NCBI GenBank assembly: GCA_043827405.1
Contig: JBDRPD010000053.1
Location: 1-64,000 of the forward strand
Length of the DNA stretch: 64,000 bases
Direction: 5' to 3'
Source of the DNA: Elusimicrobiota bacterium
GTDB taxonomy: Bacteria > Elusimicrobiota > Elusimicrobia > UBA1565
Positions 1 through 64,000 of the stretch are shown here, piece after piece. Position 1 is the first letter of the stretch. The number at the start of each line of letters is the position of its first letter. Below the pieces are notes generated by a model. That model had not been told where the DNA came from and searched no databases. It worked only from the letters and a program-made list of their open reading frames with translations. The position numbers and the translations under genes were made by a program.

Positions 1-206
1 ACGCCCACCGCCGGCGTGGCGGAGCCGCCCGGCACATAGGCGAGATATGCGGTCTCGGTCGCCCGCAGTTCCTTATACGCCCCGTACGGCGCGGGGTAAT
101 AGGTGGTAAGCGTCAGGGACTCGGTGTTCAGGTCCGGCGTCAGCAGGCAGACAAGCGCCAACGCCGCGAGCCCCACCGCTTCGCGGCGGCTCACGGTTAT
201 CCGCAC
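1..206 (-). CDS. 5' part of a secreted/surface protein with an ESLTLTTYYPAPYGAY motif (runs off the left edge)
   Basis: Manual translation from GTG at 206: MRITVSRREAVGLAALALVCLLTPDLNTESLTLTTYYPAPYGAYKELR...; hydrophobic N-terminus; no stop before the window edge. Confidence 0.7.
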   Translation of the reverse strand, partial: MRITVSRREAVGLAALALVCLLTPDLNTESLTLTTYYPAPYGAYKELRATETAYLAYVPGGSATPAVG

Positions 207-306
207 ACTTACTTCCCGTTCCTTGCGGGCCGGGGTATCCATTACTCTGAGTTTAACACTGGCGCCGCTATTTATCAAGAGGAAAAATATGGAAAAAGCG
301 CTTGTT

Positions 307-1608
307 TCATCGTCTGTTTTTTTCCTCGACAGCGGGCGTGATTTCCGCCGCCAGAGTCTCGGCGATCACGCGGTAACCCGCCGTGTTCGGATGGCAGTCG
401 TCCTCTGAAATATACTCAGCCCGGCTCTTGAACCGCGACTTGAAGACTCCCCGCAGATCCACGAACCGGGCATTCGCTTCCTGAGCGCCCGCCTCGACTT
501 CGGGATAAACATGATCAGGATAGGACGCGAACAGGACGCGCACGCCGCGGCGCTCGGCGATAGCGGCGATGCGGCGCACATCACGGAGCAGGCCCTTGCT
601 GACTTGCGTCTCGAGCGCTTCGCCGGCGCCGCCGGGAGCCGGGCGCGCCATGAACTGGCGCAGACCGGTCCGCGGCTCCTCATTATCCGGCTCGCGCTTA
701 TGGCGGTAGCGGGCGAGGGCCTGGCGGAGGATGCTCGAACCGGGGAACCGCTCCTGCCCTTCCCGCCAGCGCCGCACGGCTTGCTCTTCCTTCCCCAGCC
801 GCAGCAGCGCGTAGCCGAGCTCGAAATAAATCATCTCGGTTTCCGGCCTCGGCTCCAGCCGGAGGGCGCGCTCAAAGACCGGGACGGCCTCCGCCAGGCG
901 TCCTTCCTTCATGAGACAGCCGGCCGCATGCCCCCAGCCCGCGGGATGCTCGGGATTGAGCGCCGCGAACTCCTCGTAGAGCCGGCGCGCCGGCGCGTAT
1001 TCCCGGCGCTCCTCGAGCGCCTGGGCGCGCAAATAGAGCTCGCGGCCGCGCGTCGGGAAGCCGTCCTGCTGATGCGCCTCTCCGGTGCGGTCGTGCGAGA
1101 AGCCGTCGCGGCGCAGTCCCAGGGCCATCATCTTGACGAACTTGTAGACCCGCGAGCGCAGCAGCAGCCGGTCCGCCCGGTGCGGGAAAGCGCCGCCGTC
1201 CGCCGCTTCCAGCCCGAGCGTGTTCCAGGCATTGTCCTCTCCCGCGAGAACGATGAGCACGTCGGGGCGATAGCGCTCGAGACGGCGCTCGAGCCCGTCC
1301 GCCAGCACCGCCGTATTCATTCCCGGCAGCCCCTTATTGATCACCCGGTAGAGCGGCCTGCCGGCGCGCCGGTTCAAGGCGAGCTCCAGATGCCCGGGAT
1401 AATCCTCCCCCCCCAGGCCATAGGTGAAGGAGTCTCCCTCGCAGAGAATGGTAAAGCGCGCCTGCTTGGCGTCGTCGCGCGCCGTGCGGGCGCGCTGCAG
1501 GCCGGCGCCGATCACCCGGAAGGCGGCCTCGAACAGCAGCAGCGTCGCCGCGCAGCCGAGAGCCAGCGCGGCAAGACGAAAGGATAGCGACGGACGCGGC
1601 CTGCCCAT
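307..1608 (-). CDS. Membrane-anchored SGNH/GDSL hydrolase-family protein with TPR insertion
   Basis: N-terminal TM; GDSFTYG block I; NKGLPG block II; C-terminal DDCHPN (DxxHP); central TPR-like helices. Confidence 0.85.
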   Translation of the reverse strand: MGRPRPSLSFRLAALALGCAATLLLFEAAFRVIGAGLQRARTARDDAKQARFTILCEGDSFTYGLGGEDYPGHLELALNRRAGRPLYRVINKGLPGMNTAVLADGLERRLERYRPDVLIVLAGEDNAWNTLGLEAADGGAFPHRADRLLLRSRVYKFVKMMALGLRRDGFSHDRTGEAHQQDGFPTRGRELYLRAQALEERREYAPARRLYEEFAALNPEHPAGWGHAAGCLMKEGRLAEAVPVFERALRLEPRPETEMIYFELGYALLRLGKEEQAVRRWREGQERFPGSSILRQALARYRHKREPDNEEPRTGLRQFMARPAPGGAGEALETQVSKGLLRDVRRIAAIAERRGVRVLFASYPDHVYPEVEAGAQEANARFVDLRGVFKSRFKSRAEYISEDDCHPNTAGYRVIAETLAAEITPAVEEKNRR

Positions 1609-1684
1609 ATCCCAGAAGTGTATCCGGAGCGGAGCGGTGAATCAATACTTCCTTAATTTTCTAAACTGAAGGCCGGACCAACCC

Positions 1685-2446
1685 ATGGCGACCGAAGCGG
1701 AAGACAAAGGCGTGGCGCTGCTCTATTCCGGCGGGAGCGACTCATCGCTCGCCGCCTGCCTGCTGGCCCAGCGCTTTCCCAAGGTCTATCTAAACACCTT
1801 CATGCGCTTCGGCTTCATGGCGACCGGCTTTTCCTCGGTACACTACGAGCGGATGGAGAAGCGGTTCCCCGGCACCCAGTTCACGCACTCGATCATTCCC
1901 GCGTCGCGCTTCTACTCCGAGCTCGAAGGCCATGGCTACTTCTCCTCGCTGCGGGAATACGGCTTTATGGCGTTCGCCTCCTGCGGACACTGCAAGGTCG
2001 CCCTGCACTGGCGGAACCTGCTGTTCTGCCTGGAGCGGGGCGTGAAGTTCGCGGCCGACGGCGCGGTAGTGGACGCCGAGGAATTCGCCGAACAAAACCC
2101 CCGCATCCTGATGCCCGAGCTCAAGGACTTCTACGGGCACTTCGGCATCGAGCTCCTGCATCCCGTCTATCAAAAAGGGCTCTCCACCGAGGAGATGCTC
2201 TATGATCTCGGCATCAGCGACCAGCCCCGCATCAAACGCACGACCAAAGACAACCAGGTCATCTGCTCGCAGCAGATCGGCTTCGCCATGTTCCTGCGCA
2301 CCTATCTCCGGAACCGCTCGTTTGCGGAGTATGAGAAGCGCTACCGGCAGTACCTCAGCGGGAAGCTGGCCCATCTGCGCGCGCTGACCGAAGAGTATGT
2401 GAAAGATCCCGGGGGCGACACCCGCATCGGGAGGCTTCTCCGCTAG
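1685..2446 (+). CDS. PP-loop (adenine nucleotide alpha-hydrolase-like) protein with CxxC
   Basis: LLYSGGSDS PP-loop; SCGHCK; late Cys in QVICSQQ; paralogue at 28259. Confidence 0.7.
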   Translation: MATEAEDKGVALLYSGGSDSSLAACLLAQRFPKVYLNTFMRFGFMATGFSSVHYERMEKRFPGTQFTHSIIPASRFYSELEGHGYFSSLREYGFMAFASCGHCKVALHWRNLLFCLERGVKFAADGAVVDAEEFAEQNPRILMPELKDFYGHFGIELLHPVYQKGLSTEEMLYDLGISDQPRIKRTTKDNQVICSQQIGFAMFLRTYLRNRSFAEYEKRYRQYLSGKLAHLRALTEEYVKDPGGDTRIGRLLR

Positions 2447-2448
2447 CC

Positions 2449-2814
2449 ATGCAGCATGAGCTGATCACCTTCGAAGGCGCCAAGCCGAAAAAGCGGTTGA
2501 GCTTGGCTTCGGCCTATATCGTTTGCACGCTCGCCGCCTTGCTGCCGGGCCGCCTGCGCATCGCCTTCATCTTCGCGGTCAATTTCGTCTACAACCACAT
2601 CTTCGCGACCACCCGGCTGATCGTCGCCTTCCTCTGCCGGCAGCTGACGCACCTGCTCATCCTGCTCGCCTACTATCTCGTTCTCGGCCCCACCGCCCTG
2701 CTGGCGCGGCTCCTGCGGCGGGACTATCTCCTGACCCGCAGGCGGCAAGATTCGATGTACACGGACAAGGAACCCGCGGACAGCGGCGAGGAGCGCTTTT
2801 TGCGCCAGTACTGA
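2449..2814 (+). CDS. SxtJ-like small membrane protein
   Basis: LAYYLVLGPTALLARLLRRDYL and C-terminal FLRQY; directly upstream of the carbamoyltransferase. Confidence 0.7.
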   Translation: MQHELITFEGAKPKKRLSLASAYIVCTLAALLPGRLRIAFIFAVNFVYNHIFATTRLIVAFLCRQLTHLLILLAYYLVLGPTALLARLLRRDYLLTRRRQDSMYTDKEPADSGEERFLRQY

Positions 2815-4496
2815 TGAACATCCTCGGGCTCTCCTACATGTATCACGACTCCGCCGCCTGCCTGGTACGCGACGGCGAGGTTCTGGCGGCCGCCGCCGAA
2901 GAGCGCTTTCTGCGCATCAAGCACAGCGTGGATTTTCCCGCGCGCGCCATCCGCTACTGCCTGCAGGAAGGCGGGCTCAAGATCGACGATATCGACGCGA
3001 TCGTCTTCTACGAGAAGCCCTATCTGAAGTTCGAGCGCATCCTGAAGTCGCACCTGATGACTTTCCCGTGTTCCTACAAGAGCTTCCGCCGCTTCCTGCC
3101 CATGTGGCTGAGCTACAAGCTCACGGTCCCGGACATCATCCGCGAGCATACCGGCTACCGGGGAAAGATCTACTTCACCGATCATCACTACGCCCATGCC
3201 GCCAGCGCCTTTCTGCCTTCGCCGTTCGAGCGCGCGCTGATCGTTACCATGGACGGCACGGGAGAATGGTCGACCCTCGCCGTCGGCAAAGGCGAGGGGA
3301 CCGGCATCCAGCTGGACCGCGACCTGCGTTTTCCGCATTCTCTCGGCCTGCTCTACAGCGCGGTCACCGCGCACCTCGGCTTCAAGGTCAATGAAGGAGA
3401 AGGCAAAGTCATGGGGCTGGCCGCCTACGGCAAGCCGTCGTTTCGCCGGCAGTTCGACCGCATAATCCAAGTGCATGAGGACGGCAGCTTCCGGCTCAAC
3501 CTGGATTTTTTCTCGTTTCATTACGACCTGGTAATGACCAATCCGCGGTTCGCGAAGCTGCTGTGTCCGCCGCGGGAACCGGAAAGCGAGCTCCGCGACG
3601 AACACCGCGACCTGGCCGCGACCCTGCAGGCGGTGGTCGAAGAGATCGTGCTCAAGATCGTCCGCAGCGCCCACCGGACCTACGGGCTCGACCGGCTCTG
3701 TCTCGCCGGCGGCGTGGCGCTCAACTGCGTGGCCAACGGCCGCATCCTCGAGGATACGCCGGTCAAGGAGCTTTTCATCCAGCCCGCTTCCGGAGACGAC
3801 GGCGGGGCGCTGGGCAGCGCCCTCTACCTGCACACCCGGCTGCACGGCGGCCGCAGCCGCTGGCGGATGCGGGACGCTTTCCTCGGCCCTTCCTACTCCG
3901 ATGAAGAAGTGGAGGAGTGCCTGCGCCAGCGGGGCGCCCGCTACGAAAAGCTCTTCGACGAAGAGCTGCTGCCGCGAACCGCCGCGCTGCTGGCCGCCGG
4001 CAAGATCATCGGCTGGTTCCAGGGCCGCATGGAATTCGGGCCGCGCGCCCTCGGCAACCGCAGCATCCTCGCCGACCCGCGCGACCCCGGGATGAAGGAC
4101 GTGCTCAACGAACGCGTCAAGCACCGCGAGACCTTCCGGCCTTTCGCGCCCGCCGTCTGCGCCGAGGACGCGGCCGCCTACTTCGACTGCGCGCAGGCCA
4201 GCCCCTTCATGCTGCTCTCGGTCCCGGTGGCCGAGAAGATGCGCGGGAAGCTCCCCAGCATCGTGCATGTGGACGGCAGCGCGCGCTTCCAAACCGTGGA
4301 AGAAGACGTCCAGCCGCGCTTCCATAAACTGCTGCGCGCTTTCGCGAAGGAGGCGGGCGTGCCGGTGCTCCTCAACACATCCTTTAACCTGCGCGGCGAG
4401 CCCATCGTCTGCACGCCGCGCGAAGCCTACAACTGCTTTTGCAGCACCGAGATGGACTATCTCGTTATGAACCGCTATCTTATCCGCAAGGACTAA
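2814..4496 (+). CDS. Carbamoyltransferase (NodU/CmcH family)
   Basis: ATG overlaps upstream TGA; YHDSAA, EERF, HHYAHAASAF, EGKVMGLAAYG, GPRALGNRS, RPFAP, LLNTSFN motifs. Confidence 0.95.
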   Translation: MNILGLSYMYHDSAACLVRDGEVLAAAAEERFLRIKHSVDFPARAIRYCLQEGGLKIDDIDAIVFYEKPYLKFERILKSHLMTFPCSYKSFRRFLPMWLSYKLTVPDIIREHTGYRGKIYFTDHHYAHAASAFLPSPFERALIVTMDGTGEWSTLAVGKGEGTGIQLDRDLRFPHSLGLLYSAVTAHLGFKVNEGEGKVMGLAAYGKPSFRRQFDRIIQVHEDGSFRLNLDFFSFHYDLVMTNPRFAKLLCPPREPESELRDEHRDLAATLQAVVEEIVLKIVRSAHRTYGLDRLCLAGGVALNCVANGRILEDTPVKELFIQPASGDDGGALGSALYLHTRLHGGRSRWRMRDAFLGPSYSDEEVEECLRQRGARYEKLFDEELLPRTAALLAAGKIIGWFQGRMEFGPRALGNRSILADPRDPGMKDVLNERVKHRETFRPFAPAVCAEDAAAYFDCAQASPFMLLSVPVAEKMRGKLPSIVHVDGSARFQTVEEDVQPRFHKLLRAFAKEAGVPVLLNTSFNLRGEPIVCTPREAYNCFCSTEMDYLVMNRYLIRKD

Positions 4497-4675
4497 TGGG
4501 ATTTCGCGCGGGGCTCGAAAAGCGGACGGCGGCGGCCAGGGAATTCTTCCGCATGGTGCGCGACCGGAAAACCTACATCCTCATCCCCCTGATCGCCGCG
4601 ATCCTCGGCATCCTGCTGTTCATGTTCTTCGCCGAGATGCCGGTCCTGATACCGTTCTTTTACGCCGTCTTCTAA
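4496..4675 (+). CDS. DUF5989 / SxtK-like small membrane protein
   Basis: TAATG coupling; RKTYILIPLI...IPFFYAVF C-terminal signature; follows the carbamoyltransferase. Confidence 0.8.
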   Translation: MGFRAGLEKRTAAAREFFRMVRDRKTYILIPLIAAILGILLFMFFAEMPVLIPFFYAVF

Positions 4676-4695
4676 TAAATTATCATGGTGACGAT

Positions 4696-5088
4696 ATGAG
4701 CGCAGCCGCCCCGCAGCCGGTGAAGATACTATTGGTCGACGACGATGAGGACCTGCTCAAAGTCTATCAGCTCACCCTGAGCAAGACCGGCTATGAAGTG
4801 GACGTCGCGGAAGGCGGCTACCAGGCTCTGGGCAAAATGGACAAGACCGCATACGATATCGTGGTCCTGGATCTCATGATGCCCAACTGCTCGGGATTCG
4901 AGGTCCTGCTCAAGCTCCAGGAAAAGAAGGGCGCCAAGCCCTCCGTCATCGTCGCTACCGGAGCGCATAAGGACGCCGACACCGTAAAGCGCATCCGCCT
5001 GGAGCCCATCGTGGCGGACTTCCTGTTCAAGCCGCTCGAAGCCGACGCTCTGATCGATGCGATCAGCCGCGCGCTGAAAAAGGACTAG
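4696..5088 (+). CDS. Single-domain response regulator receiver
   Basis: ILLVDDD, LDLMMP, ATG, FKP motifs. Confidence 0.92.
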   Translation: MSAAAPQPVKILLVDDDEDLLKVYQLTLSKTGYEVDVAEGGYQALGKMDKTAYDIVVLDLMMPNCSGFEVLLKLQEKKGAKPSVIVATGAHKDADTVKRIRLEPIVADFLFKPLEADALIDAISRALKKD

Positions 5089-5158
5089 CACCGCCTTACG
5101 GCGGCACAAGCCGCCTCGATCGCCCGTGCACTGAAATCGCGCATTCCCTAAAGGCGGA

Positions 5159-5887
5159 CTAGTACAAAGCCGTCTGCAGCTTCGCGGCGAGCTTATCCGC
5201 CCGCGGAATCTCCAGCCGCCGTCCGTGAACGCGGATCAGACGATCGCGCTGCAGCCGGCCGAGCGCGCGGATAACGGTTTCAGGCGCCGCGCCGATAAAA
5301 TCCGCGATCTCCTGGCGGCTCAGCGGTATCTCGACGCTCTCATCGGCGCCGCCGCGCAGGCCTTCGGCGCAGCGCAGCAGAAAGGCGATCAGCCGCTCTT
5401 CCGCTTTCTGCTGCGAGCGCTGGACCAGCCGGTCGTGCAGGCCGGCCATCTCGCCGGCCATCATCCGCGCCAGGTTGCGCATCATGGGCGGGGCGCCCCG
5501 CAGGAGGGAGCGGACGCTGTCGACCGGGAAGCAGCATACTTCCACATCCGTCACCGCCTGAGCATAGAGATCGTGCGGCTTCTCGGCGAGCAGCGCATGA
5601 TAGCCCAGCAGTTCGCCGGCGACGGCGAGCCGGATAATCTGCTCCTTGCCGGCCGGACCGACGCGGCACAGCTTGACCAGGCCGTTCTCGATGCAGTGCA
5701 GCGCGAGCGGCCTGTTGCCCGCCTGAAACAGCACCTGGCCGCGCGCGAAAACGCCCTTGGTTTTTACCCCCTCCAGGCGCCGCAGCATGTAGTCGGACAG
5801 GCCGGAAAACGGACCGCTCTGGGAGCGCACGCAGCTGGCGCAGGCGCTCTTGGATAATTTGGACCGGGAGCGGTTCGGCTCTCGCAT
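5159..5887 (-). CDS. Crp/Fnr family transcriptional regulator
   Basis: ATG at 5887 overlaps the moeA stop; N-terminal CASC; cNMP-type domain (GELLG); HTH LSRQEIADFIGAAPETVIRAL. Confidence 0.92.
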   Translation of the reverse strand: MREPNRSRSKLSKSACASCVRSQSGPFSGLSDYMLRRLEGVKTKGVFARGQVLFQAGNRPLALHCIENGLVKLCRVGPAGKEQIIRLAVAGELLGYHALLAEKPHDLYAQAVTDVEVCCFPVDSVRSLLRGAPPMMRNLARMMAGEMAGLHDRLVQRSQQKAEERLIAFLLRCAEGLRGGADESVEIPLSRQEIADFIGAAPETVIRALGRLQRDRLIRVHGRRLEIPRADKLAAKLQTALY

Positions 5888-7125
5888 TACTTGAGCCAGC
5901 GGAACTCCAGCTCCATGCCGGGTTCCAGCCGGGTGATGCCTATAGGAGCCTTGGCGAGGGCGTTGGCGCTGCAGGCCATGCCCAGCATCGCCGAGCCCTG
6001 GGGCCGGATTACTTCGAGGAGGAACTCTCCGTCCCGCCGCCGGGCGCGGCAGAAGACGTATTGCCGGCGGTCCTTCGGCTTCGCGTAGGCGTTGACGAGC
6101 TTGCCGCGCAGGTGATAGCTGGGCGGACCGCTCATCTGCCCCTGCATGCGCTCGAGCGCCGGACGCACGAGCTCTTCCGTGCACACCAGCGCGGAGACCG
6201 GGTTGCCGGGGATGCCGAACACCGGCTTGCCCCCGCAGGTGCCGAAGAGCAGGGGCTTGCCGGGCTTCTGCGCCACCTTCCACAGCACGGCCTCGAAGCC
6301 GAGCTCGTCGAGCGCGGCGCGGGTGAAGTCGAAGTCGCCCACCGAGACGCCGCCGGTGATGAGTAAAATGTCGGCCCGCCGCAGGGCGTCGGCGATCAGC
6401 TCCCGTATTTTGTCCTTGTCGTCCGGCGCGATCGCGCAGGCGATCGGCTCGCAGCCCCAGCGGCGCAGCAGCGCGGCCAATGCCGGATCGTTCGAGTTGC
6501 GGATCATGCCGGGCCCCGGCTCCTCGCTGTAGTGCACCAGCTCATCGCCGCTGGTGGCTACGGCGACCCGGGGCTTGCGCACCACGCGGACCTTGGTTAT
6601 GCCCTGCGCCGCCAGCATGGATATCTCATACGCCCGCAGCACGCAGCCCTCGCGCAGCAGCGCTTGGCCCGCCCGCACGTCGCCCCCGTGCCGACGGATA
6701 TGATCGCCGGGCTCGGGATCGAGCATGAGCTCGACGCCCGCGTCCGTCTGGCGTGAAAACTCGCGCATAACAACCGCATCGGCGCCCCGGGGGACGGGCG
6801 CGCCGGTCATAATCTTGACGGCTTCACCGGGCTGGAGCTCTATATTTCCCAGCTGGCCCGCGCGGAGGGTAGCGCGCATCTTCAGCCGCACCGGCGCTTC
6901 CGGCCGCGCGCCCCGCAGATCCCGCGCGCGCACGGCATACCCGTCCATCGCCGAATTATCGAACGGCGGCAGATCGCAGCCGGCCGCTACGTCCTGCGCG
7001 AGGACATGATCGATCGCTTGCGCGATCTCTCGGTCCTCGAACGGCAGGACGCGTACCGTGTTCAGGATGATCTTCAGCGCTTCGTCCGGATGGACGAACA
7101 GCCTTTCGGCGCTACCCGCAGCCAT
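5887..7125 (-). CDS. moeA: Molybdopterin molybdotransferase
   Basis: PPFDNSAMDGYA, IMTGAPVP, SGDEL, TGGVSVGDFD, KPGKP, PGNPVS. Confidence 0.96.
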   Translation of the reverse strand: MAAGSAERLFVHPDEALKIILNTVRVLPFEDREIAQAIDHVLAQDVAAGCDLPPFDNSAMDGYAVRARDLRGARPEAPVRLKMRATLRAGQLGNIELQPGEAVKIMTGAPVPRGADAVVMREFSRQTDAGVELMLDPEPGDHIRRHGGDVRAGQALLREGCVLRAYEISMLAAQGITKVRVVRKPRVAVATSGDELVHYSEEPGPGMIRNSNDPALAALLRRWGCEPIACAIAPDDKDKIRELIADALRRADILLITGGVSVGDFDFTRAALDELGFEAVLWKVAQKPGKPLLFGTCGGKPVFGIPGNPVSALVCTEELVRPALERMQGQMSGPPSYHLRGKLVNAYAKPKDRRQYVFCRARRRDGEFLLEVIRPQGSAMLGMACSANALAKAPIGITRLEPGMELEFRWLK

Positions 7126-7134
7126 GGCCCGGCG

Positions 7135-7332
7135 TCAGGGTTTCTCGGAAGGAGTCTCTTTTTCGGGCTTCTCGTCCTGGGGGGCGTCGGGCATTTCCTT
7201 CATCCCCGCCTTGAACGAGTTGATAGCCTTGCCGAAAGAGCGCGCGATCTCCGGGATCTGCTTGGCGCCAAAAAAGAGCAAGCCGACCCCGAGGATGAGT
7301 ATAAGTTCGCCGTAACCGATGTTCGGAAGCAT
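7135..7332 (-). CDS. tatA: Twin-arginine translocase TatA/E subunit
   Basis: ELILILGVGLLFFGAKQIPEIARSFGKAINSFK; GGAGGT RBS before ATG 7332. Confidence 0.93.
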   Translation of the reverse strand: MLPNIGYGELILILGVGLLFFGAKQIPEIARSFGKAINSFKAGMKEMPDAPQDEKPEKETPSEKP

Positions 7333-7374
7333 TCGGACCTCCAAAAAACTATTAGACCATATTTCGCCGGCGGC

Positions 7375-8364
7375 TCACCCGCCGATCGAGCACATCACGC
7401 GCGATCCGCCGGCGTGTCCGCCGCACCGCTCGAACATACGATGCCCGCGCGGCTTGCGCTTGATCGCGTCCAGTATCCGTTGCCGAATATCCTCTTCCCG
7501 GGCGCCCGCCCGCAGCGTCGCCCGCAGATCGACGCCGTCCTCTCCGTCCAGGCAGGCCACCAAGGTCCCCGCCGCGCTTAAGCGAACGCGGTTGCAGCCG
7601 CCGCAGAAGCCGCGGCTCAGCGCGCCGATAAAGCCCACGGTGCCGGCCGCGCCGGGCCGCCGGTAATAGCGGGCCGGACCATGCCCCGGCGGCCGCTGGT
7701 CCGCCGCGGCCTCCTCCAGCGGCCCGGTCAGGGCCATCATCTCCGCCAGCGGCACCCGGCGCGCGGCGGCGAAATAGTTCGTCTCCCCCATCGGCATAAG
7801 CTCGATGAAGCGCACGTGCAGCGGACGCGCCTGCGTCAGCGCCGCGAAGTCCGCGAGCTCGCCGTCGTTGAGGCCGCGGGCGACCACGCAGTTGAGCTTG
7901 ACCGGAGTCAGCCCCGCGTCCAGGGCCGCGTTCACTCCGTCGAGGACGGTCGGCAGGTCGCCGTAGCGCGTCAGCCGGCGGAAGTTGTCCGCCCGCAGCG
8001 TGTCCAAGCTGATATTGACGCGCGCCAGCCCCGCCGCGGCGAGCGGCAGCGCGAAGCGGCGCAGCAGCATGCCGTTGGTCGTGAGTGAAACTTCTTCGAT
8101 CCCCGGGATGCGGACCAGGCGGCCGATGAGCTCCGGCAGGCCCGGCCGCACCAGCGGCTCGCCGCCGGTGATGCGGATTTTGCGCCAGCCGGTTTCCGCG
8201 AAGCGCGCGGCCAGCGCGGCGATCTCGTCGTCGCTGAGGAGATCGCCGGCGGGCCGGTAGCGGCCGCGGCCGACCGGCAAGCAGTAGGCGCAGCGCAAAT
8301 TGCAGCGGTCGGTCACCGACAAACGCAGGTAATCGATGTGCCGGCCGAACCCGTCAATAGGCAT
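7375..8364 (-). CDS. moaA: GTP 3',8-cyclase
   Basis: YLRLSVTDRCNLRCAYC, RITGGEP, FCGGCNRVR, C-terminal MCSIGG; start ATG 8364. Confidence 0.97.
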   Translation of the reverse strand: MPIDGFGRHIDYLRLSVTDRCNLRCAYCLPVGRGRYRPAGDLLSDDEIAALAARFAETGWRKIRITGGEPLVRPGLPELIGRLVRIPGIEEVSLTTNGMLLRRFALPLAAAGLARVNISLDTLRADNFRRLTRYGDLPTVLDGVNAALDAGLTPVKLNCVVARGLNDGELADFAALTQARPLHVRFIELMPMGETNYFAAARRVPLAEMMALTGPLEEAAADQRPPGHGPARYYRRPGAAGTVGFIGALSRGFCGGCNRVRLSAAGTLVACLDGEDGVDLRATLRAGAREEDIRQRILDAIKRKPRGHRMFERCGGHAGGSRVMCSIGG

Positions 8365-8950
8365 GGACGGCCTCCCGCAGCGCGGCGGGCGTATCGACGT
8401 CGAAAAACGACAGCCCCCTGGGATCGTCGACCGCCGCGGCATGCTCCGGCAAAAAACGCGTATCGACCGCGGCGAAAATCTCACGCAGGCCGGGAGTTCC
8501 GCGCGAAAACAACCCTTCCAGCGCGTACCGGCAGCGCTGCGAATAGACCGCGCACAGCGGCTGCGCTTGGCCGCGCCACACGGGAACCGCGGCGTCATGA
8601 TCGCGCGCCGCGGCGCACAAGCGCCGCACCAAAGCCGGCCGGATCAGCGGCATGTCGCAGGCGCAGACGAAAATCCTCTCGGTGGCGGCCGCGCGCAGCC
8701 CCGCAAGCACGCCGACCGCCGGATGGCTCGACGGCGAGTCGTCGCGCACCACGCGGATGCCGTCTCCCGCCAAAAAGTCATAGGCACCGGGATCCTTGGC
8801 CGCGATCAGCGTCTCCCGGAACAGCCCCGCCAGCACGCGCACCGGCGCCTCGATCAAGCGCTCGCCGCGCCACGGCGCCAGCGCTTTATTCGAGCCGAAG
8901 CGGCGGCTGCGTCCTCCCGTCAGCACGACGCCGGTAACGCCCTCGATCAT
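8354..8950 (-). CDS. mobA: Molybdenum cofactor guanylyltransferase
   Basis: VLTGGRSRRFGSNKA, ACDMP, QPLCAVY, DVDTP. Confidence 0.93.
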   Translation of the reverse strand: MIEGVTGVVLTGGRSRRFGSNKALAPWRGERLIEAPVRVLAGLFRETLIAAKDPGAYDFLAGDGIRVVRDDSPSSHPAVGVLAGLRAAATERIFVCACDMPLIRPALVRRLCAAARDHDAAVPVWRGQAQPLCAVYSQRCRYALEGLFSRGTPGLREIFAAVDTRFLPEHAAAVDDPRGLSFFDVDTPAALREAVHAY

Positions 8951-9381
8951 GCCGCGCCGCCCTGCTCAAACTTCACCTTCCAGATCGGCGCATGCGCCTT
9001 GATCTCTTCGAGCATCCACCGGCAGGCGGCAAAGGCCTCTTCCCGGTGCTCGCCCGCGCAGACGATGATGATGCTGGACTCTCCGGCGGGAACTTCGCCG
9101 ACGCGGTGCTCGACGACCGCGCGCACGCCCCAGCGGCGATGCGCCTCGACGAGCAGCTTGGCGATCTCTTTGCGCGCCATCGACTCGTAGACCTCGTAGC
9201 GGATCGCGCGGATGGGCTCGCCCCCCTCGCTGTCGCGCACATTGCCGGAAAAAGTGACGACCCCGCCCGTCCGGGTATCGGCGGCGCGGGCGACGGCGGC
9301 CGCGAGGTCCAGCGGCCCGTCCGTGATCCGGACGTCCTCAGCCGCCGCTGACGGGCGGCATGAAGGCGACTTCGTCCCCAT
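8947..9381 (-). CDS. moaE: Molybdopterin synthase catalytic subunit (start uncertain)
   Basis: GGVVTFSGNVR, YEVYESMA, HRVG, HREEAF, APIWK. Confidence 0.93.
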   Translation of the reverse strand: MGTKSPSCRPSAAAEDVRITDGPLDLAAAVARAADTRTGGVVTFSGNVRDSEGGEPIRAIRYEVYESMARKEIAKLLVEAHRRWGVRAVVEHRVGEVPAGESSIIIVCAGEHREEAFAACRWMLEEIKAHAPIWKVKFEQGGAA

Positions 9382-9580
9382 CCTTGACCTCCGTATCGAA
9401 ATCGGCGATATCCTCGTTAACCGCGACGCACAGCAGGCCGCGGTGCTCGAGTATCGGATCGAGCTCGTCGCGGCTCAGCAGGAGATCCGCCAGCGGGCCC
9501 GGCTTATGCTGCTCGATCTCCATCTCATGGCGGCCGATCCAGTCCGCGCACTGGGCGAAGAATATCAGCTTTATCGCCAT
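9338..9580 (-). CDS. moaD: Molybdopterin synthase sulfur carrier
   Basis: 80 aa ubiquitin-like; GDEVAFMPPVSGG C-terminus. Confidence 0.95.
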   Translation of the reverse strand: MAIKLIFFAQCADWIGRHEMEIEQHKPGPLADLLLSRDELDPILEHRGLLCVAVNEDIADFDTEVKDGDEVAFMPPVSGG

Positions 9581-10068
9581 GGTCCCTCCGCCGGCAGGTC
9601 TTTACCGGTATAGCGCCCGCTCCGGCCGCCGGATTTGGCGCCCAGACGGATCGGCCCGATAACCATCGCCTTATCCGCCGCCTTGAGCATATCGTAAAAA
9701 GTCAGCGCGGCGATCGAGACCGCGGTCAGCGCCTCCATCTCGACGCCCGTCCGGCCGCAAAGCCGGACCACGGCGCGGATATGCACCGTCCGCCCTGCAT
9801 GCCGGAAGCCGACCTCGACCGCGTCCAATCCCAGGGGATGGCATAGCGGGATCAGCTCGCCGGTTCTCTTGGCCGCCTGAATGCCGGCGATCCGCGCCGC
9901 GGCGAATACGTCTCCCTTGGGGACTTTATCTTCGCGCAGCAGCCGGGAAGCCGCGGCGCTAAGCGCTATCCGGCCGTAGGCGACGGCCTCGCGCCGGGTC
10001 GCGGGCTTGGCGCCGACGTCGACCATGCTGGCGCGGCCGCGCCCGTCGATATGGGTAAGCTTGGACAC
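9571..10068 (-). CDS. moaC: Cyclic pyranopterin monophosphate synthase
   Basis: GTG start after AAAGGAGGAG; LTHID, MVDV, LIPLCHP, TGVEMEAL, YDMLKA, KSGG. Confidence 0.96.
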   Translation of the reverse strand: MSKLTHIDGRGRASMVDVGAKPATRREAVAYGRIALSAAASRLLREDKVPKGDVFAAARIAGIQAAKRTGELIPLCHPLGLDAVEVGFRHAGRTVHIRAVVRLCGRTGVEMEALTAVSIAALTFYDMLKAADKAMVIGPIRLGAKSGGRSGRYTGKDLPAEGPWR

Positions 10069-10071
10069 AAC

Positions 10072-10186
10072 TCCTCCTTTCCAATTAAGCCCGCCGGGGC
10101 TTCGGGAGGCGAAAGCCTTTCGACTTTCACCCAACGGCCGCGAGAGCTTTCCGCGTGGCGGGGCAGCGCTCGAGGCTCGGATTCCA
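10072..10186 (-). ncRNA. Moco/Tuco RNA motif (molybdenum-cofactor riboswitch candidate)
   Basis: Minus strand UCCGAGC...GAAAGUC-GAAA-GGCUUUC-GCCUCCCG-AAGCCC(CGGC)GGGCUU-AAU-UGGAAAGGAG, immediately 5' of moaC and including its RBS; TATAAT at 10195-10190 just upstream. Confidence 0.85.
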
Positions 10187-10190
10187 CCCA

Positions 10191-12404
10191 TTATACTTCA
10201 TCGGCGGCGGATCCACCCACGGCGACGACCTCCGCGCAACCGTACAGCGAAGCATAGCCGTCCCACACGCCGTCACACCGGCCCCAAAAAGTGCACTCGC
10301 CGCAAGCCGGCAGCAGGCTCTTCCCGCGTCGCGGATCGGAGTCCCGCCGCGCGTCGCGCGTCCGCCATATCTCCGCGACCGACAAATAGCCCGCTTCCAG
10401 ATGATGCCACAGCTGCGGCGACAGCTCCGGGCCGCCCCCCCAGCGCAGCATGCAGGGCGGAATGCCGCCGAAGGAAATCCGCAGCTTCCACTGCGCTTCG
10501 TTGCGCAGGATCATCCGCCGGATCACCGGCATCGCCTCGCGGTAGGACGGCAGCGCGGACTTATCCAGCGGCAGGCCGAATTGCGGCCGGGCGAAATGGA
10601 AGCGGAAGTCCTCCCAGCCCTCCGCGCGCATATGCAGGACGTACTCCTCCAGCCGCTCGAGATTGGCGCGGCAGATCGCGGCCTGCAGGACAACGGGCCG
10701 GGACAGGGACCGCAGCAGGCCCAGCCCCTTCATCTTCCCGGCGAACAGGCCGCACCGTCCCGTCACGCGCGCTTCCAGCTCGGCGTCGTGGCCGTGCAGC
10801 GCGACGCCCAGCCCCCGCGCGCCGGCGGCGGCGCTTTGCAGATACTTGCGGTCCGCCCAGCCCGTGCCGTCGAAGCACAGCGCCGCGCCGCCCCGCAGCA
10901 GGGCGCGCACTTCGGCCGCCTCGATCCGGGAATCCGGGCCCATATCCAGGTAGCAGACGACCGCCGCGGGCTTCGCCTCGACGCGCCGCGGCACCGCAGC
11001 CGGCGGAACGCTGCCGTCCCGCGCCTCCGGCCGCCCCCGCAGGACGTCGCCGAAAGTCTCCTCGATCTCGGCGCGGCCCACGAAGCGCATGCCGGCGAGC
11101 AGAATCTCGCGCGGCTCCGCGGTCTTAAGCCGCAGCGCCTTATCATCCAGCGACGCCGCTCCTTCCCGCAGCAAAGCCTGCACGACGGCGCCGAACTCGG
11201 CCGCCAGGTCGGCGCCGAACTTGGCGCGGAACTTGGCGCGCGCGATATGCTGCTGGTTGCGCAGGCTGGTCAGGATCATGCGCACCATCTCGCTGCGCGC
11301 GTCCGCCATCCGGCCGATGAGAATCGGCTCGTCCGGATCGAAGCGCTCGAGCAGGCGATGCGCCTGCGCGTAGCGGCAGCGGCCGTCGACCCGCGACCGC
11401 GCCGAGCTGCCCAGCCCCAGCACCGAGCAGGGCTGAATAGACGAGTCGTCCTCGTAGCGGTTGAGCGCGCTTCCTTTGATCTCCTCGCGCGCGATAAAAT
11501 ACCAAACGATATCCGGGCTGCTATGGCAGACATAGCCGCGTTCGGCGGCGGCGGCAAGCATCGGCTCCACGACCGCGCGCGCCAGCCGCCGGTAGTGCTC
11601 TTGAAACCGCGCCGGATCACCGCCGTAGAACTTCTTGAGATAGGCCGGGACCGGCTTGAGGGCGTAGACGATGACCTTGGCGGCGCCGACATCAAGCATC
11701 CTGCGAAACGTGCCGAGAAACGACTCCGTCGTATCGTCCGCCAGCCCCAGCAGCAGGTCGCAGTTCAGATCGTCGTCGAACTCCTGCTCCTTGAGCAGCC
11801 GGAGAGCGCGGAGGTTGGTTTCGCGGCCGGCGTCGGCGCGGCCCAGAGCGTCAAGAACCCGGTCGTTGAAGGACTCCACGCCCAGGCTGACGCGCTCGAG
11901 GACGCTGTCCTTGTAGATGCCGATCTTTTCGGCGGTCAGCGTATGCGGATCGCATTCGATGGTGCGCTGCCCGTCCTTGTAGTAGCGGAACGGCGTGAGG
12001 ACATTATCGACGAAGTACCGGGTCTGCCGGGCGTTCATCAGCGACGGCGTGCCGCCGCCCACAAAGACATTGCGGATGCGCGTCTTGCCCAGGGCGGCGG
12101 CGAAAAAGCGCGCCTCCTCGGCCAGCACTTCCAGATACCGGCCGATCTGATCGCCGCGCGGGCGCAGCGCGAAATAGCCGCAGTAGTCGCACAGCTGCCG
12201 GCAAAACGGCACGTGGATGTACAGGTTGATCAGCGCCTGCTTCCTTCCCGCCTGGATATCCGCGGCCAGCTTGCTCCACTCTGCGGCCGCCCGCCGGGGC
12301 GTCAGCGCGTCCTTGCGCGCCAGACGCTGCAGGAAGGTGTCGAGATCGTAGCGGCTGTCCTCGAAGTAGCCGGCGACCTTCTCGAAGACCTCCCTGTCCC
12401 GCAT
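10191..12404 (-). CDS. HemN-like radical SAM protein fused to a second, truncated radical SAM/SPASM-like C-terminal domain
   Basis: LYIHVPFCRQLCDYC, GGGTPS, RVSLGVESF; C-terminal GIPPC and CGECTFWGRCDG..Y...YG. Confidence 0.8.
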   Translation of the reverse strand: MRDREVFEKVAGYFEDSRYDLDTFLQRLARKDALTPRRAAAEWSKLAADIQAGRKQALINLYIHVPFCRQLCDYCGYFALRPRGDQIGRYLEVLAEEARFFAAALGKTRIRNVFVGGGTPSLMNARQTRYFVDNVLTPFRYYKDGQRTIECDPHTLTAEKIGIYKDSVLERVSLGVESFNDRVLDALGRADAGRETNLRALRLLKEQEFDDDLNCDLLLGLADDTTESFLGTFRRMLDVGAAKVIVYALKPVPAYLKKFYGGDPARFQEHYRRLARAVVEPMLAAAAERGYVCHSSPDIVWYFIAREEIKGSALNRYEDDSSIQPCSVLGLGSSARSRVDGRCRYAQAHRLLERFDPDEPILIGRMADARSEMVRMILTSLRNQQHIARAKFRAKFGADLAAEFGAVVQALLREGAASLDDKALRLKTAEPREILLAGMRFVGRAEIEETFGDVLRGRPEARDGSVPPAAVPRRVEAKPAAVVCYLDMGPDSRIEAAEVRALLRGGAALCFDGTGWADRKYLQSAAAGARGLGVALHGHDAELEARVTGRCGLFAGKMKGLGLLRSLSRPVVLQAAICRANLERLEEYVLHMRAEGWEDFRFHFARPQFGLPLDKSALPSYREAMPVIRRMILRNEAQWKLRISFGGIPPCMLRWGGGPELSPQLWHHLEAGYLSVAEIWRTRDARRDSDPRRGKSLLPACGECTFWGRCDGVWDGYASLYGCAEVVAVGGSAADEV

Positions 12405-12414
12405 GGCCGGGGGG

Positions 12415-13617
12415 CTACGCCGCGCGCGCCAGCGCCTCCACGATCGAGGCGCACAGGTAATCCAGGTTGCCGGTGGTAATGCCGGCCACGCTGATGCGGC
12501 CGCCCTGGACGATATAGATGCTCTTTTCCCGCCGCAGGAAGTCGACCTGCGCGTCGGTCAGCCCGCTGAAGGAAAACATTCCCCGCTGGTCGGCGATGTG
12601 CGCGAAGTCCCCGTTCGCGCCGCCGCTCTTGAGCTTGGCGACGAAAACGGCGCGGACGGCGGCGATACGCCGGCGCATCTCCTCGAGCTCGGTCCGCCAC
12701 TGCGCCCGCAGCTCGGCATCCTCGAGTATCATCTGCGCGACGAGCGCCCCATGCGCCGCCGGATTGGAGTAGTTGGCGCGGATGGTCCGCTTGAGCTGGC
12801 TGTAGGCGGCGTCCGCCGCCGCCGCCGTCGACGCGATGAGGGTCAGGGCGCCCGTCCGCTCGCGGTAGAGCCCCATATTCTTCGAGAACGAGCTGGCGAC
12901 CAGGAAGTCCGCCCCGGCGGCGGCGAAAACAGCCAGCGGCGCGCGGTCCTCCTCCACGCTCGAGCCGAAGCCCTGGTACGCGAAATCGAGAAACGGGATC
13001 CAGCCCCGCCGCGCGGCCAGCGCGGCGACCTCGCGCCACTGGTCCATGGACAGGTCGACGCCGGTGGGATTATGACAGCAGGGCTGGAGCACGACGACGT
13101 CCCGCGCGCCCAAGCCGCCGAGCGTCCGCAGCATCCCGGCGTAGTCCAGGTCCTTGGTCGCCGGCCGGTAGTACGGATACTCCGCAAGCGCGAAGCCGGC
13201 GGCGGTGAAGACGGGCCGGTGGTTGGCCCAGGTCGGGGAGCTCAGCCAGACGCGCTCCGCGGACAGGTTCGATTTTAGAAAATCAGCCCCCACGCGCAGC
13301 CCGCCCGTGCCGCCCGGCGTATAGGCGGTCTTGGCGCGGTCCGCGCCGACCAAAGGGTGCTCCGCGCCGAAAAGGAGGCCGCGGACCAGATGGGCGTATT
13401 CGGGCTGACCGGCGATCGGGAGGTAGACCTTGGTCGATTCCTCTTTGAGCAGGCGCTCCTCGGCGGCCTTGACCGCCCGCAGCACCGGCGTTTGGCTGGC
13501 GTCGTCCTTGTATACTCCGGCGCCCAGGTTGATCTTATCCGGCGACGGATCCTTCTTGAAAGCATCCGTCAGCCCGAGGATGGAATCCGGCGGCGCGGCC
13601 TCGATCGTCTGAAACAC
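12415..13617 (-). CDS. aspC: Aspartate/aromatic amino acid aminotransferase (AspC/TyrB family)
   Basis: KINLGAGVYKD, TPGGTGGLR, CCHNPTG, DFAYQGFG, SFSKNMGLYRER, GMFSFSGL. Confidence 0.9.
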   Translation of the reverse strand: MFQTIEAAPPDSILGLTDAFKKDPSPDKINLGAGVYKDDASQTPVLRAVKAAEERLLKEESTKVYLPIAGQPEYAHLVRGLLFGAEHPLVGADRAKTAYTPGGTGGLRVGADFLKSNLSAERVWLSSPTWANHRPVFTAAGFALAEYPYYRPATKDLDYAGMLRTLGGLGARDVVVLQPCCHNPTGVDLSMDQWREVAALAARRGWIPFLDFAYQGFGSSVEEDRAPLAVFAAAGADFLVASSFSKNMGLYRERTGALTLIASTAAAADAAYSQLKRTIRANYSNPAAHGALVAQMILEDAELRAQWRTELEEMRRRIAAVRAVFVAKLKSGGANGDFAHIADQRGMFSFSGLTDAQVDFLRREKSIYIVQGGRISVAGITTGNLDYLCASIVEALARAA

Positions 13618-13655
13618 GTTCTTTCTCCCCGCGGCGATACTGCCGCTCGACGGGT

Positions 13656-13685
13656 ATTATGACGGAAGCGGCCGCGGTACGTCAA
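13656..13685 (-). promoter_or_regulatory. Sigma70-like promoter of aspC
   Basis: TTGACG-18 nt-CATAAT on the minus strand. Confidence 0.55.
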
Positions 13686-13818
13686 CCAAGGCTTCCGGTT
13701 TTCCGCAGTTTTTTATTTTTTTACCCCCGCCATGCGCGGGACGACTTTCCGGACTCCGACATCCCCCAGAAGGGAAGCCTCCAGCACCACCCCGCAGGAA
13801 TGAGGTTGCCGACGGTGG

Positions 13819-15429
13819 TCAGGGCGGTGGAGACGCCCCGCGGCTTGAGGTGGAGCGGCGTCTGCCGGTGGCGACGACCACCCCATAGCTGTTGGCGAAG
13901 ACGACGTCGTACCCGCGCGGCGGGAGGCAGTCCTTGATCCGGCGCAGCAGCACGTAGTCGACAGCGTATTTATGCGCGATCTTCTCCAACCGCGCCGCGT
14001 CCATCCGGCAGTATCCCCGTACGGCTTGGGCCAGGTCGCGGACGCCCGGCTCGCCTGTGACCGTCTCGATGCGGTCGTACCATGCAAGCAGCTCCGCGGG
14101 CAGAATCGGCGTCGATTTCCAATCGACCACGACGGCGCGGCGCGCGTGCAGCCGGAACGTCTCGATTGAGGGATCGATCAAAAACGTCGAATCGACCGGT
14201 GTGCGGCGCGCCCAAGCGTAGAGCTCCGCTTGGGCGGGCGGGAATCCCCGCAGCAGGATCGATTTGCGCTGTGCTGTCGTGAGCTGATAGACGCAGCCGG
14301 TGAGGAAGAACAGCGCTGCGCCGGCAACGAGCAGCCTGTTCGCCAATCGCGGCCAGGCAGAATCCTCGCGCGGCTTCACCAGCAGCTCAGCAACCCAGCT
14401 CAGAATTACCAGTTGGACGAGCACCTCGCCAAAGGGCGCCAGGCGCCAGACGTAGGCCGCGGCGACGCCGGGCAGGTAGACAACCGTGGTCAGCAGGGTC
14501 GAGATCCAGACCGGGACGACGGCCGCCAGCAGCAAGGCCCGCAACGCGAGGGATTTCGGCCGCGGGCCGGGAAACGACCACCCGTTTATCCAGACCACGG
14601 CCAAGCAGATTATCTGCGCTCCGGCAAAGGCGGCAAACGGCGGCCAATTACTCAACGGCACGTAGTGGTGGGGCGAGCGGATAGTGAGGAATATCTCGCG
14701 GCCGACCGCGGCGTCGGGGCTGCCCAAAACGGCGAGAATCAGCGGCGCGAGCGGTATCGCCGCCAGCGCTGACGGTCCGAGGTTTTGCGCCAGCCGTATG
14801 AACAGCCGCTGTTTTCCGAGCAGCAGGTGAGCGAGCCCGAACCAGACGAAACCGAGCGCTAGAAAGTTCGCATGAAACAGCCCGCCGACGCCGAGCGAGA
14901 CGCCGGCGAGCAGATAGCGGCCGTTGATAAAGCACAGCATCCCCGCCAGGTATCCGGCGGTCGCGACCGTCGATGGCTGAAAAACGTGAGAGATAAGATA
15001 GCTGCCGGCGACGCTCCTTGTGCTCGTCGCGGCGTTGAGGCCGAGCAGCAGCAGGAAGACGGCGAGCGTCGTTCGCCGCATAGTCAACCCGGCGGCAAGA
15101 CGATGAAGGAGCAGCGCCGCTATCATGGCAAACAAGACGTTTGCCAGGGCGAACGGCCAGCCTGCGGCGCCGGCCTTGTACAGCAAGACCGCCAGGTAGT
15201 GGAATGCTTGGTGATAGGGGGTGGTCTGCGCGGCGAGCCAATCGCCGCCCAATAGGCCCGGGTGCGTCGCGCGGAACGCGCTGAGCAGGTAGGTGCTGTG
15301 GTTGGATACGCCGTAGCTCAAGCCAAAGCTCAGGCCAAAAAGCAGCGCGATCACCGGCGGTGCCCAGCGGCGGAAATCCCCAACGCTGACGTGACTTGCT
15401 GCTGGGGACCGCAAGGGAGGCGGGTGCAT
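13819..15429 (-). CDS. Polytopic membrane protein with DUF6798-like C-terminal domain (possible GT-C glycosyltransferase)
   Basis: Many TM segments; RSPHHY; FRLHARRAVVVDWKSTP...WYDRI; downstream of GT2; start ATG 15429 assumed. Confidence 0.7.
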   Translation of the reverse strand: MHPPPLRSPAASHVSVGDFRRWAPPVIALLFGLSFGLSYGVSNHSTYLLSAFRATHPGLLGGDWLAAQTTPYHQAFHYLAVLLYKAGAAGWPFALANVLFAMIAALLLHRLAAGLTMRRTTLAVFLLLLGLNAATSTRSVAGSYLISHVFQPSTVATAGYLAGMLCFINGRYLLAGVSLGVGGLFHANFLALGFVWFGLAHLLLGKQRLFIRLAQNLGPSALAAIPLAPLILAVLGSPDAAVGREIFLTIRSPHHYVPLSNWPPFAAFAGAQIICLAVVWINGWSFPGPRPKSLALRALLLAAVVPVWISTLLTTVVYLPGVAAAYVWRLAPFGEVLVQLVILSWVAELLVKPREDSAWPRLANRLLVAGAALFFLTGCVYQLTTAQRKSILLRGFPPAQAELYAWARRTPVDSTFLIDPSIETFRLHARRAVVVDWKSTPILPAELLAWYDRIETVTGEPGVRDLAQAVRGYCRMDAARLEKIAHKYAVDYVLLRRIKDCLPPRGYDVVFANSYGVVVATGRRRSTSSRGASPPP

Positions 15430-15440
15430 GCCGGCGCGCG

Positions 15441-16406
15441 TTAGCGAAAACCCGCTTTTTCGTTGATGATGAAGCGCGGCCGATTTTTCAGGATCGTATA
15501 GATTTGTCCGATATAGGCGCCGAGGATGCCGATGAGAATGAATAGTACGCCAAACAGCAGCGAGATCACGGCTAGCAGCGAAGTCCACCCCGGTACGGTG
15601 CCGCCCTGGAAGCAGCGCACGAGGATGTAGACGATTCCGGCGCAGGCCGCGAGGCTGGTCAGCAGGCCAAGCCAGATGCCGAGTCGCAGCGGGGTCAGGG
15701 AGAAGGACAAGATTGCGGCCATCGCGAGGTCGAACCTTTTCCAGAAGGTGAGCTTCGTCGTCCCGGAGCGGCGCTCGTCGGCTTGGTAGCTGATCGTTTT
15801 CGACGGGAAGCCGACCCAGTATGAGATTCCCCGCAGAAAGAGCTCCGCATCGCCGATCGCCTTGAAGGAAGCCAGCACGCAGCGGTCGATCAGCCTAAAA
15901 TCGGAGCTGCCTTCGGCGATCGGGATGCCGGTCAGCGTAGAGAACGTCCGATAGAACCAGCTGGATGTGGCGCGTTTTAATCTCGGTGACCGCTCACTGT
16001 CGCTTCTATTGGCGTGCACTATCTTGGCTCCGCCGCGCCAGGCGTCAAGCATCTCAACGATCTTCTCCGGGGGGTGTTGGAGGTCGCCGTCCATCGTCAC
16101 CACGGCCTGTCCCAAGGCGTGGGTCAGGCCCGCAAAGAGGGCGTTTTGCAGGCCGAAATTCCTCGATAATGAAATCCCTCTAAGACGGTTGTCGCGGCCT
16201 GCGGCCTCGCGGATTCGCCGCCAGGTCCCGTCGGTGCTGCCATCATCGACAAGGATTAGTTCGTAGGTTACGTCCAGCGGATCCAGCGATGCCGTTACCG
16301 CCGCAATCAGCGCCGGGACCGCTTGCTCCTCGTTGAAAAACGGCACGACAACGGAGAGAACCGGACCATCTTGCGGCAGTAAGGGCGCGACCTCGTCAAC
16401 GCTCAC
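15441..16406 (-). CDS. Glycosyltransferase family 2, GtrB/ArnC-like
   Basis: LSVVVPFFNEE, VDDGSTD, LSRNFG, MDGDLQHPP, SDFRL, two C-terminal TMs, GAYIGQIY..KNRPRF. Confidence 0.92.
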   Translation of the reverse strand: MSVDEVAPLLPQDGPVLSVVVPFFNEEQAVPALIAAVTASLDPLDVTYELILVDDGSTDGTWRRIREAAGRDNRLRGISLSRNFGLQNALFAGLTHALGQAVVTMDGDLQHPPEKIVEMLDAWRGGAKIVHANRSDSERSPRLKRATSSWFYRTFSTLTGIPIAEGSSDFRLIDRCVLASFKAIGDAELFLRGISYWVGFPSKTISYQADERRSGTTKLTFWKRFDLAMAAILSFSLTPLRLGIWLGLLTSLAACAGIVYILVRCFQGGTVPGWTSLLAVISLLFGVLFILIGILGAYIGQIYTILKNRPRFIINEKAGFR

Positions 16407-16514
16407 TATTATGAGTCTAGCAAGTCTTTTGCCGTTTTATGAAAAGTGATTTTCTGCCCATGTCCGGCGCAGGCCACCGCTTAGCAGCTTTTATAAATGG
16501 ATTCGGGACCGGAG

Positions 16515-17768
<1,254 letters not shown>

Positions 17769-17949
17769 GCCTGCGAGTCTACAAAAAATCTCCTCAGTCC
17801 GAACGGTCTGCGGCCTCCTTATCAAAAATAGTCAATCCCCCTCCCCGGTCCATCGACCGATTCTTTCTCCGGCTGATACGAATCTGCTTGCGCAAAACTG
17901 ATCGAACAACCCGCTGGACGCGCGCCGGCCGGCCTGTTAAGATAACGGG

Positions 17950-19401
17950 ATGGATATCCGGCGCATCCTCCTGGTGCGGACCTTCCGCCCCGTCGGCACC
18001 GGCGGCCCGGTCCCGCCGCTCGGCCTGCTCTATATCGCCGCCGCGATCCGGCGCGCCCGCGCGGACTGCGAGGTCCAGCTCCTTGACGCCGGCAACGAGG
18101 ACCTCGCGGCCGCCGACGTGCGGCGCCGCATCGAGGCCTGGCACCCGGACGTCGTCGGCTTGAGCACCATGACCTGCGAGGAGGAGCTCATGCGCGAGAT
18201 CGCGCGCGGCGCCAAGGACGCCGACCCGGCGCTGCGGGTAATCGTCGGCGGGCCGCACACCAATACCGCGGGAGAACGCGTGCTCGACTGCCCGTATATC
18301 GACGCCGCTGTCATCCAGGAAGGCGAAGAAACGATCATCGAGCTCCTGGAAGCCCTGGAGGAAAAGCGGCCGCTGGACTCGGTGCGCGGCATCGCCTACC
18401 GCCGCGAGGACGGAACCGGCGCCTTAACCGCGCCGCGTCCGCCGATCGAGGTTCTCGATTCCGTACCCTTTCCCGCCTGGGACCTCATCGACATCCCTTC
18501 CTACTCCCGGCACCGCAACTGGAACGGCACGCTCAAGCGCAGCTTCTACGCGCCGCTCTGCACCTCGCGCGGCTGCCCCTACGCCTGCACCTTCTGCCAC
18601 AACATCTTCGGCAAAACCGTGCGCCGGCGCTCGCCGGAAAGAGTGGTCGCCGAGATGCGGGACCTCTACGACCGCCTGGACTGCCGGGAGTTCCACGTCG
18701 TCGACGACATCTTCAACGTCGACGCCGCGCGCGCGGCGGACATCTGCCGCCGCATCATCGACTCGGGGATGGACATTTCGCTGAGCTTCCCCAACGGCCT
18801 GCGCGCCGACATCATGACCGACGAACTGCTCGCGCTCCTCAAAAAGGCGGGAACCTACAAGATCAATTACGGCTTCGAGACCGCCACTCCCCGCCTGCAG
18901 AAGACGATCAAGAAGAACGTCGACATCCCCAAGGCCCGCGAGGTCTTCCGCAAGACCTCGCGTGCGGGCATCATCACCGGCGCCTACTTCATGCTGGGCA
19001 TCCCCACCGAGACCCGCGCGGAGATGCGCGATACCATCCGCTTCGCCGCAACCTCGGAACTCGACTTCGCGGCCTTCTTCAAATCCACCGCCTACCCCGG
19101 GACCGCGATCTATGAAGCCGTTCGTGGTGAAGCGGCGGCGGAGCCGGAGCCGGGCGGCTACGACGATATGCACTTTTTTTCCGTCGGCCGCTCCATGGCC
19201 GAGGTGCCGCCGGAGGAGCTCAATGCCCTGATCCTCGAGGCCCAGCGGCGCTTCTTCTTCCAGCCCCGGCGCATGCTGCGCGGCCTGCGCAAGGCGCCGC
19301 GCAAAATGCCGCACCTGCGAGGGCTGCTGGAAGCCGCCATCCTGAGCCTGCAGGGCTACCTCGCGCAGGAGCTCAAGTCAGGGCCGGCGCCCGAGGCGTA
19401 A
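17950..19401 (+). CDS. B12-binding domain radical SAM protein
   Basis: PPLGLLYIAA, GGPH, EGEET, TSRGCPYACTFC, DDIF, FMLGIPTET. Confidence 0.93.
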   Translation: MDIRRILLVRTFRPVGTGGPVPPLGLLYIAAAIRRARADCEVQLLDAGNEDLAAADVRRRIEAWHPDVVGLSTMTCEEELMREIARGAKDADPALRVIVGGPHTNTAGERVLDCPYIDAAVIQEGEETIIELLEALEEKRPLDSVRGIAYRREDGTGALTAPRPPIEVLDSVPFPAWDLIDIPSYSRHRNWNGTLKRSFYAPLCTSRGCPYACTFCHNIFGKTVRRRSPERVVAEMRDLYDRLDCREFHVVDDIFNVDAARAADICRRIIDSGMDISLSFPNGLRADIMTDELLALLKKAGTYKINYGFETATPRLQKTIKKNVDIPKAREVFRKTSRAGIITGAYFMLGIPTETRAEMRDTIRFAATSELDFAAFFKSTAYPGTAIYEAVRGEAAAEPEPGGYDDMHFFSVGRSMAEVPPEELNALILEAQRRFFFQPRRMLRGLRKAPRKMPHLRGLLEAAILSLQGYLAQELKSGPAPEA

Positions 19402-20199
19402 GTCCGGCGGGTGCCAGCGGACGATCCGGTCGATGCGGGCGTCCGTTTTCGCGGGTTCCGGAGAATACCGCAGGACCAGATTCTCATAGATAAAGTACGC
19501 CCCGTCCAGGTAGGCATGGCTCACGTCAAATGCCAGGCCGCGGCACTCCTGGCGGCAGGCGGCGAACGGCGCCGCGTCCGGAGCGGCGCTGCCGGCGATG
19601 GTGCAGCGGCGGGTGAACGCCGCGAGATCGAACGGCGTGTACAACGAGGCCGGGACGGGCAGCGCGGCAAGCCCGCATTTCAGCAGGTCCAGGCTGAACA
19701 CGTCGAAGTCGAAGCGGACCACCCGGCGCTCATTGAGGAAGGCGCAGAAGCTCGCGTACTCCTTGGCGCTGTAGGCGTGCAGATCGATAATATTCTTGGC
19801 GAGCACCCGCGACAGCAGCCGCCCGATGACCAGCTCCAGGCGCGGCGCTTCCCGGCGGGCCAGCTCAAGCATCCCATAGTCGTTGACCACGCATTCGACA
19901 GCCGCCCCTTTCAGCTCGCGCAGCACGGCGCGGGCTTTCTCGACTCCCGCGTCCGTCAGCGGCGGGAATACGAGAGTCGCGGGCGCCCCGGCTTTCTTGA
20001 GCCGGCGCACGGCGTCCGCGTAGGCGCGCGCCGACGGCAGCCGCCGTTCGCAGGCTTCTTCGCCGAAGTACACGCGCCCCGACGGCCGCTCCGGCAACCG
20101 GTCCTGCACGAACTCGGCCCGCTCCGGCTCAGTAGTAGCAGGATTTCGTATTGCAGGGCGCGACGTTTTCGCTGCAGTATTTTTTCGCGATCTCGGCAT
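19378..20199 (-). CDS. U32-like partner protein (UbiV-like; start uncertain, alternative GTG 20109)
   Basis: RVYFGEEACERRLP, VVNDYG, GRLL, TRRC, CRQEC; directly downstream of a U32 gene. Confidence 0.65.
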   Translation of the reverse strand: MPRSRKNTAAKTSRPAIRNPATTEPERAEFVQDRLPERPSGRVYFGEEACERRLPSARAYADAVRRLKKAGAPATLVFPPLTDAGVEKARAVLRELKGAAVECVVNDYGMLELARREAPRLELVIGRLLSRVLAKNIIDLHAYSAKEYASFCAFLNERRVVRFDFDVFSLDLLKCGLAALPVPASLYTPFDLAAFTRRCTIAGSAAPDAAPFAACRQECRGLAFDVSHAYLDGAYFIYENLVLRYSPEPAKTDARIDRIVRWHPPDLRLGRRP

Positions 20200-21040
20200 A
20201 TTCCTCGTGTGAAATTTTCCCTGCGCGCAGCACCGCCAGCAGGTCGCGCACGGCTTTGGCGTAAGCGATCCGGTCATGCAGGGGCTCGTCGCGCCCTTCG
20301 ATCTTGAGCGAGTCGATCCCCAGCGCGAGCAGGCGCGGCAGCGCGCACAGCCCGCAGCCGTCCAGCTCGCGGGAGGCCAGACGGCTCTCGATATACTCCG
20401 CCTTCTTCCGTTTCCCGGCGGCCGCGCCGCGCACGCGCGTCACCTTGAAGCAGTAGCAGGGCTCGCCCTGGTCCTCGTAGGGCAGGGCATGCATGCCGCA
20501 GTAGCCCTCGGTAAACACGCATAGCCCGCACATAATGAAGACTTCGAGCTCGACTTCGCCCTTGCTCCGGCTGAGGCTCGCGACGTCGTCGAGGCTGAGA
20601 TGCCGCGGCAGGCAGATCTTTCCGACCCGGAACCGGCGGAAGAACTCCAGCGCCTCGGAGTTGAATACGGGATTGGTGCAGCTGAGGCTCAGGCGGCAGC
20701 GCACATCCAGGTTCCGCGCCGCATGCAGGAGCGTCAAGCTCGACAGAATAAGTTCGTCGGTCCCGAGCTTGTCCGCCGCGCGGATAAAGCGCAGCGCCGC
20801 GCCGATATCCAGCGTCTGCTTGTTGACGGCGACCGCGACGCTGCGGCCGGCGTCGTGGATCCGGCGGATGGACTTTTCCAGGGCCCGCATATCCGGCAGA
20901 TTGAAGTAGACGCTGTTGGAGCGGTCATTGATCGAATTCCCGGGATGCACCACGCCGCAGTAGAAGCTGTCGGCGCCGGCCTCGATAAGCGGCGCCAGCT
21001 CGTCCGGATGGCGGAACGGGACATGGATGCGCATCCCCAT
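20129..21040 (-). CDS. Peptidase U32 family protein (Fe-S hydroxylase-like)
   Basis: GADSFYCG, LPRHLSL, EVFIMCGLCVFTEGYC, CGLC, SLKIEGR; ATG 21040 overlaps the upstream stop. Confidence 0.88.
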   Translation of the reverse strand: MGMRIHVPFRHPDELAPLIEAGADSFYCGVVHPGNSINDRSNSVYFNLPDMRALEKSIRRIHDAGRSVAVAVNKQTLDIGAALRFIRAADKLGTDELILSSLTLLHAARNLDVRCRLSLSCTNPVFNSEALEFFRRFRVGKICLPRHLSLDDVASLSRSKGEVELEVFIMCGLCVFTEGYCGMHALPYEDQGEPCYCFKVTRVRGAAAGKRKKAEYIESRLASRELDGCGLCALPRLLALGIDSLKIEGRDEPLHDRIAYAKAVRDLLAVLRAGKISHEEYAEIAKKYCSENVAPCNTKSCYY

Positions 21041-22224
21041 CAGGGCGCGAAAGCCTGTTCGCGGCGGTAAACTTCCACCGCCTCGGCGTCGGTCTTTTTG
21101 TACTCCGACTTCTTGCGGATGATCAGACGCACGGTGCCGGAAACGCCGGCCGCCTCCGGCAGCTCGAACTCGCGGGCCAGCGGCTCGGACAGGCCGAGAG
21201 AAACCAGCTCGCCGGTGGGATTGGTGGGCCGGACCGATTCCTCGCTGCGCCCGCTTTCCTTGGTCGGATCGTAGAGGCGCAGATCGGCGGCGAAAACCTC
21301 CCGGCCTTCGGGATCGAGAACTGCAAAGCGCAGCAGGTAGATTTTGGGCGTATCGGGGAGCAGCGGATGCGGCATGAAGTCGGTCGGCCAGCGCACGGCC
21401 AGGAAATTGCGGCCCTCCCGCCGCCGCACCTCCAGCGTCAGCGTGTCGAACATGGGCGCGATGACGTGCTTGATCTTCTGCGGGTTGGCGGACCAGTAAT
21501 AGTAATGCGTTCCCCGGCCGTCCGGGCCATGCTCCATATGGCATTGCTCGCAGCTCAGGTAGGGTTTCTGCCGCTGCGCCGGATCGAGCCGGAACTTCTC
21601 CGCGTATCCCTCGACGATGGTGCTGTGGCAGCTGACGCAGTTGTAGATATGCGCGAACGTCGTCGACGGGATAGGGTTGCAGAAGCCTTCCGGCGGCTGG
21701 AAGCCTGCCGGCGGAGCGTAATCCGGCCGCGTCACCACGCGGTCTCCCTTGCGGTGACAGGTGATGCAGTCGACGCCGCTGGTCAGCTCCAGCCAGGCCG
21801 GGCCGCCGAAGTCCTCGTACCTGATCCGCGATTTCCCGTCCCACTCCGCCGGGATCGAGTCCTCGTATACGCTGCGGGACGGCGCATGGCATTCCACGCA
21901 CTCCTGTTTATAAATCTTGATTTTTTTCTTGCGCTCGCGCTTGGACAGGCCCTCGGCGGGGCCGACGGAATCGCGCATCGACCGCGCCATCATCTCGAAC
22001 GCATGCGCATGCGGCCCGCGCTTCCACTGCTCATAGACGCGCGGATGGCAGGCGGCGCAGCGCTGGATATCCTGCTTCCTTTGCCGGTCCTTGCGCAGCA
22101 CGGCTTCGCTGCGCTTATAGAGAACGATGCCCGCGTCCTCGTCCTCATCGGCGAAGGCCGCGGCGCAGAGGAACGCCGCGATGCCGGCGCTCAATAGGCC
22201 GAGCCGCGCGCACCTCAGCGGCAT
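21040..22224 (-). CDS. Secreted pentahaem cytochrome c (c554-like N-terminus)
   Basis: Signal peptide; CAACH, CVECH, CITCH, CVSCH, CEQCH; YEQWKRGPHA. Confidence 0.88.
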   Translation of the reverse strand: MPLRCARLGLLSAGIAAFLCAAAFADEDEDAGIVLYKRSEAVLRKDRQRKQDIQRCAACHPRVYEQWKRGPHAHAFEMMARSMRDSVGPAEGLSKRERKKKIKIYKQECVECHAPSRSVYEDSIPAEWDGKSRIRYEDFGGPAWLELTSGVDCITCHRKGDRVVTRPDYAPPAGFQPPEGFCNPIPSTTFAHIYNCVSCHSTIVEGYAEKFRLDPAQRQKPYLSCEQCHMEHGPDGRGTHYYYWSANPQKIKHVIAPMFDTLTLEVRRREGRNFLAVRWPTDFMPHPLLPDTPKIYLLRFAVLDPEGREVFAADLRLYDPTKESGRSEESVRPTNPTGELVSLGLSEPLAREFELPEAAGVSGTVRLIIRKKSEYKKTDAEAVEVYRREQAFAP

Positions 22225-23663
22225 CCCGCGCCCTCCCGCAGGCCGCCCAGCAGCCGCTCCGCCAGGCGCAGGGGAAAGCCCTTGCGCAGCGGCGCGCGCA
22301 GCAGCCGGTCGAAGCCGCCGCCCGAAGGCTGCAGCACGCCGCAGCGCAGCCAGTCGCGGTACGCCTGGCCGTAGCAGTGGCTGAAAAGCATGAACTCGGC
22401 GCGCCGCCGGAGCGCGCCCGCCAAATGGCGGGAGCGGCGCCACGCGGCCAACGGCGAGTAGAAGCGCCGTATCAGCTCGCGGGCTCCCGCGAACAGCTCT
22501 TCCTGCCGCACGCCTTCGGGGACAAACGTCAGGTGGTTGCCGTCGAAATCGGACAGCTTTTCGGATATGTAGCGGCCCTTGGTCCGCATCGACTTGTGGA
22601 TGCGGGCGCCGGGATTGAAGGTCAGCCAGGTCAGCTTCAGCGCGATAATGCCTACTTCCTCGCAGAAATCGGCGAACTCGACAAAAGAGCTCCGCTCCGT
22701 ACCGCTCAGGCCGAGGATAAAGCCGGTGGCGATCTCGATGCCGTGCGCCTGCGCGCGGCGGATGATGCGCCGGTACGAGTCGACCTTGTTCTGCGTCTTA
22801 TTGACCGTCTTCAGCGCCGCCGGCGACAAGCTCTCCAGGCCGCAGTACATGATCCGGCAGCGGCTCGCATGCAGCGCTTCGAGGACCTCGGCATCATCGA
22901 GCGTCTCCAGGCAGCACTCCCCCATCCAGCCCGCGACCGAGGACTCTCCGAGCGTCCGCGCCGCCGCGAGCAGGTGCTCCTTGCGGCTGCCGATGTTGTA
23001 GTCGACGACGTTGACGAATCGGCGCCGGTTGACCCGCAGGTCTTCAGCCAGCGCGTCCATCCCGCGGTAGTCCGTCTTGCCCTGCATCATATGGACGAGG
23101 CAGAAAGTGCAGGCCTCGCCGCAGCCCAAGGCCGACTCGACCGGCGTCCCCATAAACTGCAGATAGCGGCCCGGATTCTCCACCAGGTCCAGAGCCGGCG
23201 GCGGCGACCCGTTGAAAGAGGCGGCCTGCTCGGCGCGGTAAATCCGGGCGAGCTTGCCGGCGGCGAGGTCGGCGAGAAACGCCGCGGCCTGCGGCTCGAA
23301 GCGGCCCTGCACCACGCTGTCGGCGGTCTTCAGGCATTCGTCCGGCAGCAAAGTCGGCAGCTCGCCGCCCCAGACGATTTGGATATCCGGATGCGCCGCG
23401 CGCGCCAGCGCCGACAGCTCTACCGCTAGGGGCAGGTTCTGCGCGCTCACCTTCAAGCCGCAGACCTGCGGGGCGTCGCCCCGTTCCAGCACCTCGCGGT
23501 ATTCCTCGGCGGGCACGAAATTCAGATCCACGATCCGCACATCACAGACATCGCGCAGACAGGCGGCGACGGCGGGCAAAGACAGGGACAGCCCCCCTTT
23601 GGGAAAAGTGGGCGGATCCAGCAGCAGGATCTTGGTGCGCGCGCGCGCTTGGCCGGACGGCAT
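22215..23663 (-). CDS. B12-binding domain radical SAM protein
   Basis: WGGELPT, ESALGCGEACTFC, GLESLS, GFILG; ATG 23663 lies 6 nt after TATACT. Confidence 0.88.
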   Translation of the reverse strand: MPSGQARARTKILLLDPPTFPKGGLSLSLPAVAACLRDVCDVRIVDLNFVPAEEYREVLERGDAPQVCGLKVSAQNLPLAVELSALARAAHPDIQIVWGGELPTLLPDECLKTADSVVQGRFEPQAAAFLADLAAGKLARIYRAEQAASFNGSPPPALDLVENPGRYLQFMGTPVESALGCGEACTFCLVHMMQGKTDYRGMDALAEDLRVNRRRFVNVVDYNIGSRKEHLLAAARTLGESSVAGWMGECCLETLDDAEVLEALHASRCRIMYCGLESLSPAALKTVNKTQNKVDSYRRIIRRAQAHGIEIATGFILGLSGTERSSFVEFADFCEEVGIIALKLTWLTFNPGARIHKSMRTKGRYISEKLSDFDGNHLTFVPEGVRQEELFAGARELIRRFYSPLAAWRRSRHLAGALRRRAEFMLFSHCYGQAYRDWLRCGVLQPSGGGFDRLLRAPLRKGFPLRLAERLLGGLREGAGCR

Positions 23664-23729
23664 CTGCACAGTATATCCATCCAGGCACCACTTGCGCCAC
23701 TAGCGCGCCGCGCTCCGCTGAAAGTGAGC

Positions 23730-23826
23730 GGAAGCTGCAGGTGAAAAACGGCACTGTCTTCCCCGAATTCGATCCCTTGACGGATCACGGTTCGCCGTCC
23801 ATCCGGTAATGAGGTTAGCTCGCGCG
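23730..23826 (+). repeat. Dispersed repeat copy A (5' part)
   Basis: GAAGCTGC.GGTGAAAAACGGC.CTGTCTTCCCCGAATTC.ATCCCTTGACGGATC...GAGGTTAGCTCGCGCG shared with 25448 and 27044. Confidence 0.85.
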
Positions 23827-23834
23827 ACCACTGA

Positions 23835-23880
23835 TGATCCGTCAAGAGCGCAATTCCGGGCAAGGAACTGCCGTTCTCCG
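23835..23880 (-). repeat. Inverted partial copy of the same repeat
   Basis: TGATCCGTCAAG (23835-23846) is the exact reverse complement of 23776-23787; imperfect pairing extends about 45 bp. Confidence 0.7.
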
Positions 23881-23967
23881 CAGGCAGATTCTTATCGGCA
23901 CGATAATGCCAGAATGATCGCACCTATTTATAGCAATTAAGTACTGGTAATAATGTATTTATTCTAG

Positions 23968-24008
23968 TATAATATCGATATATCGATATAATATCGGTAT
24001 AGCGATAT
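23968..24008 (+). promoter_or_regulatory. Promoter/operator of the XRE operon: tandem TATCGATA-like palindromes overlapping TATAAT boxes
   Basis: TATAATATCGATATATCGATATAATATCGGTATAGCGATAT immediately before the ATG, in a very AT-rich patch. Confidence 0.65.
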
Positions 24009-24783
24009 GGATATTGAGACCGCATCCAAATACCGGAAGCACATCGGACAGAAAGTCCGGGAGCTTCGCCAACAGCGCCGCTGGACGCAAGCAGCGCTGG
24101 CGGAACATCTCGGCTTGTCTCAGAACCGGCTCTCCGAGATCGAACGCGGCCAGGGCTCCTTTACCGCGGAGCAGCTCCTGATTATCATCCGGTTATTCAA
24201 CGTCTCCTTCGATGACTTCCTGCCGAAGAAAAGAGGGCCCGCTTTATCGCGGATTCAGCAGGCGCTGGCCAGGCTGGGCGCGCGGCACCTGCATGAGCCC
24301 GAGGACGCGCTGCCTACCGAAAAGCTCGGCACCGCCCGCGAGCTCATCCGCGAGGTCCTGGCCTCGGCCGAGTCCGCGCGGCACATCACCTCTTTGGCTC
24401 CCGTTATCGTGGAGAATTGCTCGGCCCTCAATCTACCAGCACTGCGATACGAACTGGCCGGCCTGCGGCTGGACCGGCGCTTCGGCTGGCTGCTGCAAAA
24501 CGTCCGCGCGGCGATAGATTTGGAGCTCAAATCCACCCGGCTCTCGCGCCAGTGGGTTTTCAAGTATCGCAAAGCCCGCAAGCTCCTCGACTTCTCGATC
24601 GATTACAATCCGCCCCCTCCCGAAGCGGCGGAAGATCTTTTCGATTCCGACGCCACCACCGACGAATCCGTTGAGGAAATCCGGCAGGAGCGCTCGACGC
24701 TGTCCGAGAAGTGGCGCATCCTGACCCGGCTTAAGCCCGAAGATTTCGCGTCGGCGTTGAGGCAGGCTCGTGGCGAGGATTGA
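24007..24783 (+). CDS. XRE-family HTH protein (putative antitoxin)
   Basis: IGQKVRELRQQRRWTQAALAEHLGLSQNRLSEIERG; overlaps the downstream nucleotidyltransferase gene. Confidence 0.85.
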   Translation: MDIETASKYRKHIGQKVRELRQQRRWTQAALAEHLGLSQNRLSEIERGQGSFTAEQLLIIIRLFNVSFDDFLPKKRGPALSRIQQALARLGARHLHEPEDALPTEKLGTARELIREVLASAESARHITSLAPVIVENCSALNLPALRYELAGLRLDRRFGWLLQNVRAAIDLELKSTRLSRQWVFKYRKARKLLDFSIDYNPPPPEAAEDLFDSDATTDESVEEIRQERSTLSEKWRILTRLKPEDFASALRQARGED

Positions 24784-25360
24784 AGATTTCCTGCGCGACA
24801 TCGACCGCCGCTGGAAGCCCGGCGGCGGCAAGATCACGCTGCAAGTCCTGGGCTCCTGCGCCCTCATGCTCCAGGCCGACTACGAGCGCGGCACCAAGGA
24901 CGGCGACGTCTTGGAAACGCGCGAGTTGACCGGCCCGATCAAGAAGCAGCTCCTGGATCTCGCGGGGAAAGGCACGGATCTCCAGAAGCGGCACCGCCTC
25001 TATATCGACATCATCACCGCGGGGCTGCCGTTTTTGCCGCAACGGCCCGCATTCCACCCGGCCAAGTCGCTCGACGACCTGCGCCACTTCCGCGTCGAGG
25101 TCCTGGACGCGACCGACGTCGTCGTCAGCAAGCTCAAGCGCTTCAAGCCCGACGATATCAAAGACATCCGCGCCATGGTCGTTGAATACGAGCTCGTTGA
25201 TCATGCCCGCCTCCTGGAGCGCTTTCGCCGGGCCGTGGACTGGTTCTCGATGGACGCCCGCAGCGAGAGTTTTCCCAAGATAGTCAAGAACCTCAACACG
25301 GTCGAACGGGAGTACTTCGACGTTCCGCCCACCCCGGCAGAACTCCCTGAGTGGGGCTGA
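24770..25360 (+). CDS. DUF6036-like nucleotidyltransferase (putative toxin)
   Basis: LGSCALML...RGTKDGDV (GS/DxD motif), SKLKRF...DIKDI. Confidence 0.75.
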   Translation: MARIEDFLRDIDRRWKPGGGKITLQVLGSCALMLQADYERGTKDGDVLETRELTGPIKKQLLDLAGKGTDLQKRHRLYIDIITAGLPFLPQRPAFHPAKSLDDLRHFRVEVLDATDVVVSKLKRFKPDDIKDIRAMVVEYELVDHARLLERFRRAVDWFSMDARSESFPKIVKNLNTVEREYFDVPPTPAELPEWG

Positions 25361-25447
25361 CGGGGCAATAGCCCGGGCCAATCTTGCCCCTGTTTCGCGC
25401 GACGTTGGCCCACATGGGGCGCGGTGCGCGGAGAAAGGCTTGGCTGA

Positions 25448-25640
25448 TAGGAAGCTGCTGGCGAGAAACGGCGCTGTCTTCCCCGAATTCAATCCCTTGA
25501 CGGATCTTCGGCGGTCTTCCATCCTGTAAAGATGTTCGCCTGCGCGGCGGGAATACGCCAAGGGCGGTTTAGATCGGCGGGAAACGGCGGCTGGAGCGGA
25601 ACCAAGATACGTAACACCGATTATCAATATTATCTTGGAG
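25448..25640 (+). repeat. Dispersed repeat copy B (full length)
   Basis: Aligns end to end with 27044-27236; last 72 bp identical. Confidence 0.9.
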
Positions 25641-25763
25641 TACAACTGGGAGGTCGCGGAGATCTTGACCCAGCTGGCGCGCAAGGCGGGGCTGCCGTCC
25701 GACGGCTGGAAGGAGGGGGCGGAGTTCGAGGTTTTCGCGGCGCAGATCATTCCGGAGCAGGCG
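25638..25763 (+). pseudogene. 3' remnant of an AMMECR1 (AmmeMemoRadiSam protein A-like) gene
   Basis: EYNWEVAEILTQLARKAGLPSDGWKEGAEFEVFAAQII matches the family C-terminus (W...L...KAGLP.D.W......F.A); 5' part replaced by the repeat. Confidence 0.7.
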
Positions 25764-25790
25764 TTAAGCTGCTCCCAAATTCGCTCTTGC

Positions 25791-25846
25791 TGTCAAATTG
25801 AAAATCTAATTTACAACTTGACAATACCCGCTTCCCGCGTTATCCT
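25791..25846 (+). promoter_or_regulatory. Sigma70 promoter with overlapping inverted repeat; probable leaderless transcript
   Basis: TTGACA (25818)-17 nt-TATCCT-6 nt-ATG; TGTCAAATTG...CAACTTGACA dyad. Confidence 0.65.
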
Positions 25847-25852
25847 TACGGT

Positions 25853-27046
25853 ATGATTCAGCGTTCCATAACTCCGAAGCTCGTCTCATTGGCCAAGCAG
25901 TTCCCCGCTATAGTGCTCACGGGGCCGCGGCAGTCCGGAAAGACCACCTTGGCGAAGATGGCTTTCCCAAAGTACGCCTATGTCTCCTTGGAAAATCTGG
26001 ACAACCGGGACTTCGCGACCCGCGACCCCCGAGGCTTCCTCGCCGAGTATCAGAAGCGCGTCATCATCGATGAAGCTCAGCGCGCTCCCGATCTACTCTC
26101 CTACATTCAGACCGTCGTCGATGAAGACGCCTCTCCGGGGCGCTACATCCTCACCGGCTCCCAGCAATTCAATCTGCTCGCGGGAATAAGCCAGTCTTTG
26201 GCTGGGAGAGCCGCATACTTGCGGTTGCTGCCTTTCTCCGTGTCAGAGCTCGCGGGCTCCAAGCCGGTCGACGCTTTCGCGCTTAGTACGCCCGATCACA
26301 GACCTCCTCCCAAGGGTCTGGCATTGGAAACAGTGTTGTTCCAGGGGCTCTATCCCAGGATATACGATCGCAAGCTGGCCGCGCGGGACTTCCTGGCCGC
26401 CTATATCGCTGCCTACATCGAGCGGGATGTCAGGGAAGTCACGCGGGTGGGGGACCTTTCCACGTTCCGGAGATTTCTCCAGCTCTGCGCGGGCCGGTCA
26501 GGGCAGATACTTAACCTATCCAACCTGGGGGCAGATTGCGGGATTTCCCATCCCACAGCTCGTCAATGGCTCTCTGTGCTCGAGGCCAGTTCAATCGTGG
26601 TCCTGCTCCAGCCGTTTCACAAGAACTTCAACAAGCGCATCGTGAAAAGCCCGAAGCTTTACTTCCTGGATTCCGGCCTAATGTGTCATCTTCTGCGCCT
26701 GCGAGACGCGGATGATCTTCGGGGGCATCCGCTTTACGGCAGCATTTTTGAGACCTTCGTCATGTCGGAGGTTCACAAAGCCTTCGCCCATCTCGGCGAG
26801 TCTCCGCCGTTGTATTATTGGCGTGACCGGACGGGACATGAGATTGACCTAATCGTGGAGAGCGGGCGTTCACTAACAGCCGTTGAGATTAAATCCGCCA
26901 AAACAGTATCTTCCGATTTTTTCAAGCAGTTGCGGTATTTCGCCGGCTTGAAAGGGGTTTCAGGGGATTCCGTCCTTGTATATGGAGGGGAGGAATCCAC
27001 GAAACGCGAGGGTGTAAGAATCAGGACATGGCATCAAGCCTCTTAG
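25853..27046 (+). CDS. AAA+ ATPase with DUF4143 domain
   Basis: GPRQSGKTT, IIDEAQ, LTGSQ, SLAGR, KSPKLYFLDSG, YYWRD..EIDLI..EIKS. Confidence 0.92.
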   Translation: MIQRSITPKLVSLAKQFPAIVLTGPRQSGKTTLAKMAFPKYAYVSLENLDNRDFATRDPRGFLAEYQKRVIIDEAQRAPDLLSYIQTVVDEDASPGRYILTGSQQFNLLAGISQSLAGRAAYLRLLPFSVSELAGSKPVDAFALSTPDHRPPPKGLALETVLFQGLYPRIYDRKLAARDFLAAYIAAYIERDVREVTRVGDLSTFRRFLQLCAGRSGQILNLSNLGADCGISHPTARQWLSVLEASSIVVLLQPFHKNFNKRIVKSPKLYFLDSGLMCHLLRLRDADDLRGHPLYGSIFETFVMSEVHKAFAHLGESPPLYYWRDRTGHEIDLIVESGRSLTAVEIKSAKTVSSDFFKQLRYFAGLKGVSGDSVLVYGGEESTKREGVRIRTWHQAS

Positions 27047-27236
27047 GAAGCTGCTGGTGAAAAGCGGCGCTTCCTCCCCCCCATCGCTCCTTTGACGGAT
27101 CACGGTTCGCCCTGCGCCCTGTAATGAGGTTAGCTCGCGCGGCGGGAATGCGCCGAGGGGCGGCTTAGATCGGCGGGAAACGGCGGCTGGAGCGGAACCA
27201 AGATACGTAACACCGATTATCAATATTATCTTGGAG
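27044..27236 (+). repeat. Dispersed repeat copy C (full length)
   Basis: Begins with the ATPase TAG stop; 27165-27236 identical to 25569-25640. Confidence 0.9.
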
Positions 27237-27282
27237 CCGCGCTAACCTCGCTTCAGGATAGGAAGTCCCGTCGGCTCAGCCT

Positions 27283-27846
27283 CTAGCGGACCCGGCAGTT
27301 GACCTTTTCGCCGCTCTTTGCCAACTCCAGGATCGCCTCCCCTCCCTTCATCCAGAAGGTCACCCCGTCCGCTGAGTACTTGGCACCCGATCCGGAAACG
27401 GCGCGGGGCAGGACATGCCGGGTCTTGCCGTAGCTCACGGCGAGCTTATCGCCGGGCAGCAGCTCCACGCCGATGAGGGCGCCGAAGGTCGTGACGTAGT
27501 CGAAGCCCTGAGGCACGGGCGTCTGACGGGTGAGCGCGTACTTGCCGTCTAGTCCCCTGAATAGCAACAGCTCCATACCGCCGGCCCCGTCGCGGCCCCG
27601 GTAGTGGCAGACGAGCCGGTAGTTGATGCCAGCGACGACCTGAGTGTGAACTTCGACGAGCTTCTCGCAGCGGAAGCCGCGCTCGGGGGCCTTCTCGTTG
27701 ACCAGCCTTTCCGCGGTCTCCACGATCTCCGCGAACTCGGCGGCGGAAGGGTCCTGCTCCGTGTAGCCGCCCGGCAGGGCCGCCATGGCGGACGCGGCCA
27801 GGACGCCGAGCAAAGACAGTCCGACGCACGGCTTCCAGATTCTCAT
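27283..27846 (-). CDS. Secreted cystatin-like + MliC/PliC lysozyme-inhibitor fusion
   Basis: Signal peptide; LPGG; QVVAGINY (QxVxG); C-terminal SGSGAKY...FWMKGGEA; AGGAGG RBS. Confidence 0.82.
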   Translation of the reverse strand: MRIWKPCVGLSLLGVLAASAMAALPGGYTEQDPSAAEFAEIVETAERLVNEKAPERGFRCEKLVEVHTQVVAGINYRLVCHYRGRDGAGGMELLLFRGLDGKYALTRQTPVPQGFDYVTTFGALIGVELLPGDKLAVSYGKTRHVLPRAVSGSGAKYSADGVTFWMKGGEAILELAKSGEKVNCRVR

Positions 27847-27968
27847 GTCGCCTCCTTCACGTCTCCTTCAAGATGTTCCGCAAATAAGAATTGCAAGTAG
27901 GGACTTGCATCCTTAAAACCGCGCTGCATTATCCAAATCGCGTCCATTGAAACCGCAGCGAATCCGCT

Positions 27969-28014
27969 CCAGCCTGTAGAAAGCATAGCTCGCGCGGCGG
28001 GAATGCGCCAAGGG
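27969..28014 (+). repeat. Dispersed repeat copy D (internal fragment)
   Basis: TAGCTCGCGCGGCGGGAATGCGCCAAGGG shared with copies B and C. Confidence 0.75.
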
Positions 28015-28033
28015 GGACGCCGGCACGGCGCTC

Positions 28034-28062
28034 TTGACGCCTCCGGAGAGATCGACTAACCT
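28034..28062 (+). promoter_or_regulatory. Sigma70-like promoter of the 28081-30671 operon
   Basis: TTGACG-17 nt-TAACCT. Confidence 0.55.
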
Positions 28063-28080
28063 AGAAAGGCCCCTTCCCGT

Positions 28081-28269
28081 ATGATCAGCAAAGCCATCGG
28101 ATTTGTCATCTGTCTATTCGCCGTGCTGCTGCCGTGGCGGCTGCGCATCCTGTTCGCCGAATTTCTCGGCTGGCTCACGCAGCTGATCTACTACACCTAC
28201 TACGGCATCTTCAACTACATCCTCCGCGAACTGCGCAAAGCCGAGAGGGAGAGCAAGCGTGCCCGCTGA
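28081..28269 (+). CDS. Small membrane protein resembling the N-half of the 2449 protein
   Basis: ICLFAVLLPWRLRILF versus VCTLAALLPGRLRIAF. Confidence 0.7.
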   Translation: MISKAIGFVICLFAVLLPWRLRILFAEFLGWLTQLIYYTYYGIFNYILRELRKAERESKRAR

Positions 28270-29089
28270 AGACATGGTCGTGCTCTTTTCGGGCGGGACG
28301 GACTCCACTTTGGCCGCCGCGCTGGCGGCGGAGAGCGGCCGCAAAATCCACCTGGTCACCTACGATCGTTTCGGGCTGTACTCCACCGGCAATACGCGGC
28401 GCGCGGCGCAAGGGCTGAGCGAGAAGTTCGGCGCGGATAAAGTCACCCATACGGTCCTGCGCTATGACGGCCTATTCCGCCATGCCTCCTACGAGCGCTA
28501 TCTGTCGAACCTGACGCGGCACGGCTTCTTCGTCCTTTCCACCTGCGGCTTATGCAAGCTCGCCATGCATATCCGCACCATCGTCTATTGCCTCGATCAT
28601 GGGTTCAAGAACGTCTGCGACGGAGCGAATAAAGGGATGGACCTTTTCCCCGCGCAGATGGACTGCGTCATCGACGAGCTCAAGAAGCTCTACGCCCGCT
28701 TCGGGATCGCCTATACCAACCCGGTATTCGATTATGAGCCGCCCGCCGAGGACGGCTTTCTCGAAAAGGACAACCTGGCGCTGATCAAGCCGGCGCAGGA
28801 GGAGCCCCGCGCGGACGGAGAGAAGACCGCCGGCCGCCGCCTGCGCGAGCTGGGGCTGGCGCCGGCCGACAATATCAAGGGAACCGCGTACGACCGCGAG
28901 CGGCAGCCCCGCTGCTTCCAATTCATCCTGTTCAACGTCTTCGCCAAAAAGTACTATCTCGCGTCCCATTCGCTGGAGGAGTACCGGGAAGCGACGCTGG
29001 GCTTTTTCCGGGACAAGATCAGCCGCTACGCGGCGCTGCTGCTGGAATACCGGGAGTCCGGGGCGCATAAGGACATACTGAAATCCTAG
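28259..29089 (+). CDS. PP-loop protein with CxxC (paralogue of 1685)
   Basis: VLFSGGTDS, TCGLCKLAMH, DGA, QPRCFQ. Confidence 0.75.
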   Translation: MPAEDMVVLFSGGTDSTLAAALAAESGRKIHLVTYDRFGLYSTGNTRRAAQGLSEKFGADKVTHTVLRYDGLFRHASYERYLSNLTRHGFFVLSTCGLCKLAMHIRTIVYCLDHGFKNVCDGANKGMDLFPAQMDCVIDELKKLYARFGIAYTNPVFDYEPPAEDGFLEKDNLALIKPAQEEPRADGEKTAGRRLRELGLAPADNIKGTAYDRERQPRCFQFILFNVFAKKYYLASHSLEEYREATLGFFRDKISRYAALLLEYRESGAHKDILKS

Positions 29090-29097
29090 AGAGCTCA

Positions 29098-29460
29098 ATG
29101 AGCGTATTTGAAACCGGCTGCTGCGGCGCGGACTTCCGCAGCGAGCGCGTAACCTTCACCGGGCTGTGGACGCTGTCGGTGCCCCTGATCTACTTGACGG
29201 CGCCGGCGTCCGCCCTGGGCCCGCTCCTCGGCCGCGGCCGGACGCGCCGCTTCATCGACATCCTGCTGCGGGCGAATATGGACCTGATCCGGAGAGCGAC
29301 GCTCATCCCCGGCCTGCGCTGCGCGCTGGCGGGAGCGCTTTACCCGCTGTCGCCGCGGCTTTCCGGCTTCGCCTACAAGCACTTCAACTTCACTTTACTC
29401 TCTTTGCTGTGGGCCGTCGTCCTGGCCGTCATTTTCCTCCTGGCGCGGCCGCGCGGATGA
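29098..29460 (+). CDS. Hypothetical membrane protein
   Basis: In operon; ATGA overlap with the next gene; hydrophobic C-terminus. Confidence 0.6.
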   Translation: MSVFETGCCGADFRSERVTFTGLWTLSVPLIYLTAPASALGPLLGRGRTRRFIDILLRANMDLIRRATLIPGLRCALAGALYPLSPRLSGFAYKHFNFTLLSLLWAVVLAVIFLLARPRG

Positions 29461-30671
29461 GCGCCGCGGACAGCGAACGCCTGCGCGCCGATTTCCCCTC
29501 GCTGCAGGCCGCCGGCGGAAAGCGCCCCGTCTATTTCGACAACGCCTGCACCACGCTGCGGCCGCTGCAGGTCGTCGAGGAGATGAACGAGTACTACCTG
29601 CGCCATCCCTCCTGCCACAAGCGTTCGGTGCACGCCTTCGGCCGGATGACCGACGAGAAGTTCGAGGCCGCGCGCGAAGCCGCGCGCGCCTTCATCAACG
29701 CGGAGCATGCCTCCGAGATCATATTCACCCGCAACACGACCGAGGGGATCAACCTGATCGCCGGCTCCTACCCGTTCAAGGAAGGCGACACGGTGGTGAC
29801 CACCGATCTCGAACACAATTCCAACCTGATCCCGTGGCGCGCGCTGGGGGAACGCAAGGGCGTCCGGCTCACGACGGTGCCGGTGGGACCGGACGGGAAT
29901 TTCGACCTGGACGCATTGCGCGCCGCGCTGCGCGGCGGCGTCAAGCTGGTCAGCGTGTTTTCGCATTCCCACGTCCTGGGAATCGCCGCGCCGCTGGCCG
30001 AGATCGCGCGCCTGACGCACGCGGCCGGCGGCAAGCTGCTGGTGGACGCGGCGCAGACGCCGCTGCATGAAAAGCTGGACGTGCGCGCGCTCGCCGCCGA
30101 TTTCCTCGTTCTCTCCTTCCACAAGATGCTCGGGCCGTCGGGGATGGGCCTGCTTTACGGCCGGCGCGCGCTGCTGGAAGAGCTGCCGCAGTTTTTGACC
30201 GGCGGCGAGACCGTCGAGGACGTCGACGACCGCGGCTATGTCCCCGCCGCGGTGCCGCACCGCTTCGAAGCCGGGCTGCAGAACTACGCCGGCGCCATGG
30301 GCGCGCACGCCGCGATCCGCTACCTCGACCGCGTCGGCTTTTGCCGCCGGGAGCACGAGATCGAGCTCAACGAAATCATCACCGAAGGCCTCGCCGGCCT
30401 GGACCGCTTCCGCCTGCTCGGCCCCCGCGACCCGCGGCGGCGCGGCTCGATCGTCAACTTTTACCTCGACGGCATGGATTCCGGCGAGCTGTCGATCCTC
30501 CTCGACAAGACCGAGAGCATAATGACGCGCAGCGGCGTCCACTGCTGCCATGCCTGGTACCGCAAGTACCGCCTGCCGCCGACGCTGCGCGCCTCGCTGG
30601 CGTTCTACAATACGCGGGAAGAGGCGGAGCTCTTCGTCCGCACCCTGAAGAACGTCAGCGACTATTTCTGA
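29457..30671 (+). CDS. Cysteine desulfurase, SufS/class V aminotransferase family
   Basis: YFDNACTT, FTRNTTEGIN, EHNSN, DAAQ, SFHKMLGP, RSGVHCC, RASLAFYNT; ATG 29457. Confidence 0.92.
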   Translation: MSAADSERLRADFPSLQAAGGKRPVYFDNACTTLRPLQVVEEMNEYYLRHPSCHKRSVHAFGRMTDEKFEAAREAARAFINAEHASEIIFTRNTTEGINLIAGSYPFKEGDTVVTTDLEHNSNLIPWRALGERKGVRLTTVPVGPDGNFDLDALRAALRGGVKLVSVFSHSHVLGIAAPLAEIARLTHAAGGKLLVDAAQTPLHEKLDVRALAADFLVLSFHKMLGPSGMGLLYGRRALLEELPQFLTGGETVEDVDDRGYVPAAVPHRFEAGLQNYAGAMGAHAAIRYLDRVGFCRREHEIELNEIITEGLAGLDRFRLLGPRDPRRRGSIVNFYLDGMDSGELSILLDKTESIMTRSGVHCCHAWYRKYRLPPTLRASLAFYNTREEAELFVRTLKNVSDYF

Positions 30672-31858
30672 TTGCGCAGCAGGCGCGCGAGCTCGTCGGC
30701 GATGACCCGATGGCCGGCGGCGTTGGGATGGATGGTGTCGGAGTTCCGATCGACGAAAAGGTACTCGTCCGGGTGCCGGCCGAACGCCGCCGCCGCGTCC
30801 GCCAGCGGCACGCCGAGCTCGCGGCCGAGCTCTTCCATGGCCGCGTTGTAGCGGACGGCGTCGCGGGCGCAGCGGCGCGACTCCGCTTCCTTGACCCGGC
30901 GAAAATGCTCGGCGGCGTCCTTGCTCCGCCCCAGCCTGCGCGCGCACTCGCCCAGGTAGTAGTGCGCCCGGCCGAGATGAGGATCGGCTTCCAGAGCCTG
31001 GCGGAAGGCTTCGGCGGCGGCGCGGCAGTCGCCCTTGTCCATGAGCGTACGCCCCGCCCGCAGGCTGCCGCGGGCGAACTCCGGATCGGCGGGATCTTTT
31101 CCCCGCGGCAGGTTCACCGGCATCTTGACGAAGACCGGCTCGGCGCCGCGCTCGCGGACCAGTTCGACCAGGCGCTTGAGGTTGGCGCGATAATCTTCCA
31201 GCGATACGCGCACCTCGCCGGGGCAAGCCGTCTTTGCGCCGCGCCGCAGCAGCCGCCGCAATAGCCGATACAAGGCCAGCCGCGACACCGCGCCGCGCGC
31301 CGCCGTCAGCGCCCCCGGCGCCGGCCGCAGCGCCTTATCCGGCCCGCCGCCGCTGCGAAAGAAGCGGTAGGAGTCGACGTCGTTGATGACGTAGGCGATA
31401 GTGACGATGTCCGGGCGCAGCCGGTCCCAGTAGCGCTTGAGAAAGCCGAGCCCTTGGTGGGTCGAGTAGCCGATGATCCCGCCGTTGACGACCTCGGCCG
31501 CCAGCAGCTCCCGCAGAAGGGCCGCGTACGTCGCGTCCGCGGGCACGCCCCAGCCGAAAGTCGGCGAGGCGCCCAAGGCCAGGACACGCACCCGGCCGGA
31601 CCCGCGCGGCGCCGCGGCCAGCCGCAGCCCCAGGTCGTCGGTGGCCACCGCGGTGCCGAAGAAGTCCGCGCGCAGGCGGGGCTTCTGCGTCCACAGCAGC
31701 TCGGAATCCGGCCGCAGCAGCGCCAGGATATTGTCCAGCCGCGTCGCGGGGACGACGCAGCGCAGCCCCAGCTCCGCCGCGGCGAGCGCCAGCACGCCGA
31801 CGAGACAGGCGGCGAGGCGGAGGATGTACGGACCGGCAACTGGGGGTTTGCGCGGCAT
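30662..31858 (-). CDS. Membrane-anchored SGNH hydrolase-family protein with TPR insertion (same architecture as 307)
   Basis: LGASPTFGWG, NGGIIGYS, INDV, DTIHPNAAGH; TPR segment. Confidence 0.85.
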   Translation of the reverse strand: MPRKPPVAGPYILRLAACLVGVLALAAAELGLRCVVPATRLDNILALLRPDSELLWTQKPRLRADFFGTAVATDDLGLRLAAAPRGSGRVRVLALGASPTFGWGVPADATYAALLRELLAAEVVNGGIIGYSTHQGLGFLKRYWDRLRPDIVTIAYVINDVDSYRFFRSGGGPDKALRPAPGALTAARGAVSRLALYRLLRRLLRRGAKTACPGEVRVSLEDYRANLKRLVELVRERGAEPVFVKMPVNLPRGKDPADPEFARGSLRAGRTLMDKGDCRAAAEAFRQALEADPHLGRAHYYLGECARRLGRSKDAAEHFRRVKEAESRRCARDAVRYNAAMEELGRELGVPLADAAAAFGRHPDEYLFVDRNSDTIHPNAAGHRVIADELARLLRNQK

Positions 31859-31917
31859 GATCGTCCTATTATACCCTTTAGTGTTCTATCCTCAGAACGC
31901 CGCACCTATTAGGGAAA

Positions 31918-34900
31918 ATGTTACACAAGCGACTACTGCCGGCGCTTATTATCGCCCTGTTGATGCCCGGCCGGACGCCCGCGGCGTCCGCCGAACCGCA
32001 GCCCGCGGTGTGGCGCGGACATGCCGGCGGGGTGACTGCGGCGGTCTTCTCGCCCGACGGCGAAACCGTGCTGTCGGTCGGCAGCGACGACGCGCTCAAG
32101 CTGTGGGATGTGCGCACCGGTACGGTGCGCGCGAGCTGGGACGAGAGCGCGCTGGAGGTGGACGCCCTCGCCTTCACGCCGGACGGCAAGACGATCCTCG
32201 CGGCGGGAAGAGATCACTCCCTGCTGCTGCTCGACGCGGCGACCGGCGCCGAGCGCGCCGCGCTGCGCGGACACTACGGGGCGATCCGCGCCATCGCCCT
32301 GTCTCCCGACGGACAAACCGCGGCGACGGCATCCTTCTACGGAGCGATCAAGCTCTGGGACCTGCGGACCAAAAGCGAGCTCGCGACCCTGCACCATGGC
32401 CCCGATGCCGGCGCGGTCTGTCTCGCCTTCTCGCCGGACGGGCGGCGCCTGGTCTCCGGCATGTGGCATAAGGTGCTCTGGGTATGGGACGTCGGCCGGC
32501 GCGAACGGATCGCGGTGCTCAAGGGGCATACCGGCCGCGTGCTGTCCGTCGCCTTCTCGCCGGACGGGAAAAAGCTCCTTTCCGGCGGCCGCGACACCAC
32601 GCTCCGGCTGTGGGACGCGGACAGCGGCGCGGCGCTCGGAGTGTGGCGGGGACATACCAGCCATGTCAATTCCGTCGCCTTCTCGCCCGACGGCCGCACC
32701 GCGCTTTCGGGCGGCTCCGACTATACGCTCAGGAAATGGGACACGGCGACGGGCCGGACGCTCGCCGTATGGCGCGGGCATCAGGGCGACGTGCGCAGCG
32801 TCGCCTTCTCCCCGGACGGCGCGCTCGCCGTCTCGACGAGCGAGGACCGCACGCTCTGGGTGTGGAAAACGGACGGCGCCGCGGGAGCGGCCGCGCCCTC
32901 AACGCCGGGCTTCACGCCCGTCCCGCCGGCGGGCGAAAATCCGGAAGCCTGGCTGGGCCGCCTGCTCTTTTTCGACCGCCGGCTTTCCGGCAACTCGAGC
33001 CTTTCCTGCGCCTCCTGCCATGACCCGCGGCGGGCCTTCACGGACGAGCAGGCGCTTTCCGACGGCTATCCCGATACGCTGTATTTCCGCAACACCCCCA
33101 CGCTCATCAATGCCGCGAAGCAAAAGCACCTGTACTGGGACGGCCGCTTCCCCGGCGACGATATGCCGTCCCTCATCCGGGACCATATCTCGGAAGCGCA
33201 CTTCATGAACGCCGACGGCCGGCTGCTCGTCGAGAAGCTCCGCCAGGCCCCCGGCTACGTTCAGCTGTTCCAGCAGGTCTACGGGGCGGAGCCCTCATAC
33301 GGCAAGCTCCTCGAAGCGCTCACCGCCTTTGTCCGCACGCTCAACTCCGCCGCCGCCCCGTATGACCGGGACGCGCTGACGCCCGCCGCCCGCCGGGGCC
33401 TGGCGCTCTTCACCGGCGACGCCGGCTGCGCGCGCTGCCACCCCCCGCCCCGGTTTACCGATGGGATGCTGCACCGCCGCGGAGTTCCGGAAAACAGCGC
33501 CGTCTTCGCCCAGCCGCGCCGCCACATCTCGTTTCGACGCTTTTTCAAAATGCTCGGGGTCGACGACTACCCGGCGCTGCGCGCCGACCCCGGCCTCTAT
33601 GCCGTCACCAAGCGCGCCGCGGACCGGGGCCGGTTCAAAACGCCGTCGCTGCGCGAGAGCGCGCGGACCGCGCCCTATATGCACAACGGCGTGTTTGCGA
33701 CCCTCGCCGCGGCGGTCCGGCACGAGGATCCGCGCCTCAGCGACGGCCAGGTCGGAGATATCGTCGCCTTCCTCGAATCCCTTTCCAGCGCGACGCCGGC
33801 CTATGCGCCGCCCCTGCTGCCGGAATTCGGCTTAAGAGATAAACGCCCCGCGGTTCCGGCGCCGGAGGCTCCCGCCCGCGCCGCGGCGGCGGCGCACGAG
33901 TTTCCCCCCTTGGCGCCGCTTCCCCCGGTCCCCGTACCCGAGGATAATCCGCTGACGCCGGAAAAGATCGCACTGGGCGGCATGCTGTTTCATGATTTTC
34001 GCATCGCGGGCGACGGCGAGACCTACTGCATGGCCTGCCATGAGCCCGCCATGGGCTGGGGCGACAGCAACGACGTGTCGCAGGGACATGCGGGCTCCCT
34101 GGACTGGCGCAACACCCAGACCTTGCTTAACGCCGCCTACTATTCGAAGCTTAACTGGGACGGCGCCAAGATCAGCCTTGAGGAGCAGGCCCGCAGCGCC
34201 ATCACCTCGAACCTCTCCGGCAACGGCGACATGGTCATGATCGAGGAGCGTCTGGCCCAGGTGCCGGAATTTGTCGAGCACTTCAAGCGGGCTTTCGGCA
34301 TCGAGCGCCCGAACTTTGAGAGCGTGCTCAAGGCGCTGGCCTCCTTCATTCGCGCCGTTCCGCTGTCGCGCGGCGTACCCTTCGACGCCTACATGAAAGG
34401 CGATACCTCGGCGCTGTCCGCCGCCGCGGTGCGCGGCCGGCGGCTTTTCGCGGGCAAGGCCGGCTGCATCCAGTGCCACAACGGCGCCCTGGTCTCCGAT
34501 CAGGACTTCCACGCGACCGGCGTCCCGGGAAATCCCGCCTTCGACCATATCGCGCTGCGCTTCCAGCATGCCATCCACGGGGTTCCGGAAGCGGTTTACC
34601 GCGACGCCGATGCCGATAGCGGACTATACCTCGTTACCCAGCGCGCGGAGGACGCCGGCAAGTTCCGCACCCCGAGCCTGCGCGAGCTCAAGGTCACGGC
34701 GCCCTATATGCACAACGGCGTATTCGCGACGCTGGAGGAGGTCATCGAGTTCTACGATCAAGGCGGCGGCGCGACGCCCAACAAGAGCCCCCGCCTTAAG
34801 CCGCTCAAGCTCGCGCCGCAAGAGAAACAGGATCTGCTGGCCTTTCTGGAATCGCTCAGCGGAACGGAGACGCCGGCCGAGTACGCGATAGCGCCGGAGC

Positions 34901-34944
34901 CCGACTACATCACTTTCGACGGCCGCGGCCGCAGGGTCAAATGA
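31918..34944 (+). CDS. WD40 propeller + tandem di-haem cytochrome c peroxidase/MauG fusion, copy 1
   Basis: Signal peptide; ~7 GH..WD repeats; CASCH, CARCH, CMACH, CIQCH; two TPSLRE..TAPYMHNG. Confidence 0.93.
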   Translation: MLHKRLLPALIIALLMPGRTPAASAEPQPAVWRGHAGGVTAAVFSPDGETVLSVGSDDALKLWDVRTGTVRASWDESALEVDALAFTPDGKTILAAGRDHSLLLLDAATGAERAALRGHYGAIRAIALSPDGQTAATASFYGAIKLWDLRTKSELATLHHGPDAGAVCLAFSPDGRRLVSGMWHKVLWVWDVGRRERIAVLKGHTGRVLSVAFSPDGKKLLSGGRDTTLRLWDADSGAALGVWRGHTSHVNSVAFSPDGRTALSGGSDYTLRKWDTATGRTLAVWRGHQGDVRSVAFSPDGALAVSTSEDRTLWVWKTDGAAGAAAPSTPGFTPVPPAGENPEAWLGRLLFFDRRLSGNSSLSCASCHDPRRAFTDEQALSDGYPDTLYFRNTPTLINAAKQKHLYWDGRFPGDDMPSLIRDHISEAHFMNADGRLLVEKLRQAPGYVQLFQQVYGAEPSYGKLLEALTAFVRTLNSAAAPYDRDALTPAARRGLALFTGDAGCARCHPPPRFTDGMLHRRGVPENSAVFAQPRRHISFRRFFKMLGVDDYPALRADPGLYAVTKRAADRGRFKTPSLRESARTAPYMHNGVFATLAAAVRHEDPRLSDGQVGDIVAFLESLSSATPAYAPPLLPEFGLRDKRPAVPAPEAPARAAAAAHEFPPLAPLPPVPVPEDNPLTPEKIALGGMLFHDFRIAGDGETYCMACHEPAMGWGDSNDVSQGHAGSLDWRNTQTLLNAAYYSKLNWDGAKISLEEQARSAITSNLSGNGDMVMIEERLAQVPEFVEHFKRAFGIERPNFESVLKALASFIRAVPLSRGVPFDAYMKGDTSALSAAAVRGRRLFAGKAGCIQCHNGALVSDQDFHATGVPGNPAFDHIALRFQHAIHGVPEAVYRDADADSGLYLVTQRAEDAGKFRTPSLRELKVTAPYMHNGVFATLEEVIEFYDQGGGATPNKSPRLKPLKLAPQEKQDLLAFLESLSGTETPAEYAIAPEPDYITFDGRGRRVK

Positions 34945-37937
34945 AGCTGAGCTATATCCTCGCGTTGGTCCTGACCGCGGCCGCGACCGCCGAAGAGGCG
35001 CCGCCCGGCATGGTCCTGCGCGGACACACCGATGACGTCAGCGCCGCGGTGTTCACCCCGGACGGCGCCGCCATCCTCTCGGTCGGCGGCGACGACACTT
35101 TGCGCCTGTGGGACGCCGCGACCGGAGCGTCCCGCGCCGTTTGGAAAGCGCCGGAAGGCGAAGCGGATGATCTGGCCATAACACCGGACGGCCGCACCGC
35201 GCTCTTGGCCGGAGCGGACGGCGCCCTGGTCCTCTGGGACCTGACGGCCGGGCGCCGCCTCGCCGCGCTCACCGGCCATAAGGAGCATATCCGCTCGATC
35301 GCGCTGTCGCCCGACGGGAGGCATGCCGCCACCACGTCGTTCGCCGGCGACCTCATCCTGTGGGACATCACGGCGCGCAAGCTGCTCGCGGTCCTGCATC
35401 CCGGACCGGGCGCGGGCGCCGTCTCCGCCGCTTTCTCCCCGGACGGCCGGAAGCTGGTCACCGGGATGTGGCATAAGGTGATCTGGGTATGGGACGTCGC
35501 CCGACGCGCCCGCATCGCGGAGTGGCCGGGGCATCAGGCCCGCGTCCTCGCCGTCGCCTTCTCGCCGGACGGCTCACGGGTCCTTTCGAGCGGCCGCGAC
35601 AATACCGTCCGGCTATGGGACGCGGAGAGCGGACAGCAGCTGGGAGCCTGGAAGGGACATGCCGGCAGCGTCAACGACGTAACCTTTTCACCGGACGGGA
35701 ACCGGGCGCTGTCGGCGGGGGCCGACGGTACGCTGCGGCTGTGGGACGCGGCGACGGGACGCGAACTCGCCGTCTGGCGGGGCCACCAGGCTCCCGTGCT
35801 GGAAGCGGCCTTCTCGCCGGACGGCAAGCGCGCGGTCTCGGCGAGCGAGGACGGAACGGTGCGTTTATGGGGCGACGCGCAAAGCCCTGAGCGCAGCGCG
35901 GGCGAGTACGCCGCGCCCGACGATGAAGCCGGCTTGGGCCGCCTGCTCTTCTTCGACCGCCGGCTGTCCGGAAACTCCGGCATCAGCTGCGCCACATGCC
36001 ATATCCCTGAACAAGCCTACAGCGACGGGCTGGCGCTGTCGGCGGGCTATCCCGATACCCGCTATTTCCGCAATACGCCGACCTTGCTCAATATCGCGGG
36101 GCAGAAGAATCTGTACTGGGACGGACGGTTTTCATCCGCTGATCTGCCGTCGCTGATGCGCGATCACATCTCGGAAGCGCACTTCATGAACGCCGACGGC
36201 CGCCTGATCGTCGAAAAGCTGCGCCAAGCGCCCGGCTACGTGCGGGCCTTCCAGAAGGTCTACGGGAGCGAACCGTCCTACTCCCGCCTGCTCGACGCCC
36301 TTGGCGCCTATGTCCGCTCGCTGCAATCCGCGCCGGCGCGCTATGACCTCTACCTGCGCGGCGACCCGACCGCCTTGCCGGCGGCGGCGCGCCGCGGCCT
36401 GGCGCTGTTCACCGGCGAAGCCGGCTGCGCGCGCTGCCACCGCGGGCCGCTGCTGACCGACGACAGCCTGCATGCCCGGCAGGTGCCGGAGAATCCGGAG
36501 ATACTCAAGGATCCTCTGCGCAGCATCACCTTCCGGCGCTTTTTCAAGCTGCTCGGGGTGGAAAACTACCAGCAGCTTAAACAGGACGTCGGGCTCTACG
36601 CCGTCAGCAAGCAGCCGCGCGACCGCGGGCGGTTCAAAACCCCGTCCCTGCGCGAGGTCGCGCGCACCGCGCCGTACATGCACAACGGCATATGCGAAAC
36701 GCTCGACGAGGCGGTCGCCTTCGAGAACCCGAACCTGAGCAAGCGCCAGCGGCGCGACATCGTCGCCTTCCTCGAGACGCTCTCCAGCGAGACGCCGCCG
36801 GCGGCGGCGCCCTCTTTGCCGGAGTATGCGCTGCTGAAGCTCGCCCGCGAAAGGCCGGCGGCGCGGCCGCAGCCGGCCGGCGGCGCGAAGCAGGCTCCGC
36901 CGCTCGCTCCTCTGCCGCCGGTACCGGTCCCCGAAGACAACCCCCTGACGCCGGTCAAAATAGAACTCGGCATCCGTCTGTTTCATGACCCGCGCCTGTC
37001 CGGAGACGGCCATACCCGCTGCATCACCTGCCATGAGCCCGCGATGGGCTGGGGCGACGGCAGCGCGCTCGCCCAGGGACACCCGGGAACGCTGCATTGG
37101 CGCAATGCCCAGACCCTGCTCAACGCCGCCTACCATACCCGCCTGGAATGGGACGGCGCGTGGCCCAGCCTGGAGGAGCAGGCCCGTCACGCCATCACCT
37201 CCAACCTCAACGGCAACGGCGATCCGGTCATGATCGAGGAGCGCTTGGCGCAGTCCCCGGGCTATGTCGAGCTGTTCCGCCGGGCCTTCGGCGTCGAGCG
37301 CCCGAACTTCGAAGGCGTGCTCAAAGCGCTGGCGTCATTTTTCCGCGGCGTCCTGGTATCCAAGAACGTCCCGTTCGACAACTACGCCCGCGGCGACGCG
37401 GCGGCGCTCGACGCGGCCGCCCGGCGGGGACTGACGCTGTTTCAAGGCAAGGCCGGCTGCCTGCGCTGCCATAACGGCCCGCTGGTTTCCGACGGCGAGT
37501 TTCACGCCACCGGGGTGCCGCGCAGCGCCGCGTTCGACGAGGTTCCGCTGCGCCAGGTCGCCCTGCGCTATCAGCACGCGGTCCGCGGCGCCCCCGAAGA
37601 GATGTACCGCGCCGCGGGCTCCGATCCCGGCCTGTATTTTATGACCCGGCGCGAGCTGGACATCGGCAAGTTCCGCACCCCGAGCCTGCGCGAGCTGAAA
37701 TACACCGCGCCCTATATGCACAACGGCGTTTTCAACTCGCTCGCGGAAGTCGTCGACTTCTACGACCGGGGCGGCGGCGAGGCGGCAAACAAAACGCCGC
37801 TGCTGCGGCCGCTGAGCCTGACGCCGGGCGAGAAGCGCGACCTCATCGCCTTCCTCGAATCCTTGAGCGGCGACGAGATCGCGGTCGGCTACCCCATCAC
37901 TCTGGGACCCTACTACGCGCCCGCGGAGGAACCGTGA
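34941..37937 (+). CDS. WD40-(CCP)2 fusion, copy 2
   Basis: ATGA overlap; CATCH, CARCH, CITCH, CLRCH. Confidence 0.93.
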   Translation: MKLSYILALVLTAAATAEEAPPGMVLRGHTDDVSAAVFTPDGAAILSVGGDDTLRLWDAATGASRAVWKAPEGEADDLAITPDGRTALLAGADGALVLWDLTAGRRLAALTGHKEHIRSIALSPDGRHAATTSFAGDLILWDITARKLLAVLHPGPGAGAVSAAFSPDGRKLVTGMWHKVIWVWDVARRARIAEWPGHQARVLAVAFSPDGSRVLSSGRDNTVRLWDAESGQQLGAWKGHAGSVNDVTFSPDGNRALSAGADGTLRLWDAATGRELAVWRGHQAPVLEAAFSPDGKRAVSASEDGTVRLWGDAQSPERSAGEYAAPDDEAGLGRLLFFDRRLSGNSGISCATCHIPEQAYSDGLALSAGYPDTRYFRNTPTLLNIAGQKNLYWDGRFSSADLPSLMRDHISEAHFMNADGRLIVEKLRQAPGYVRAFQKVYGSEPSYSRLLDALGAYVRSLQSAPARYDLYLRGDPTALPAAARRGLALFTGEAGCARCHRGPLLTDDSLHARQVPENPEILKDPLRSITFRRFFKLLGVENYQQLKQDVGLYAVSKQPRDRGRFKTPSLREVARTAPYMHNGICETLDEAVAFENPNLSKRQRRDIVAFLETLSSETPPAAAPSLPEYALLKLARERPAARPQPAGGAKQAPPLAPLPPVPVPEDNPLTPVKIELGIRLFHDPRLSGDGHTRCITCHEPAMGWGDGSALAQGHPGTLHWRNAQTLLNAAYHTRLEWDGAWPSLEEQARHAITSNLNGNGDPVMIEERLAQSPGYVELFRRAFGVERPNFEGVLKALASFFRGVLVSKNVPFDNYARGDAAALDAAARRGLTLFQGKAGCLRCHNGPLVSDGEFHATGVPRSAAFDEVPLRQVALRYQHAVRGAPEEMYRAAGSDPGLYFMTRRELDIGKFRTPSLRELKYTAPYMHNGVFNSLAEVVDFYDRGGGEAANKTPLLRPLSLTPGEKRDLIAFLESLSGDEIAVGYPITLGPYYAPAEEP

Positions 37938-40900
37938 TCCGCCTGCTGGCCGCGCTGCTCGCGCTCGCCGTCTCGGCCGCGGCCGCCCCGCGGCCGCCGC
38001 TGCTCGCCACCTGGCGCGGCCTGACCAACGACGTCTACGACGTTGCGTTCTCGCCGGACGGCCGCCGGGTGCTGTCCGCCAACAAGGACGGCACGCTGAA
38101 GCTGTGGGACGTCGCGACCGGCCGCGTCGTTGCCGCGTGGGAGGGGCACCGTTCGGAAGTCATCGCCGCCGCCTTCTCGCCGGACGGCCGCACCGCCGTC
38201 TCCGGCAGCGAAGACCGGACGTTGAAGTTATGGGACACAGCCACCGGCAAAGAGCTGGCGACTCTGGGCGCGCACGACGACTTCATCCTCAAAGTCGACA
38301 TCTCGCGCGACGGAAAAACCGCCGCCTCGGTATCGTTTGACGGGCTCATCAAGCTGTGGGATCTGGACGCCCGCCGCGAAATCGCGGTCCTCGGCGGCAG
38401 CCGGACCGCCCGCGCCCTGGACGCCTCGTTCTCGCCGGACGGCGAGCGGATCATCGCGGCGCAGTGGGACAAGACGCTGCGGCTTTGGGACGTGAAGACG
38501 CGGCGCCTGCTGGCGACCTGGCGGGGGCACAAGAACCAGGTGCTGACGGCGGCGTTCTCGCCCGACGGCGGCAAGGTTATCTCGGGCAGCCGCGACAATA
38601 CCCTGCGCGTCTGGAACGCCGCCGACGGCCGGACGCTCGCCGTTCTGCGCGGACACCAAAGCCACGTGACCGCCGCCGCCTTCTGCCCGGACAGCCGCAC
38701 CGCGCTCTCGGCGGGGATGGACTACTCGGTACGCAAGTGGGACACCCGAACGGGCGCCGAGCTGGAAGTCTGGAGCGGGCACGACGACGCGGTCTACGCG
38801 CTCGCCGTCTCGGCGGACGGGCGGCTCGCCGTTTCGGCGGGGGAAGACGACACCCTGCGCCTATGGGACATCACGGGCGGCGCCGACGCCGCCGCCTTCA
38901 CCGCCCCCGTCTACCCCGCCCCGGTCTACCGTCCGGCGCCGGGCGAAAGCGGCGAGGAGTGGCTCGGGCGCATGCTCTTTTTCGATGACCGGCTCACCGG
39001 CGACAACAACACGAACTGCGCCTGGTGCCATAATCCGCAGCAGGCCTTCACCGACGGCGGCGCCCTCTCCTCGGGCTACCCCGGCTTCTTTTTCCGCAAC
39101 ACGCCGACGCTCATCAACGCCGCGGGGCAGAAGCACCTGTACTGGGACGGCCGCTTTTCCGCCGACGACCTGCCCTCGCTCATCCGCGACCATATCTCCG
39201 AGGCGCACTTCATGAACGCCGACGGCCGTCTGATCGTGGAAAAGCTGCGCCAGGCGCCCGGCTACGTACAGGCCTTTCAGGAAGTCTACGGCGCCGAACC
39301 CGGCTACGGCCGGTTGCTCGATGCTCTTGCCGCCTTCGTCCGTTCCCTAAAGTCCGGGAAGTCGCCCTACGACCTGGACGCGCTGACGCCCGCCGCCCGG
39401 CGCGGCCGCGCGCTCTTCACCGGCGAGGGCGGCTGCGCGGACTGTCATAGCGGACCGCTCTTCACCGACGGGGAGTTCCATGACCGCGGGGTGCCGGAAA
39501 ATCCCCTGATCTTCGGCGACTATCTGCGCCAGGTCTCCTTCCGGCGCTTTTTTAAAGCACTGGGAGTGAAGGGCTACCAGGACCTCAAACGCGATGTCGG
39601 GCTCTTCGCCGTCACCAAGCGGGAAGACGATCGCGGAAAGTTCCGCACCCCGAGCCTGCGCGAGGTCGCGCGCACCGCGCCCTACATGCACAACGGGATA
39701 TTCCCGACGCTCGACGCGGCGGTCGCGCATGAAAACCCGAAGCTCACGCCGGAGGAGCGCGGCGACATCGCGGCGTTCCTGGAAGCGCTCAGCAGCGAGA
39801 CGCGGACCGTCGAGGCGCCGCCGCTTCCGGCGTATGCGCTGCGTGAACCGCCCCGGCGGAAGGCCGCTGCTACCGGGCCGCGCGAACGGGCCGCGGCGCC
39901 CAGCGCGCCGCCGCCTCTGGCTCCGCTGCCGGCCGTGCCGGTGCCCGCCGATAATCCCTTGACCGCGGCCAAGATCGAGCTGGGCAAGATGCTGTTCTTC
40001 GACCCCCGCTTCTCGGGCAGCGGCGACTCCGGCTGCGTCAGCTGCCATGAGCCGGCCACCGGCTGGGGCGACGCCAGCGCCCTGGCGCGGGGCTACGAAG
40101 GCACGCTGCACTGGCGCAACACCCAGAGCCTGCTCAACGCCGCCTATTACACCAAGCTCGAATGGGACGGCGCCTGGCCGAGCCTGGAGGAGCAGGCGCG
40201 CGGCGCCATCACCTCCAACCTCAACGGCAACGGCGATCCCGAGATGATCGAAGAGACGCTGGCGCAGATTCCGCTCTATATCGACCTGTTCAAAAAGGCT
40301 TTCGGCGTCGACCGGCCGAACTTCGAGGGCGCGCTCAAAGCGCTGGCCTCGTTTCAACGCGCGGTTCCCATATCCCGCGACACGCCCTTGGACCGCAGCC
40401 TGCGGGGCGACAAGTCGGCGCTCTCCCGGGCGGCCCGGCGCGGACGGCGGCTGTTCGAAGGCAAGGCCGGCTGCCTGCGCTGCCATAACGGCGCGCTGGC
40501 CTCGGACCAAGGCTTCCATGCCACCGGCGTCCCCCAGAGCCCGGATTTCCGCATCACCCCGCTGCGCCAGGTGACCCTGCGCTACCAGCACGTCATCCGC
40601 GGCGTACCCGAGGAAGTCTACCGCGACGCCGATACGGACCCGGGCCTCTATTTGACGACGCACCGGGAAGAGGATAGCGGCAAATTCAGGACGCCGAGCC
40701 TGCGCGAGCTCAAGCACACCGCGCCCTATATGCATAACGGCGCCTTCCGCACGCTCGAGGAAGTCGTAGAGTTCTACGACCAAGGCGGCGGCGCGACCCC
40801 CAACAAGAGCCCGCTGCTGCGGCCGCTCGGACTTTCTCCGCGCGAGAAGCGGGACCTCATCGCTTTCCTGCTGGCGCTCTCGGGCGAAGAAATAATCGTC

Positions 40901-40951
40901 GACCATCCCGAGAAGGTCGGCCCGTATCATACCTCGGTGGAGGGCTATTGA
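37934..40951 (+). CDS. WD40-(CCP)2 fusion, copy 3
   Basis: GTGA overlap; CAWCH, CADCH, CVSCH, CLRCH. Confidence 0.93.
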   Translation: MIRLLAALLALAVSAAAAPRPPLLATWRGLTNDVYDVAFSPDGRRVLSANKDGTLKLWDVATGRVVAAWEGHRSEVIAAAFSPDGRTAVSGSEDRTLKLWDTATGKELATLGAHDDFILKVDISRDGKTAASVSFDGLIKLWDLDARREIAVLGGSRTARALDASFSPDGERIIAAQWDKTLRLWDVKTRRLLATWRGHKNQVLTAAFSPDGGKVISGSRDNTLRVWNAADGRTLAVLRGHQSHVTAAAFCPDSRTALSAGMDYSVRKWDTRTGAELEVWSGHDDAVYALAVSADGRLAVSAGEDDTLRLWDITGGADAAAFTAPVYPAPVYRPAPGESGEEWLGRMLFFDDRLTGDNNTNCAWCHNPQQAFTDGGALSSGYPGFFFRNTPTLINAAGQKHLYWDGRFSADDLPSLIRDHISEAHFMNADGRLIVEKLRQAPGYVQAFQEVYGAEPGYGRLLDALAAFVRSLKSGKSPYDLDALTPAARRGRALFTGEGGCADCHSGPLFTDGEFHDRGVPENPLIFGDYLRQVSFRRFFKALGVKGYQDLKRDVGLFAVTKREDDRGKFRTPSLREVARTAPYMHNGIFPTLDAAVAHENPKLTPEERGDIAAFLEALSSETRTVEAPPLPAYALREPPRRKAAATGPRERAAAPSAPPPLAPLPAVPVPADNPLTAAKIELGKMLFFDPRFSGSGDSGCVSCHEPATGWGDASALARGYEGTLHWRNTQSLLNAAYYTKLEWDGAWPSLEEQARGAITSNLNGNGDPEMIEETLAQIPLYIDLFKKAFGVDRPNFEGALKALASFQRAVPISRDTPLDRSLRGDKSALSRAARRGRRLFEGKAGCLRCHNGALASDQGFHATGVPQSPDFRITPLRQVTLRYQHVIRGVPEEVYRDADTDPGLYLTTHREEDSGKFRTPSLRELKHTAPYMHNGAFRTLEEVVEFYDQGGGATPNKSPLLRPLGLSPREKRDLIAFLLALSGEEIIVDHPEKVGPYHTSVEGY

Positions 40952-43830
40952 TGACGCGCGCGCTGGCCCTCGTTTTCCTGCTCGCGACGCCCGCCGCCGC
41001 TTCCCCCCTGCTCGCCACCTGGCGCGGCGGCGGCGGCGACACGCACGACGCCGTCTTCACCCCGGACGGGAGCAAGGTGCTGACGGCGTACGAGTTTCCC
41101 TTCCTGAAAATGTGGGACACGGCCAGCGGCGCGGAGCTCGCCGTCTGGAACGGCCACGCCGGACAGGTATTCGCCGTCGCCCTGACGCCGGATGGAAAGC
41201 GCGCCCTGTCCGGCAGCGAGGACGAGACGCTCAAGCTGTGGGACACCGCCAGCGGCCGGGTGCTCGCGACTTTGCGCGGACACCGCGACGAAATCAATTC
41301 GCTCGCCGTCGCTCCGGACGGCCGGACGGCCGCCAGCGTCTCCTACGACGGCACGATAATCTTCTGGGACCTCGAAAAACAAACGCGGCTCGCCGTCCTG
41401 GCGGAGGACTCGGGCGCCTTGTCCTGCGCCTTCTCGCCGGACGGCAAGCGGCTCATCACCGGCCATTGGGACAAGACCCTGCGGCTCTGGGACGTCGCGG
41501 CTCGCCGGCCGGCCGCGCGCTGGCGGGGCCACCGCAGCCAGGTCCTGGCCGCGGTCTTCTCGCCGGACGGCTCGCAGGTTCTGTCGGGAAGCCGCGACAA
41601 TACCGCGATACTGTGGGACGCGGCATCCGGCCGGCCGCTGTCCGTCTGGCGCGGACATGACAGCCACGTAAACACCGTCGCTTTTTCGCCGGACGGGCGC
41701 ACGGCGCTCACCGGCAGCTCCGATTATACGATCCGCAAGTGGGAGGTGGAAACCGGACGCGAGCTGGCGGTATGGCAGGGGCATCAAGGCGCGGTGTTCC
41801 AGGTCGCGTTCTCGCCCAACGGCGCCTTGGCCGTTTCCACCGGAGAGGACGACACCGTCCGGGTCTGGGACGCCGACGGTTCGGCGCGCGGCTCGGTCAA
41901 AGACCCGCCGCGGCCGCGGCCGGACAGTCCGGGCAAGGCTGGCGCCGCGGAGCTTGGGCGCGTACTCTTTTACGATACCCGGCTCACCGGCGACAACAGC
42001 CATAACTGCGCCTGGTGCCATGATCCGCGGCGCGCCTTCACCAACGGCAACGCGCTCTCTTTGGGCTATCCCGACACCCTGTACTTCCGCAACACGCCGA
42101 CGCTGATCAACGCCGCGGAGCTGCGCAGCTTCTACTGGGACGGCCGCGCTCGCGGCGACGGCCTTGCAGCGGTTCTGCGCGAGCATATCGAGACGCATTT
42201 CATGAACGCCGACGGCCGCCTGATCGCGGAGAAGATCCGCCAGGCGCCCGCCTACGAACAGGCCTTCCGTGAGGTGTACGGCGCGGCGCCCGATTACGCG
42301 AATATCACGGCCGCGCTCGCGGCCTTTATCCGCACCCTCAAGTCCGCCGCCGCTGCGCCGCCGCCGTCCCCCGCCGCCCGGCGCGGACAAGAGCTCTTCA
42401 GCGGCCAGGGCGGCTGCGCGCGCTGCCACAGCGGCCCGCTTTTCACCGACGAGAAATTCCATGACCGCCGCGTGCCGAAAAATCCCGAGCTGCTCTCCGA
42501 ACCCCTGCGCCGCGCTTCCCTGCGCCGCTTTTTCAAGGAGCTCGGTGTGCCGGACTTCGCGCGCCTGCGGGAGGACGTCGGACGCTATGCCGTTACCAAG
42601 GACCCGGGCGATCGCGGCCGCTTCCGGACGCCCTCCCTGCGGGAAGCGGCGCGCACGGCGCCCTATATGCACAACGGCATGTACAAGACGCTCGAGGAAG
42701 CCGTGGCGCATGAAAACTCCCGTCTCAGCGCGGCGGAGGTCGGCGACATCGCCGCGTTCCTGCGCTCGCTGTCGAGCCCGGCCGGCGAGTTCCCGCCGCC
42801 GCCGATTCCCGAGTACGAAGTGCGCGCCGAGCCGCCGCCCCGGCGCCGGCCGCTCGCGCCGCCGGCGGCGGGGACGTTCCCGCCCCTGGCGCCCCTCACG
42901 CCGGTCCCCATCCCCGGCGACAATCCGCCGACCCCGGAGAAGATCGAACTGGGCGCCCGGCTGTTTCATGACCCGCGCATATCCGGCAGCGGCGACATCC
43001 GCTGCGCCTCCTGCCACGAACCGGCGCTGGGCTGGGGCGACAACGGCGATCTGGCGCAGGGATTTTCCGGGACCCTGCACTGGCGCAATGCCCCGTCGCT
43101 CCTCAACGCCGCCCGCTACCGACGGCTCGGCTGGAACGCGACGGCCGCGGGGCTGGAAGAGCAGGTCCGCGAGATGCTCGCCTCGAACCTGACCATGAAC
43201 GGCGCTCCGGCGATGATTGAGGAAACCCTGACGCTTTCGCCCAGGTACACGCGGCTGTTCAAGCAGGCCTTCAACGTGGAGCGTCCGCACTTCCGCGGGG
43301 TTATCCTGGCGCTCTCTTCCTATCTGCGCACGGCGCCAGCGACGCGGGAAGCGCCGCTCGATGAATTCCTCAAAGGCGGCGCGGCAGCGCTATCCGCCGC
43401 GGCCGTCCGCGGCCGGGGCCTGTTCGCCGGCCAAGCCGGCTGTCTCCGCTGCCACAATGGACCGCTCGCCACGGATCAGGCGCTGCGGGCATCCGGCGTG
43501 CCGGAAAACCCCGCTTTCGACCGCATCCCGTTGCGCCAGGTGGCCCGGCGTTATCAGCGCGCGCTGCGCGGCCTCAGCGACGAAGACCGCGAGACTTTCC
43601 GCACCCCGAGCCTGCGGGGGCTGACACATACGGCGCCCTACATGCACAACGGCGTATTTAAAACGCTGCGCGAAGTCGTGGAGTACTACGACCGCGAGGC
43701 GCGGCTCGGGCTGTCGCCGCGCGACAAGCAGGACCTGATCGCTTTCCTGGAATCGCTCTCCGGCGCGGAGATCCCGGTCGAGCACCCTGGCGGAATCGGC
43801 CCGTATCATACTTTCCTGGAGGACCGCTGA
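40951..43830 (+). CDS. WD40-(CCP)2 fusion, copy 4 (most divergent, internal deletions)
   Basis: TGATG overlap with GGAGG RBS; CAWCH, CARCH, CASCH, CLRCH. Confidence 0.92.
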   Translation: MTRALALVFLLATPAAASPLLATWRGGGGDTHDAVFTPDGSKVLTAYEFPFLKMWDTASGAELAVWNGHAGQVFAVALTPDGKRALSGSEDETLKLWDTASGRVLATLRGHRDEINSLAVAPDGRTAASVSYDGTIIFWDLEKQTRLAVLAEDSGALSCAFSPDGKRLITGHWDKTLRLWDVAARRPAARWRGHRSQVLAAVFSPDGSQVLSGSRDNTAILWDAASGRPLSVWRGHDSHVNTVAFSPDGRTALTGSSDYTIRKWEVETGRELAVWQGHQGAVFQVAFSPNGALAVSTGEDDTVRVWDADGSARGSVKDPPRPRPDSPGKAGAAELGRVLFYDTRLTGDNSHNCAWCHDPRRAFTNGNALSLGYPDTLYFRNTPTLINAAELRSFYWDGRARGDGLAAVLREHIETHFMNADGRLIAEKIRQAPAYEQAFREVYGAAPDYANITAALAAFIRTLKSAAAAPPPSPAARRGQELFSGQGGCARCHSGPLFTDEKFHDRRVPKNPELLSEPLRRASLRRFFKELGVPDFARLREDVGRYAVTKDPGDRGRFRTPSLREAARTAPYMHNGMYKTLEEAVAHENSRLSAAEVGDIAAFLRSLSSPAGEFPPPPIPEYEVRAEPPPRRRPLAPPAAGTFPPLAPLTPVPIPGDNPPTPEKIELGARLFHDPRISGSGDIRCASCHEPALGWGDNGDLAQGFSGTLHWRNAPSLLNAARYRRLGWNATAAGLEEQVREMLASNLTMNGAPAMIEETLTLSPRYTRLFKQAFNVERPHFRGVILALSSYLRTAPATREAPLDEFLKGGAAALSAAAVRGRGLFAGQAGCLRCHNGPLATDQALRASGVPENPAFDRIPLRQVARRYQRALRGLSDEDRETFRTPSLRGLTHTAPYMHNGVFKTLREVVEYYDREARLGLSPRDKQDLIAFLESLSGAEIPVEHPGGIGPYHTFLEDR

Positions 43831-43837
43831 AAACCGC

Positions 43838-46804
43838 ATGAGGCTCGCCATTCTTCTCTCTTGCCTGCTGCCGGGGACCGCGGCGTGGGGCGCTTTGCTC
43901 GCGACCTGGGAAGGTCACACCGATGAGGTGGCCAGCGTCGCCTTTACCCCCGACGGCGGCCGGGCGCTGTCGGCCGGCGGCGACCAGACCATCCGGCTGT
44001 GGGATGTTGCGGCCGGCCGTACGCTCGCCGTCTGGCGCGGACATGCGGCGGACATCGGCGCCGTCGCGGTGACGCCGGACGGCAAGCGCGCGATCTCGGG
44101 CAGCGAGGACTCCGCGCTCAAGCTCTGGGATATCGCCTCGGGCCGCGAACTCGACGAGATCAAGGAGCATGGGCTGGAGCTGCGCACCGTTGTGCTGTCG
44201 CCGGACGGCCGGACCGCGGCGCTCATCTCCCTCGACGGCGAGCTCAAGCTGTGGGATATCGAGAAGCGCCGCGAGCTCATCGCGCTCAACGGCGGGAAGA
44301 CCGTGCGCGCGTTGTGCGCCGCCTTTTCTCCGGACGGACGGCGGCTGCTCACCGGGCAGTGGGACTACCATATCCGCCTATGGGATGTGCGCTCGGGAAC
44401 GGAGCTGGCGCTCTGGCAGGGACACGACAACCCGGTATTCGCTCTGGCGTTCATGCCGGACGGGACCCGCGCCGTATCCGGCAGCCGGGACAATACGCTG
44501 CGGCTGTGGGACGCCGGCAGCGGACAGACGCTTGCCGTCTTCAAGGGGCACCGCAGCCACGTCCACGCCGTCGCCGTCTCGCCGGACGGGAAGACCGTGC
44601 TTTCCGGCGGGCGGGACCGCGTGCTGAGAAAGTGGGATGCGGCGACGGGCCGCGAGCTGGCCGCCTGGCGCGGACACCGCAGCACCATCCGCGCCATCGC
44701 CGTCTCGCCGGACGGCCGCCGCGCGATTTCGGGCGGCGAGGACAAAACCGTCCGGCTGTGGGCGCTGGATGCGGATCCGGACGCCGGGCGAACGCCGGAG
44801 GCCCCGCGCTCCTTCAAGCTCCGGCTGAACTCCGAAGCGGACGCCCAAGCCGAACTCGGCCGGCTGCTGTTCTTCGACGAACGGCTCTCGGGCGACAACA
44901 CCCTCAGCTGCGCCGCCTGCCACATCCCCGAACGCGCCTTCGCCGACGGCGAGGCGCTGGCCGAAGGCTACACCGAGACGCTGTACTTTCGCAACACCCC
45001 CTCGCTCTTTAATATGGAAGGGCAGGCCCAGCTGTACTGGGACGGCCGCTTCGCGGCCGGAGACCTGCCCTCGCTGATGCGCGATCACATCTCGGAAGCC
45101 CACTTCATGAACGCGGACGGCCGGCTCATCGTAGAGAAGCTGCGCCAGGCGCCCGGCTACATCGACGCCTTCCAGCAGGTGTACGGCGGCGAACCCTCCT
45201 ACAGCCGGATCCTCGAGGCGCTATCCGCCTTCGTCCGCACGCTGAAATCCGCCGCGGCGCCCTACGACCGGGACGAGCTTTCGCCCGCCGCCCGGCGCGG
45301 ACGCGAGCTCTTCAACGGCAAGGGCGGCTGTGCGCAATGCCACAGCGGACCGCTCTTTACCGACGGGAAATTCCACGATCGCGGCGTCCCGGAGAATCCC
45401 GACATCTTTTCCCACCCCATGCGGCATATCACCTTCCGCCGCTTCTTCAAGGTCTTCGGCATCGAGAACTACCCGCAGCTGCGCCGGGACCTGGGCCTCT
45501 TCGCCGTAACAAAAGCGCCCCGGGACCGCGGGAAGTTCAAGACGCCGCCGCTGCGCGAGGTCGCACGTACCGCTCCCTACATGCACAACGGCATGCTCAA
45601 GACGCTCGATGACGCCGTAGCGCATGAGAATCCCGAGCTGTCGCGCGGGGAGCGGCGAGACATCGTCGAGTTCCTTAAGGCCCTCACCAGCGACACCGGG
45701 GCGGTCGCGGTTCCCATTCTCCCTGATTACGCCGTACGCAGCCGGACCCGGCCGCCGCCGCCGACCACCTACGCTCCGCGCCCGGAAAAGAAATCGTTTC
45801 CCCCGCTCGCCCCGCTGCCCCCCGTCCCCGTCCCCGCGGACAACCCCCTGACGCCGGATAAAGTCAAGCTGGGGACCCTGCTCTTTTTCGAAGCCGACGT
45901 CTCGGGAGACGGCGACACCTACTGCGGCTCCTGCCACGTCCCGCCGATGGGCTGGGGCGACAACAGCGACGTCGCCCAGGGCTATGCCGGCACGCTGCAC
46001 TGGCGCAATACGCAGACCCTGCTCAACGCCGCCTACTACAGCAAGCTGGAATGGAACGGCGCCTGGCCGAGCCTGGAGGAGCAGGCCCGCGGCGCCATCA
46101 CCTCCAACATCAACGGCAACGGCGACCCGCTGATGATCGAGGAGCGCCTGGCCCAGTCGCCGCTGTACGTCGCCTTGTTCAAAAAGGTATTCGGCGTGGA
46201 CCGCCCCCACTTCGAGGGAGTGCTTAAGGCGCTGGCCGCCTTCCAGCGCGCGATCCCGATCTCGCGCAATGTCCCGTTCGACAATTACCTCAAAGGCGAC
46301 CGGGAAGCCCTCTCCGCCGCGGCCCGGCGCGGACGCGAGCTGTTCGAGGGACGGGCCGGCTGCATCCAATGCCATAACGGCCCGCTCGCCTCGGACCAGG
46401 ACTTCCACGCCACCGGCGTGCCCCGCAACCCCGTATTCGACGAGGTCCCCCTGCGCCAGGTCACCTTGCGCTACCAGTACGTCATCCACGGCGCTCCCGA
46501 GGAAGTCTACCGGAGCGCCGACTCGGACCCGGGCCTGTACTTGACGACGCACAAGGATGAAGATAGCGGCAAGTTCCGGACGCCGAGCCTGCGCGAGCTG
46601 AAATATACCGCTCCCTACATGCATAACGGAGTATTCGCGACGCTGCGGGAGGTCGTGGCGTTCTATAATGAAGGCGGCGGGGAGACTCCCAACAAGAGCC
46701 CGCTGCTCAAACCCCTGCGGCTGAAACCTGATGAAATGGAGGACCTGACCGCCTTTCTCGAAGCGCTCTCCGGCGACAAGATCGCGGTCCGGCCGTACGA
46801 ATGA
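43838..46804 (+). CDS. WD40-(CCP)2 fusion, copy 5
   Basis: CAACH, CAQCH, CGSCH, CIQCH. Confidence 0.93.
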   Translation: MRLAILLSCLLPGTAAWGALLATWEGHTDEVASVAFTPDGGRALSAGGDQTIRLWDVAAGRTLAVWRGHAADIGAVAVTPDGKRAISGSEDSALKLWDIASGRELDEIKEHGLELRTVVLSPDGRTAALISLDGELKLWDIEKRRELIALNGGKTVRALCAAFSPDGRRLLTGQWDYHIRLWDVRSGTELALWQGHDNPVFALAFMPDGTRAVSGSRDNTLRLWDAGSGQTLAVFKGHRSHVHAVAVSPDGKTVLSGGRDRVLRKWDAATGRELAAWRGHRSTIRAIAVSPDGRRAISGGEDKTVRLWALDADPDAGRTPEAPRSFKLRLNSEADAQAELGRLLFFDERLSGDNTLSCAACHIPERAFADGEALAEGYTETLYFRNTPSLFNMEGQAQLYWDGRFAAGDLPSLMRDHISEAHFMNADGRLIVEKLRQAPGYIDAFQQVYGGEPSYSRILEALSAFVRTLKSAAAPYDRDELSPAARRGRELFNGKGGCAQCHSGPLFTDGKFHDRGVPENPDIFSHPMRHITFRRFFKVFGIENYPQLRRDLGLFAVTKAPRDRGKFKTPPLREVARTAPYMHNGMLKTLDDAVAHENPELSRGERRDIVEFLKALTSDTGAVAVPILPDYAVRSRTRPPPPTTYAPRPEKKSFPPLAPLPPVPVPADNPLTPDKVKLGTLLFFEADVSGDGDTYCGSCHVPPMGWGDNSDVAQGYAGTLHWRNTQTLLNAAYYSKLEWNGAWPSLEEQARGAITSNINGNGDPLMIEERLAQSPLYVALFKKVFGVDRPHFEGVLKALAAFQRAIPISRNVPFDNYLKGDREALSAAARRGRELFEGRAGCIQCHNGPLASDQDFHATGVPRNPVFDEVPLRQVTLRYQYVIHGAPEEVYRSADSDPGLYLTTHKDEDSGKFRTPSLRELKYTAPYMHNGVFATLREVVAFYNEGGGETPNKSPLLKPLRLKPDEMEDLTAFLEALSGDKIAVRPYE

Positions 46805-49782
46805 TGAGGCGCGCGCTGATTTCCGCCTTATGCGGCCTGCTCGCCGTCCCCGCGGCGGCGGGCGACGACCCGCTCGCTACCCTCCGGGGCCACACCGCCG
46901 AGGTCGGCGCCGTAATATTCCTGCCGGACGGCAAGCGCATCCTCTCGGCGAGCGATGACCATACCCTCAAGGTTTGGGACGCGGCCGACGGCCATGAACT
47001 GGCCGCCTGGAGCGGACATACGGCCGAGGTCGGCGCCGCGGCGGCCGCGCCGGACGGCGGCCGCGTTGTTTCGGGCAGCGAGGACCGGACGCTGCGCATC
47101 TGGGACGCGAAGACCGGAAAAGAGATCGCCGTACTGAAGGGGAGCGGCGGCCAATACCGCGTCGTTGAGCTGTCCGCCGACGGGCGCACCGCCGCCGCGC
47201 TCACCTACGACGGAGAAATCGAGCTTTGGGACCTGCCCACCCGCACCCGCCGCTCGCTCCTCGACCGGAAGATCCCGCATACCATGGACATCGCTTATTC
47301 GCCGCGGGAGGACAAGCTTGTCACGGCCAACTGGGACAATGCCCTGCGCCTATGGGACCTGAGCTCGGGCAAGCTTATCGCCCGCTGCGCCGGCCATAAA
47401 AACGTCGTGCTCACCGCCGCCTTCTCGCCCGACGGCAGCAAGGTCCTATCGGCCGGCCGCGACAATACCCTCCGCCTCTGGGACGCAACCGACTGCCGCC
47501 CGCTGGCCGTCTGGAAAGGACATGACAGCTACGTCTATGCCGCCGCCTTCGCGCCGGACGGCCGCACCGCGGTTTCCGGCGGCGCGGACTACACCGTACG
47601 CCGGTGGGATACGGCGACCGGCCGCGAACTCGCCGTCTGGCGCGGACACCAGGGCGACATCCGCGCGGTCGCCTTCTCGCCGGACGGGACCTTGGTCGTC
47701 TCGGCCAGCGACGACCGCACGCTCAAACTGTGGCGTGCGTCGCCCGGCCCGGCTTTCGTGCAAACGCCCGCCGCCGCGGCTCCCCCCGCCGCCGCCCGCC
47801 CCCATGATGCCGAGGCGGCGCTCGGCAGGATGCTGTTCTTTGACCGCCGGCTCTCGGGAGATAATACGGTCGACTGCGCCGTCTGCCACATTCCCGACCG
47901 GGCCTACGCGGACGGACTGGCGCTCTCGATCGGCTACCCCGACACCCTCTACTTCCGCAACACCCCGACTTTGCTCAATACCGCGGCGCAAAAGTATCTC
48001 TACTGGGACGGCCGCTTCACCGGCGGCGATCTCCCGTCGCTCATTCGCGACCATATCGCCGAGGCGCACTTCATGAACGCCGACGGACGGCTGGTGGTCG
48101 AAAAGCTGCGGCAGGCGCCGGGCTATATCGCGGCTTTCCGCGAGGTCTATGGAGACGAACCCACCTACGGCGGAGTATTGAACGCCTTGGCGGAATTTGT
48201 CCGCACCCTCAAATCCGGCCCGGCGCCGCAGGCGCTCGCGGGCGCCGCCAAGCGGGGCCGCGAATTATTTGCCGGCGCAGGCGGCTGCGCCGGGTGTCAC
48301 AGCGGGCCGCTCTTCACCGACGGCGAATTCCACGACCGCGATGTTCCCGAGCACCCCGGCATCTTCGCGCAACCGCTGCGCCGCATCTCCTTCCGGCGCT
48401 TCTTCAAGCTCGCGGGCGTCAAGGACTATCAAAACCTCAAGCGGGATCTCGGGCTATACGCGGTTACCAAACGCGAAGGCGATCGCGGCAAGTTCAGAAC
48501 GCCGAGCCTGCGCGAAGCCGGCCGCACCGCCCCGTACATGCACAACGGCATGCTAAAGACGCTGGCGGACGCGGTACGGCATATGAATCCGCGGCTCAGC
48601 CGGCGGCAGGTCCGCGACCTGACGGCGTTTATCAAGACCTTAAGCAGCGAGACGGTAATCCACCAGGCGCCGGCGCTTCCTGGTTATGCCGTTCGCGTGC
48701 GGGAGAAGCGGACGCCGCCGAGCGCGCGGCCCGCCGGCGCGACGGCTCCCGCGCCGGATTACCCGCCGCTCGCGCCCCTGCCGCCGGTCCCGGTCCCCGA
48801 AGACAATCCTCTCACCCCGGCAAAGATCGAGCTGGGCAAGATGCTCTTTTTCGACCCCCGCCTGTCGGGCAACGGCGAGACCTACTGCGGCTCCTGCCAC
48901 GAACCGCCGATGGGCTGGGACGACGACAGCGATCTCGCTCAAGGCTACGAAGGGACTTTGCACTGGCGCAACTCGCAGACGATCATTAACGCCGCCTACT
49001 ACAGCAAGCTCAATTGGGACGGCGACAAACCGAGCCTGGAAGAGCAGGCGCGCTCCGCCATCATGACCAATATCTCCGGCAACGGCGACCCCGCCATGAT
49101 CGAGGAGCGGCTGGCCGACTCGCCGCGCTACGTCGAGCTGTTCAAGAAAGCCTTCGGCGTGGAGCGGCCGTTCTTCGAAGGCGTGCTCAAGGCCATCGCC
49201 TCGTTTGAGCGCGCCGTACCCATCTCCCGCAATGTTCCGTTCGACCGGGGCGTCCTCTCCCCCGCCGCCCGCAGGGGCCAGGCGCTCTTCGAGAACAAAG
49301 CCGGCTGCATCCGCTGCCATAACGGGCCGCTCGCCTCGGACCAAGGCTTCCATGCCACCGGCGCGCCGCCCAATCCCGCCTTCGACCAAGTGGCCTTGCG
49401 GCAGGTGACGCTGCGCTACGAGCACGTGATCCGCGGGGTCCCCGAAAAGTTCTACCGCGACGCCGGCACGGACCCCGGCCTGTTCCTGACGACGCTGCGC
49501 GAAGAAGACAGCGGCAAATTCCGCACCCCGAGCCTGCGCGAGCTCAAGTACACCGCTCCCTACATGCATAACGGAACGCTGCCGACACTGGCGGACGTGC
49601 TGGATTTTTACGACCGGGGCGGCGGCGAGACGCCCAACAAGACCCCCCTGCTCAAGCCGCTGGGCCTGACGCCCGGCGAGAAGCGGGACTTGATCGCCTT
49701 TCTCGAATCCTTGAGCGGCGACGAAATTCTCATTGCGCTCCCCGTGACGCCCGGACACGACGACTCCCGGGGGTACCGATGA
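46801..49782 (+). CDS. WD40-(CCP)2 fusion, copy 6
   Basis: ATGA overlap; CAVCH, CAGCH, CGSCH, CIRCH. Confidence 0.93.
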   Translation: MMRRALISALCGLLAVPAAAGDDPLATLRGHTAEVGAVIFLPDGKRILSASDDHTLKVWDAADGHELAAWSGHTAEVGAAAAAPDGGRVVSGSEDRTLRIWDAKTGKEIAVLKGSGGQYRVVELSADGRTAAALTYDGEIELWDLPTRTRRSLLDRKIPHTMDIAYSPREDKLVTANWDNALRLWDLSSGKLIARCAGHKNVVLTAAFSPDGSKVLSAGRDNTLRLWDATDCRPLAVWKGHDSYVYAAAFAPDGRTAVSGGADYTVRRWDTATGRELAVWRGHQGDIRAVAFSPDGTLVVSASDDRTLKLWRASPGPAFVQTPAAAAPPAAARPHDAEAALGRMLFFDRRLSGDNTVDCAVCHIPDRAYADGLALSIGYPDTLYFRNTPTLLNTAAQKYLYWDGRFTGGDLPSLIRDHIAEAHFMNADGRLVVEKLRQAPGYIAAFREVYGDEPTYGGVLNALAEFVRTLKSGPAPQALAGAAKRGRELFAGAGGCAGCHSGPLFTDGEFHDRDVPEHPGIFAQPLRRISFRRFFKLAGVKDYQNLKRDLGLYAVTKREGDRGKFRTPSLREAGRTAPYMHNGMLKTLADAVRHMNPRLSRRQVRDLTAFIKTLSSETVIHQAPALPGYAVRVREKRTPPSARPAGATAPAPDYPPLAPLPPVPVPEDNPLTPAKIELGKMLFFDPRLSGNGETYCGSCHEPPMGWDDDSDLAQGYEGTLHWRNSQTIINAAYYSKLNWDGDKPSLEEQARSAIMTNISGNGDPAMIEERLADSPRYVELFKKAFGVERPFFEGVLKAIASFERAVPISRNVPFDRGVLSPAARRGQALFENKAGCIRCHNGPLASDQGFHATGAPPNPAFDQVALRQVTLRYEHVIRGVPEKFYRDAGTDPGLFLTTLREEDSGKFRTPSLRELKYTAPYMHNGTLPTLADVLDFYDRGGGETPNKTPLLKPLGLTPGEKRDLIAFLESLSGDEILIALPVTPGHDDSRGYR

Positions 49783-52700
49783 AGGGAGCGCTGCTGGCCG
49801 TATGGCTTGCGGCCGCCGGGCCTGCCGGCGCCGTCGAAACGCGCCCGCTGGCGACCTGGAAGGGGCATACCGACCAGGTCTCCAACGCCGCCTTCACCGC
49901 GGACGGCGCCGGCGTCCTCTCCGCCAGCGACGATTACTCCCTGAAGCTCTGGGAGGTAAAAACGGGACGGGTAAAAAAGACGATCCGGGGCGAAAACGGA
50001 TATCAGTTCGGGCTCGTCTACTATTCGGGAGGTACGCGCTCGGCCGCGGTCAACGAAGCCCTGACCTTCAAGCTCTACGATGCGGCGGCCGGCAAGACCG
50101 TGGCCGTCTTCACCGGCTACGACAAGCTGCTCAACACCTTGGTCCTGTCGCCGGACGGACGGACGGCCGCGGCGACGGCCTGGGACGGCGAGCTCACGCT
50201 GTGGGACGCGGCGACGGGAAAAAAGACCGCGACCCTGCAGTCCGGGGACGCCGCGAGCGCCCTGGGCATCGCCTTCTCTCCGGACGGCAAAACTCTGCTC
50301 TCCGGCCACGGCGACCGCACCGTCCGGCTGTGGGACGCCGCCTCCGGAAAGCCGCAGGCCGTATGGCACGGCCACAAGCGCCACGTCCTCGCCGTTGCGT
50401 TCTCGCCGGACGGCAAGCACGCCCTATCGGGCGGCAAAGACAATACGCTCCGCTATTGGGACGCGGCGAGCGGCCGGACCCTGGCGGTATGGCGCGGACA
50501 TACCAGCTACGTCTATACCCTGGAGTTCTCGCCGGATGGGCGGCGGGCGCTTTCCGGCGGCTCCGACTTCACGGCCCGGCTGTGGGACACGGCCAGCGGC
50601 GAACTCCTGGACACGCTGCGCGGCCATCAGGGAGGAGTGCTCGATGTCGCATTTTCCCCGGACGGCACCCGCGCGGTTACCGCGAGCGAAGACCGCACGC
50701 TCAAGCTGTGGGACTTGACCGGAAAATCCGGCCCCGCGCCGGACGCGCCGGACGCGGTCTCCTATCTCCCCCCGCCGCCGGGCACCCCGGAAGAGCGCCT
50801 GGGCCGGCTGCTGTTTTTCGATCAGCGGCTGTCGGGAGACGAGTTTCGCGACTGCGCGTCCTGCCATATGCCGGAAAAGGCCTATAGCGACGGGAGCGAG
50901 CTCTCGCTGGGCTATCCCGATACCCTGTATTTCAGAAACACCCCCTCGCTGCTCAATCTCTCCGGCCAGAAGCACCTGTACTGGGACGGGCGCTTCCCGT
51001 CCGACGACCTGGCTTCGCTGATCAGGGATCATATCGCGGAAGCCCACTTCATGAACGCCGACGGCCGCCTCATCGTCGAGAAGCTGCGCCAAGCCCCCGG
51101 CTACCTGCAGGCCTTTCAGGAAGTCTACGGAACGGAACCTTCCTATGCGAAGATTCTGCAAGCGCTTACCGCCTTTGTCCGTTCGCTCAAATCCGGGGAG
51201 GCTCCGTTCGACCGTTTCCTCGCCGGCGATGCGCGCGCGCTGTCCCGCGCGGCGCGGCGCGGGCGGCAGCTGTTCAACGGCAAGGGCGGCTGCGCCGCAT
51301 GCCACAGCGGCCCCCTGCTCACGGACGGCGGCCTGCACAACCGCGGCGTGCCGGAAAATACGCGGATTCTGACCGAGCCGCCGCGCCGCGTATCGCTGCG
51401 CCGCTTCTACAAGCTCTTCGGCGTCAAGGACTACGCCGACTTGCGCGGCGACACCGGGCTCTACGCCGTGACGATGCGGCCGGAAGACCGCGGGAAGTTC
51501 AAAACTCCCAGCCTGCGGGAAGCCGCGCTGACGGCGCCCTATATGCATAACGGGATGATCGCGACGCTGGCAGAAGCGGCGGGTTTGATGAACCCCGGGC
51601 TGTCCCGGCGGGAACGCCGCGACCTCGCGGCATTCATGGAATCTCTCACCAGCGGCTCGCCGGCGTTCGCCTACAAACCGCCGCCGCTGCCGGAGTACGC
51701 GGTGCGCCCCGGAAAAGAGCATCCCCCTGCCGGCAAACCCGCCCCGGCGCCGGCCGCGTCGCGGCGCGAGTTTCCCCCGCTCGGGCCGCTCCCTCCGGTC
51801 CCGGTCCCGGACGATAATCCGCTCAGCGATGAAAAAGTGGAGCTCGGCCGGCTGCTGTTCTTCGATCCCCGCCTTTCCGGCGACGGCAGCACGTTCTGCG
51901 CCGCCTGCCATGAATCCGGCATGGGCTGGGGCGACGGCAGCGATCTCTCCCTGGGCTATCCCGGCATGCTGCACTGGCGCAACTCCCAGACGCTGCTGAA
52001 CGCCGCCTACTACTCGAAGCTCGAATGGGACGGCGCCTGGCCGAACCTGGAGGAACAGGCACGCGGCGCCATCACCTCCAACATCAACGGCAACGGAGAC
52101 CCGGAGGTGATCGAGGAGCGCCTCGCCGAATCGCCGGAATATATGCGGCTGTTCAAGCGGGCCTTCGGCGTTGAGCGGCCGAACTTCGAGAGCGTACTTA
52201 AGGCGCTGGCCTCCTTCCAGCGCGCGGTCCCGATTTCGCGCAATGTTCCGTTTGACCGCGACGACCTCTCCCCCGCCGCCCGCAAAGGCCGGGCGCTCTT
52301 TGAAGGCAAGGCCGGCTGCCTGCGCTGCCACAATGGGCCGCTGGCCTCCGATCAAGGGTTCCACGCCACCGGGGTGCCGCGCAATCCGGCCTTCGACCAT
52401 GTGGCGCTGCGCCAGGTGGCGCTGCGCTATCAGCACGTGACGCGCGGCGTCCCCGAGGAGGTGTACCGGAACGCGGACTCCGATCCGGGGCTCTACCTGA
52501 AGACGATGCGGGAAGAAGATATCGGCAAGTTCCGCACGGCGAGCCTGCGCGAGCTTAAGCACACCGCGCCCTACATGCACAACGGCACCTTGGCGACGCT
52601 CGCGGCGGTCGTGGACTTCTACGACCGGGGCGGCGGCGATACGCCCAACAAGACTCCCCTGCTCAAGCCGCTCCGGCTCACGCCGCAGGAGAAGCTCGAT

Positions 52701-52802
52701 CTCATCGCTTTCCTCGAATCGCTCTCCGGCGACGAGATTCTCATCGAGCCGCCGGCCACGCCGGGCCCGCGCATTTCGGGCCGGGGGCTGGAGATCAAAT
52801 GA
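49779..52802 (+). CDS. WD40-(CCP)2 fusion, copy 7
   Basis: ATGA overlap; CASCH, CAACH, CAACH, CLRCH. Confidence 0.93.
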   Translation: MKGALLAVWLAAAGPAGAVETRPLATWKGHTDQVSNAAFTADGAGVLSASDDYSLKLWEVKTGRVKKTIRGENGYQFGLVYYSGGTRSAAVNEALTFKLYDAAAGKTVAVFTGYDKLLNTLVLSPDGRTAAATAWDGELTLWDAATGKKTATLQSGDAASALGIAFSPDGKTLLSGHGDRTVRLWDAASGKPQAVWHGHKRHVLAVAFSPDGKHALSGGKDNTLRYWDAASGRTLAVWRGHTSYVYTLEFSPDGRRALSGGSDFTARLWDTASGELLDTLRGHQGGVLDVAFSPDGTRAVTASEDRTLKLWDLTGKSGPAPDAPDAVSYLPPPPGTPEERLGRLLFFDQRLSGDEFRDCASCHMPEKAYSDGSELSLGYPDTLYFRNTPSLLNLSGQKHLYWDGRFPSDDLASLIRDHIAEAHFMNADGRLIVEKLRQAPGYLQAFQEVYGTEPSYAKILQALTAFVRSLKSGEAPFDRFLAGDARALSRAARRGRQLFNGKGGCAACHSGPLLTDGGLHNRGVPENTRILTEPPRRVSLRRFYKLFGVKDYADLRGDTGLYAVTMRPEDRGKFKTPSLREAALTAPYMHNGMIATLAEAAGLMNPGLSRRERRDLAAFMESLTSGSPAFAYKPPPLPEYAVRPGKEHPPAGKPAPAPAASRREFPPLGPLPPVPVPDDNPLSDEKVELGRLLFFDPRLSGDGSTFCAACHESGMGWGDGSDLSLGYPGMLHWRNSQTLLNAAYYSKLEWDGAWPNLEEQARGAITSNINGNGDPEVIEERLAESPEYMRLFKRAFGVERPNFESVLKALASFQRAVPISRNVPFDRDDLSPAARKGRALFEGKAGCLRCHNGPLASDQGFHATGVPRNPAFDHVALRQVALRYQHVTRGVPEEVYRNADSDPGLYLKTMREEDIGKFRTASLRELKHTAPYMHNGTLATLAAVVDFYDRGGGDTPNKTPLLKPLRLTPQEKLDLIAFLESLSGDEILIEPPATPGPRISGRGLEIK

Positions 52803-55750
52803 AGGCCCTGCTTCTCGCCCTGCTCCTGCCGCCGGCCGCGGCCGCCCAGCCGCCCGTCGCGGTGCTCGAAGGGCATAACGATCACGTATTCCGGGTGCTG
52901 TTCTCGTCCGACTCCCGCCGCGTCATCTCCGCCTCCGAAGACGGCACGGTCAAGGTTTGGGGAGCCGCGGATGGGAACGAAATCCTAACCTACCGCTCGA
53001 CGGAAATCATCGCCGGCTTATTCGCGATCGACGGCATCAAGGTCGCCGTCAACCTAAACGATCACGGCGTCCGCATCCGCGACCTTTTTTCCGGGGAGGA
53101 GACCGCCGCCCTGCGCGGGCTGCCGGACGAACTGCGAACGCTCGCGATTTCTCAGGATGGGCGCCTGGCGGCCACCATTGTCTTCAACGGGCCGCTTCAG
53201 CTGTGGGCGGAAGGCCGTCCCGTTGTTCTGCGCCGGACCGAAGACGCGCACGCTTTTGCCATGGGACAGACCGTGCCGGGCCAGGAACCCTGCCTTGCCT
53301 TCTCCCTGGACGGCAGCGGGCTTTTGGCGGGACTCGGAGACGAGACCCTGCATTTTTTCAATACCGCCTCCGCGCAGCAGATCGCGAGCTGGCGCGGACA
53401 CCGGAATCAGGTGATGGCCGCCGTCTTCTCCCCCGACGGACGCACCGCGCTCTCGGGAGGCAGCGACAATACCATCCGCCGCTGGGACGTCGCGACCGGC
53501 GAAACGCTGGCGGTGTGGCGGGGACATACCAGCCATATTTATTCGCTGGCCTTTTCTCCGGACGGCAAAAAGGCGCTGTCGGGCAGCGCCGATCATACCG
53601 TACGGCTGTGGGACGCCGCTTCCGGCAAGGAGCTCCGCGTCGGCTGGGGGCATCAGGGCATCGTCCGCCACGTCGCTTTCTCTCCTGACGGAAAGCTCGC
53701 GGCTTCCGCCGGCGAGGACCGCGCGGTCATGCTGTGGAGCATGGACGGCTCACGCCGCGCCGCGCCGGCGCAGTCCCCGACGGCGCCGGAGATCGGCAGC
53801 CGCGAAGACCTCGGACGGCACCTGTTCTTCGACCGCCGGCTCTCCGGGGACAGCACGCTCAACTGCGCCGACTGCCATGACCCGCGAAAGCACTACACGG
53901 ACGGGCTCGCGCTCTCTACCGGATACCAGGACACCCTGTATTTCCGCAACACCCCCTCGCTGCTTAATCTGGCGGGGCAGAAACATCTTTACTGGGACGG
54001 ACGCTTCCCGTCCACCGACCTGCCTTCATTGATCCGCGACCATATCGCGGAGGCGCATTTCATGAACGCCGACGGCCGCCTCATCGTGGAGAAGCTCCGC
54101 CAGGCGCCCGGCTACGTCGACGTTTTTCGCAAAATATACGGCGACGAGCCGTCCTACAGCCGCATTCTCGACGCGCTGACGTCCTTTGTGCTCTCGCTCA
54201 AGTCCGCTGATCCCGGGGAGCTCTCCGCCGCCGCCCGGCGCGGTCAACAGCTGTTCGCGGGCAAAGGCGGCTGCTCCGCATGCCACAACGGACCGCTGCT
54301 GAGCGACGGGAAGATGCACGACCGCGGCGTACCGGATAACCCCGAGATTTTCCACGACCCCTTGCGCCGCATATCGCTGCGGCGCTTTTTCAAGCTCCTC
54401 GGCGTCAAAGACTATGCGAGCCTGCGGCGCGACCCGGGGCTCTACGCGATCAGCAAAAACCAGGCGGACGCCGGAAAATTCAGAACGCCCAGCCTGCGCG
54501 AAATCGGCCGCACCGCCCCGTATATGCATAACGGCATGTTCGCGACGCTGGAGGAGGCGGTGCATTTCGAGAATCCCGAATTGGCGGAGCCGGAGCGGCG
54601 CGATATCGTCGCCTTCCTGGAATCGCTCGGCAGCGAACTTCCCGCCGCCTCCATGACGCCGCCGCGCCTGCCCCGCTACGCCGTACGGCCGGCCGGCCCG
54701 CACCCGGCCCCGCCGAGCACCGCCCCCCCGGCCGCGCGCCCTAAAGCGCCGCCGCTCGGTCCGCTGCCGCCGGTCCCGGTGCCGAAAGACAATCCGCTCA
54801 CCGCGGAAAAAGTGGAGCTGGGGAAGCTGCTCTTCCACGACCCGCGGCTGTCGGGCGACGGCTATACCTTCTGCGCCACCTGCCATGCGCCCGCCATGGG
54901 CTGGGGCGACGGCAGCGATCTGGCGCAAGGCTATCCCGGCACGCTGCACTGGCGCAACTCGCAGACCCTGCTTAACGCCGCCTACTACTCGAAGCTTGAA
55001 TGGGACGGCGCCTGGCCGAGCCTGGAAGAGCAGGCGCGCGGCGCGATCACCTCCAACATCAACGGCAACGCCGATCCGACCATGATCGAGGAGCGGCTGG
55101 CGGAGTCGCCGGAATACGTCGAGCTGTTCAAGAAAGCCTTCGGCGTGGAGCGGCCGAACTTCGAGAGCGTACTCAAGGCGCTCGCCTCCTTCCAGCGCGC
55201 GGTACCGATCTCGCGCCATGTCCCGTTCGACCAGGGAACCCTTTCGCCCGCCGCCCGGCGCGGCCGCCGGCTGTTTGAAAACAAGGCGGGCTGCATCGCC
55301 TGTCATAACGGGCCGCTGGCATCCGATCAGGGCTTTCACGCCACCGGCGTGCCCCGCCATCCCGCCTTCGAACACATCGCCCTGCGCCAGATCACCCTGC
55401 GCTACCAGCACGTAACGCGGGGGGTGCCGGAAGAGGTTTATCGGGACGCCGACACCGATCAGGGGCTGTACCTGTCGACGCTGAGGAAAGAAGATATCGG
55501 CCGCTTCCGCACGCCGAGCCTGCGCGAGCTCAAATACACCGCGCCCTACATGCACAACGGCATATTCCAGACTCTCGCCGAGGTGGTGGACTTTTACAAT
55601 GAGGGCGGAGGCGAGACGCCCAACAAGTCGCCCCAGCTCAAGCCCTTGGCGCTCACCGCGGCGGAGAAAGACGACCTGATCGCCTTTCTCGAAGCGTTAT
55701 CCGGCGATGAGATTCTGCTCGCCCCGCCGCCGGCGGAAGACGGCCGCTAG
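52799..55750 (+). CDS. WD40-(CCP)2 fusion, copy 8
   Basis: ATGA overlap; CADCH, CSACH, CATCH, CIACH. Confidence 0.93.
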   Translation: MKALLLALLLPPAAAAQPPVAVLEGHNDHVFRVLFSSDSRRVISASEDGTVKVWGAADGNEILTYRSTEIIAGLFAIDGIKVAVNLNDHGVRIRDLFSGEETAALRGLPDELRTLAISQDGRLAATIVFNGPLQLWAEGRPVVLRRTEDAHAFAMGQTVPGQEPCLAFSLDGSGLLAGLGDETLHFFNTASAQQIASWRGHRNQVMAAVFSPDGRTALSGGSDNTIRRWDVATGETLAVWRGHTSHIYSLAFSPDGKKALSGSADHTVRLWDAASGKELRVGWGHQGIVRHVAFSPDGKLAASAGEDRAVMLWSMDGSRRAAPAQSPTAPEIGSREDLGRHLFFDRRLSGDSTLNCADCHDPRKHYTDGLALSTGYQDTLYFRNTPSLLNLAGQKHLYWDGRFPSTDLPSLIRDHIAEAHFMNADGRLIVEKLRQAPGYVDVFRKIYGDEPSYSRILDALTSFVLSLKSADPGELSAAARRGQQLFAGKGGCSACHNGPLLSDGKMHDRGVPDNPEIFHDPLRRISLRRFFKLLGVKDYASLRRDPGLYAISKNQADAGKFRTPSLREIGRTAPYMHNGMFATLEEAVHFENPELAEPERRDIVAFLESLGSELPAASMTPPRLPRYAVRPAGPHPAPPSTAPPAARPKAPPLGPLPPVPVPKDNPLTAEKVELGKLLFHDPRLSGDGYTFCATCHAPAMGWGDGSDLAQGYPGTLHWRNSQTLLNAAYYSKLEWDGAWPSLEEQARGAITSNINGNADPTMIEERLAESPEYVELFKKAFGVERPNFESVLKALASFQRAVPISRHVPFDQGTLSPAARRGRRLFENKAGCIACHNGPLASDQGFHATGVPRHPAFEHIALRQITLRYQHVTRGVPEEVYRDADTDQGLYLSTLRKEDIGRFRTPSLRELKYTAPYMHNGIFQTLAEVVDFYNEGGGETPNKSPQLKPLALTAAEKDDLIAFLEALSGDEILLAPPPAEDGR

Positions 55751-55759
55751 AAAGCGGCC
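55742..55759. terminator. Hairpin between convergent genes (possible intrinsic terminator)
   Basis: GGCCGCT-AGAA-AGCGGCC touching both stop codons, followed by TACTCTTTCTTCTT. Confidence 0.5.
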
Positions 55760-56190
55760 TACTCTTTCTTCTTGAGCTTCATGCCGCACTTGGGGCATTT
55801 GCCCGGCGCATGCCCTTTATGGCAGCCCATCGGGCAGACGTAAACCTGGCCCGGCTTCTTGTCCTTTTTCTTGAGCAAGCAGCTCTTGCAGGTGCATCCT
55901 TCCTTGCAGCCGCTCTTGGCGTAGGCGGCCTGAATCTTCTCGACCACCGCCTTGTCCTTGGACGTGATGCGGATAATGATACCGTCGGCGGTATTTTCGA
56001 ACTTGGTCTCAGCGCCCTTTATCGACATAGGGCAGACATGAGCGTCCTTCTTGACGAGCTTCCCGTCTTTCGCGGCGGCATGCGCTTCTCCCACGCCGCA
56101 GGAACCGCAATGGGACCATGACGCTCCCGGGGCGCACAGCAGCGCCGCGGCCAAACCGGCGGCGATCCAAAGTCCTTGATATTTTTTCAT
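55759..56190 (-). CDS. Secreted Cys/His-rich heavy-metal-binding protein
   Basis: Signal peptide then HCGSCG; HVCPM; CKEGCTCKSC; C-terminal YVCPMGCH...PGKCPKCGMKL heavy-metal-binding-type motif. Confidence 0.82.
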   Translation of the reverse strand: MKKYQGLWIAAGLAAALLCAPGASWSHCGSCGVGEAHAAAKDGKLVKKDAHVCPMSIKGAETKFENTADGIIIRITSKDKAVVEKIQAAYAKSGCKEGCTCKSCLLKKKDKKPGQVYVCPMGCHKGHAPGKCPKCGMKLKKKE

Positions 56191-56275
56191 GATGAGCCTC
56201 TTTGGTGAAGAATCAAATCCAGTACAGAATAGACGAAGTCTTTCAACGCAAGCTTAACACGGTCTTAATTCCTTC

Positions 56276-56998
56276 TCAACAACACCCCTTGTCCGAGCAT
56301 CCCTCATCCGTACACCCTTTATCCGAGCACCCCTCATCCGTACATCCGCACCCTTTATCCGCGCATCCATGCCCCGAGCCTGCGGGCGGACGAACGGCGA
56401 TAAAAATCGGACAGAGCCCGTCCGCGGTCTTTTCGCCGGCATGGACTTCCTTCATCTTCACCGTCTCCGGCCGGTCGATGACCGCGCCGCGGCCCCGCCA
56501 GTCGATCTTCTGCAGCACCGCCTCCACATGTTCGGACAAGCCGCGGATGACGAGCTTGAGGGTCGGCGAGGCGTGCTCGCTCTGGTAGCGCTCGAGCGCG
56601 ATTCCCAGCCGCAGCATCCCGGCGACGGCCCGGTCTTTCTCCGCGGCGCTCAAACCGTAATGCCCGAGCTGATTTTCCAGCGTCTGGAGAGCTTCCCCCT
56701 CGAGATCGAGCTTAAGCTCCTTGCTGCGCTCGCCCGCGGTTATTTTCACCGCGTCTTTGGGCGTCATGCCGGTCAAAGTAAAAACGTCGCCGAGGTCCTT
56801 GAAGGGAACTTCGCTGACGTCGAGAAAGACCAGGCGGCAGTTGCCGTTGATCGCGGTAAACAGATCGGTCGTATAGTTGAAACAGCCGATAACGGCATTG
56901 GCCAGAAAGCCGTCCACGTCTTTCTCCGGCTTCGCTTCCCAATCTTTTCCGATCAGCTCTTGCAAAACGGAAACCGGTATCTTCCCGACCACTGCCAT
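56276..56998 (-). CDS. Hypothetical protein with a Cys-rich pentapeptide-repeat tail
   Basis: GGAGG RBS before ATG 56998; ends GCADKGCGCTDEGCSDKGCTDEGCSDKGCC. Confidence 0.75.
   Translation of the reverse strand: MAVVGKIPVSVLQELIGKDWEAKPEKDVDGFLANAVIGCFNYTTDLFTAINGNCRLVFLDVSEVPFKDLGDVFTLTGMTPKDAVKITAGERSKELKLDLEGEALQTLENQLGHYGLSAAEKDRAVAGMLRLGIALERYQSEHASPTLKLVIRGLSEHVEAVLQKIDWRGRGAVIDRPETVKMKEVHAGEKTADGLCPIFIAVRPPAGSGHGCADKGCGCTDEGCSDKGCTDEGCSDKGCC
56284..56368. repeat. 15-bp coding tandem repeat, GC(T/S/A)D(E/K) x5
   Basis: cccttgtccgagcat / ccctcatccgtacac / cctttatccgagcac / ccctcatccgtacat ... Confidence 0.85.
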
Positions 56999-57078
56999 AA
57001 GCCCCTCCCGGACGCAAGAGTTCCTCCTTCGCGTCGGCACACTCTTTGTATCATATCTTCCGGCCGCATTCCGAAGCC

Positions 57079-60000
57079 ATGCCCAGCATTCACGCCGCCA
57101 TAACGGCCTTTCTGTTCGCACTGCTCGCGCCCCGCACCCTGGCGGCGGAGAGCGCGCTTATCGGCACGCTGGAGGGCCATACCGATCACGCCGTCAACGC
57201 CTATTTCACGCCGGACGGGAAACAGTTGCTGACCATCGGCGAAGACCATACGGTCCGCCGCTGGGACGCCGCCTCCGGCGCCGAGCTCGTCGTCCACAGA
57301 TTCCACGATCCCGTTTCAGGCCTGTTCTATAAGGACGGCTACAAAGCCGCGGCCTTCCCGGAGCCCCACCGCCTGCAGATATGGAACCTCGCGACGGAAA
57401 AGCTGTTCGCCGACATCGAGGACTACAACGGCAAGATCCGGACTTTTCTTCTCGCACCGGATGGGCGCACCGCCGCGCTGCTGTCCTGGCAGGGAGAGGT
57501 TTCGCTGTGGGACCTGGACAAGCTCGACAGAATTGCGGTCCTCAACAGCGACCAGAAAGAGCGCGCCTGGTCCATTTCCCTCTCCCCGGACGGCCGGCAC
57601 CTGTTCGCCGGCGCCGGCGAGAAGGCGCATGTCATCATGCGGTGGGAGCTCGGCACCGGCAAGCTGCTGAGCTCCTGGACCGGACATACCAACAAAGTCC
57701 GCGACATCGCCTTCACTCCCGACGGCGCCAAGGCGCTCTCCGCCAGCGCGGACCATACGCTGCGGCTATGGGACATTTCCTCCGGCAAGACGCTGGCCGT
57801 CTGGAAGGGGCATACCAGCCAGATCTGGGCCGTCGACATCTCTCCCGACGGGAAGCGCGCGATATCGGCCGGCGCGGACTACGCCGTACGGCTATGGGAG
57901 GTGGAGACCGGACGTCAGCTGGCGGCCTGGTGGGGACATCAGGCCATCGTCCGCGACGTCACGTTCTCCCCCGACGGCACGCTGGCGGCCTCCGCGAGCG
58001 AGGACCATACGGTAAAACTCTGGAACGTCGAGGGACACGCGCGCATCGCCGCCTACCCCATACCTGAGCCGCCGCCCCCGCTCCCCGCGGGGCCGGGCAC
58101 GCCCGAAGAGCGGCTGGGGCGCATGCTGTTTTTTGATCAGCGGCTTTCCGGCGACACCCACCGGGACTGCGCCGTCTGCCACGCTCCCGAACTGGCCTTC
58201 GCGGACGGCCTGGAGCTGTCTTTGGGCGCGCAGAACGTGCTGTATTTCCGCAACACCCCTTCGCTCTACAACCTCGACGAGCTGAAGCTCCTTTATTGGG
58301 ACGGCCGCTTTCCCGCCGACGACCTGCCATCGCTGATCCGCGATCACATTTCCGAGGCGCATTTCATGAACGCCGACGGCCGCCTTATCGTGGAAAAGCT
58401 GCGCCAGGCGCCCGGCTATATCCGCGCCTTCCAGGAGGTATACGGCGAGGAGCCTTCCTATACCAAGGTCCTCGCCGCGCTGACCGCCTTCGTCCGTTCC
58501 ATCAAATCCGGCGCGTCGCCCTATGACCGGTATTTGGCCGGCGACGGCGACGCCCTGTCTCCCGCCGCCCGTCGAGGCTACGAGCTGTTCCTGGGCGATG
58601 CCGGATGCGCCCCATGCCATAGCGGCCCCATGCTCACGGACGGCAAGCTGCACGACCGCGGAGTGCCGGAGAACGAAGAGATCTACGATTCGCCCATGCG
58701 CCTCATATCGCTGCGCCGCTTCTTCAAGCTCCTCGGCGTAGAGGACTACGCCAATCTCCACCGCGACGTGGGCTTCTACGCTATATCGAAAAAACAGGAG
58801 GACATGGGCCGGTTCAGGACGCCCAGCCTGCGTGAAGTCGCACGTACGGCGCCGTACATGCATAACGGCCTGCTGCCTTCGCTCGATGACGCCGTTGCCC
58901 ACCAGAATCCGCGGCTGAGCCCGAGCGAGCGAAAAGACATCACGGCTTTCCTGGAATCTCTCACCAGCGCCACCACCGCCTATGTCTCCCCGCCGCTTCC
59001 GCGTTATGAACTGCGCCGTCGTGCCGCGGACAAGAGAACCGCGGCCGCCGCCGCTGCGGCAGAGGAACCGAAGTCCGCCTTTCCGCCCCTGGGCCCGCTG
59101 CCCCCGCCGCCGGTCCCTGCGGACAACCCGCTGACCGAGGAAAAAATCGAGCTCGGCAAGTTCCTGTACTTCGACAAACGTCTCTCGGGCAACGGCTACA
59201 CGTCCTGCGACACCTGCCACGAGCCGCCCAAAGGCTGGGCCGACGGCAGCGACCTGGCGCAAGGCTACCAGGGCACGCTGGACTGGCGCCATGCGCAGAC
59301 CTTGCTCAACGCCGCCTATTACACGAAGCTGGAATGGGACGGCGGCCAGCCGACCCTCGAGCAGCAGGCCAACGGAGCGATCACCTCGAATATTTCGGCC
59401 AACGGCGATCCGGAGATGATCGAGGAGCGGCTCGCCGCCACCCCGGAGTACGTCGCCATGTTCAAAAAGGCCTTCGGCGCCAAGCGCCCGACCTACGAGA
59501 ACGCGCTGAAGGCGATCGCATCTTTTGTCCGCGCCGTTCCGGTATCGCGCAACGTGCCGTTCGACAAGGGCGCTCTTTCCCCCGCCGCCCGGCGCGGCCG
59601 CAAGCTGTTCGAAGGCAAAGCCGGCTGCATCCAGTGCCACAACGGGCCGCTGGTCTCCGCTCAGGGATTTCACGCCACCGGCGTCCCCCGCAACCCCGGC
59701 CTGGACCACCTGCTGCTGCGGCAGATCACCGTGCGCTTTATGCATTCCAGCCGCGGCGTGCCGGAGGACATCTACCGGAACGCGGACTCCGATCCGGGCC
59801 TATACCTCAACACCCTGCGCCAGGAGGATATCGGTAAATTTCGCGCCCCGAGCCTGCGCGAGCTAAAGTACACCGCGCCGTATATGCATAACGGCATATT
59901 CCCGACGCTGGAAGCGGTGGTGGACTTTTACAATAAGGGCGGAGGCGAGACGCCCAACAAGACCCCGCTCCTTAAACCCCTGGAGCTCAACGCCGGCGAG

Positions 60001-60156
60001 AAACAGGACCTGATCGCCTTTCTGCTGTCTCTCAGCGGCGACGAAGTGCTGATCACGCCGCCGCTCATTCCGCGCTTCCACCCCGGTCATGGAGACGACG
60101 ATGACGAGAAGGAGGACCCGCATGCGGGCCGGGACGATGACCATAATGCGCATTGA
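57079..60156 (+). CDS. WD40-(CCP)2 fusion, copy 9, with a His/Asp-rich tail
   Basis: Signal peptide from ATG 57079; CAVCH, CAPCH, CDTCH, CIQCH; ends HPGHGDDDDEKEDPHAGRDDDHNAH. Confidence 0.92.
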   Translation: MPSIHAAITAFLFALLAPRTLAAESALIGTLEGHTDHAVNAYFTPDGKQLLTIGEDHTVRRWDAASGAELVVHRFHDPVSGLFYKDGYKAAAFPEPHRLQIWNLATEKLFADIEDYNGKIRTFLLAPDGRTAALLSWQGEVSLWDLDKLDRIAVLNSDQKERAWSISLSPDGRHLFAGAGEKAHVIMRWELGTGKLLSSWTGHTNKVRDIAFTPDGAKALSASADHTLRLWDISSGKTLAVWKGHTSQIWAVDISPDGKRAISAGADYAVRLWEVETGRQLAAWWGHQAIVRDVTFSPDGTLAASASEDHTVKLWNVEGHARIAAYPIPEPPPPLPAGPGTPEERLGRMLFFDQRLSGDTHRDCAVCHAPELAFADGLELSLGAQNVLYFRNTPSLYNLDELKLLYWDGRFPADDLPSLIRDHISEAHFMNADGRLIVEKLRQAPGYIRAFQEVYGEEPSYTKVLAALTAFVRSIKSGASPYDRYLAGDGDALSPAARRGYELFLGDAGCAPCHSGPMLTDGKLHDRGVPENEEIYDSPMRLISLRRFFKLLGVEDYANLHRDVGFYAISKKQEDMGRFRTPSLREVARTAPYMHNGLLPSLDDAVAHQNPRLSPSERKDITAFLESLTSATTAYVSPPLPRYELRRRAADKRTAAAAAAAEEPKSAFPPLGPLPPPPVPADNPLTEEKIELGKFLYFDKRLSGNGYTSCDTCHEPPKGWADGSDLAQGYQGTLDWRHAQTLLNAAYYTKLEWDGGQPTLEQQANGAITSNISANGDPEMIEERLAATPEYVAMFKKAFGAKRPTYENALKAIASFVRAVPVSRNVPFDKGALSPAARRGRKLFEGKAGCIQCHNGPLVSAQGFHATGVPRNPGLDHLLLRQITVRFMHSSRGVPEDIYRNADSDPGLYLNTLRQEDIGKFRAPSLRELKYTAPYMHNGIFPTLEAVVDFYNKGGGETPNKTPLLKPLELNAGEKQDLIAFLLSLSGDEVLITPPLIPRFHPGHGDDDDEKEDPHAGRDDDHNAH

Positions 60157-63154
60157 GCGCTGGGGCCTCCTGGCCTGCGCGCTGCTTCTCTCCCGGCCCG
60201 CCGCCGCTGCCAGCGGACCGCTGCTCGCCGTCTTGGAAGGCCATACCGACCTGGTCCGGCAGGCGGTCTTCACCCCGGACGGCACCCAGGTCCTGTCGAT
60301 CGGCAACGACCATGCGGTGCGCCGATGGGACGCCGCCGCAGGCCGCGAGCTCTCGGCCTTTCTCTCCGCGGACCCTGTGCTGAGGGTATTCGCGCAAGGA
60401 GCGCCGAAATTCGCCGCCTACACCCCGGATTACGCCATCATCATGCGCGATCTGACCTCGGGCAAGCGCCTGGCCGCTCTGCGCCGGCTCAACGACGAAA
60501 CGGAAGCCGTCGCGCTGACCCCGGACGGCCGCACCGCGGCGACGCTCTCCTACGAGGGCGAGGTCATCCTTTGGGATCTCAAGAAGGAACGCCGGCTCGC
60601 GGCGCCGGAAGCCAACGGCTCCGCCATCGCCTTTTCACCGGACGGCGGCAGCCTGCTGGTCGGCAAGCGCGACCATACCCTGCAGCTCTATTCTCTGCCG
60701 GGAGAACCGGCGGCGCCGGCCTGGCGCGGCCACCGCGGCGAGATCCTTGCCGTCGCCTTCTCGCCGGACGGCGGAAAAGCGCTCTCCGGCGCGCGCGACA
60801 ACACCCTCCGCCTCTGGGACGTGAAGACCGGAGCGGCGCTCGGCGTCTGGCGCGGCCATACGAGCCACGTCCTCGCTTTGGCGTTCTCCCCGGACGGGCG
60901 CCGGGCGCTTTCCGGCGGAGCGGACTACACCGTCCGGCTATGGGACGCCGCGGCGGGCCGGGAGCTCGCCGTCTGGTGGGGACACCAGGGAGCGGTCCGC
61001 GACGTGGCTTTCTCTCCCGACGGAAAGCGCGCCGTTTCCGCCGGCGAGGACCGGAGGCTCATGCTGTGGGACGCACGGGACGGCGCGGTGAGCAGCCGGC
61101 CCGGCGCCGGCGAGCAGGCGGCTCTTCCCCCCGGTCCGGGAACGCCCGAAGAACGGCTCGGCCGCCTGCTGTTTTTCGACAAGCGGCTGTCCGGCGACGA
61201 GGACGCCGACTGCGCCTTGTGCCATAACCCCGCCACAGCCTATACCGACGGCCTGCCGCTGGCCGAAAGCTATACCGCGCTCTACTTCCGCAATACGCCG
61301 ACCCTGCTCAATCTCGCGGCGCAAAAGCACCTGTACTGGGACGGCCGCTTCCCGGCCGACGACCTGCCCTCGCTTATCCGCGACCACATATCCGAAGCGC
61401 ATTTCATGAACGCCGACGGCCGCCTGATCGTGGAAAAACTGCGCCAGGCGCCCGGCTACGTGCACGCCTTCAAGGAAGTCTACGGCGGCGAGCCGTCTTA
61501 CTCCAGGATTCTTGCAGCTCTCAGCGCCTTCGTCCGGTCGCTGAAATCCGGCGCCCCGGCGGACGTTCTGACGCCCGCGGCGCGGCGCGGCCGGGACCTG
61601 TTCAACGGCGAGGCCGGCTGCGCCGGCTGTCACGCCGGCTCCGGCTTCACCGACGGCAAGCTGCACGCCCGCAAGGCTCCGCCCAATAAAGAAATTCTCC
61701 GGGAACCGCTGCGCCGCATCGCCCTGCGGCGTTTTTGCAAGGTCCTGGGCATCGAGAACTATGCCGAGGTACGCGAGGACCCGGGTCTCTACGCCGTCAC
61801 CAAGCGCCGGGAGGATAGCGGCAAGTTCAAAACGCCCGGCCTGCGGGAAGTCGCCCGCACCGCTCCCTACATGCACAACGGCTCGATCCGCAAGCTGGCA
61901 GACGCGGTCAAGCATGAAAATCCCCGGCTCAGCCGGCGCGAGCGAAAGGACATCGTCGCTTTTCTCGAAACGCTGTCCAGCGAGACGCCGCGATTTGATC
62001 CGCCGCTCGTGCCGCGCTACGCGGTCCAACCCCGGGACCTCCCCCCCGCGGCGGGAGCGGACTCGACCTGGGACGACGCCCCGGCGCCCGCACCCATCCG
62101 GGCCCGGGACTACCCGCCGCTTGGCCCGCTCCCGCCGGTCCCGGTCCCGGAGGACAACCCGCTCACCGACGAGAAAGTCCGGCTGGGAAAGCAGCTGTTT
62201 TTCGACGTGCGCCTGTCCGGCTCCCTGAGCCGTTCCTGCGCCTTCTGCCATGAGCCGGCGCTGGGCTGGGGAGACGGCAGCGACCTCTCGCAGGGCTACC
62301 GCCGGATGCTGCACTGGCGCAACTCCCAGACGCTGTTAAACGCCGCCTATTACAGCAAGCTGGAATGGGACGGCGCCTGGCCGAGCCTGGAGGAGCAGGC
62401 GCGCGGAGCGATCACCTCAAACATCAACGGCAACGGCGACCCGGCCACGATCGAGGAGCGCTTGGCCGAATCGCCGGAGTATGTGCGGATGTTCAAGCGG
62501 GCTTTCGGCGTGCAGCGGCCGAACTTCGAGAGCGTACTCAAGGCGCTCGCCTCCTTCCAGCGGGCGATCCCGATCTCGCGCAACGTCCCGTTCGATCAAG
62601 GAGCCCTCTCTCCCGCCGCGCGGCGCGGCCGCGAGCTGTTTGCCGGCAAGGCGGGCTGCATCGCCTGCCATAATGGACCGCTGGCCTCCGATCAGGGCTA
62701 CCATGCCACCGGCGTCCCGCGCAATCCGGCATTTGATCACATCGCCCTGCGCCGGATCGCCCTGCGCTTCCAGCATGTGACCCGGGGAGTTCCTGAGGAG
62801 GTGTTCCGGCGCGCCGAAACGGATCCGGGGCTGTATCTAAATACGCTGCGCAAGGAAGATAGCGGGAAGTTCCGGACCCCGAGCCTGCGTGAGCTCAAGT
62901 ATACCGCGCCCTATATGCATAACGGCGTATTCCCGACCCTGCAGAAAGTAATAGACTTTTACGACCAGGGCGGCGGAACGGCGGACAATAAAAGCCCGCT
63001 GCTCAGATCGCTGGGGCTGACCGCGGCGGAGAAGCTGGACCTGATCGCCTTTCTGGAAGCGCTCTCGGGCGAGGAAATCATGGTCACCGCGCCGGACGCG
63101 CTGGGACCGCACATAACGGCGACGGGACGCGCCGCGGATACGCCGCACCATTAA
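60146..63154 (+). CDS. WD40-(CCP)2 fusion, copy 10
   Basis: Signal peptide from ATG 60146; CALCH, CAGCH, CAFCH, CIACH. Confidence 0.92.
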   Translation: MRIERWGLLACALLLSRPAAAASGPLLAVLEGHTDLVRQAVFTPDGTQVLSIGNDHAVRRWDAAAGRELSAFLSADPVLRVFAQGAPKFAAYTPDYAIIMRDLTSGKRLAALRRLNDETEAVALTPDGRTAATLSYEGEVILWDLKKERRLAAPEANGSAIAFSPDGGSLLVGKRDHTLQLYSLPGEPAAPAWRGHRGEILAVAFSPDGGKALSGARDNTLRLWDVKTGAALGVWRGHTSHVLALAFSPDGRRALSGGADYTVRLWDAAAGRELAVWWGHQGAVRDVAFSPDGKRAVSAGEDRRLMLWDARDGAVSSRPGAGEQAALPPGPGTPEERLGRLLFFDKRLSGDEDADCALCHNPATAYTDGLPLAESYTALYFRNTPTLLNLAAQKHLYWDGRFPADDLPSLIRDHISEAHFMNADGRLIVEKLRQAPGYVHAFKEVYGGEPSYSRILAALSAFVRSLKSGAPADVLTPAARRGRDLFNGEAGCAGCHAGSGFTDGKLHARKAPPNKEILREPLRRIALRRFCKVLGIENYAEVREDPGLYAVTKRREDSGKFKTPGLREVARTAPYMHNGSIRKLADAVKHENPRLSRRERKDIVAFLETLSSETPRFDPPLVPRYAVQPRDLPPAAGADSTWDDAPAPAPIRARDYPPLGPLPPVPVPEDNPLTDEKVRLGKQLFFDVRLSGSLSRSCAFCHEPALGWGDGSDLSQGYRRMLHWRNSQTLLNAAYYSKLEWDGAWPSLEEQARGAITSNINGNGDPATIEERLAESPEYVRMFKRAFGVQRPNFESVLKALASFQRAIPISRNVPFDQGALSPAARRGRELFAGKAGCIACHNGPLASDQGYHATGVPRNPAFDHIALRRIALRFQHVTRGVPEEVFRRAETDPGLYLNTLRKEDSGKFRTPSLRELKYTAPYMHNGVFPTLQKVIDFYDQGGGTADNKSPLLRSLGLTAAEKLDLIAFLEALSGEEIMVTAPDALGPHITATGRAADTPHH

Positions 63155-63158
63155 AACT

Positions 63159-63356
63159 ATGACCGAGAAAAAGCACAAGCCGCTGGGACACCGCCTCAAG
63201 GAGAACCTGGAGGTCCTGAAGGAAATATACGCCCTGATCAAGCTGCATAAGCGCTGGGCGCTTCTGCCCGTCTTTCTCGTCCTGGCCGTGCTCAGCCTGT
63301 TTATCACTTTGGCGGGCGGCAGCTCCGTCCTCCCGGCGATCTACGCGCTGTTCTAA
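63159..63356 (+). CDS. DUF5989 / SxtK-like small membrane protein
   Basis: KRWALLPVFLVL...SSVLPAIYALF signature. Confidence 0.82.
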   Translation: MTEKKHKPLGHRLKENLEVLKEIYALIKLHKRWALLPVFLVLAVLSLFITLAGGSSVLPAIYALF

Positions 63357-64000
63357 TGGTCCGGCTCCTGCTTTTTGCCGCGGCCGCTTTCGCTTTCGCC
63401 GCCGAAACAGACAGCGCCCTAATACGATCCTTCGCCGGCCACCGGGACCTCGTTAACAGCGTCGCCGTGTCGCATGATGGACGGAGGATGGCATCCGGCA
63501 GCGCCGACCTCACCATCCGGCTGTGGGACATCGCGACCGGCAAGCAGCTATCGCTGTGGAAAGGGCATACGGTCGAAGTGAACATGGTCGTTTTCTTCCC
63601 CGACGACAAGAAGCTGCTGTCCGCCGGCGCCGACAACAACATCTACCTGTGGGACGCCGCGACGGGAAAAAATCTCGCGATCTGGCACGGCCATACCGAC
63701 GACGTCAATGCTATCGCCGTCTCACCCGACGGCACCAAAGCGCTTTCCGGCGGCCACGACGGCTACGTGCGGCTATGGGACACGGCGACCGGGAAACTGC
63801 TCGCCTCCTGGCTGGTCGACAACTTCGTCTACGCCGTCGCCTTCTCTCCCGACGGCAGCAAAGCGCTTTCCGGACAATGGGACAAGACGCTCAAGCTGTG
63901 GGACGTCGCGACCGGGAAGCTCCTCGCCACCTGGAGGGGCCATACCGACAAGGTCTACGCCGTCGACTTTACTCCCGACGGGAAAACCGCGCTGTCGAGC
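63356..64000 (+). CDS. Secreted WD40-repeat protein, partial (possible copy 11)
   Basis: TAATG coupling; MVRLLLFAAAAFAFAA signal; GH..WD repeats including GQWDKTLKLWD..WRGH as in the array; open to the window end. Confidence 0.85.
   Translation, partial: MVRLLLFAAAAFAFAAETDSALIRSFAGHRDLVNSVAVSHDGRRMASGSADLTIRLWDIATGKQLSLWKGHTVEVNMVVFFPDDKKLLSAGADNNIYLWDAATGKNLAIWHGHTDDVNAIAVSPDGTKALSGGHDGYVRLWDTATGKLLASWLVDNFVYAVAFSPDGSKALSGQWDKTLKLWDVATGKLLATWRGHTDKVYAVDFTPDGKTALSS

Follow-up and report, generated by a model that had tools for sequence, protein, structure and literature searches.

The window, i.e., the whole stretch of 64,000 nucleotides analyzed here from an Elusimicrobiota bacterium (contig JBDRPD010000053.1, here C53), carries ten open reading frames of 960 to 1036 amino acids on the forward strand between positions 31918 and 63154, with no internal stop. 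Pfam detected WD40 repeats and two CCP_MauG stretches in all ten proteins. Exactly four CxxCH motifs, i.e., two per module, are present in each of these and in an eleventh intact copy on contig C108, outside the array. According to a hydropathy heuristic (not SignalP), all ten array proteins begin with a hydrophobic segment and have no membrane helix thereafter, and among the tests made there was no sign of a location beyond the periplasm. These results agree with the sequence-only reading, which described ten intact paralogues of about 1000 amino acids, each with four CxxCH motifs, no frameshifts, and a signal peptide, WD40 propeller, first CCP module, Pro-rich linker and second CCP module. 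That reading counted at least ten copies, with a further WD40 gene at the edge; that gene does run past the edge, but it lacks a haem module, so the array comprises exactly ten copies.

Copy 1 (1008 aa; 31918..34944), a signal peptide followed by WD40, IdrP2-type module, Pro-rich linker and IdrP1-type module, is joined by an ATGA overlap to copy 2 (998 aa; 34941..37937). Copy 3 (1005 aa; 37934..40951) follows with a GTGA overlap and copy 4 (959 aa from the ATG at 40951; 40951..43830) with a TGATG overlap. Copy 4 is the most diverged and visibly degenerate: loops have been deleted from its module 2, and no other copy of the host has so long a branch. After a 7-nt gap come copy 5 (988 aa; 43838..46804), copy 6 (993 aa; 46801..49782), copy 7 (1007 aa; 49779..52802) and copy 8 (983 aa; 52799..55750), which closes the first run. 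A terminator-like hairpin lies at 55742-55759 (a pattern match only). The 1.3-kb spacer between copies 8 and 9 contains two genes on the opposite strand, one encoding a small protein with a heavy-metal-binding domain (PF19335; 55759..56190) and one a 241-aa protein with no Pfam match and a Cys-rich repeated tail (56276..57001). Copy 9 (1025 aa from the ATG at 57079; 57079..60156) shares an 11-nt overlap with copy 10 (1002 aa from the ATG at 60146; 60146..63154). Overall, stop/start overlaps of 1 to 4 nt were found at six of the nine junctions (four ATGA, one GTGA and one TGATG), as had been noticed for most copies. Downstream on the same strand are a small DUF5989 gene (63159..63356) and the edge gene, which encodes a secreted stand-alone seven-bladed WD40 protein of 324 aa (63356..64000, ending at contig position 64330).

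Copy 7 was predicted to form a single compact fold (pTM 0.92) consisting of a seven-bladed WD40 propeller with four-stranded blades (about aa 23-315; 49845..50723), an IdrP2-type di-haem domain (about aa 339-628; 50793..51662) and an IdrP1-type di-haem domain (about aa 673-985; 51795..52733). Whole-chain pTM values were 0.92 and 0.91 in two predicted folds, which are not independent because they used largely the same alignment. Fold searches with the copy 7 model matched 2ymu (Z 40.0, rmsd 2.1, 285 aligned residues) and 5yzv; they were filled by propeller matches and returned nothing on the haem core. Leads from a protein atlas all scored under 0.9. Across copies, mean identity was 57 to 60% in blades 5-7 and 33 to 46% in blades 1-4. 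Among the non-fusion proteins of the genome, the stand-alone WD40 protein at 63356 is the one most closely related to the array propellers (43% to copy 5), and it is a candidate relative of the propeller donor.

The two CCP modules recognized in the sequence-only reading can be assigned more specifically. All 24 modules of the 11 copies and the host's idr-linked fusion scored higher against the matching IdrP2 or IdrP1 type than against the other, with Roseovarius azorensis and Azonexus NCP973, both shown iodate reducers, and one Elusimicrobia metagenome-assembled genome as references. Likewise, all 212 IdrP-type modules clustered apart from 15 other CCP, MauG and MbnH modules (FastTree 0.997). 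Two loci with broken or partial P genes (L033 and L043) were left out of the module counts and 41 five-motif and three three-motif proteins out of the tree; a Ralstonia region considered as an outgroup was not used. Both IdrP types were present at 32 of 37 IdrA-like loci. Judged by sequence, the first module is IdrP2 and the second IdrP1, i.e., the accessory di-haem proteins of iodate reductase rather than generic peroxidases. Compared with IdrP2 and IdrP1 of the IdrABP1P2 systems of Pseudomonas sp. SCT, Denitromonas IR-12, Azoarcus DN11, Azonexus NCP973 and Roseovarius azorensis, the array modules are orthologous, with identities to those of shown reducers of 39 to 45% (P2) and 42 to 57% (P1). 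They share the P2-then-P1 order, the type-specific pocket motifs, two CxxCH motifs each and, by the hydropathy heuristic alone, the Sec-type leader. In contrast to them, the array proteins are fused, WD40-capped and present in 11 copies away from idrAB, and have lost the P2 Tyr ligand loop and a P1 C-terminal motif.

All 18 WD40-fusion sequences in the tree formed one clade (support 99/98), and support for a clade of the host's own 11 copies was 58/73. Their direct sister group comprised the host's idr-linked fusion and three close WD-less fusions (100/99). The P2 Tyr loop deletion is common to the WD40 fusions and these sister proteins and is absent from 27/27 split P2 genes. Uncultured bacteria have the same four-haem core in fused proteins of the IdrP2-P1 (tetrahaem) and cytochrome c-P2-P1 (pentahaem) types; unlike the array proteins, the WD-less fusions have no propeller and occur in single copy adjoining idrA/idrB where the context is readable. 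A fifth CxxCH was found in 41 of 120 homologues listed, and the best cytochrome c match was N-terminal in four of six five-haem proteins scanned. Very probably, the gene arose once, when a fused idrP2-P1 of the host's idr lineage joined a secreted WD40 gene, and was then amplified under purifying selection.

The host encodes its own idr cluster 26 kb downstream of the array, with no idr gene directly beside the array. It consists of a fused, WD-less idrP2-P1 (701 aa; C53:89227-91332), idrA (C53:91345-94098; 28 kb from the array) and idrB, so ordered, and not in the usual order P2-P1-B-A. The host IdrA falls within the IdrA clade and not with AioA (SH-aLRT 100), has the CX2CX3CX70S motif, and is accompanied by a Rieske partner with a twin-arginine leader and an adjoining IdrP. 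The genome has genes for Moco, for Tat and for cytochrome c maturation by system II; CcmE was searched for in the host and not found, and maturation appears to be of the system II type. One contig carries the array together with the Moco and idr genes within about 90 kb. The array also points to iodate respiration in a groundwater Elusimicrobiota member. As only the WD-less fusion sits in the idr cluster, the array copies are IdrP derivatives and not the cluster's own subunits. A chlorite-dismutase-family match on C108 was not linked to iodate; it was weak, lay amid unrelated genes and gave only weak HemQ-type matches.

The WD40 fusion was absent from 40 relatives examined, none of which gave an IdrA match, and from the 79 metagenome loci listed. 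However, at least six further full-length fusions occur in other metagenomes, in part as multiple copies. Tandem order may extend to other organisms, as indicated solely by equal contig sizes (P0012, P0015 and P0033, 11812; P0011 and P0124, 8502). In a profile search of 50% representatives, P0012 alone among the best 150 matched the entire profile, and three others were WD-less IdrP fusions; these 150 were flooded by long WD40 proteins, and weaker fusions could lie below rank 150. Neither WD40-IdrP fusions nor fused IdrP, nor idr genes of Elusimicrobiota, were described in any paper found, although supplements beyond PMC13455634 could list fused genes. The architecture thus seems undescribed in the literature searched, as the sequence-only reading had supposed.

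In bacterial cytochrome c peroxidases (bCCP), MauG and BthA, peroxide activation requires a distal Gln/Pro/Glu triad, and mutating the acid-base Glu of BthA impairs both of its activities (PMC6405878). The triad as such is missing from both modules in 11/11 copies and in 27/27 split pairs, whereas 14 of the 15 outgroup modules retain any given one of its residues. Read off alignment columns alone, the triad positions of the array are Leu or Val, His and Phe in P2, and Gln, Ala (Met in one copy) and Asn, Ser or Thr in P1. In copy 7, for example, module 1 has His at the MauG Pro107 position, neither Gln nor Glu, and a deleted Tyr ligand loop; module 2 retains Gln, the bridging Trp and the Tyr ligand, with Pro replaced by Ala and Glu by Asn. 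Among the 27 split P2 proteins, the Pro107 column holds His in 19, Met in seven and Gln in one, and such alternation between His and Met is characteristic of positions that ligate haem.

The haem-2 ligand position is Tyr in all 27 split P2 genes. In the array P2 modules it is Glu in eight, Met in two (copies 6 and 7) and Gln in one (copy 9), and in the host idr-linked fusion it is Glu. The Tyr-ligand column, from which ligation is predicted, is filled in 11/11 P1 and 0/11 P2 modules, and the Met of a canonical His/Met bCCP haem, its column placed via an alignment to 3hq6, occurs in 2/11 P2 and 0/11 P1 modules. The Trp between the haems is conserved in both modules of all 11 copies. The loops surrounding the P1 haem differ between copies; in 3/11 copies, including copies 1 and 9, Asp replaces the His of the His-Trp-Arg loop of P1. 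A P1 C-terminal Leu-Pro-x-Tyr motif and one Lys are conserved in WD-less forms, including the host's own, and lost in the fusions. The shared catalytic chassis proposed earlier is thus not uniform at the haem-2 ligand and P1 loop positions. The array proteins share the di-haem fold with canonical CcpA but differ from it in lacking the catalytic Glu and, for the most part, the Met ligand. The fused P2-P1 pair may mimic the bCCP dimer.

Based on these residues, the array protein could be a periplasmic four-haem electron relay and not a classical peroxidase, a tentative reading that we give, as a whole, somewhat less than an even chance. Its P2 half would mainly pass electrons through two haems, haem 1 probably being closed by the His at the Pro107 position; haem 2 would be ligated by Glu, Met or Gln and not Tyr, so that copies should vary in the potential of this haem. 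The P1 half would hold a His/Tyr haem and the sole open haem, in a non-canonical pocket (Gln, no Glu, His/Asp-Trp-Arg loop). This open haem probably reduces reactive oxidants connected with the redox chemistry of iodine, e.g., hypoiodous acid, iodine or peroxide. The propeller, in the place taken by a cytochrome c domain in many relatives, would pack on the haem core via its conserved blades and turn its variable blades towards a redox partner. The copies would then act as relays that differ in partner or potential and work apart from IdrAB, which keeps its dedicated P2P1; this independence is suggested because the fusions lost the P1 C-terminal residues kept in WD-less forms. However, published models treat IdrP1 and IdrP2 as H2O2-detoxifying peroxidases, P1 retains the bridging Trp and Tyr ligand supportive of bis-Fe(IV) chemistry, idrA is 28 kb away, and it is not evident why a groundwater bacterium would need eleven relays. 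In a bolder form of the relay, which we consider possible but rather unlikely, IdrP2-P1 would be no peroxide scavenger but a four-haem wire with a new reactive-iodine haem site at its end. In this lineage it would have become a modular family with a common haem chassis of tuned ligands, and the propellers would be eleven interchangeable address labels routing electrons between various partners in the periplasm and halogen oxidants.

The array proteins could instead replace P2P1 in IdrAB, their propellers recruiting different electron donors for one molybdoenzyme. Indeed, active bands contain IdrP1 and IdrP2 migrating together with IdrA (PMC10149662), the array copies are about 60 to 65% identical to the host idr-linked fusion in both modules, the genes share the 90-kb region with Moco genes, and the 40 relatives in which the fusion was not found gave no IdrA match either. 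We nevertheless regard such substitution as unlikely, given the lost C-terminal residues and eleven copies against a single idrAB. A complex prediction of the copy 7 haem core with host IdrB, including four haems, scored 0.00 against a mark of 0.32 with controls not folded, and counts neither for nor against such an interaction.

MauG and hydrazine synthase pair the di-haem fold with seven-bladed propellers. The sequence-only reading proposed exported oxidative enzymes. On this view, the array proteins would be Idr-independent high-valent oxidases in which P1 would perform MauG-like bis-Fe(IV) chemistry on proteins or small molecules held by the variable propeller. The Gln, bridging Trp and His/Tyr haem kept in all 11 P1 modules and the variable haem loops are in its favor, and the array shares fold family, bridging Trp and P1 Tyr ligand with MauG, BthA and MbnH. 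This proposal is weakened because no module keeps the triad and P2 lacks the Tyr ligand, the acid-base Glu being missing from every array P1 and the 27 split pairs. Identity to these enzymes is only 28 to 39%, and no candidate substrate genes such as mau or mbn were seen among the neighbors scanned. Copies 1 and 7 scored 360 and 369 bits, and the C108 copy 342.5, against the MauG profile (TIGR03791; cutoff, 443.85); scores of 368 and 381 with the MbnH profile (TIGR04039; cutoff, 362.85) were reached only by adding up both modules, whereas IdrP proteins taken singly scored 157 and 220. The hydrazine synthase beta-gamma profile (NF052342) gave 43 to 64 bits against a cutoff of 1250; that protein and YVTN-propeller/CCP fusions, of which two genes lie on contig C94, resemble the array in joining a seven-bladed propeller to a CCP-like di-haem domain but have another propeller family and one CCP unit. 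Overall, the oxidase proposal appears improbable.

Alternatively, the copies may have come from a region prone to duplication and be equivalent in function or in slow decay, with propeller divergence reflecting drift. The contig does carry other repeated families (GDSL/SGNH paralogues), and copy 4 is degenerate. As the sequence-only reading had noted, the copies are diverged, the propeller more so: mean amino acid identity was 48% in the propeller and 66% and 70% in the haem modules. Median dN/dS over 55 pairs, a rough Nei-Gojobori estimate with GC-rich, near-saturated third positions, was 0.27 for P2, 0.25 for P1 and 0.50 for WD40, not near 1; the last value indicates relaxed constraint, not positive selection. 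However, all 11 frames are intact at a synonymous divergence near 1, which together with the haem-module ratios indicates purifying selection. Ligand and pocket residues differ between copies, and multicopy fusions occur elsewhere, so that mere dosage or birth and death seems quite improbable.

A chimera of similar genes from several strains has a negligible probability, even though this is a metagenome assembly and no single contig spans the whole of 38001-58000, the region covered by the bridging check. Pairwise DNA identity among copies was at most 81% in any domain, with a longest shared identical run of 49 bases, and genome contamination was 0.48%. Contigs of run X1 bridged junctions 3/4, 4/5, 5/6, 6/7, 7/8 and 8/9 at an even depth of 17 to 20; because X1 is possibly the source of the assembly, this was counted as nonindependent. 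Contigs of run X2, from another study, bridged the 8/9 spacer as well as junction 5/6. Only short pieces came from runs X3 and X4, which were left out of the habitat reading. The array is not an assembly artifact, as its copies are too diverged to collapse and their junctions are bridged.

The function of IdrP1 and IdrP2 is still called unclear in recent papers (PMC11445184, PMC10149662), the usual model being peroxide removal. The residue census challenges this model family-wide, shown iodate reducers included, because both proteins lack the triad and P2 has a His/Met switch over the supposed active haem. The array provides eleven natural single-chain variants, differing in ligand and pocket residues, that are expressible without the molybdoenzyme and therefore make the function of IdrP1 and IdrP2 directly testable. 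In this bacterium, an accessory protein of respiration has given rise to a multigene family equipped with a WD40 adaptor.

Ten open reading frames of 960 to 1,036 aa occupy positions 31918-63154 (+) of the window, which takes in the opening 64 kb of the 194,892-bp contig C53 in a host genome of 4.33 Mb (completeness, 98%; contamination, 0.5%). Each encodes WD40 repeats, two CCP_MauG stretches and four CxxCH motifs, as described for the tandem array in the sequence-only reading. That reading counted at least ten copies and a further WD40 gene at the edge; the ten fusions stand, but the edge gene encodes a stand-alone WD40 protein (324 aa), and the eleventh fusion was found outside the window, on contig C108. 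The short overlaps said to join most copies were observed at six of nine junctions (1 to 4 nt), while the others are a 7-nt gap, an 11-nt overlap and a 1.3-kb spacer with two genes on the opposite strand. A 241-aa spacer protein without a Pfam match (56276-57001, -) has a tail of Cys-rich short repeats; its gene adjoins a heavy-metal-binding-domain gene, both inside the array, and lacks 15 nt in the strain of X2, a groundwater run from another study. The eleventh copy (C108:46811-49843, -) is a lone gene flanked by a sodium:solute-symporter-like gene, recognized by eye, and surface-sugar genes. A second expanded family, of GDSL/SGNH genes (some with TPR), is interleaved with the array region (window 307-1608 and 30662-31858; C53:64321-88436) and accompanied by carbamoyltransferase and DUF5989 genes. 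At 17950-23669 lie genes for two B12-binding radical SAM proteins, a five-haem c554-like cytochrome and a U32 peptidase-family protein.

The two di-haem modules were related to IdrP2 and IdrP1, the accessory proteins of iodate reductase IdrAB. A molybdoenzyme search returned 58 loci, 37 of them IdrA-like and 21 with distant enzymes lacking a CCP neighbour. Both di-haem types were present at 32 of the 37 IdrA-like loci (fused in four); four of the remaining five were truncated by a contig end, and the fifth, L027, had no di-haem neighbour, and neither IdrB nor IdrP was matched within 10 kb of it. The P2-P1-B-A context recurred among the loci listed in the metagenome scan. Module 1 best fits the gene more distant from idrB, and module 2 the idrB-adjacent gene; from the order of genes in PMC10989891 and of accessions in PMC10149662, module 1 is assigned to IdrP2 and module 2 to IdrP1. 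All 24 host modules sorted as P2 or P1 against an Elusimicrobia MAG and Roseovarius azorensis and Azonexus NCP973, both shown to reduce iodate (PMC11445184, PMC13455634), and for each of them the IdrP references outscored all 15 other CCP, MauG or MbnH modules. The IdrP-type modules (n = 212) formed one clade. That the array modules derive from IdrP2-P1 is very probable, and far firmer than any function. Elsewhere, P genes lie several kilobases downstream of idrBA (L029, L038), and an idr cluster is headed by the gene of a 2,503-aa protein that combines multicopper-oxidase domains with an IdrP-like module at its C terminus (L128:3707-11218). Our literature search found no description of a WD40-IdrP fusion, a fused IdrP or an Idr complex structure.

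The host carries an idr cluster of its own (C53:88424-94634; L002:4425-10635), in the order fused P2P1, idrA, idrB instead of P2-P1-B-A, with an overlapping ankyrin-repeat gene encoding a lipoprotein-like leader at its head. Its 701-aa fusion (C53:89227-91332), 26 kb past the array end, has the same four-haem core without a propeller; next come the genes for a molybdoenzyme of 917 aa and a Rieske protein bearing a twin-arginine leader. The molybdoenzyme carries the CX2CX3CX70S motif described for IdrA (PMC10149662) and grouped among IdrA, apart from two AioA references (SH-aLRT, 100), in a quick tree with a long-branch warning on the AioA rows. Its closest relative is an Elusimicrobia MAG protein (66%); among five genomes searched, host RNA polymerase was 65 to 78% identical to that of this MAG and 41 to 65% identical to those of three other matching genomes. 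The host also encodes Tat, system II cytochrome c maturation and Moco synthesis (window 5.2-10.2 kb). Genes at 5159-12404 (-), about 20 kb ahead of the array (a Crp/Fnr regulator, moeA, moaA, mobA, moaE, moaC and a HemN-like radical SAM gene), could plausibly supply cofactor for IdrA.

bCCPs, MauG and BthA all conserve Gln, Pro and Glu residues above the open haem, and mutation of the Glu abolished both peroxidase and bis-Fe(IV) activity (PMC6405878). In columns located through a MauG row, each triad residue was present in 14 of the 15 outgroup modules. Array P2 modules have Leu or Val, His and Phe at these positions, and array P1 modules have Gln, Ala and Asn, Ser or Thr. Split P1 genes have Ala or Gly at the Glu column, and Glu was present in 7 of 59 unplaced fused P1 modules. 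At the Pro column, split P2 genes (n = 27) carry His (19), Met (7) or Gln (1). His/Met alternation is typical of an axial haem ligand; haem 1 of P2 is therefore probably closed. The second-haem ligand, Met in bCCP and Tyr in MauG, is Tyr in all 11 array P1 modules and Glu (8), Met (2) or Gln (1) in P2. All modules examined retain the bridging Trp. In the P1 His-Trp-Arg loop, the His found in 27/27 split genes is replaced by Asp in 3 of 11 copies. The copies had been read as exported oxidative enzymes with a shared catalytic core; the bridging Trp and P1 Tyr are in keeping with this, but the triad is kept in neither module. As read from the alignments, these residues would favour a relay that has a single unusual open site over a double peroxidase, and MauG-like oxidases appear unlikely.

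WD40 fusions formed one clade of 18 rows (11 from the host and 7 from elsewhere, one partial; support, 99/98) in a tree of 29 rows. The sister group of this clade consists of three close WD-less fusions and the fusion linked to idr in the host (100/99). The P2 Tyr loop, kept in 27/27 split P2 genes, is deleted throughout the clade and its sister group. The single clade, the sister relation and the common deletion indicate that the propeller was gained once, by an already fused P2P1. The nearest non-fusion propeller in the host genome is the stand-alone WD40 at the array end (43%). Six more full-length WD40 fusions occur in other assemblies (haem-core identity of 58 to 61% where measured) and may represent a single organism or several. 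Searches of 40 relatives gave neither a double-module gene nor a match to IdrA, and no double-module gene turned up in 400 genomes sampled from the phylum (two candidates scored per genome), so the trait is rare and patchy. Fused IdrP proteins with reversed module order (P1 then P2; P0064, P0067 and P0112) suggest a separate fusion event. The host genome holds a separate propeller-peroxidase pairing (C94:30729-35903, L004), two adjoining YVTN-type propeller-CCP genes weakly like hydrazine synthase beta-gamma, and a relative from the same taxonomic order (G034) has four ordinary, non-IdrP CCP-family genes within 12 kb (C13:55061-67170), another local CCP expansion.

Whole-chain pTM values from AlphaFold2 were 0.92 (copy 7) and 0.91 (the homologue P0012), in two runs with mostly common alignments; such values would be hard to attain with a free-floating 290-residue domain. 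A fifth CxxCH is present in 41 of 120 homologues among the matches listed, a large group including P0090, P0053, P0054 and P0095 that is apparently cytochrome c-P2-P1. As the best cytochrome c match was N-terminal in four of six five-haem proteins scanned, the propeller occupies the place of an electron-carrier domain in many relatives. The array proteins might instead be swap-in subunits of IdrAB, and they share their four-haem core with the idr-linked fusion. However, a C-terminal P1 Leu-Pro-x-Tyr and a Lys, conserved in WD-less forms, are lost in WD40 fusions, a weak hint that these no longer bind IdrAB, and we consider such a role improbable.

Median pairwise dN/dS, a rough estimate given GC-rich third positions, was 0.27 in P2, 0.25 in P1 and 0.50 in the propeller (55 pairs), not near 1, and no positive selection was detected in any of the three domains. 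With synonymous divergence near 1 in the same pairs, this shows that constraint was kept over a long time. In line with the proposal of diversified propellers, mean amino acid identity is 48% for the propeller, 66% for P2 and 70% for P1. Blades 5 to 7 are conserved (57 to 60%) and blades 1 to 4 variable (33 to 46%). Copy 4, with loops missing from P1, may be decaying or shifting in role; as an account of the copies overall, dosage or drift seems rather doubtful.

The tandem array is real. A chimeric assembly is virtually inconceivable, as contigs of run X1 (possibly the source run; depth, 17 to 20) cross six junctions and those of X2 two within 38001-58000, and DNA identity between copies does not exceed 81% in any domain, with identical stretches no longer than 49 bases.

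We tentatively favour, at somewhat short of even confidence, a family of periplasmic four-haem relays for iodine-linked oxidants. The four-haem chain, with one unusual open site, would relay electrons in the periplasm, iodine-linked oxidants would be the target, and each relay may be addressed by its own propeller.
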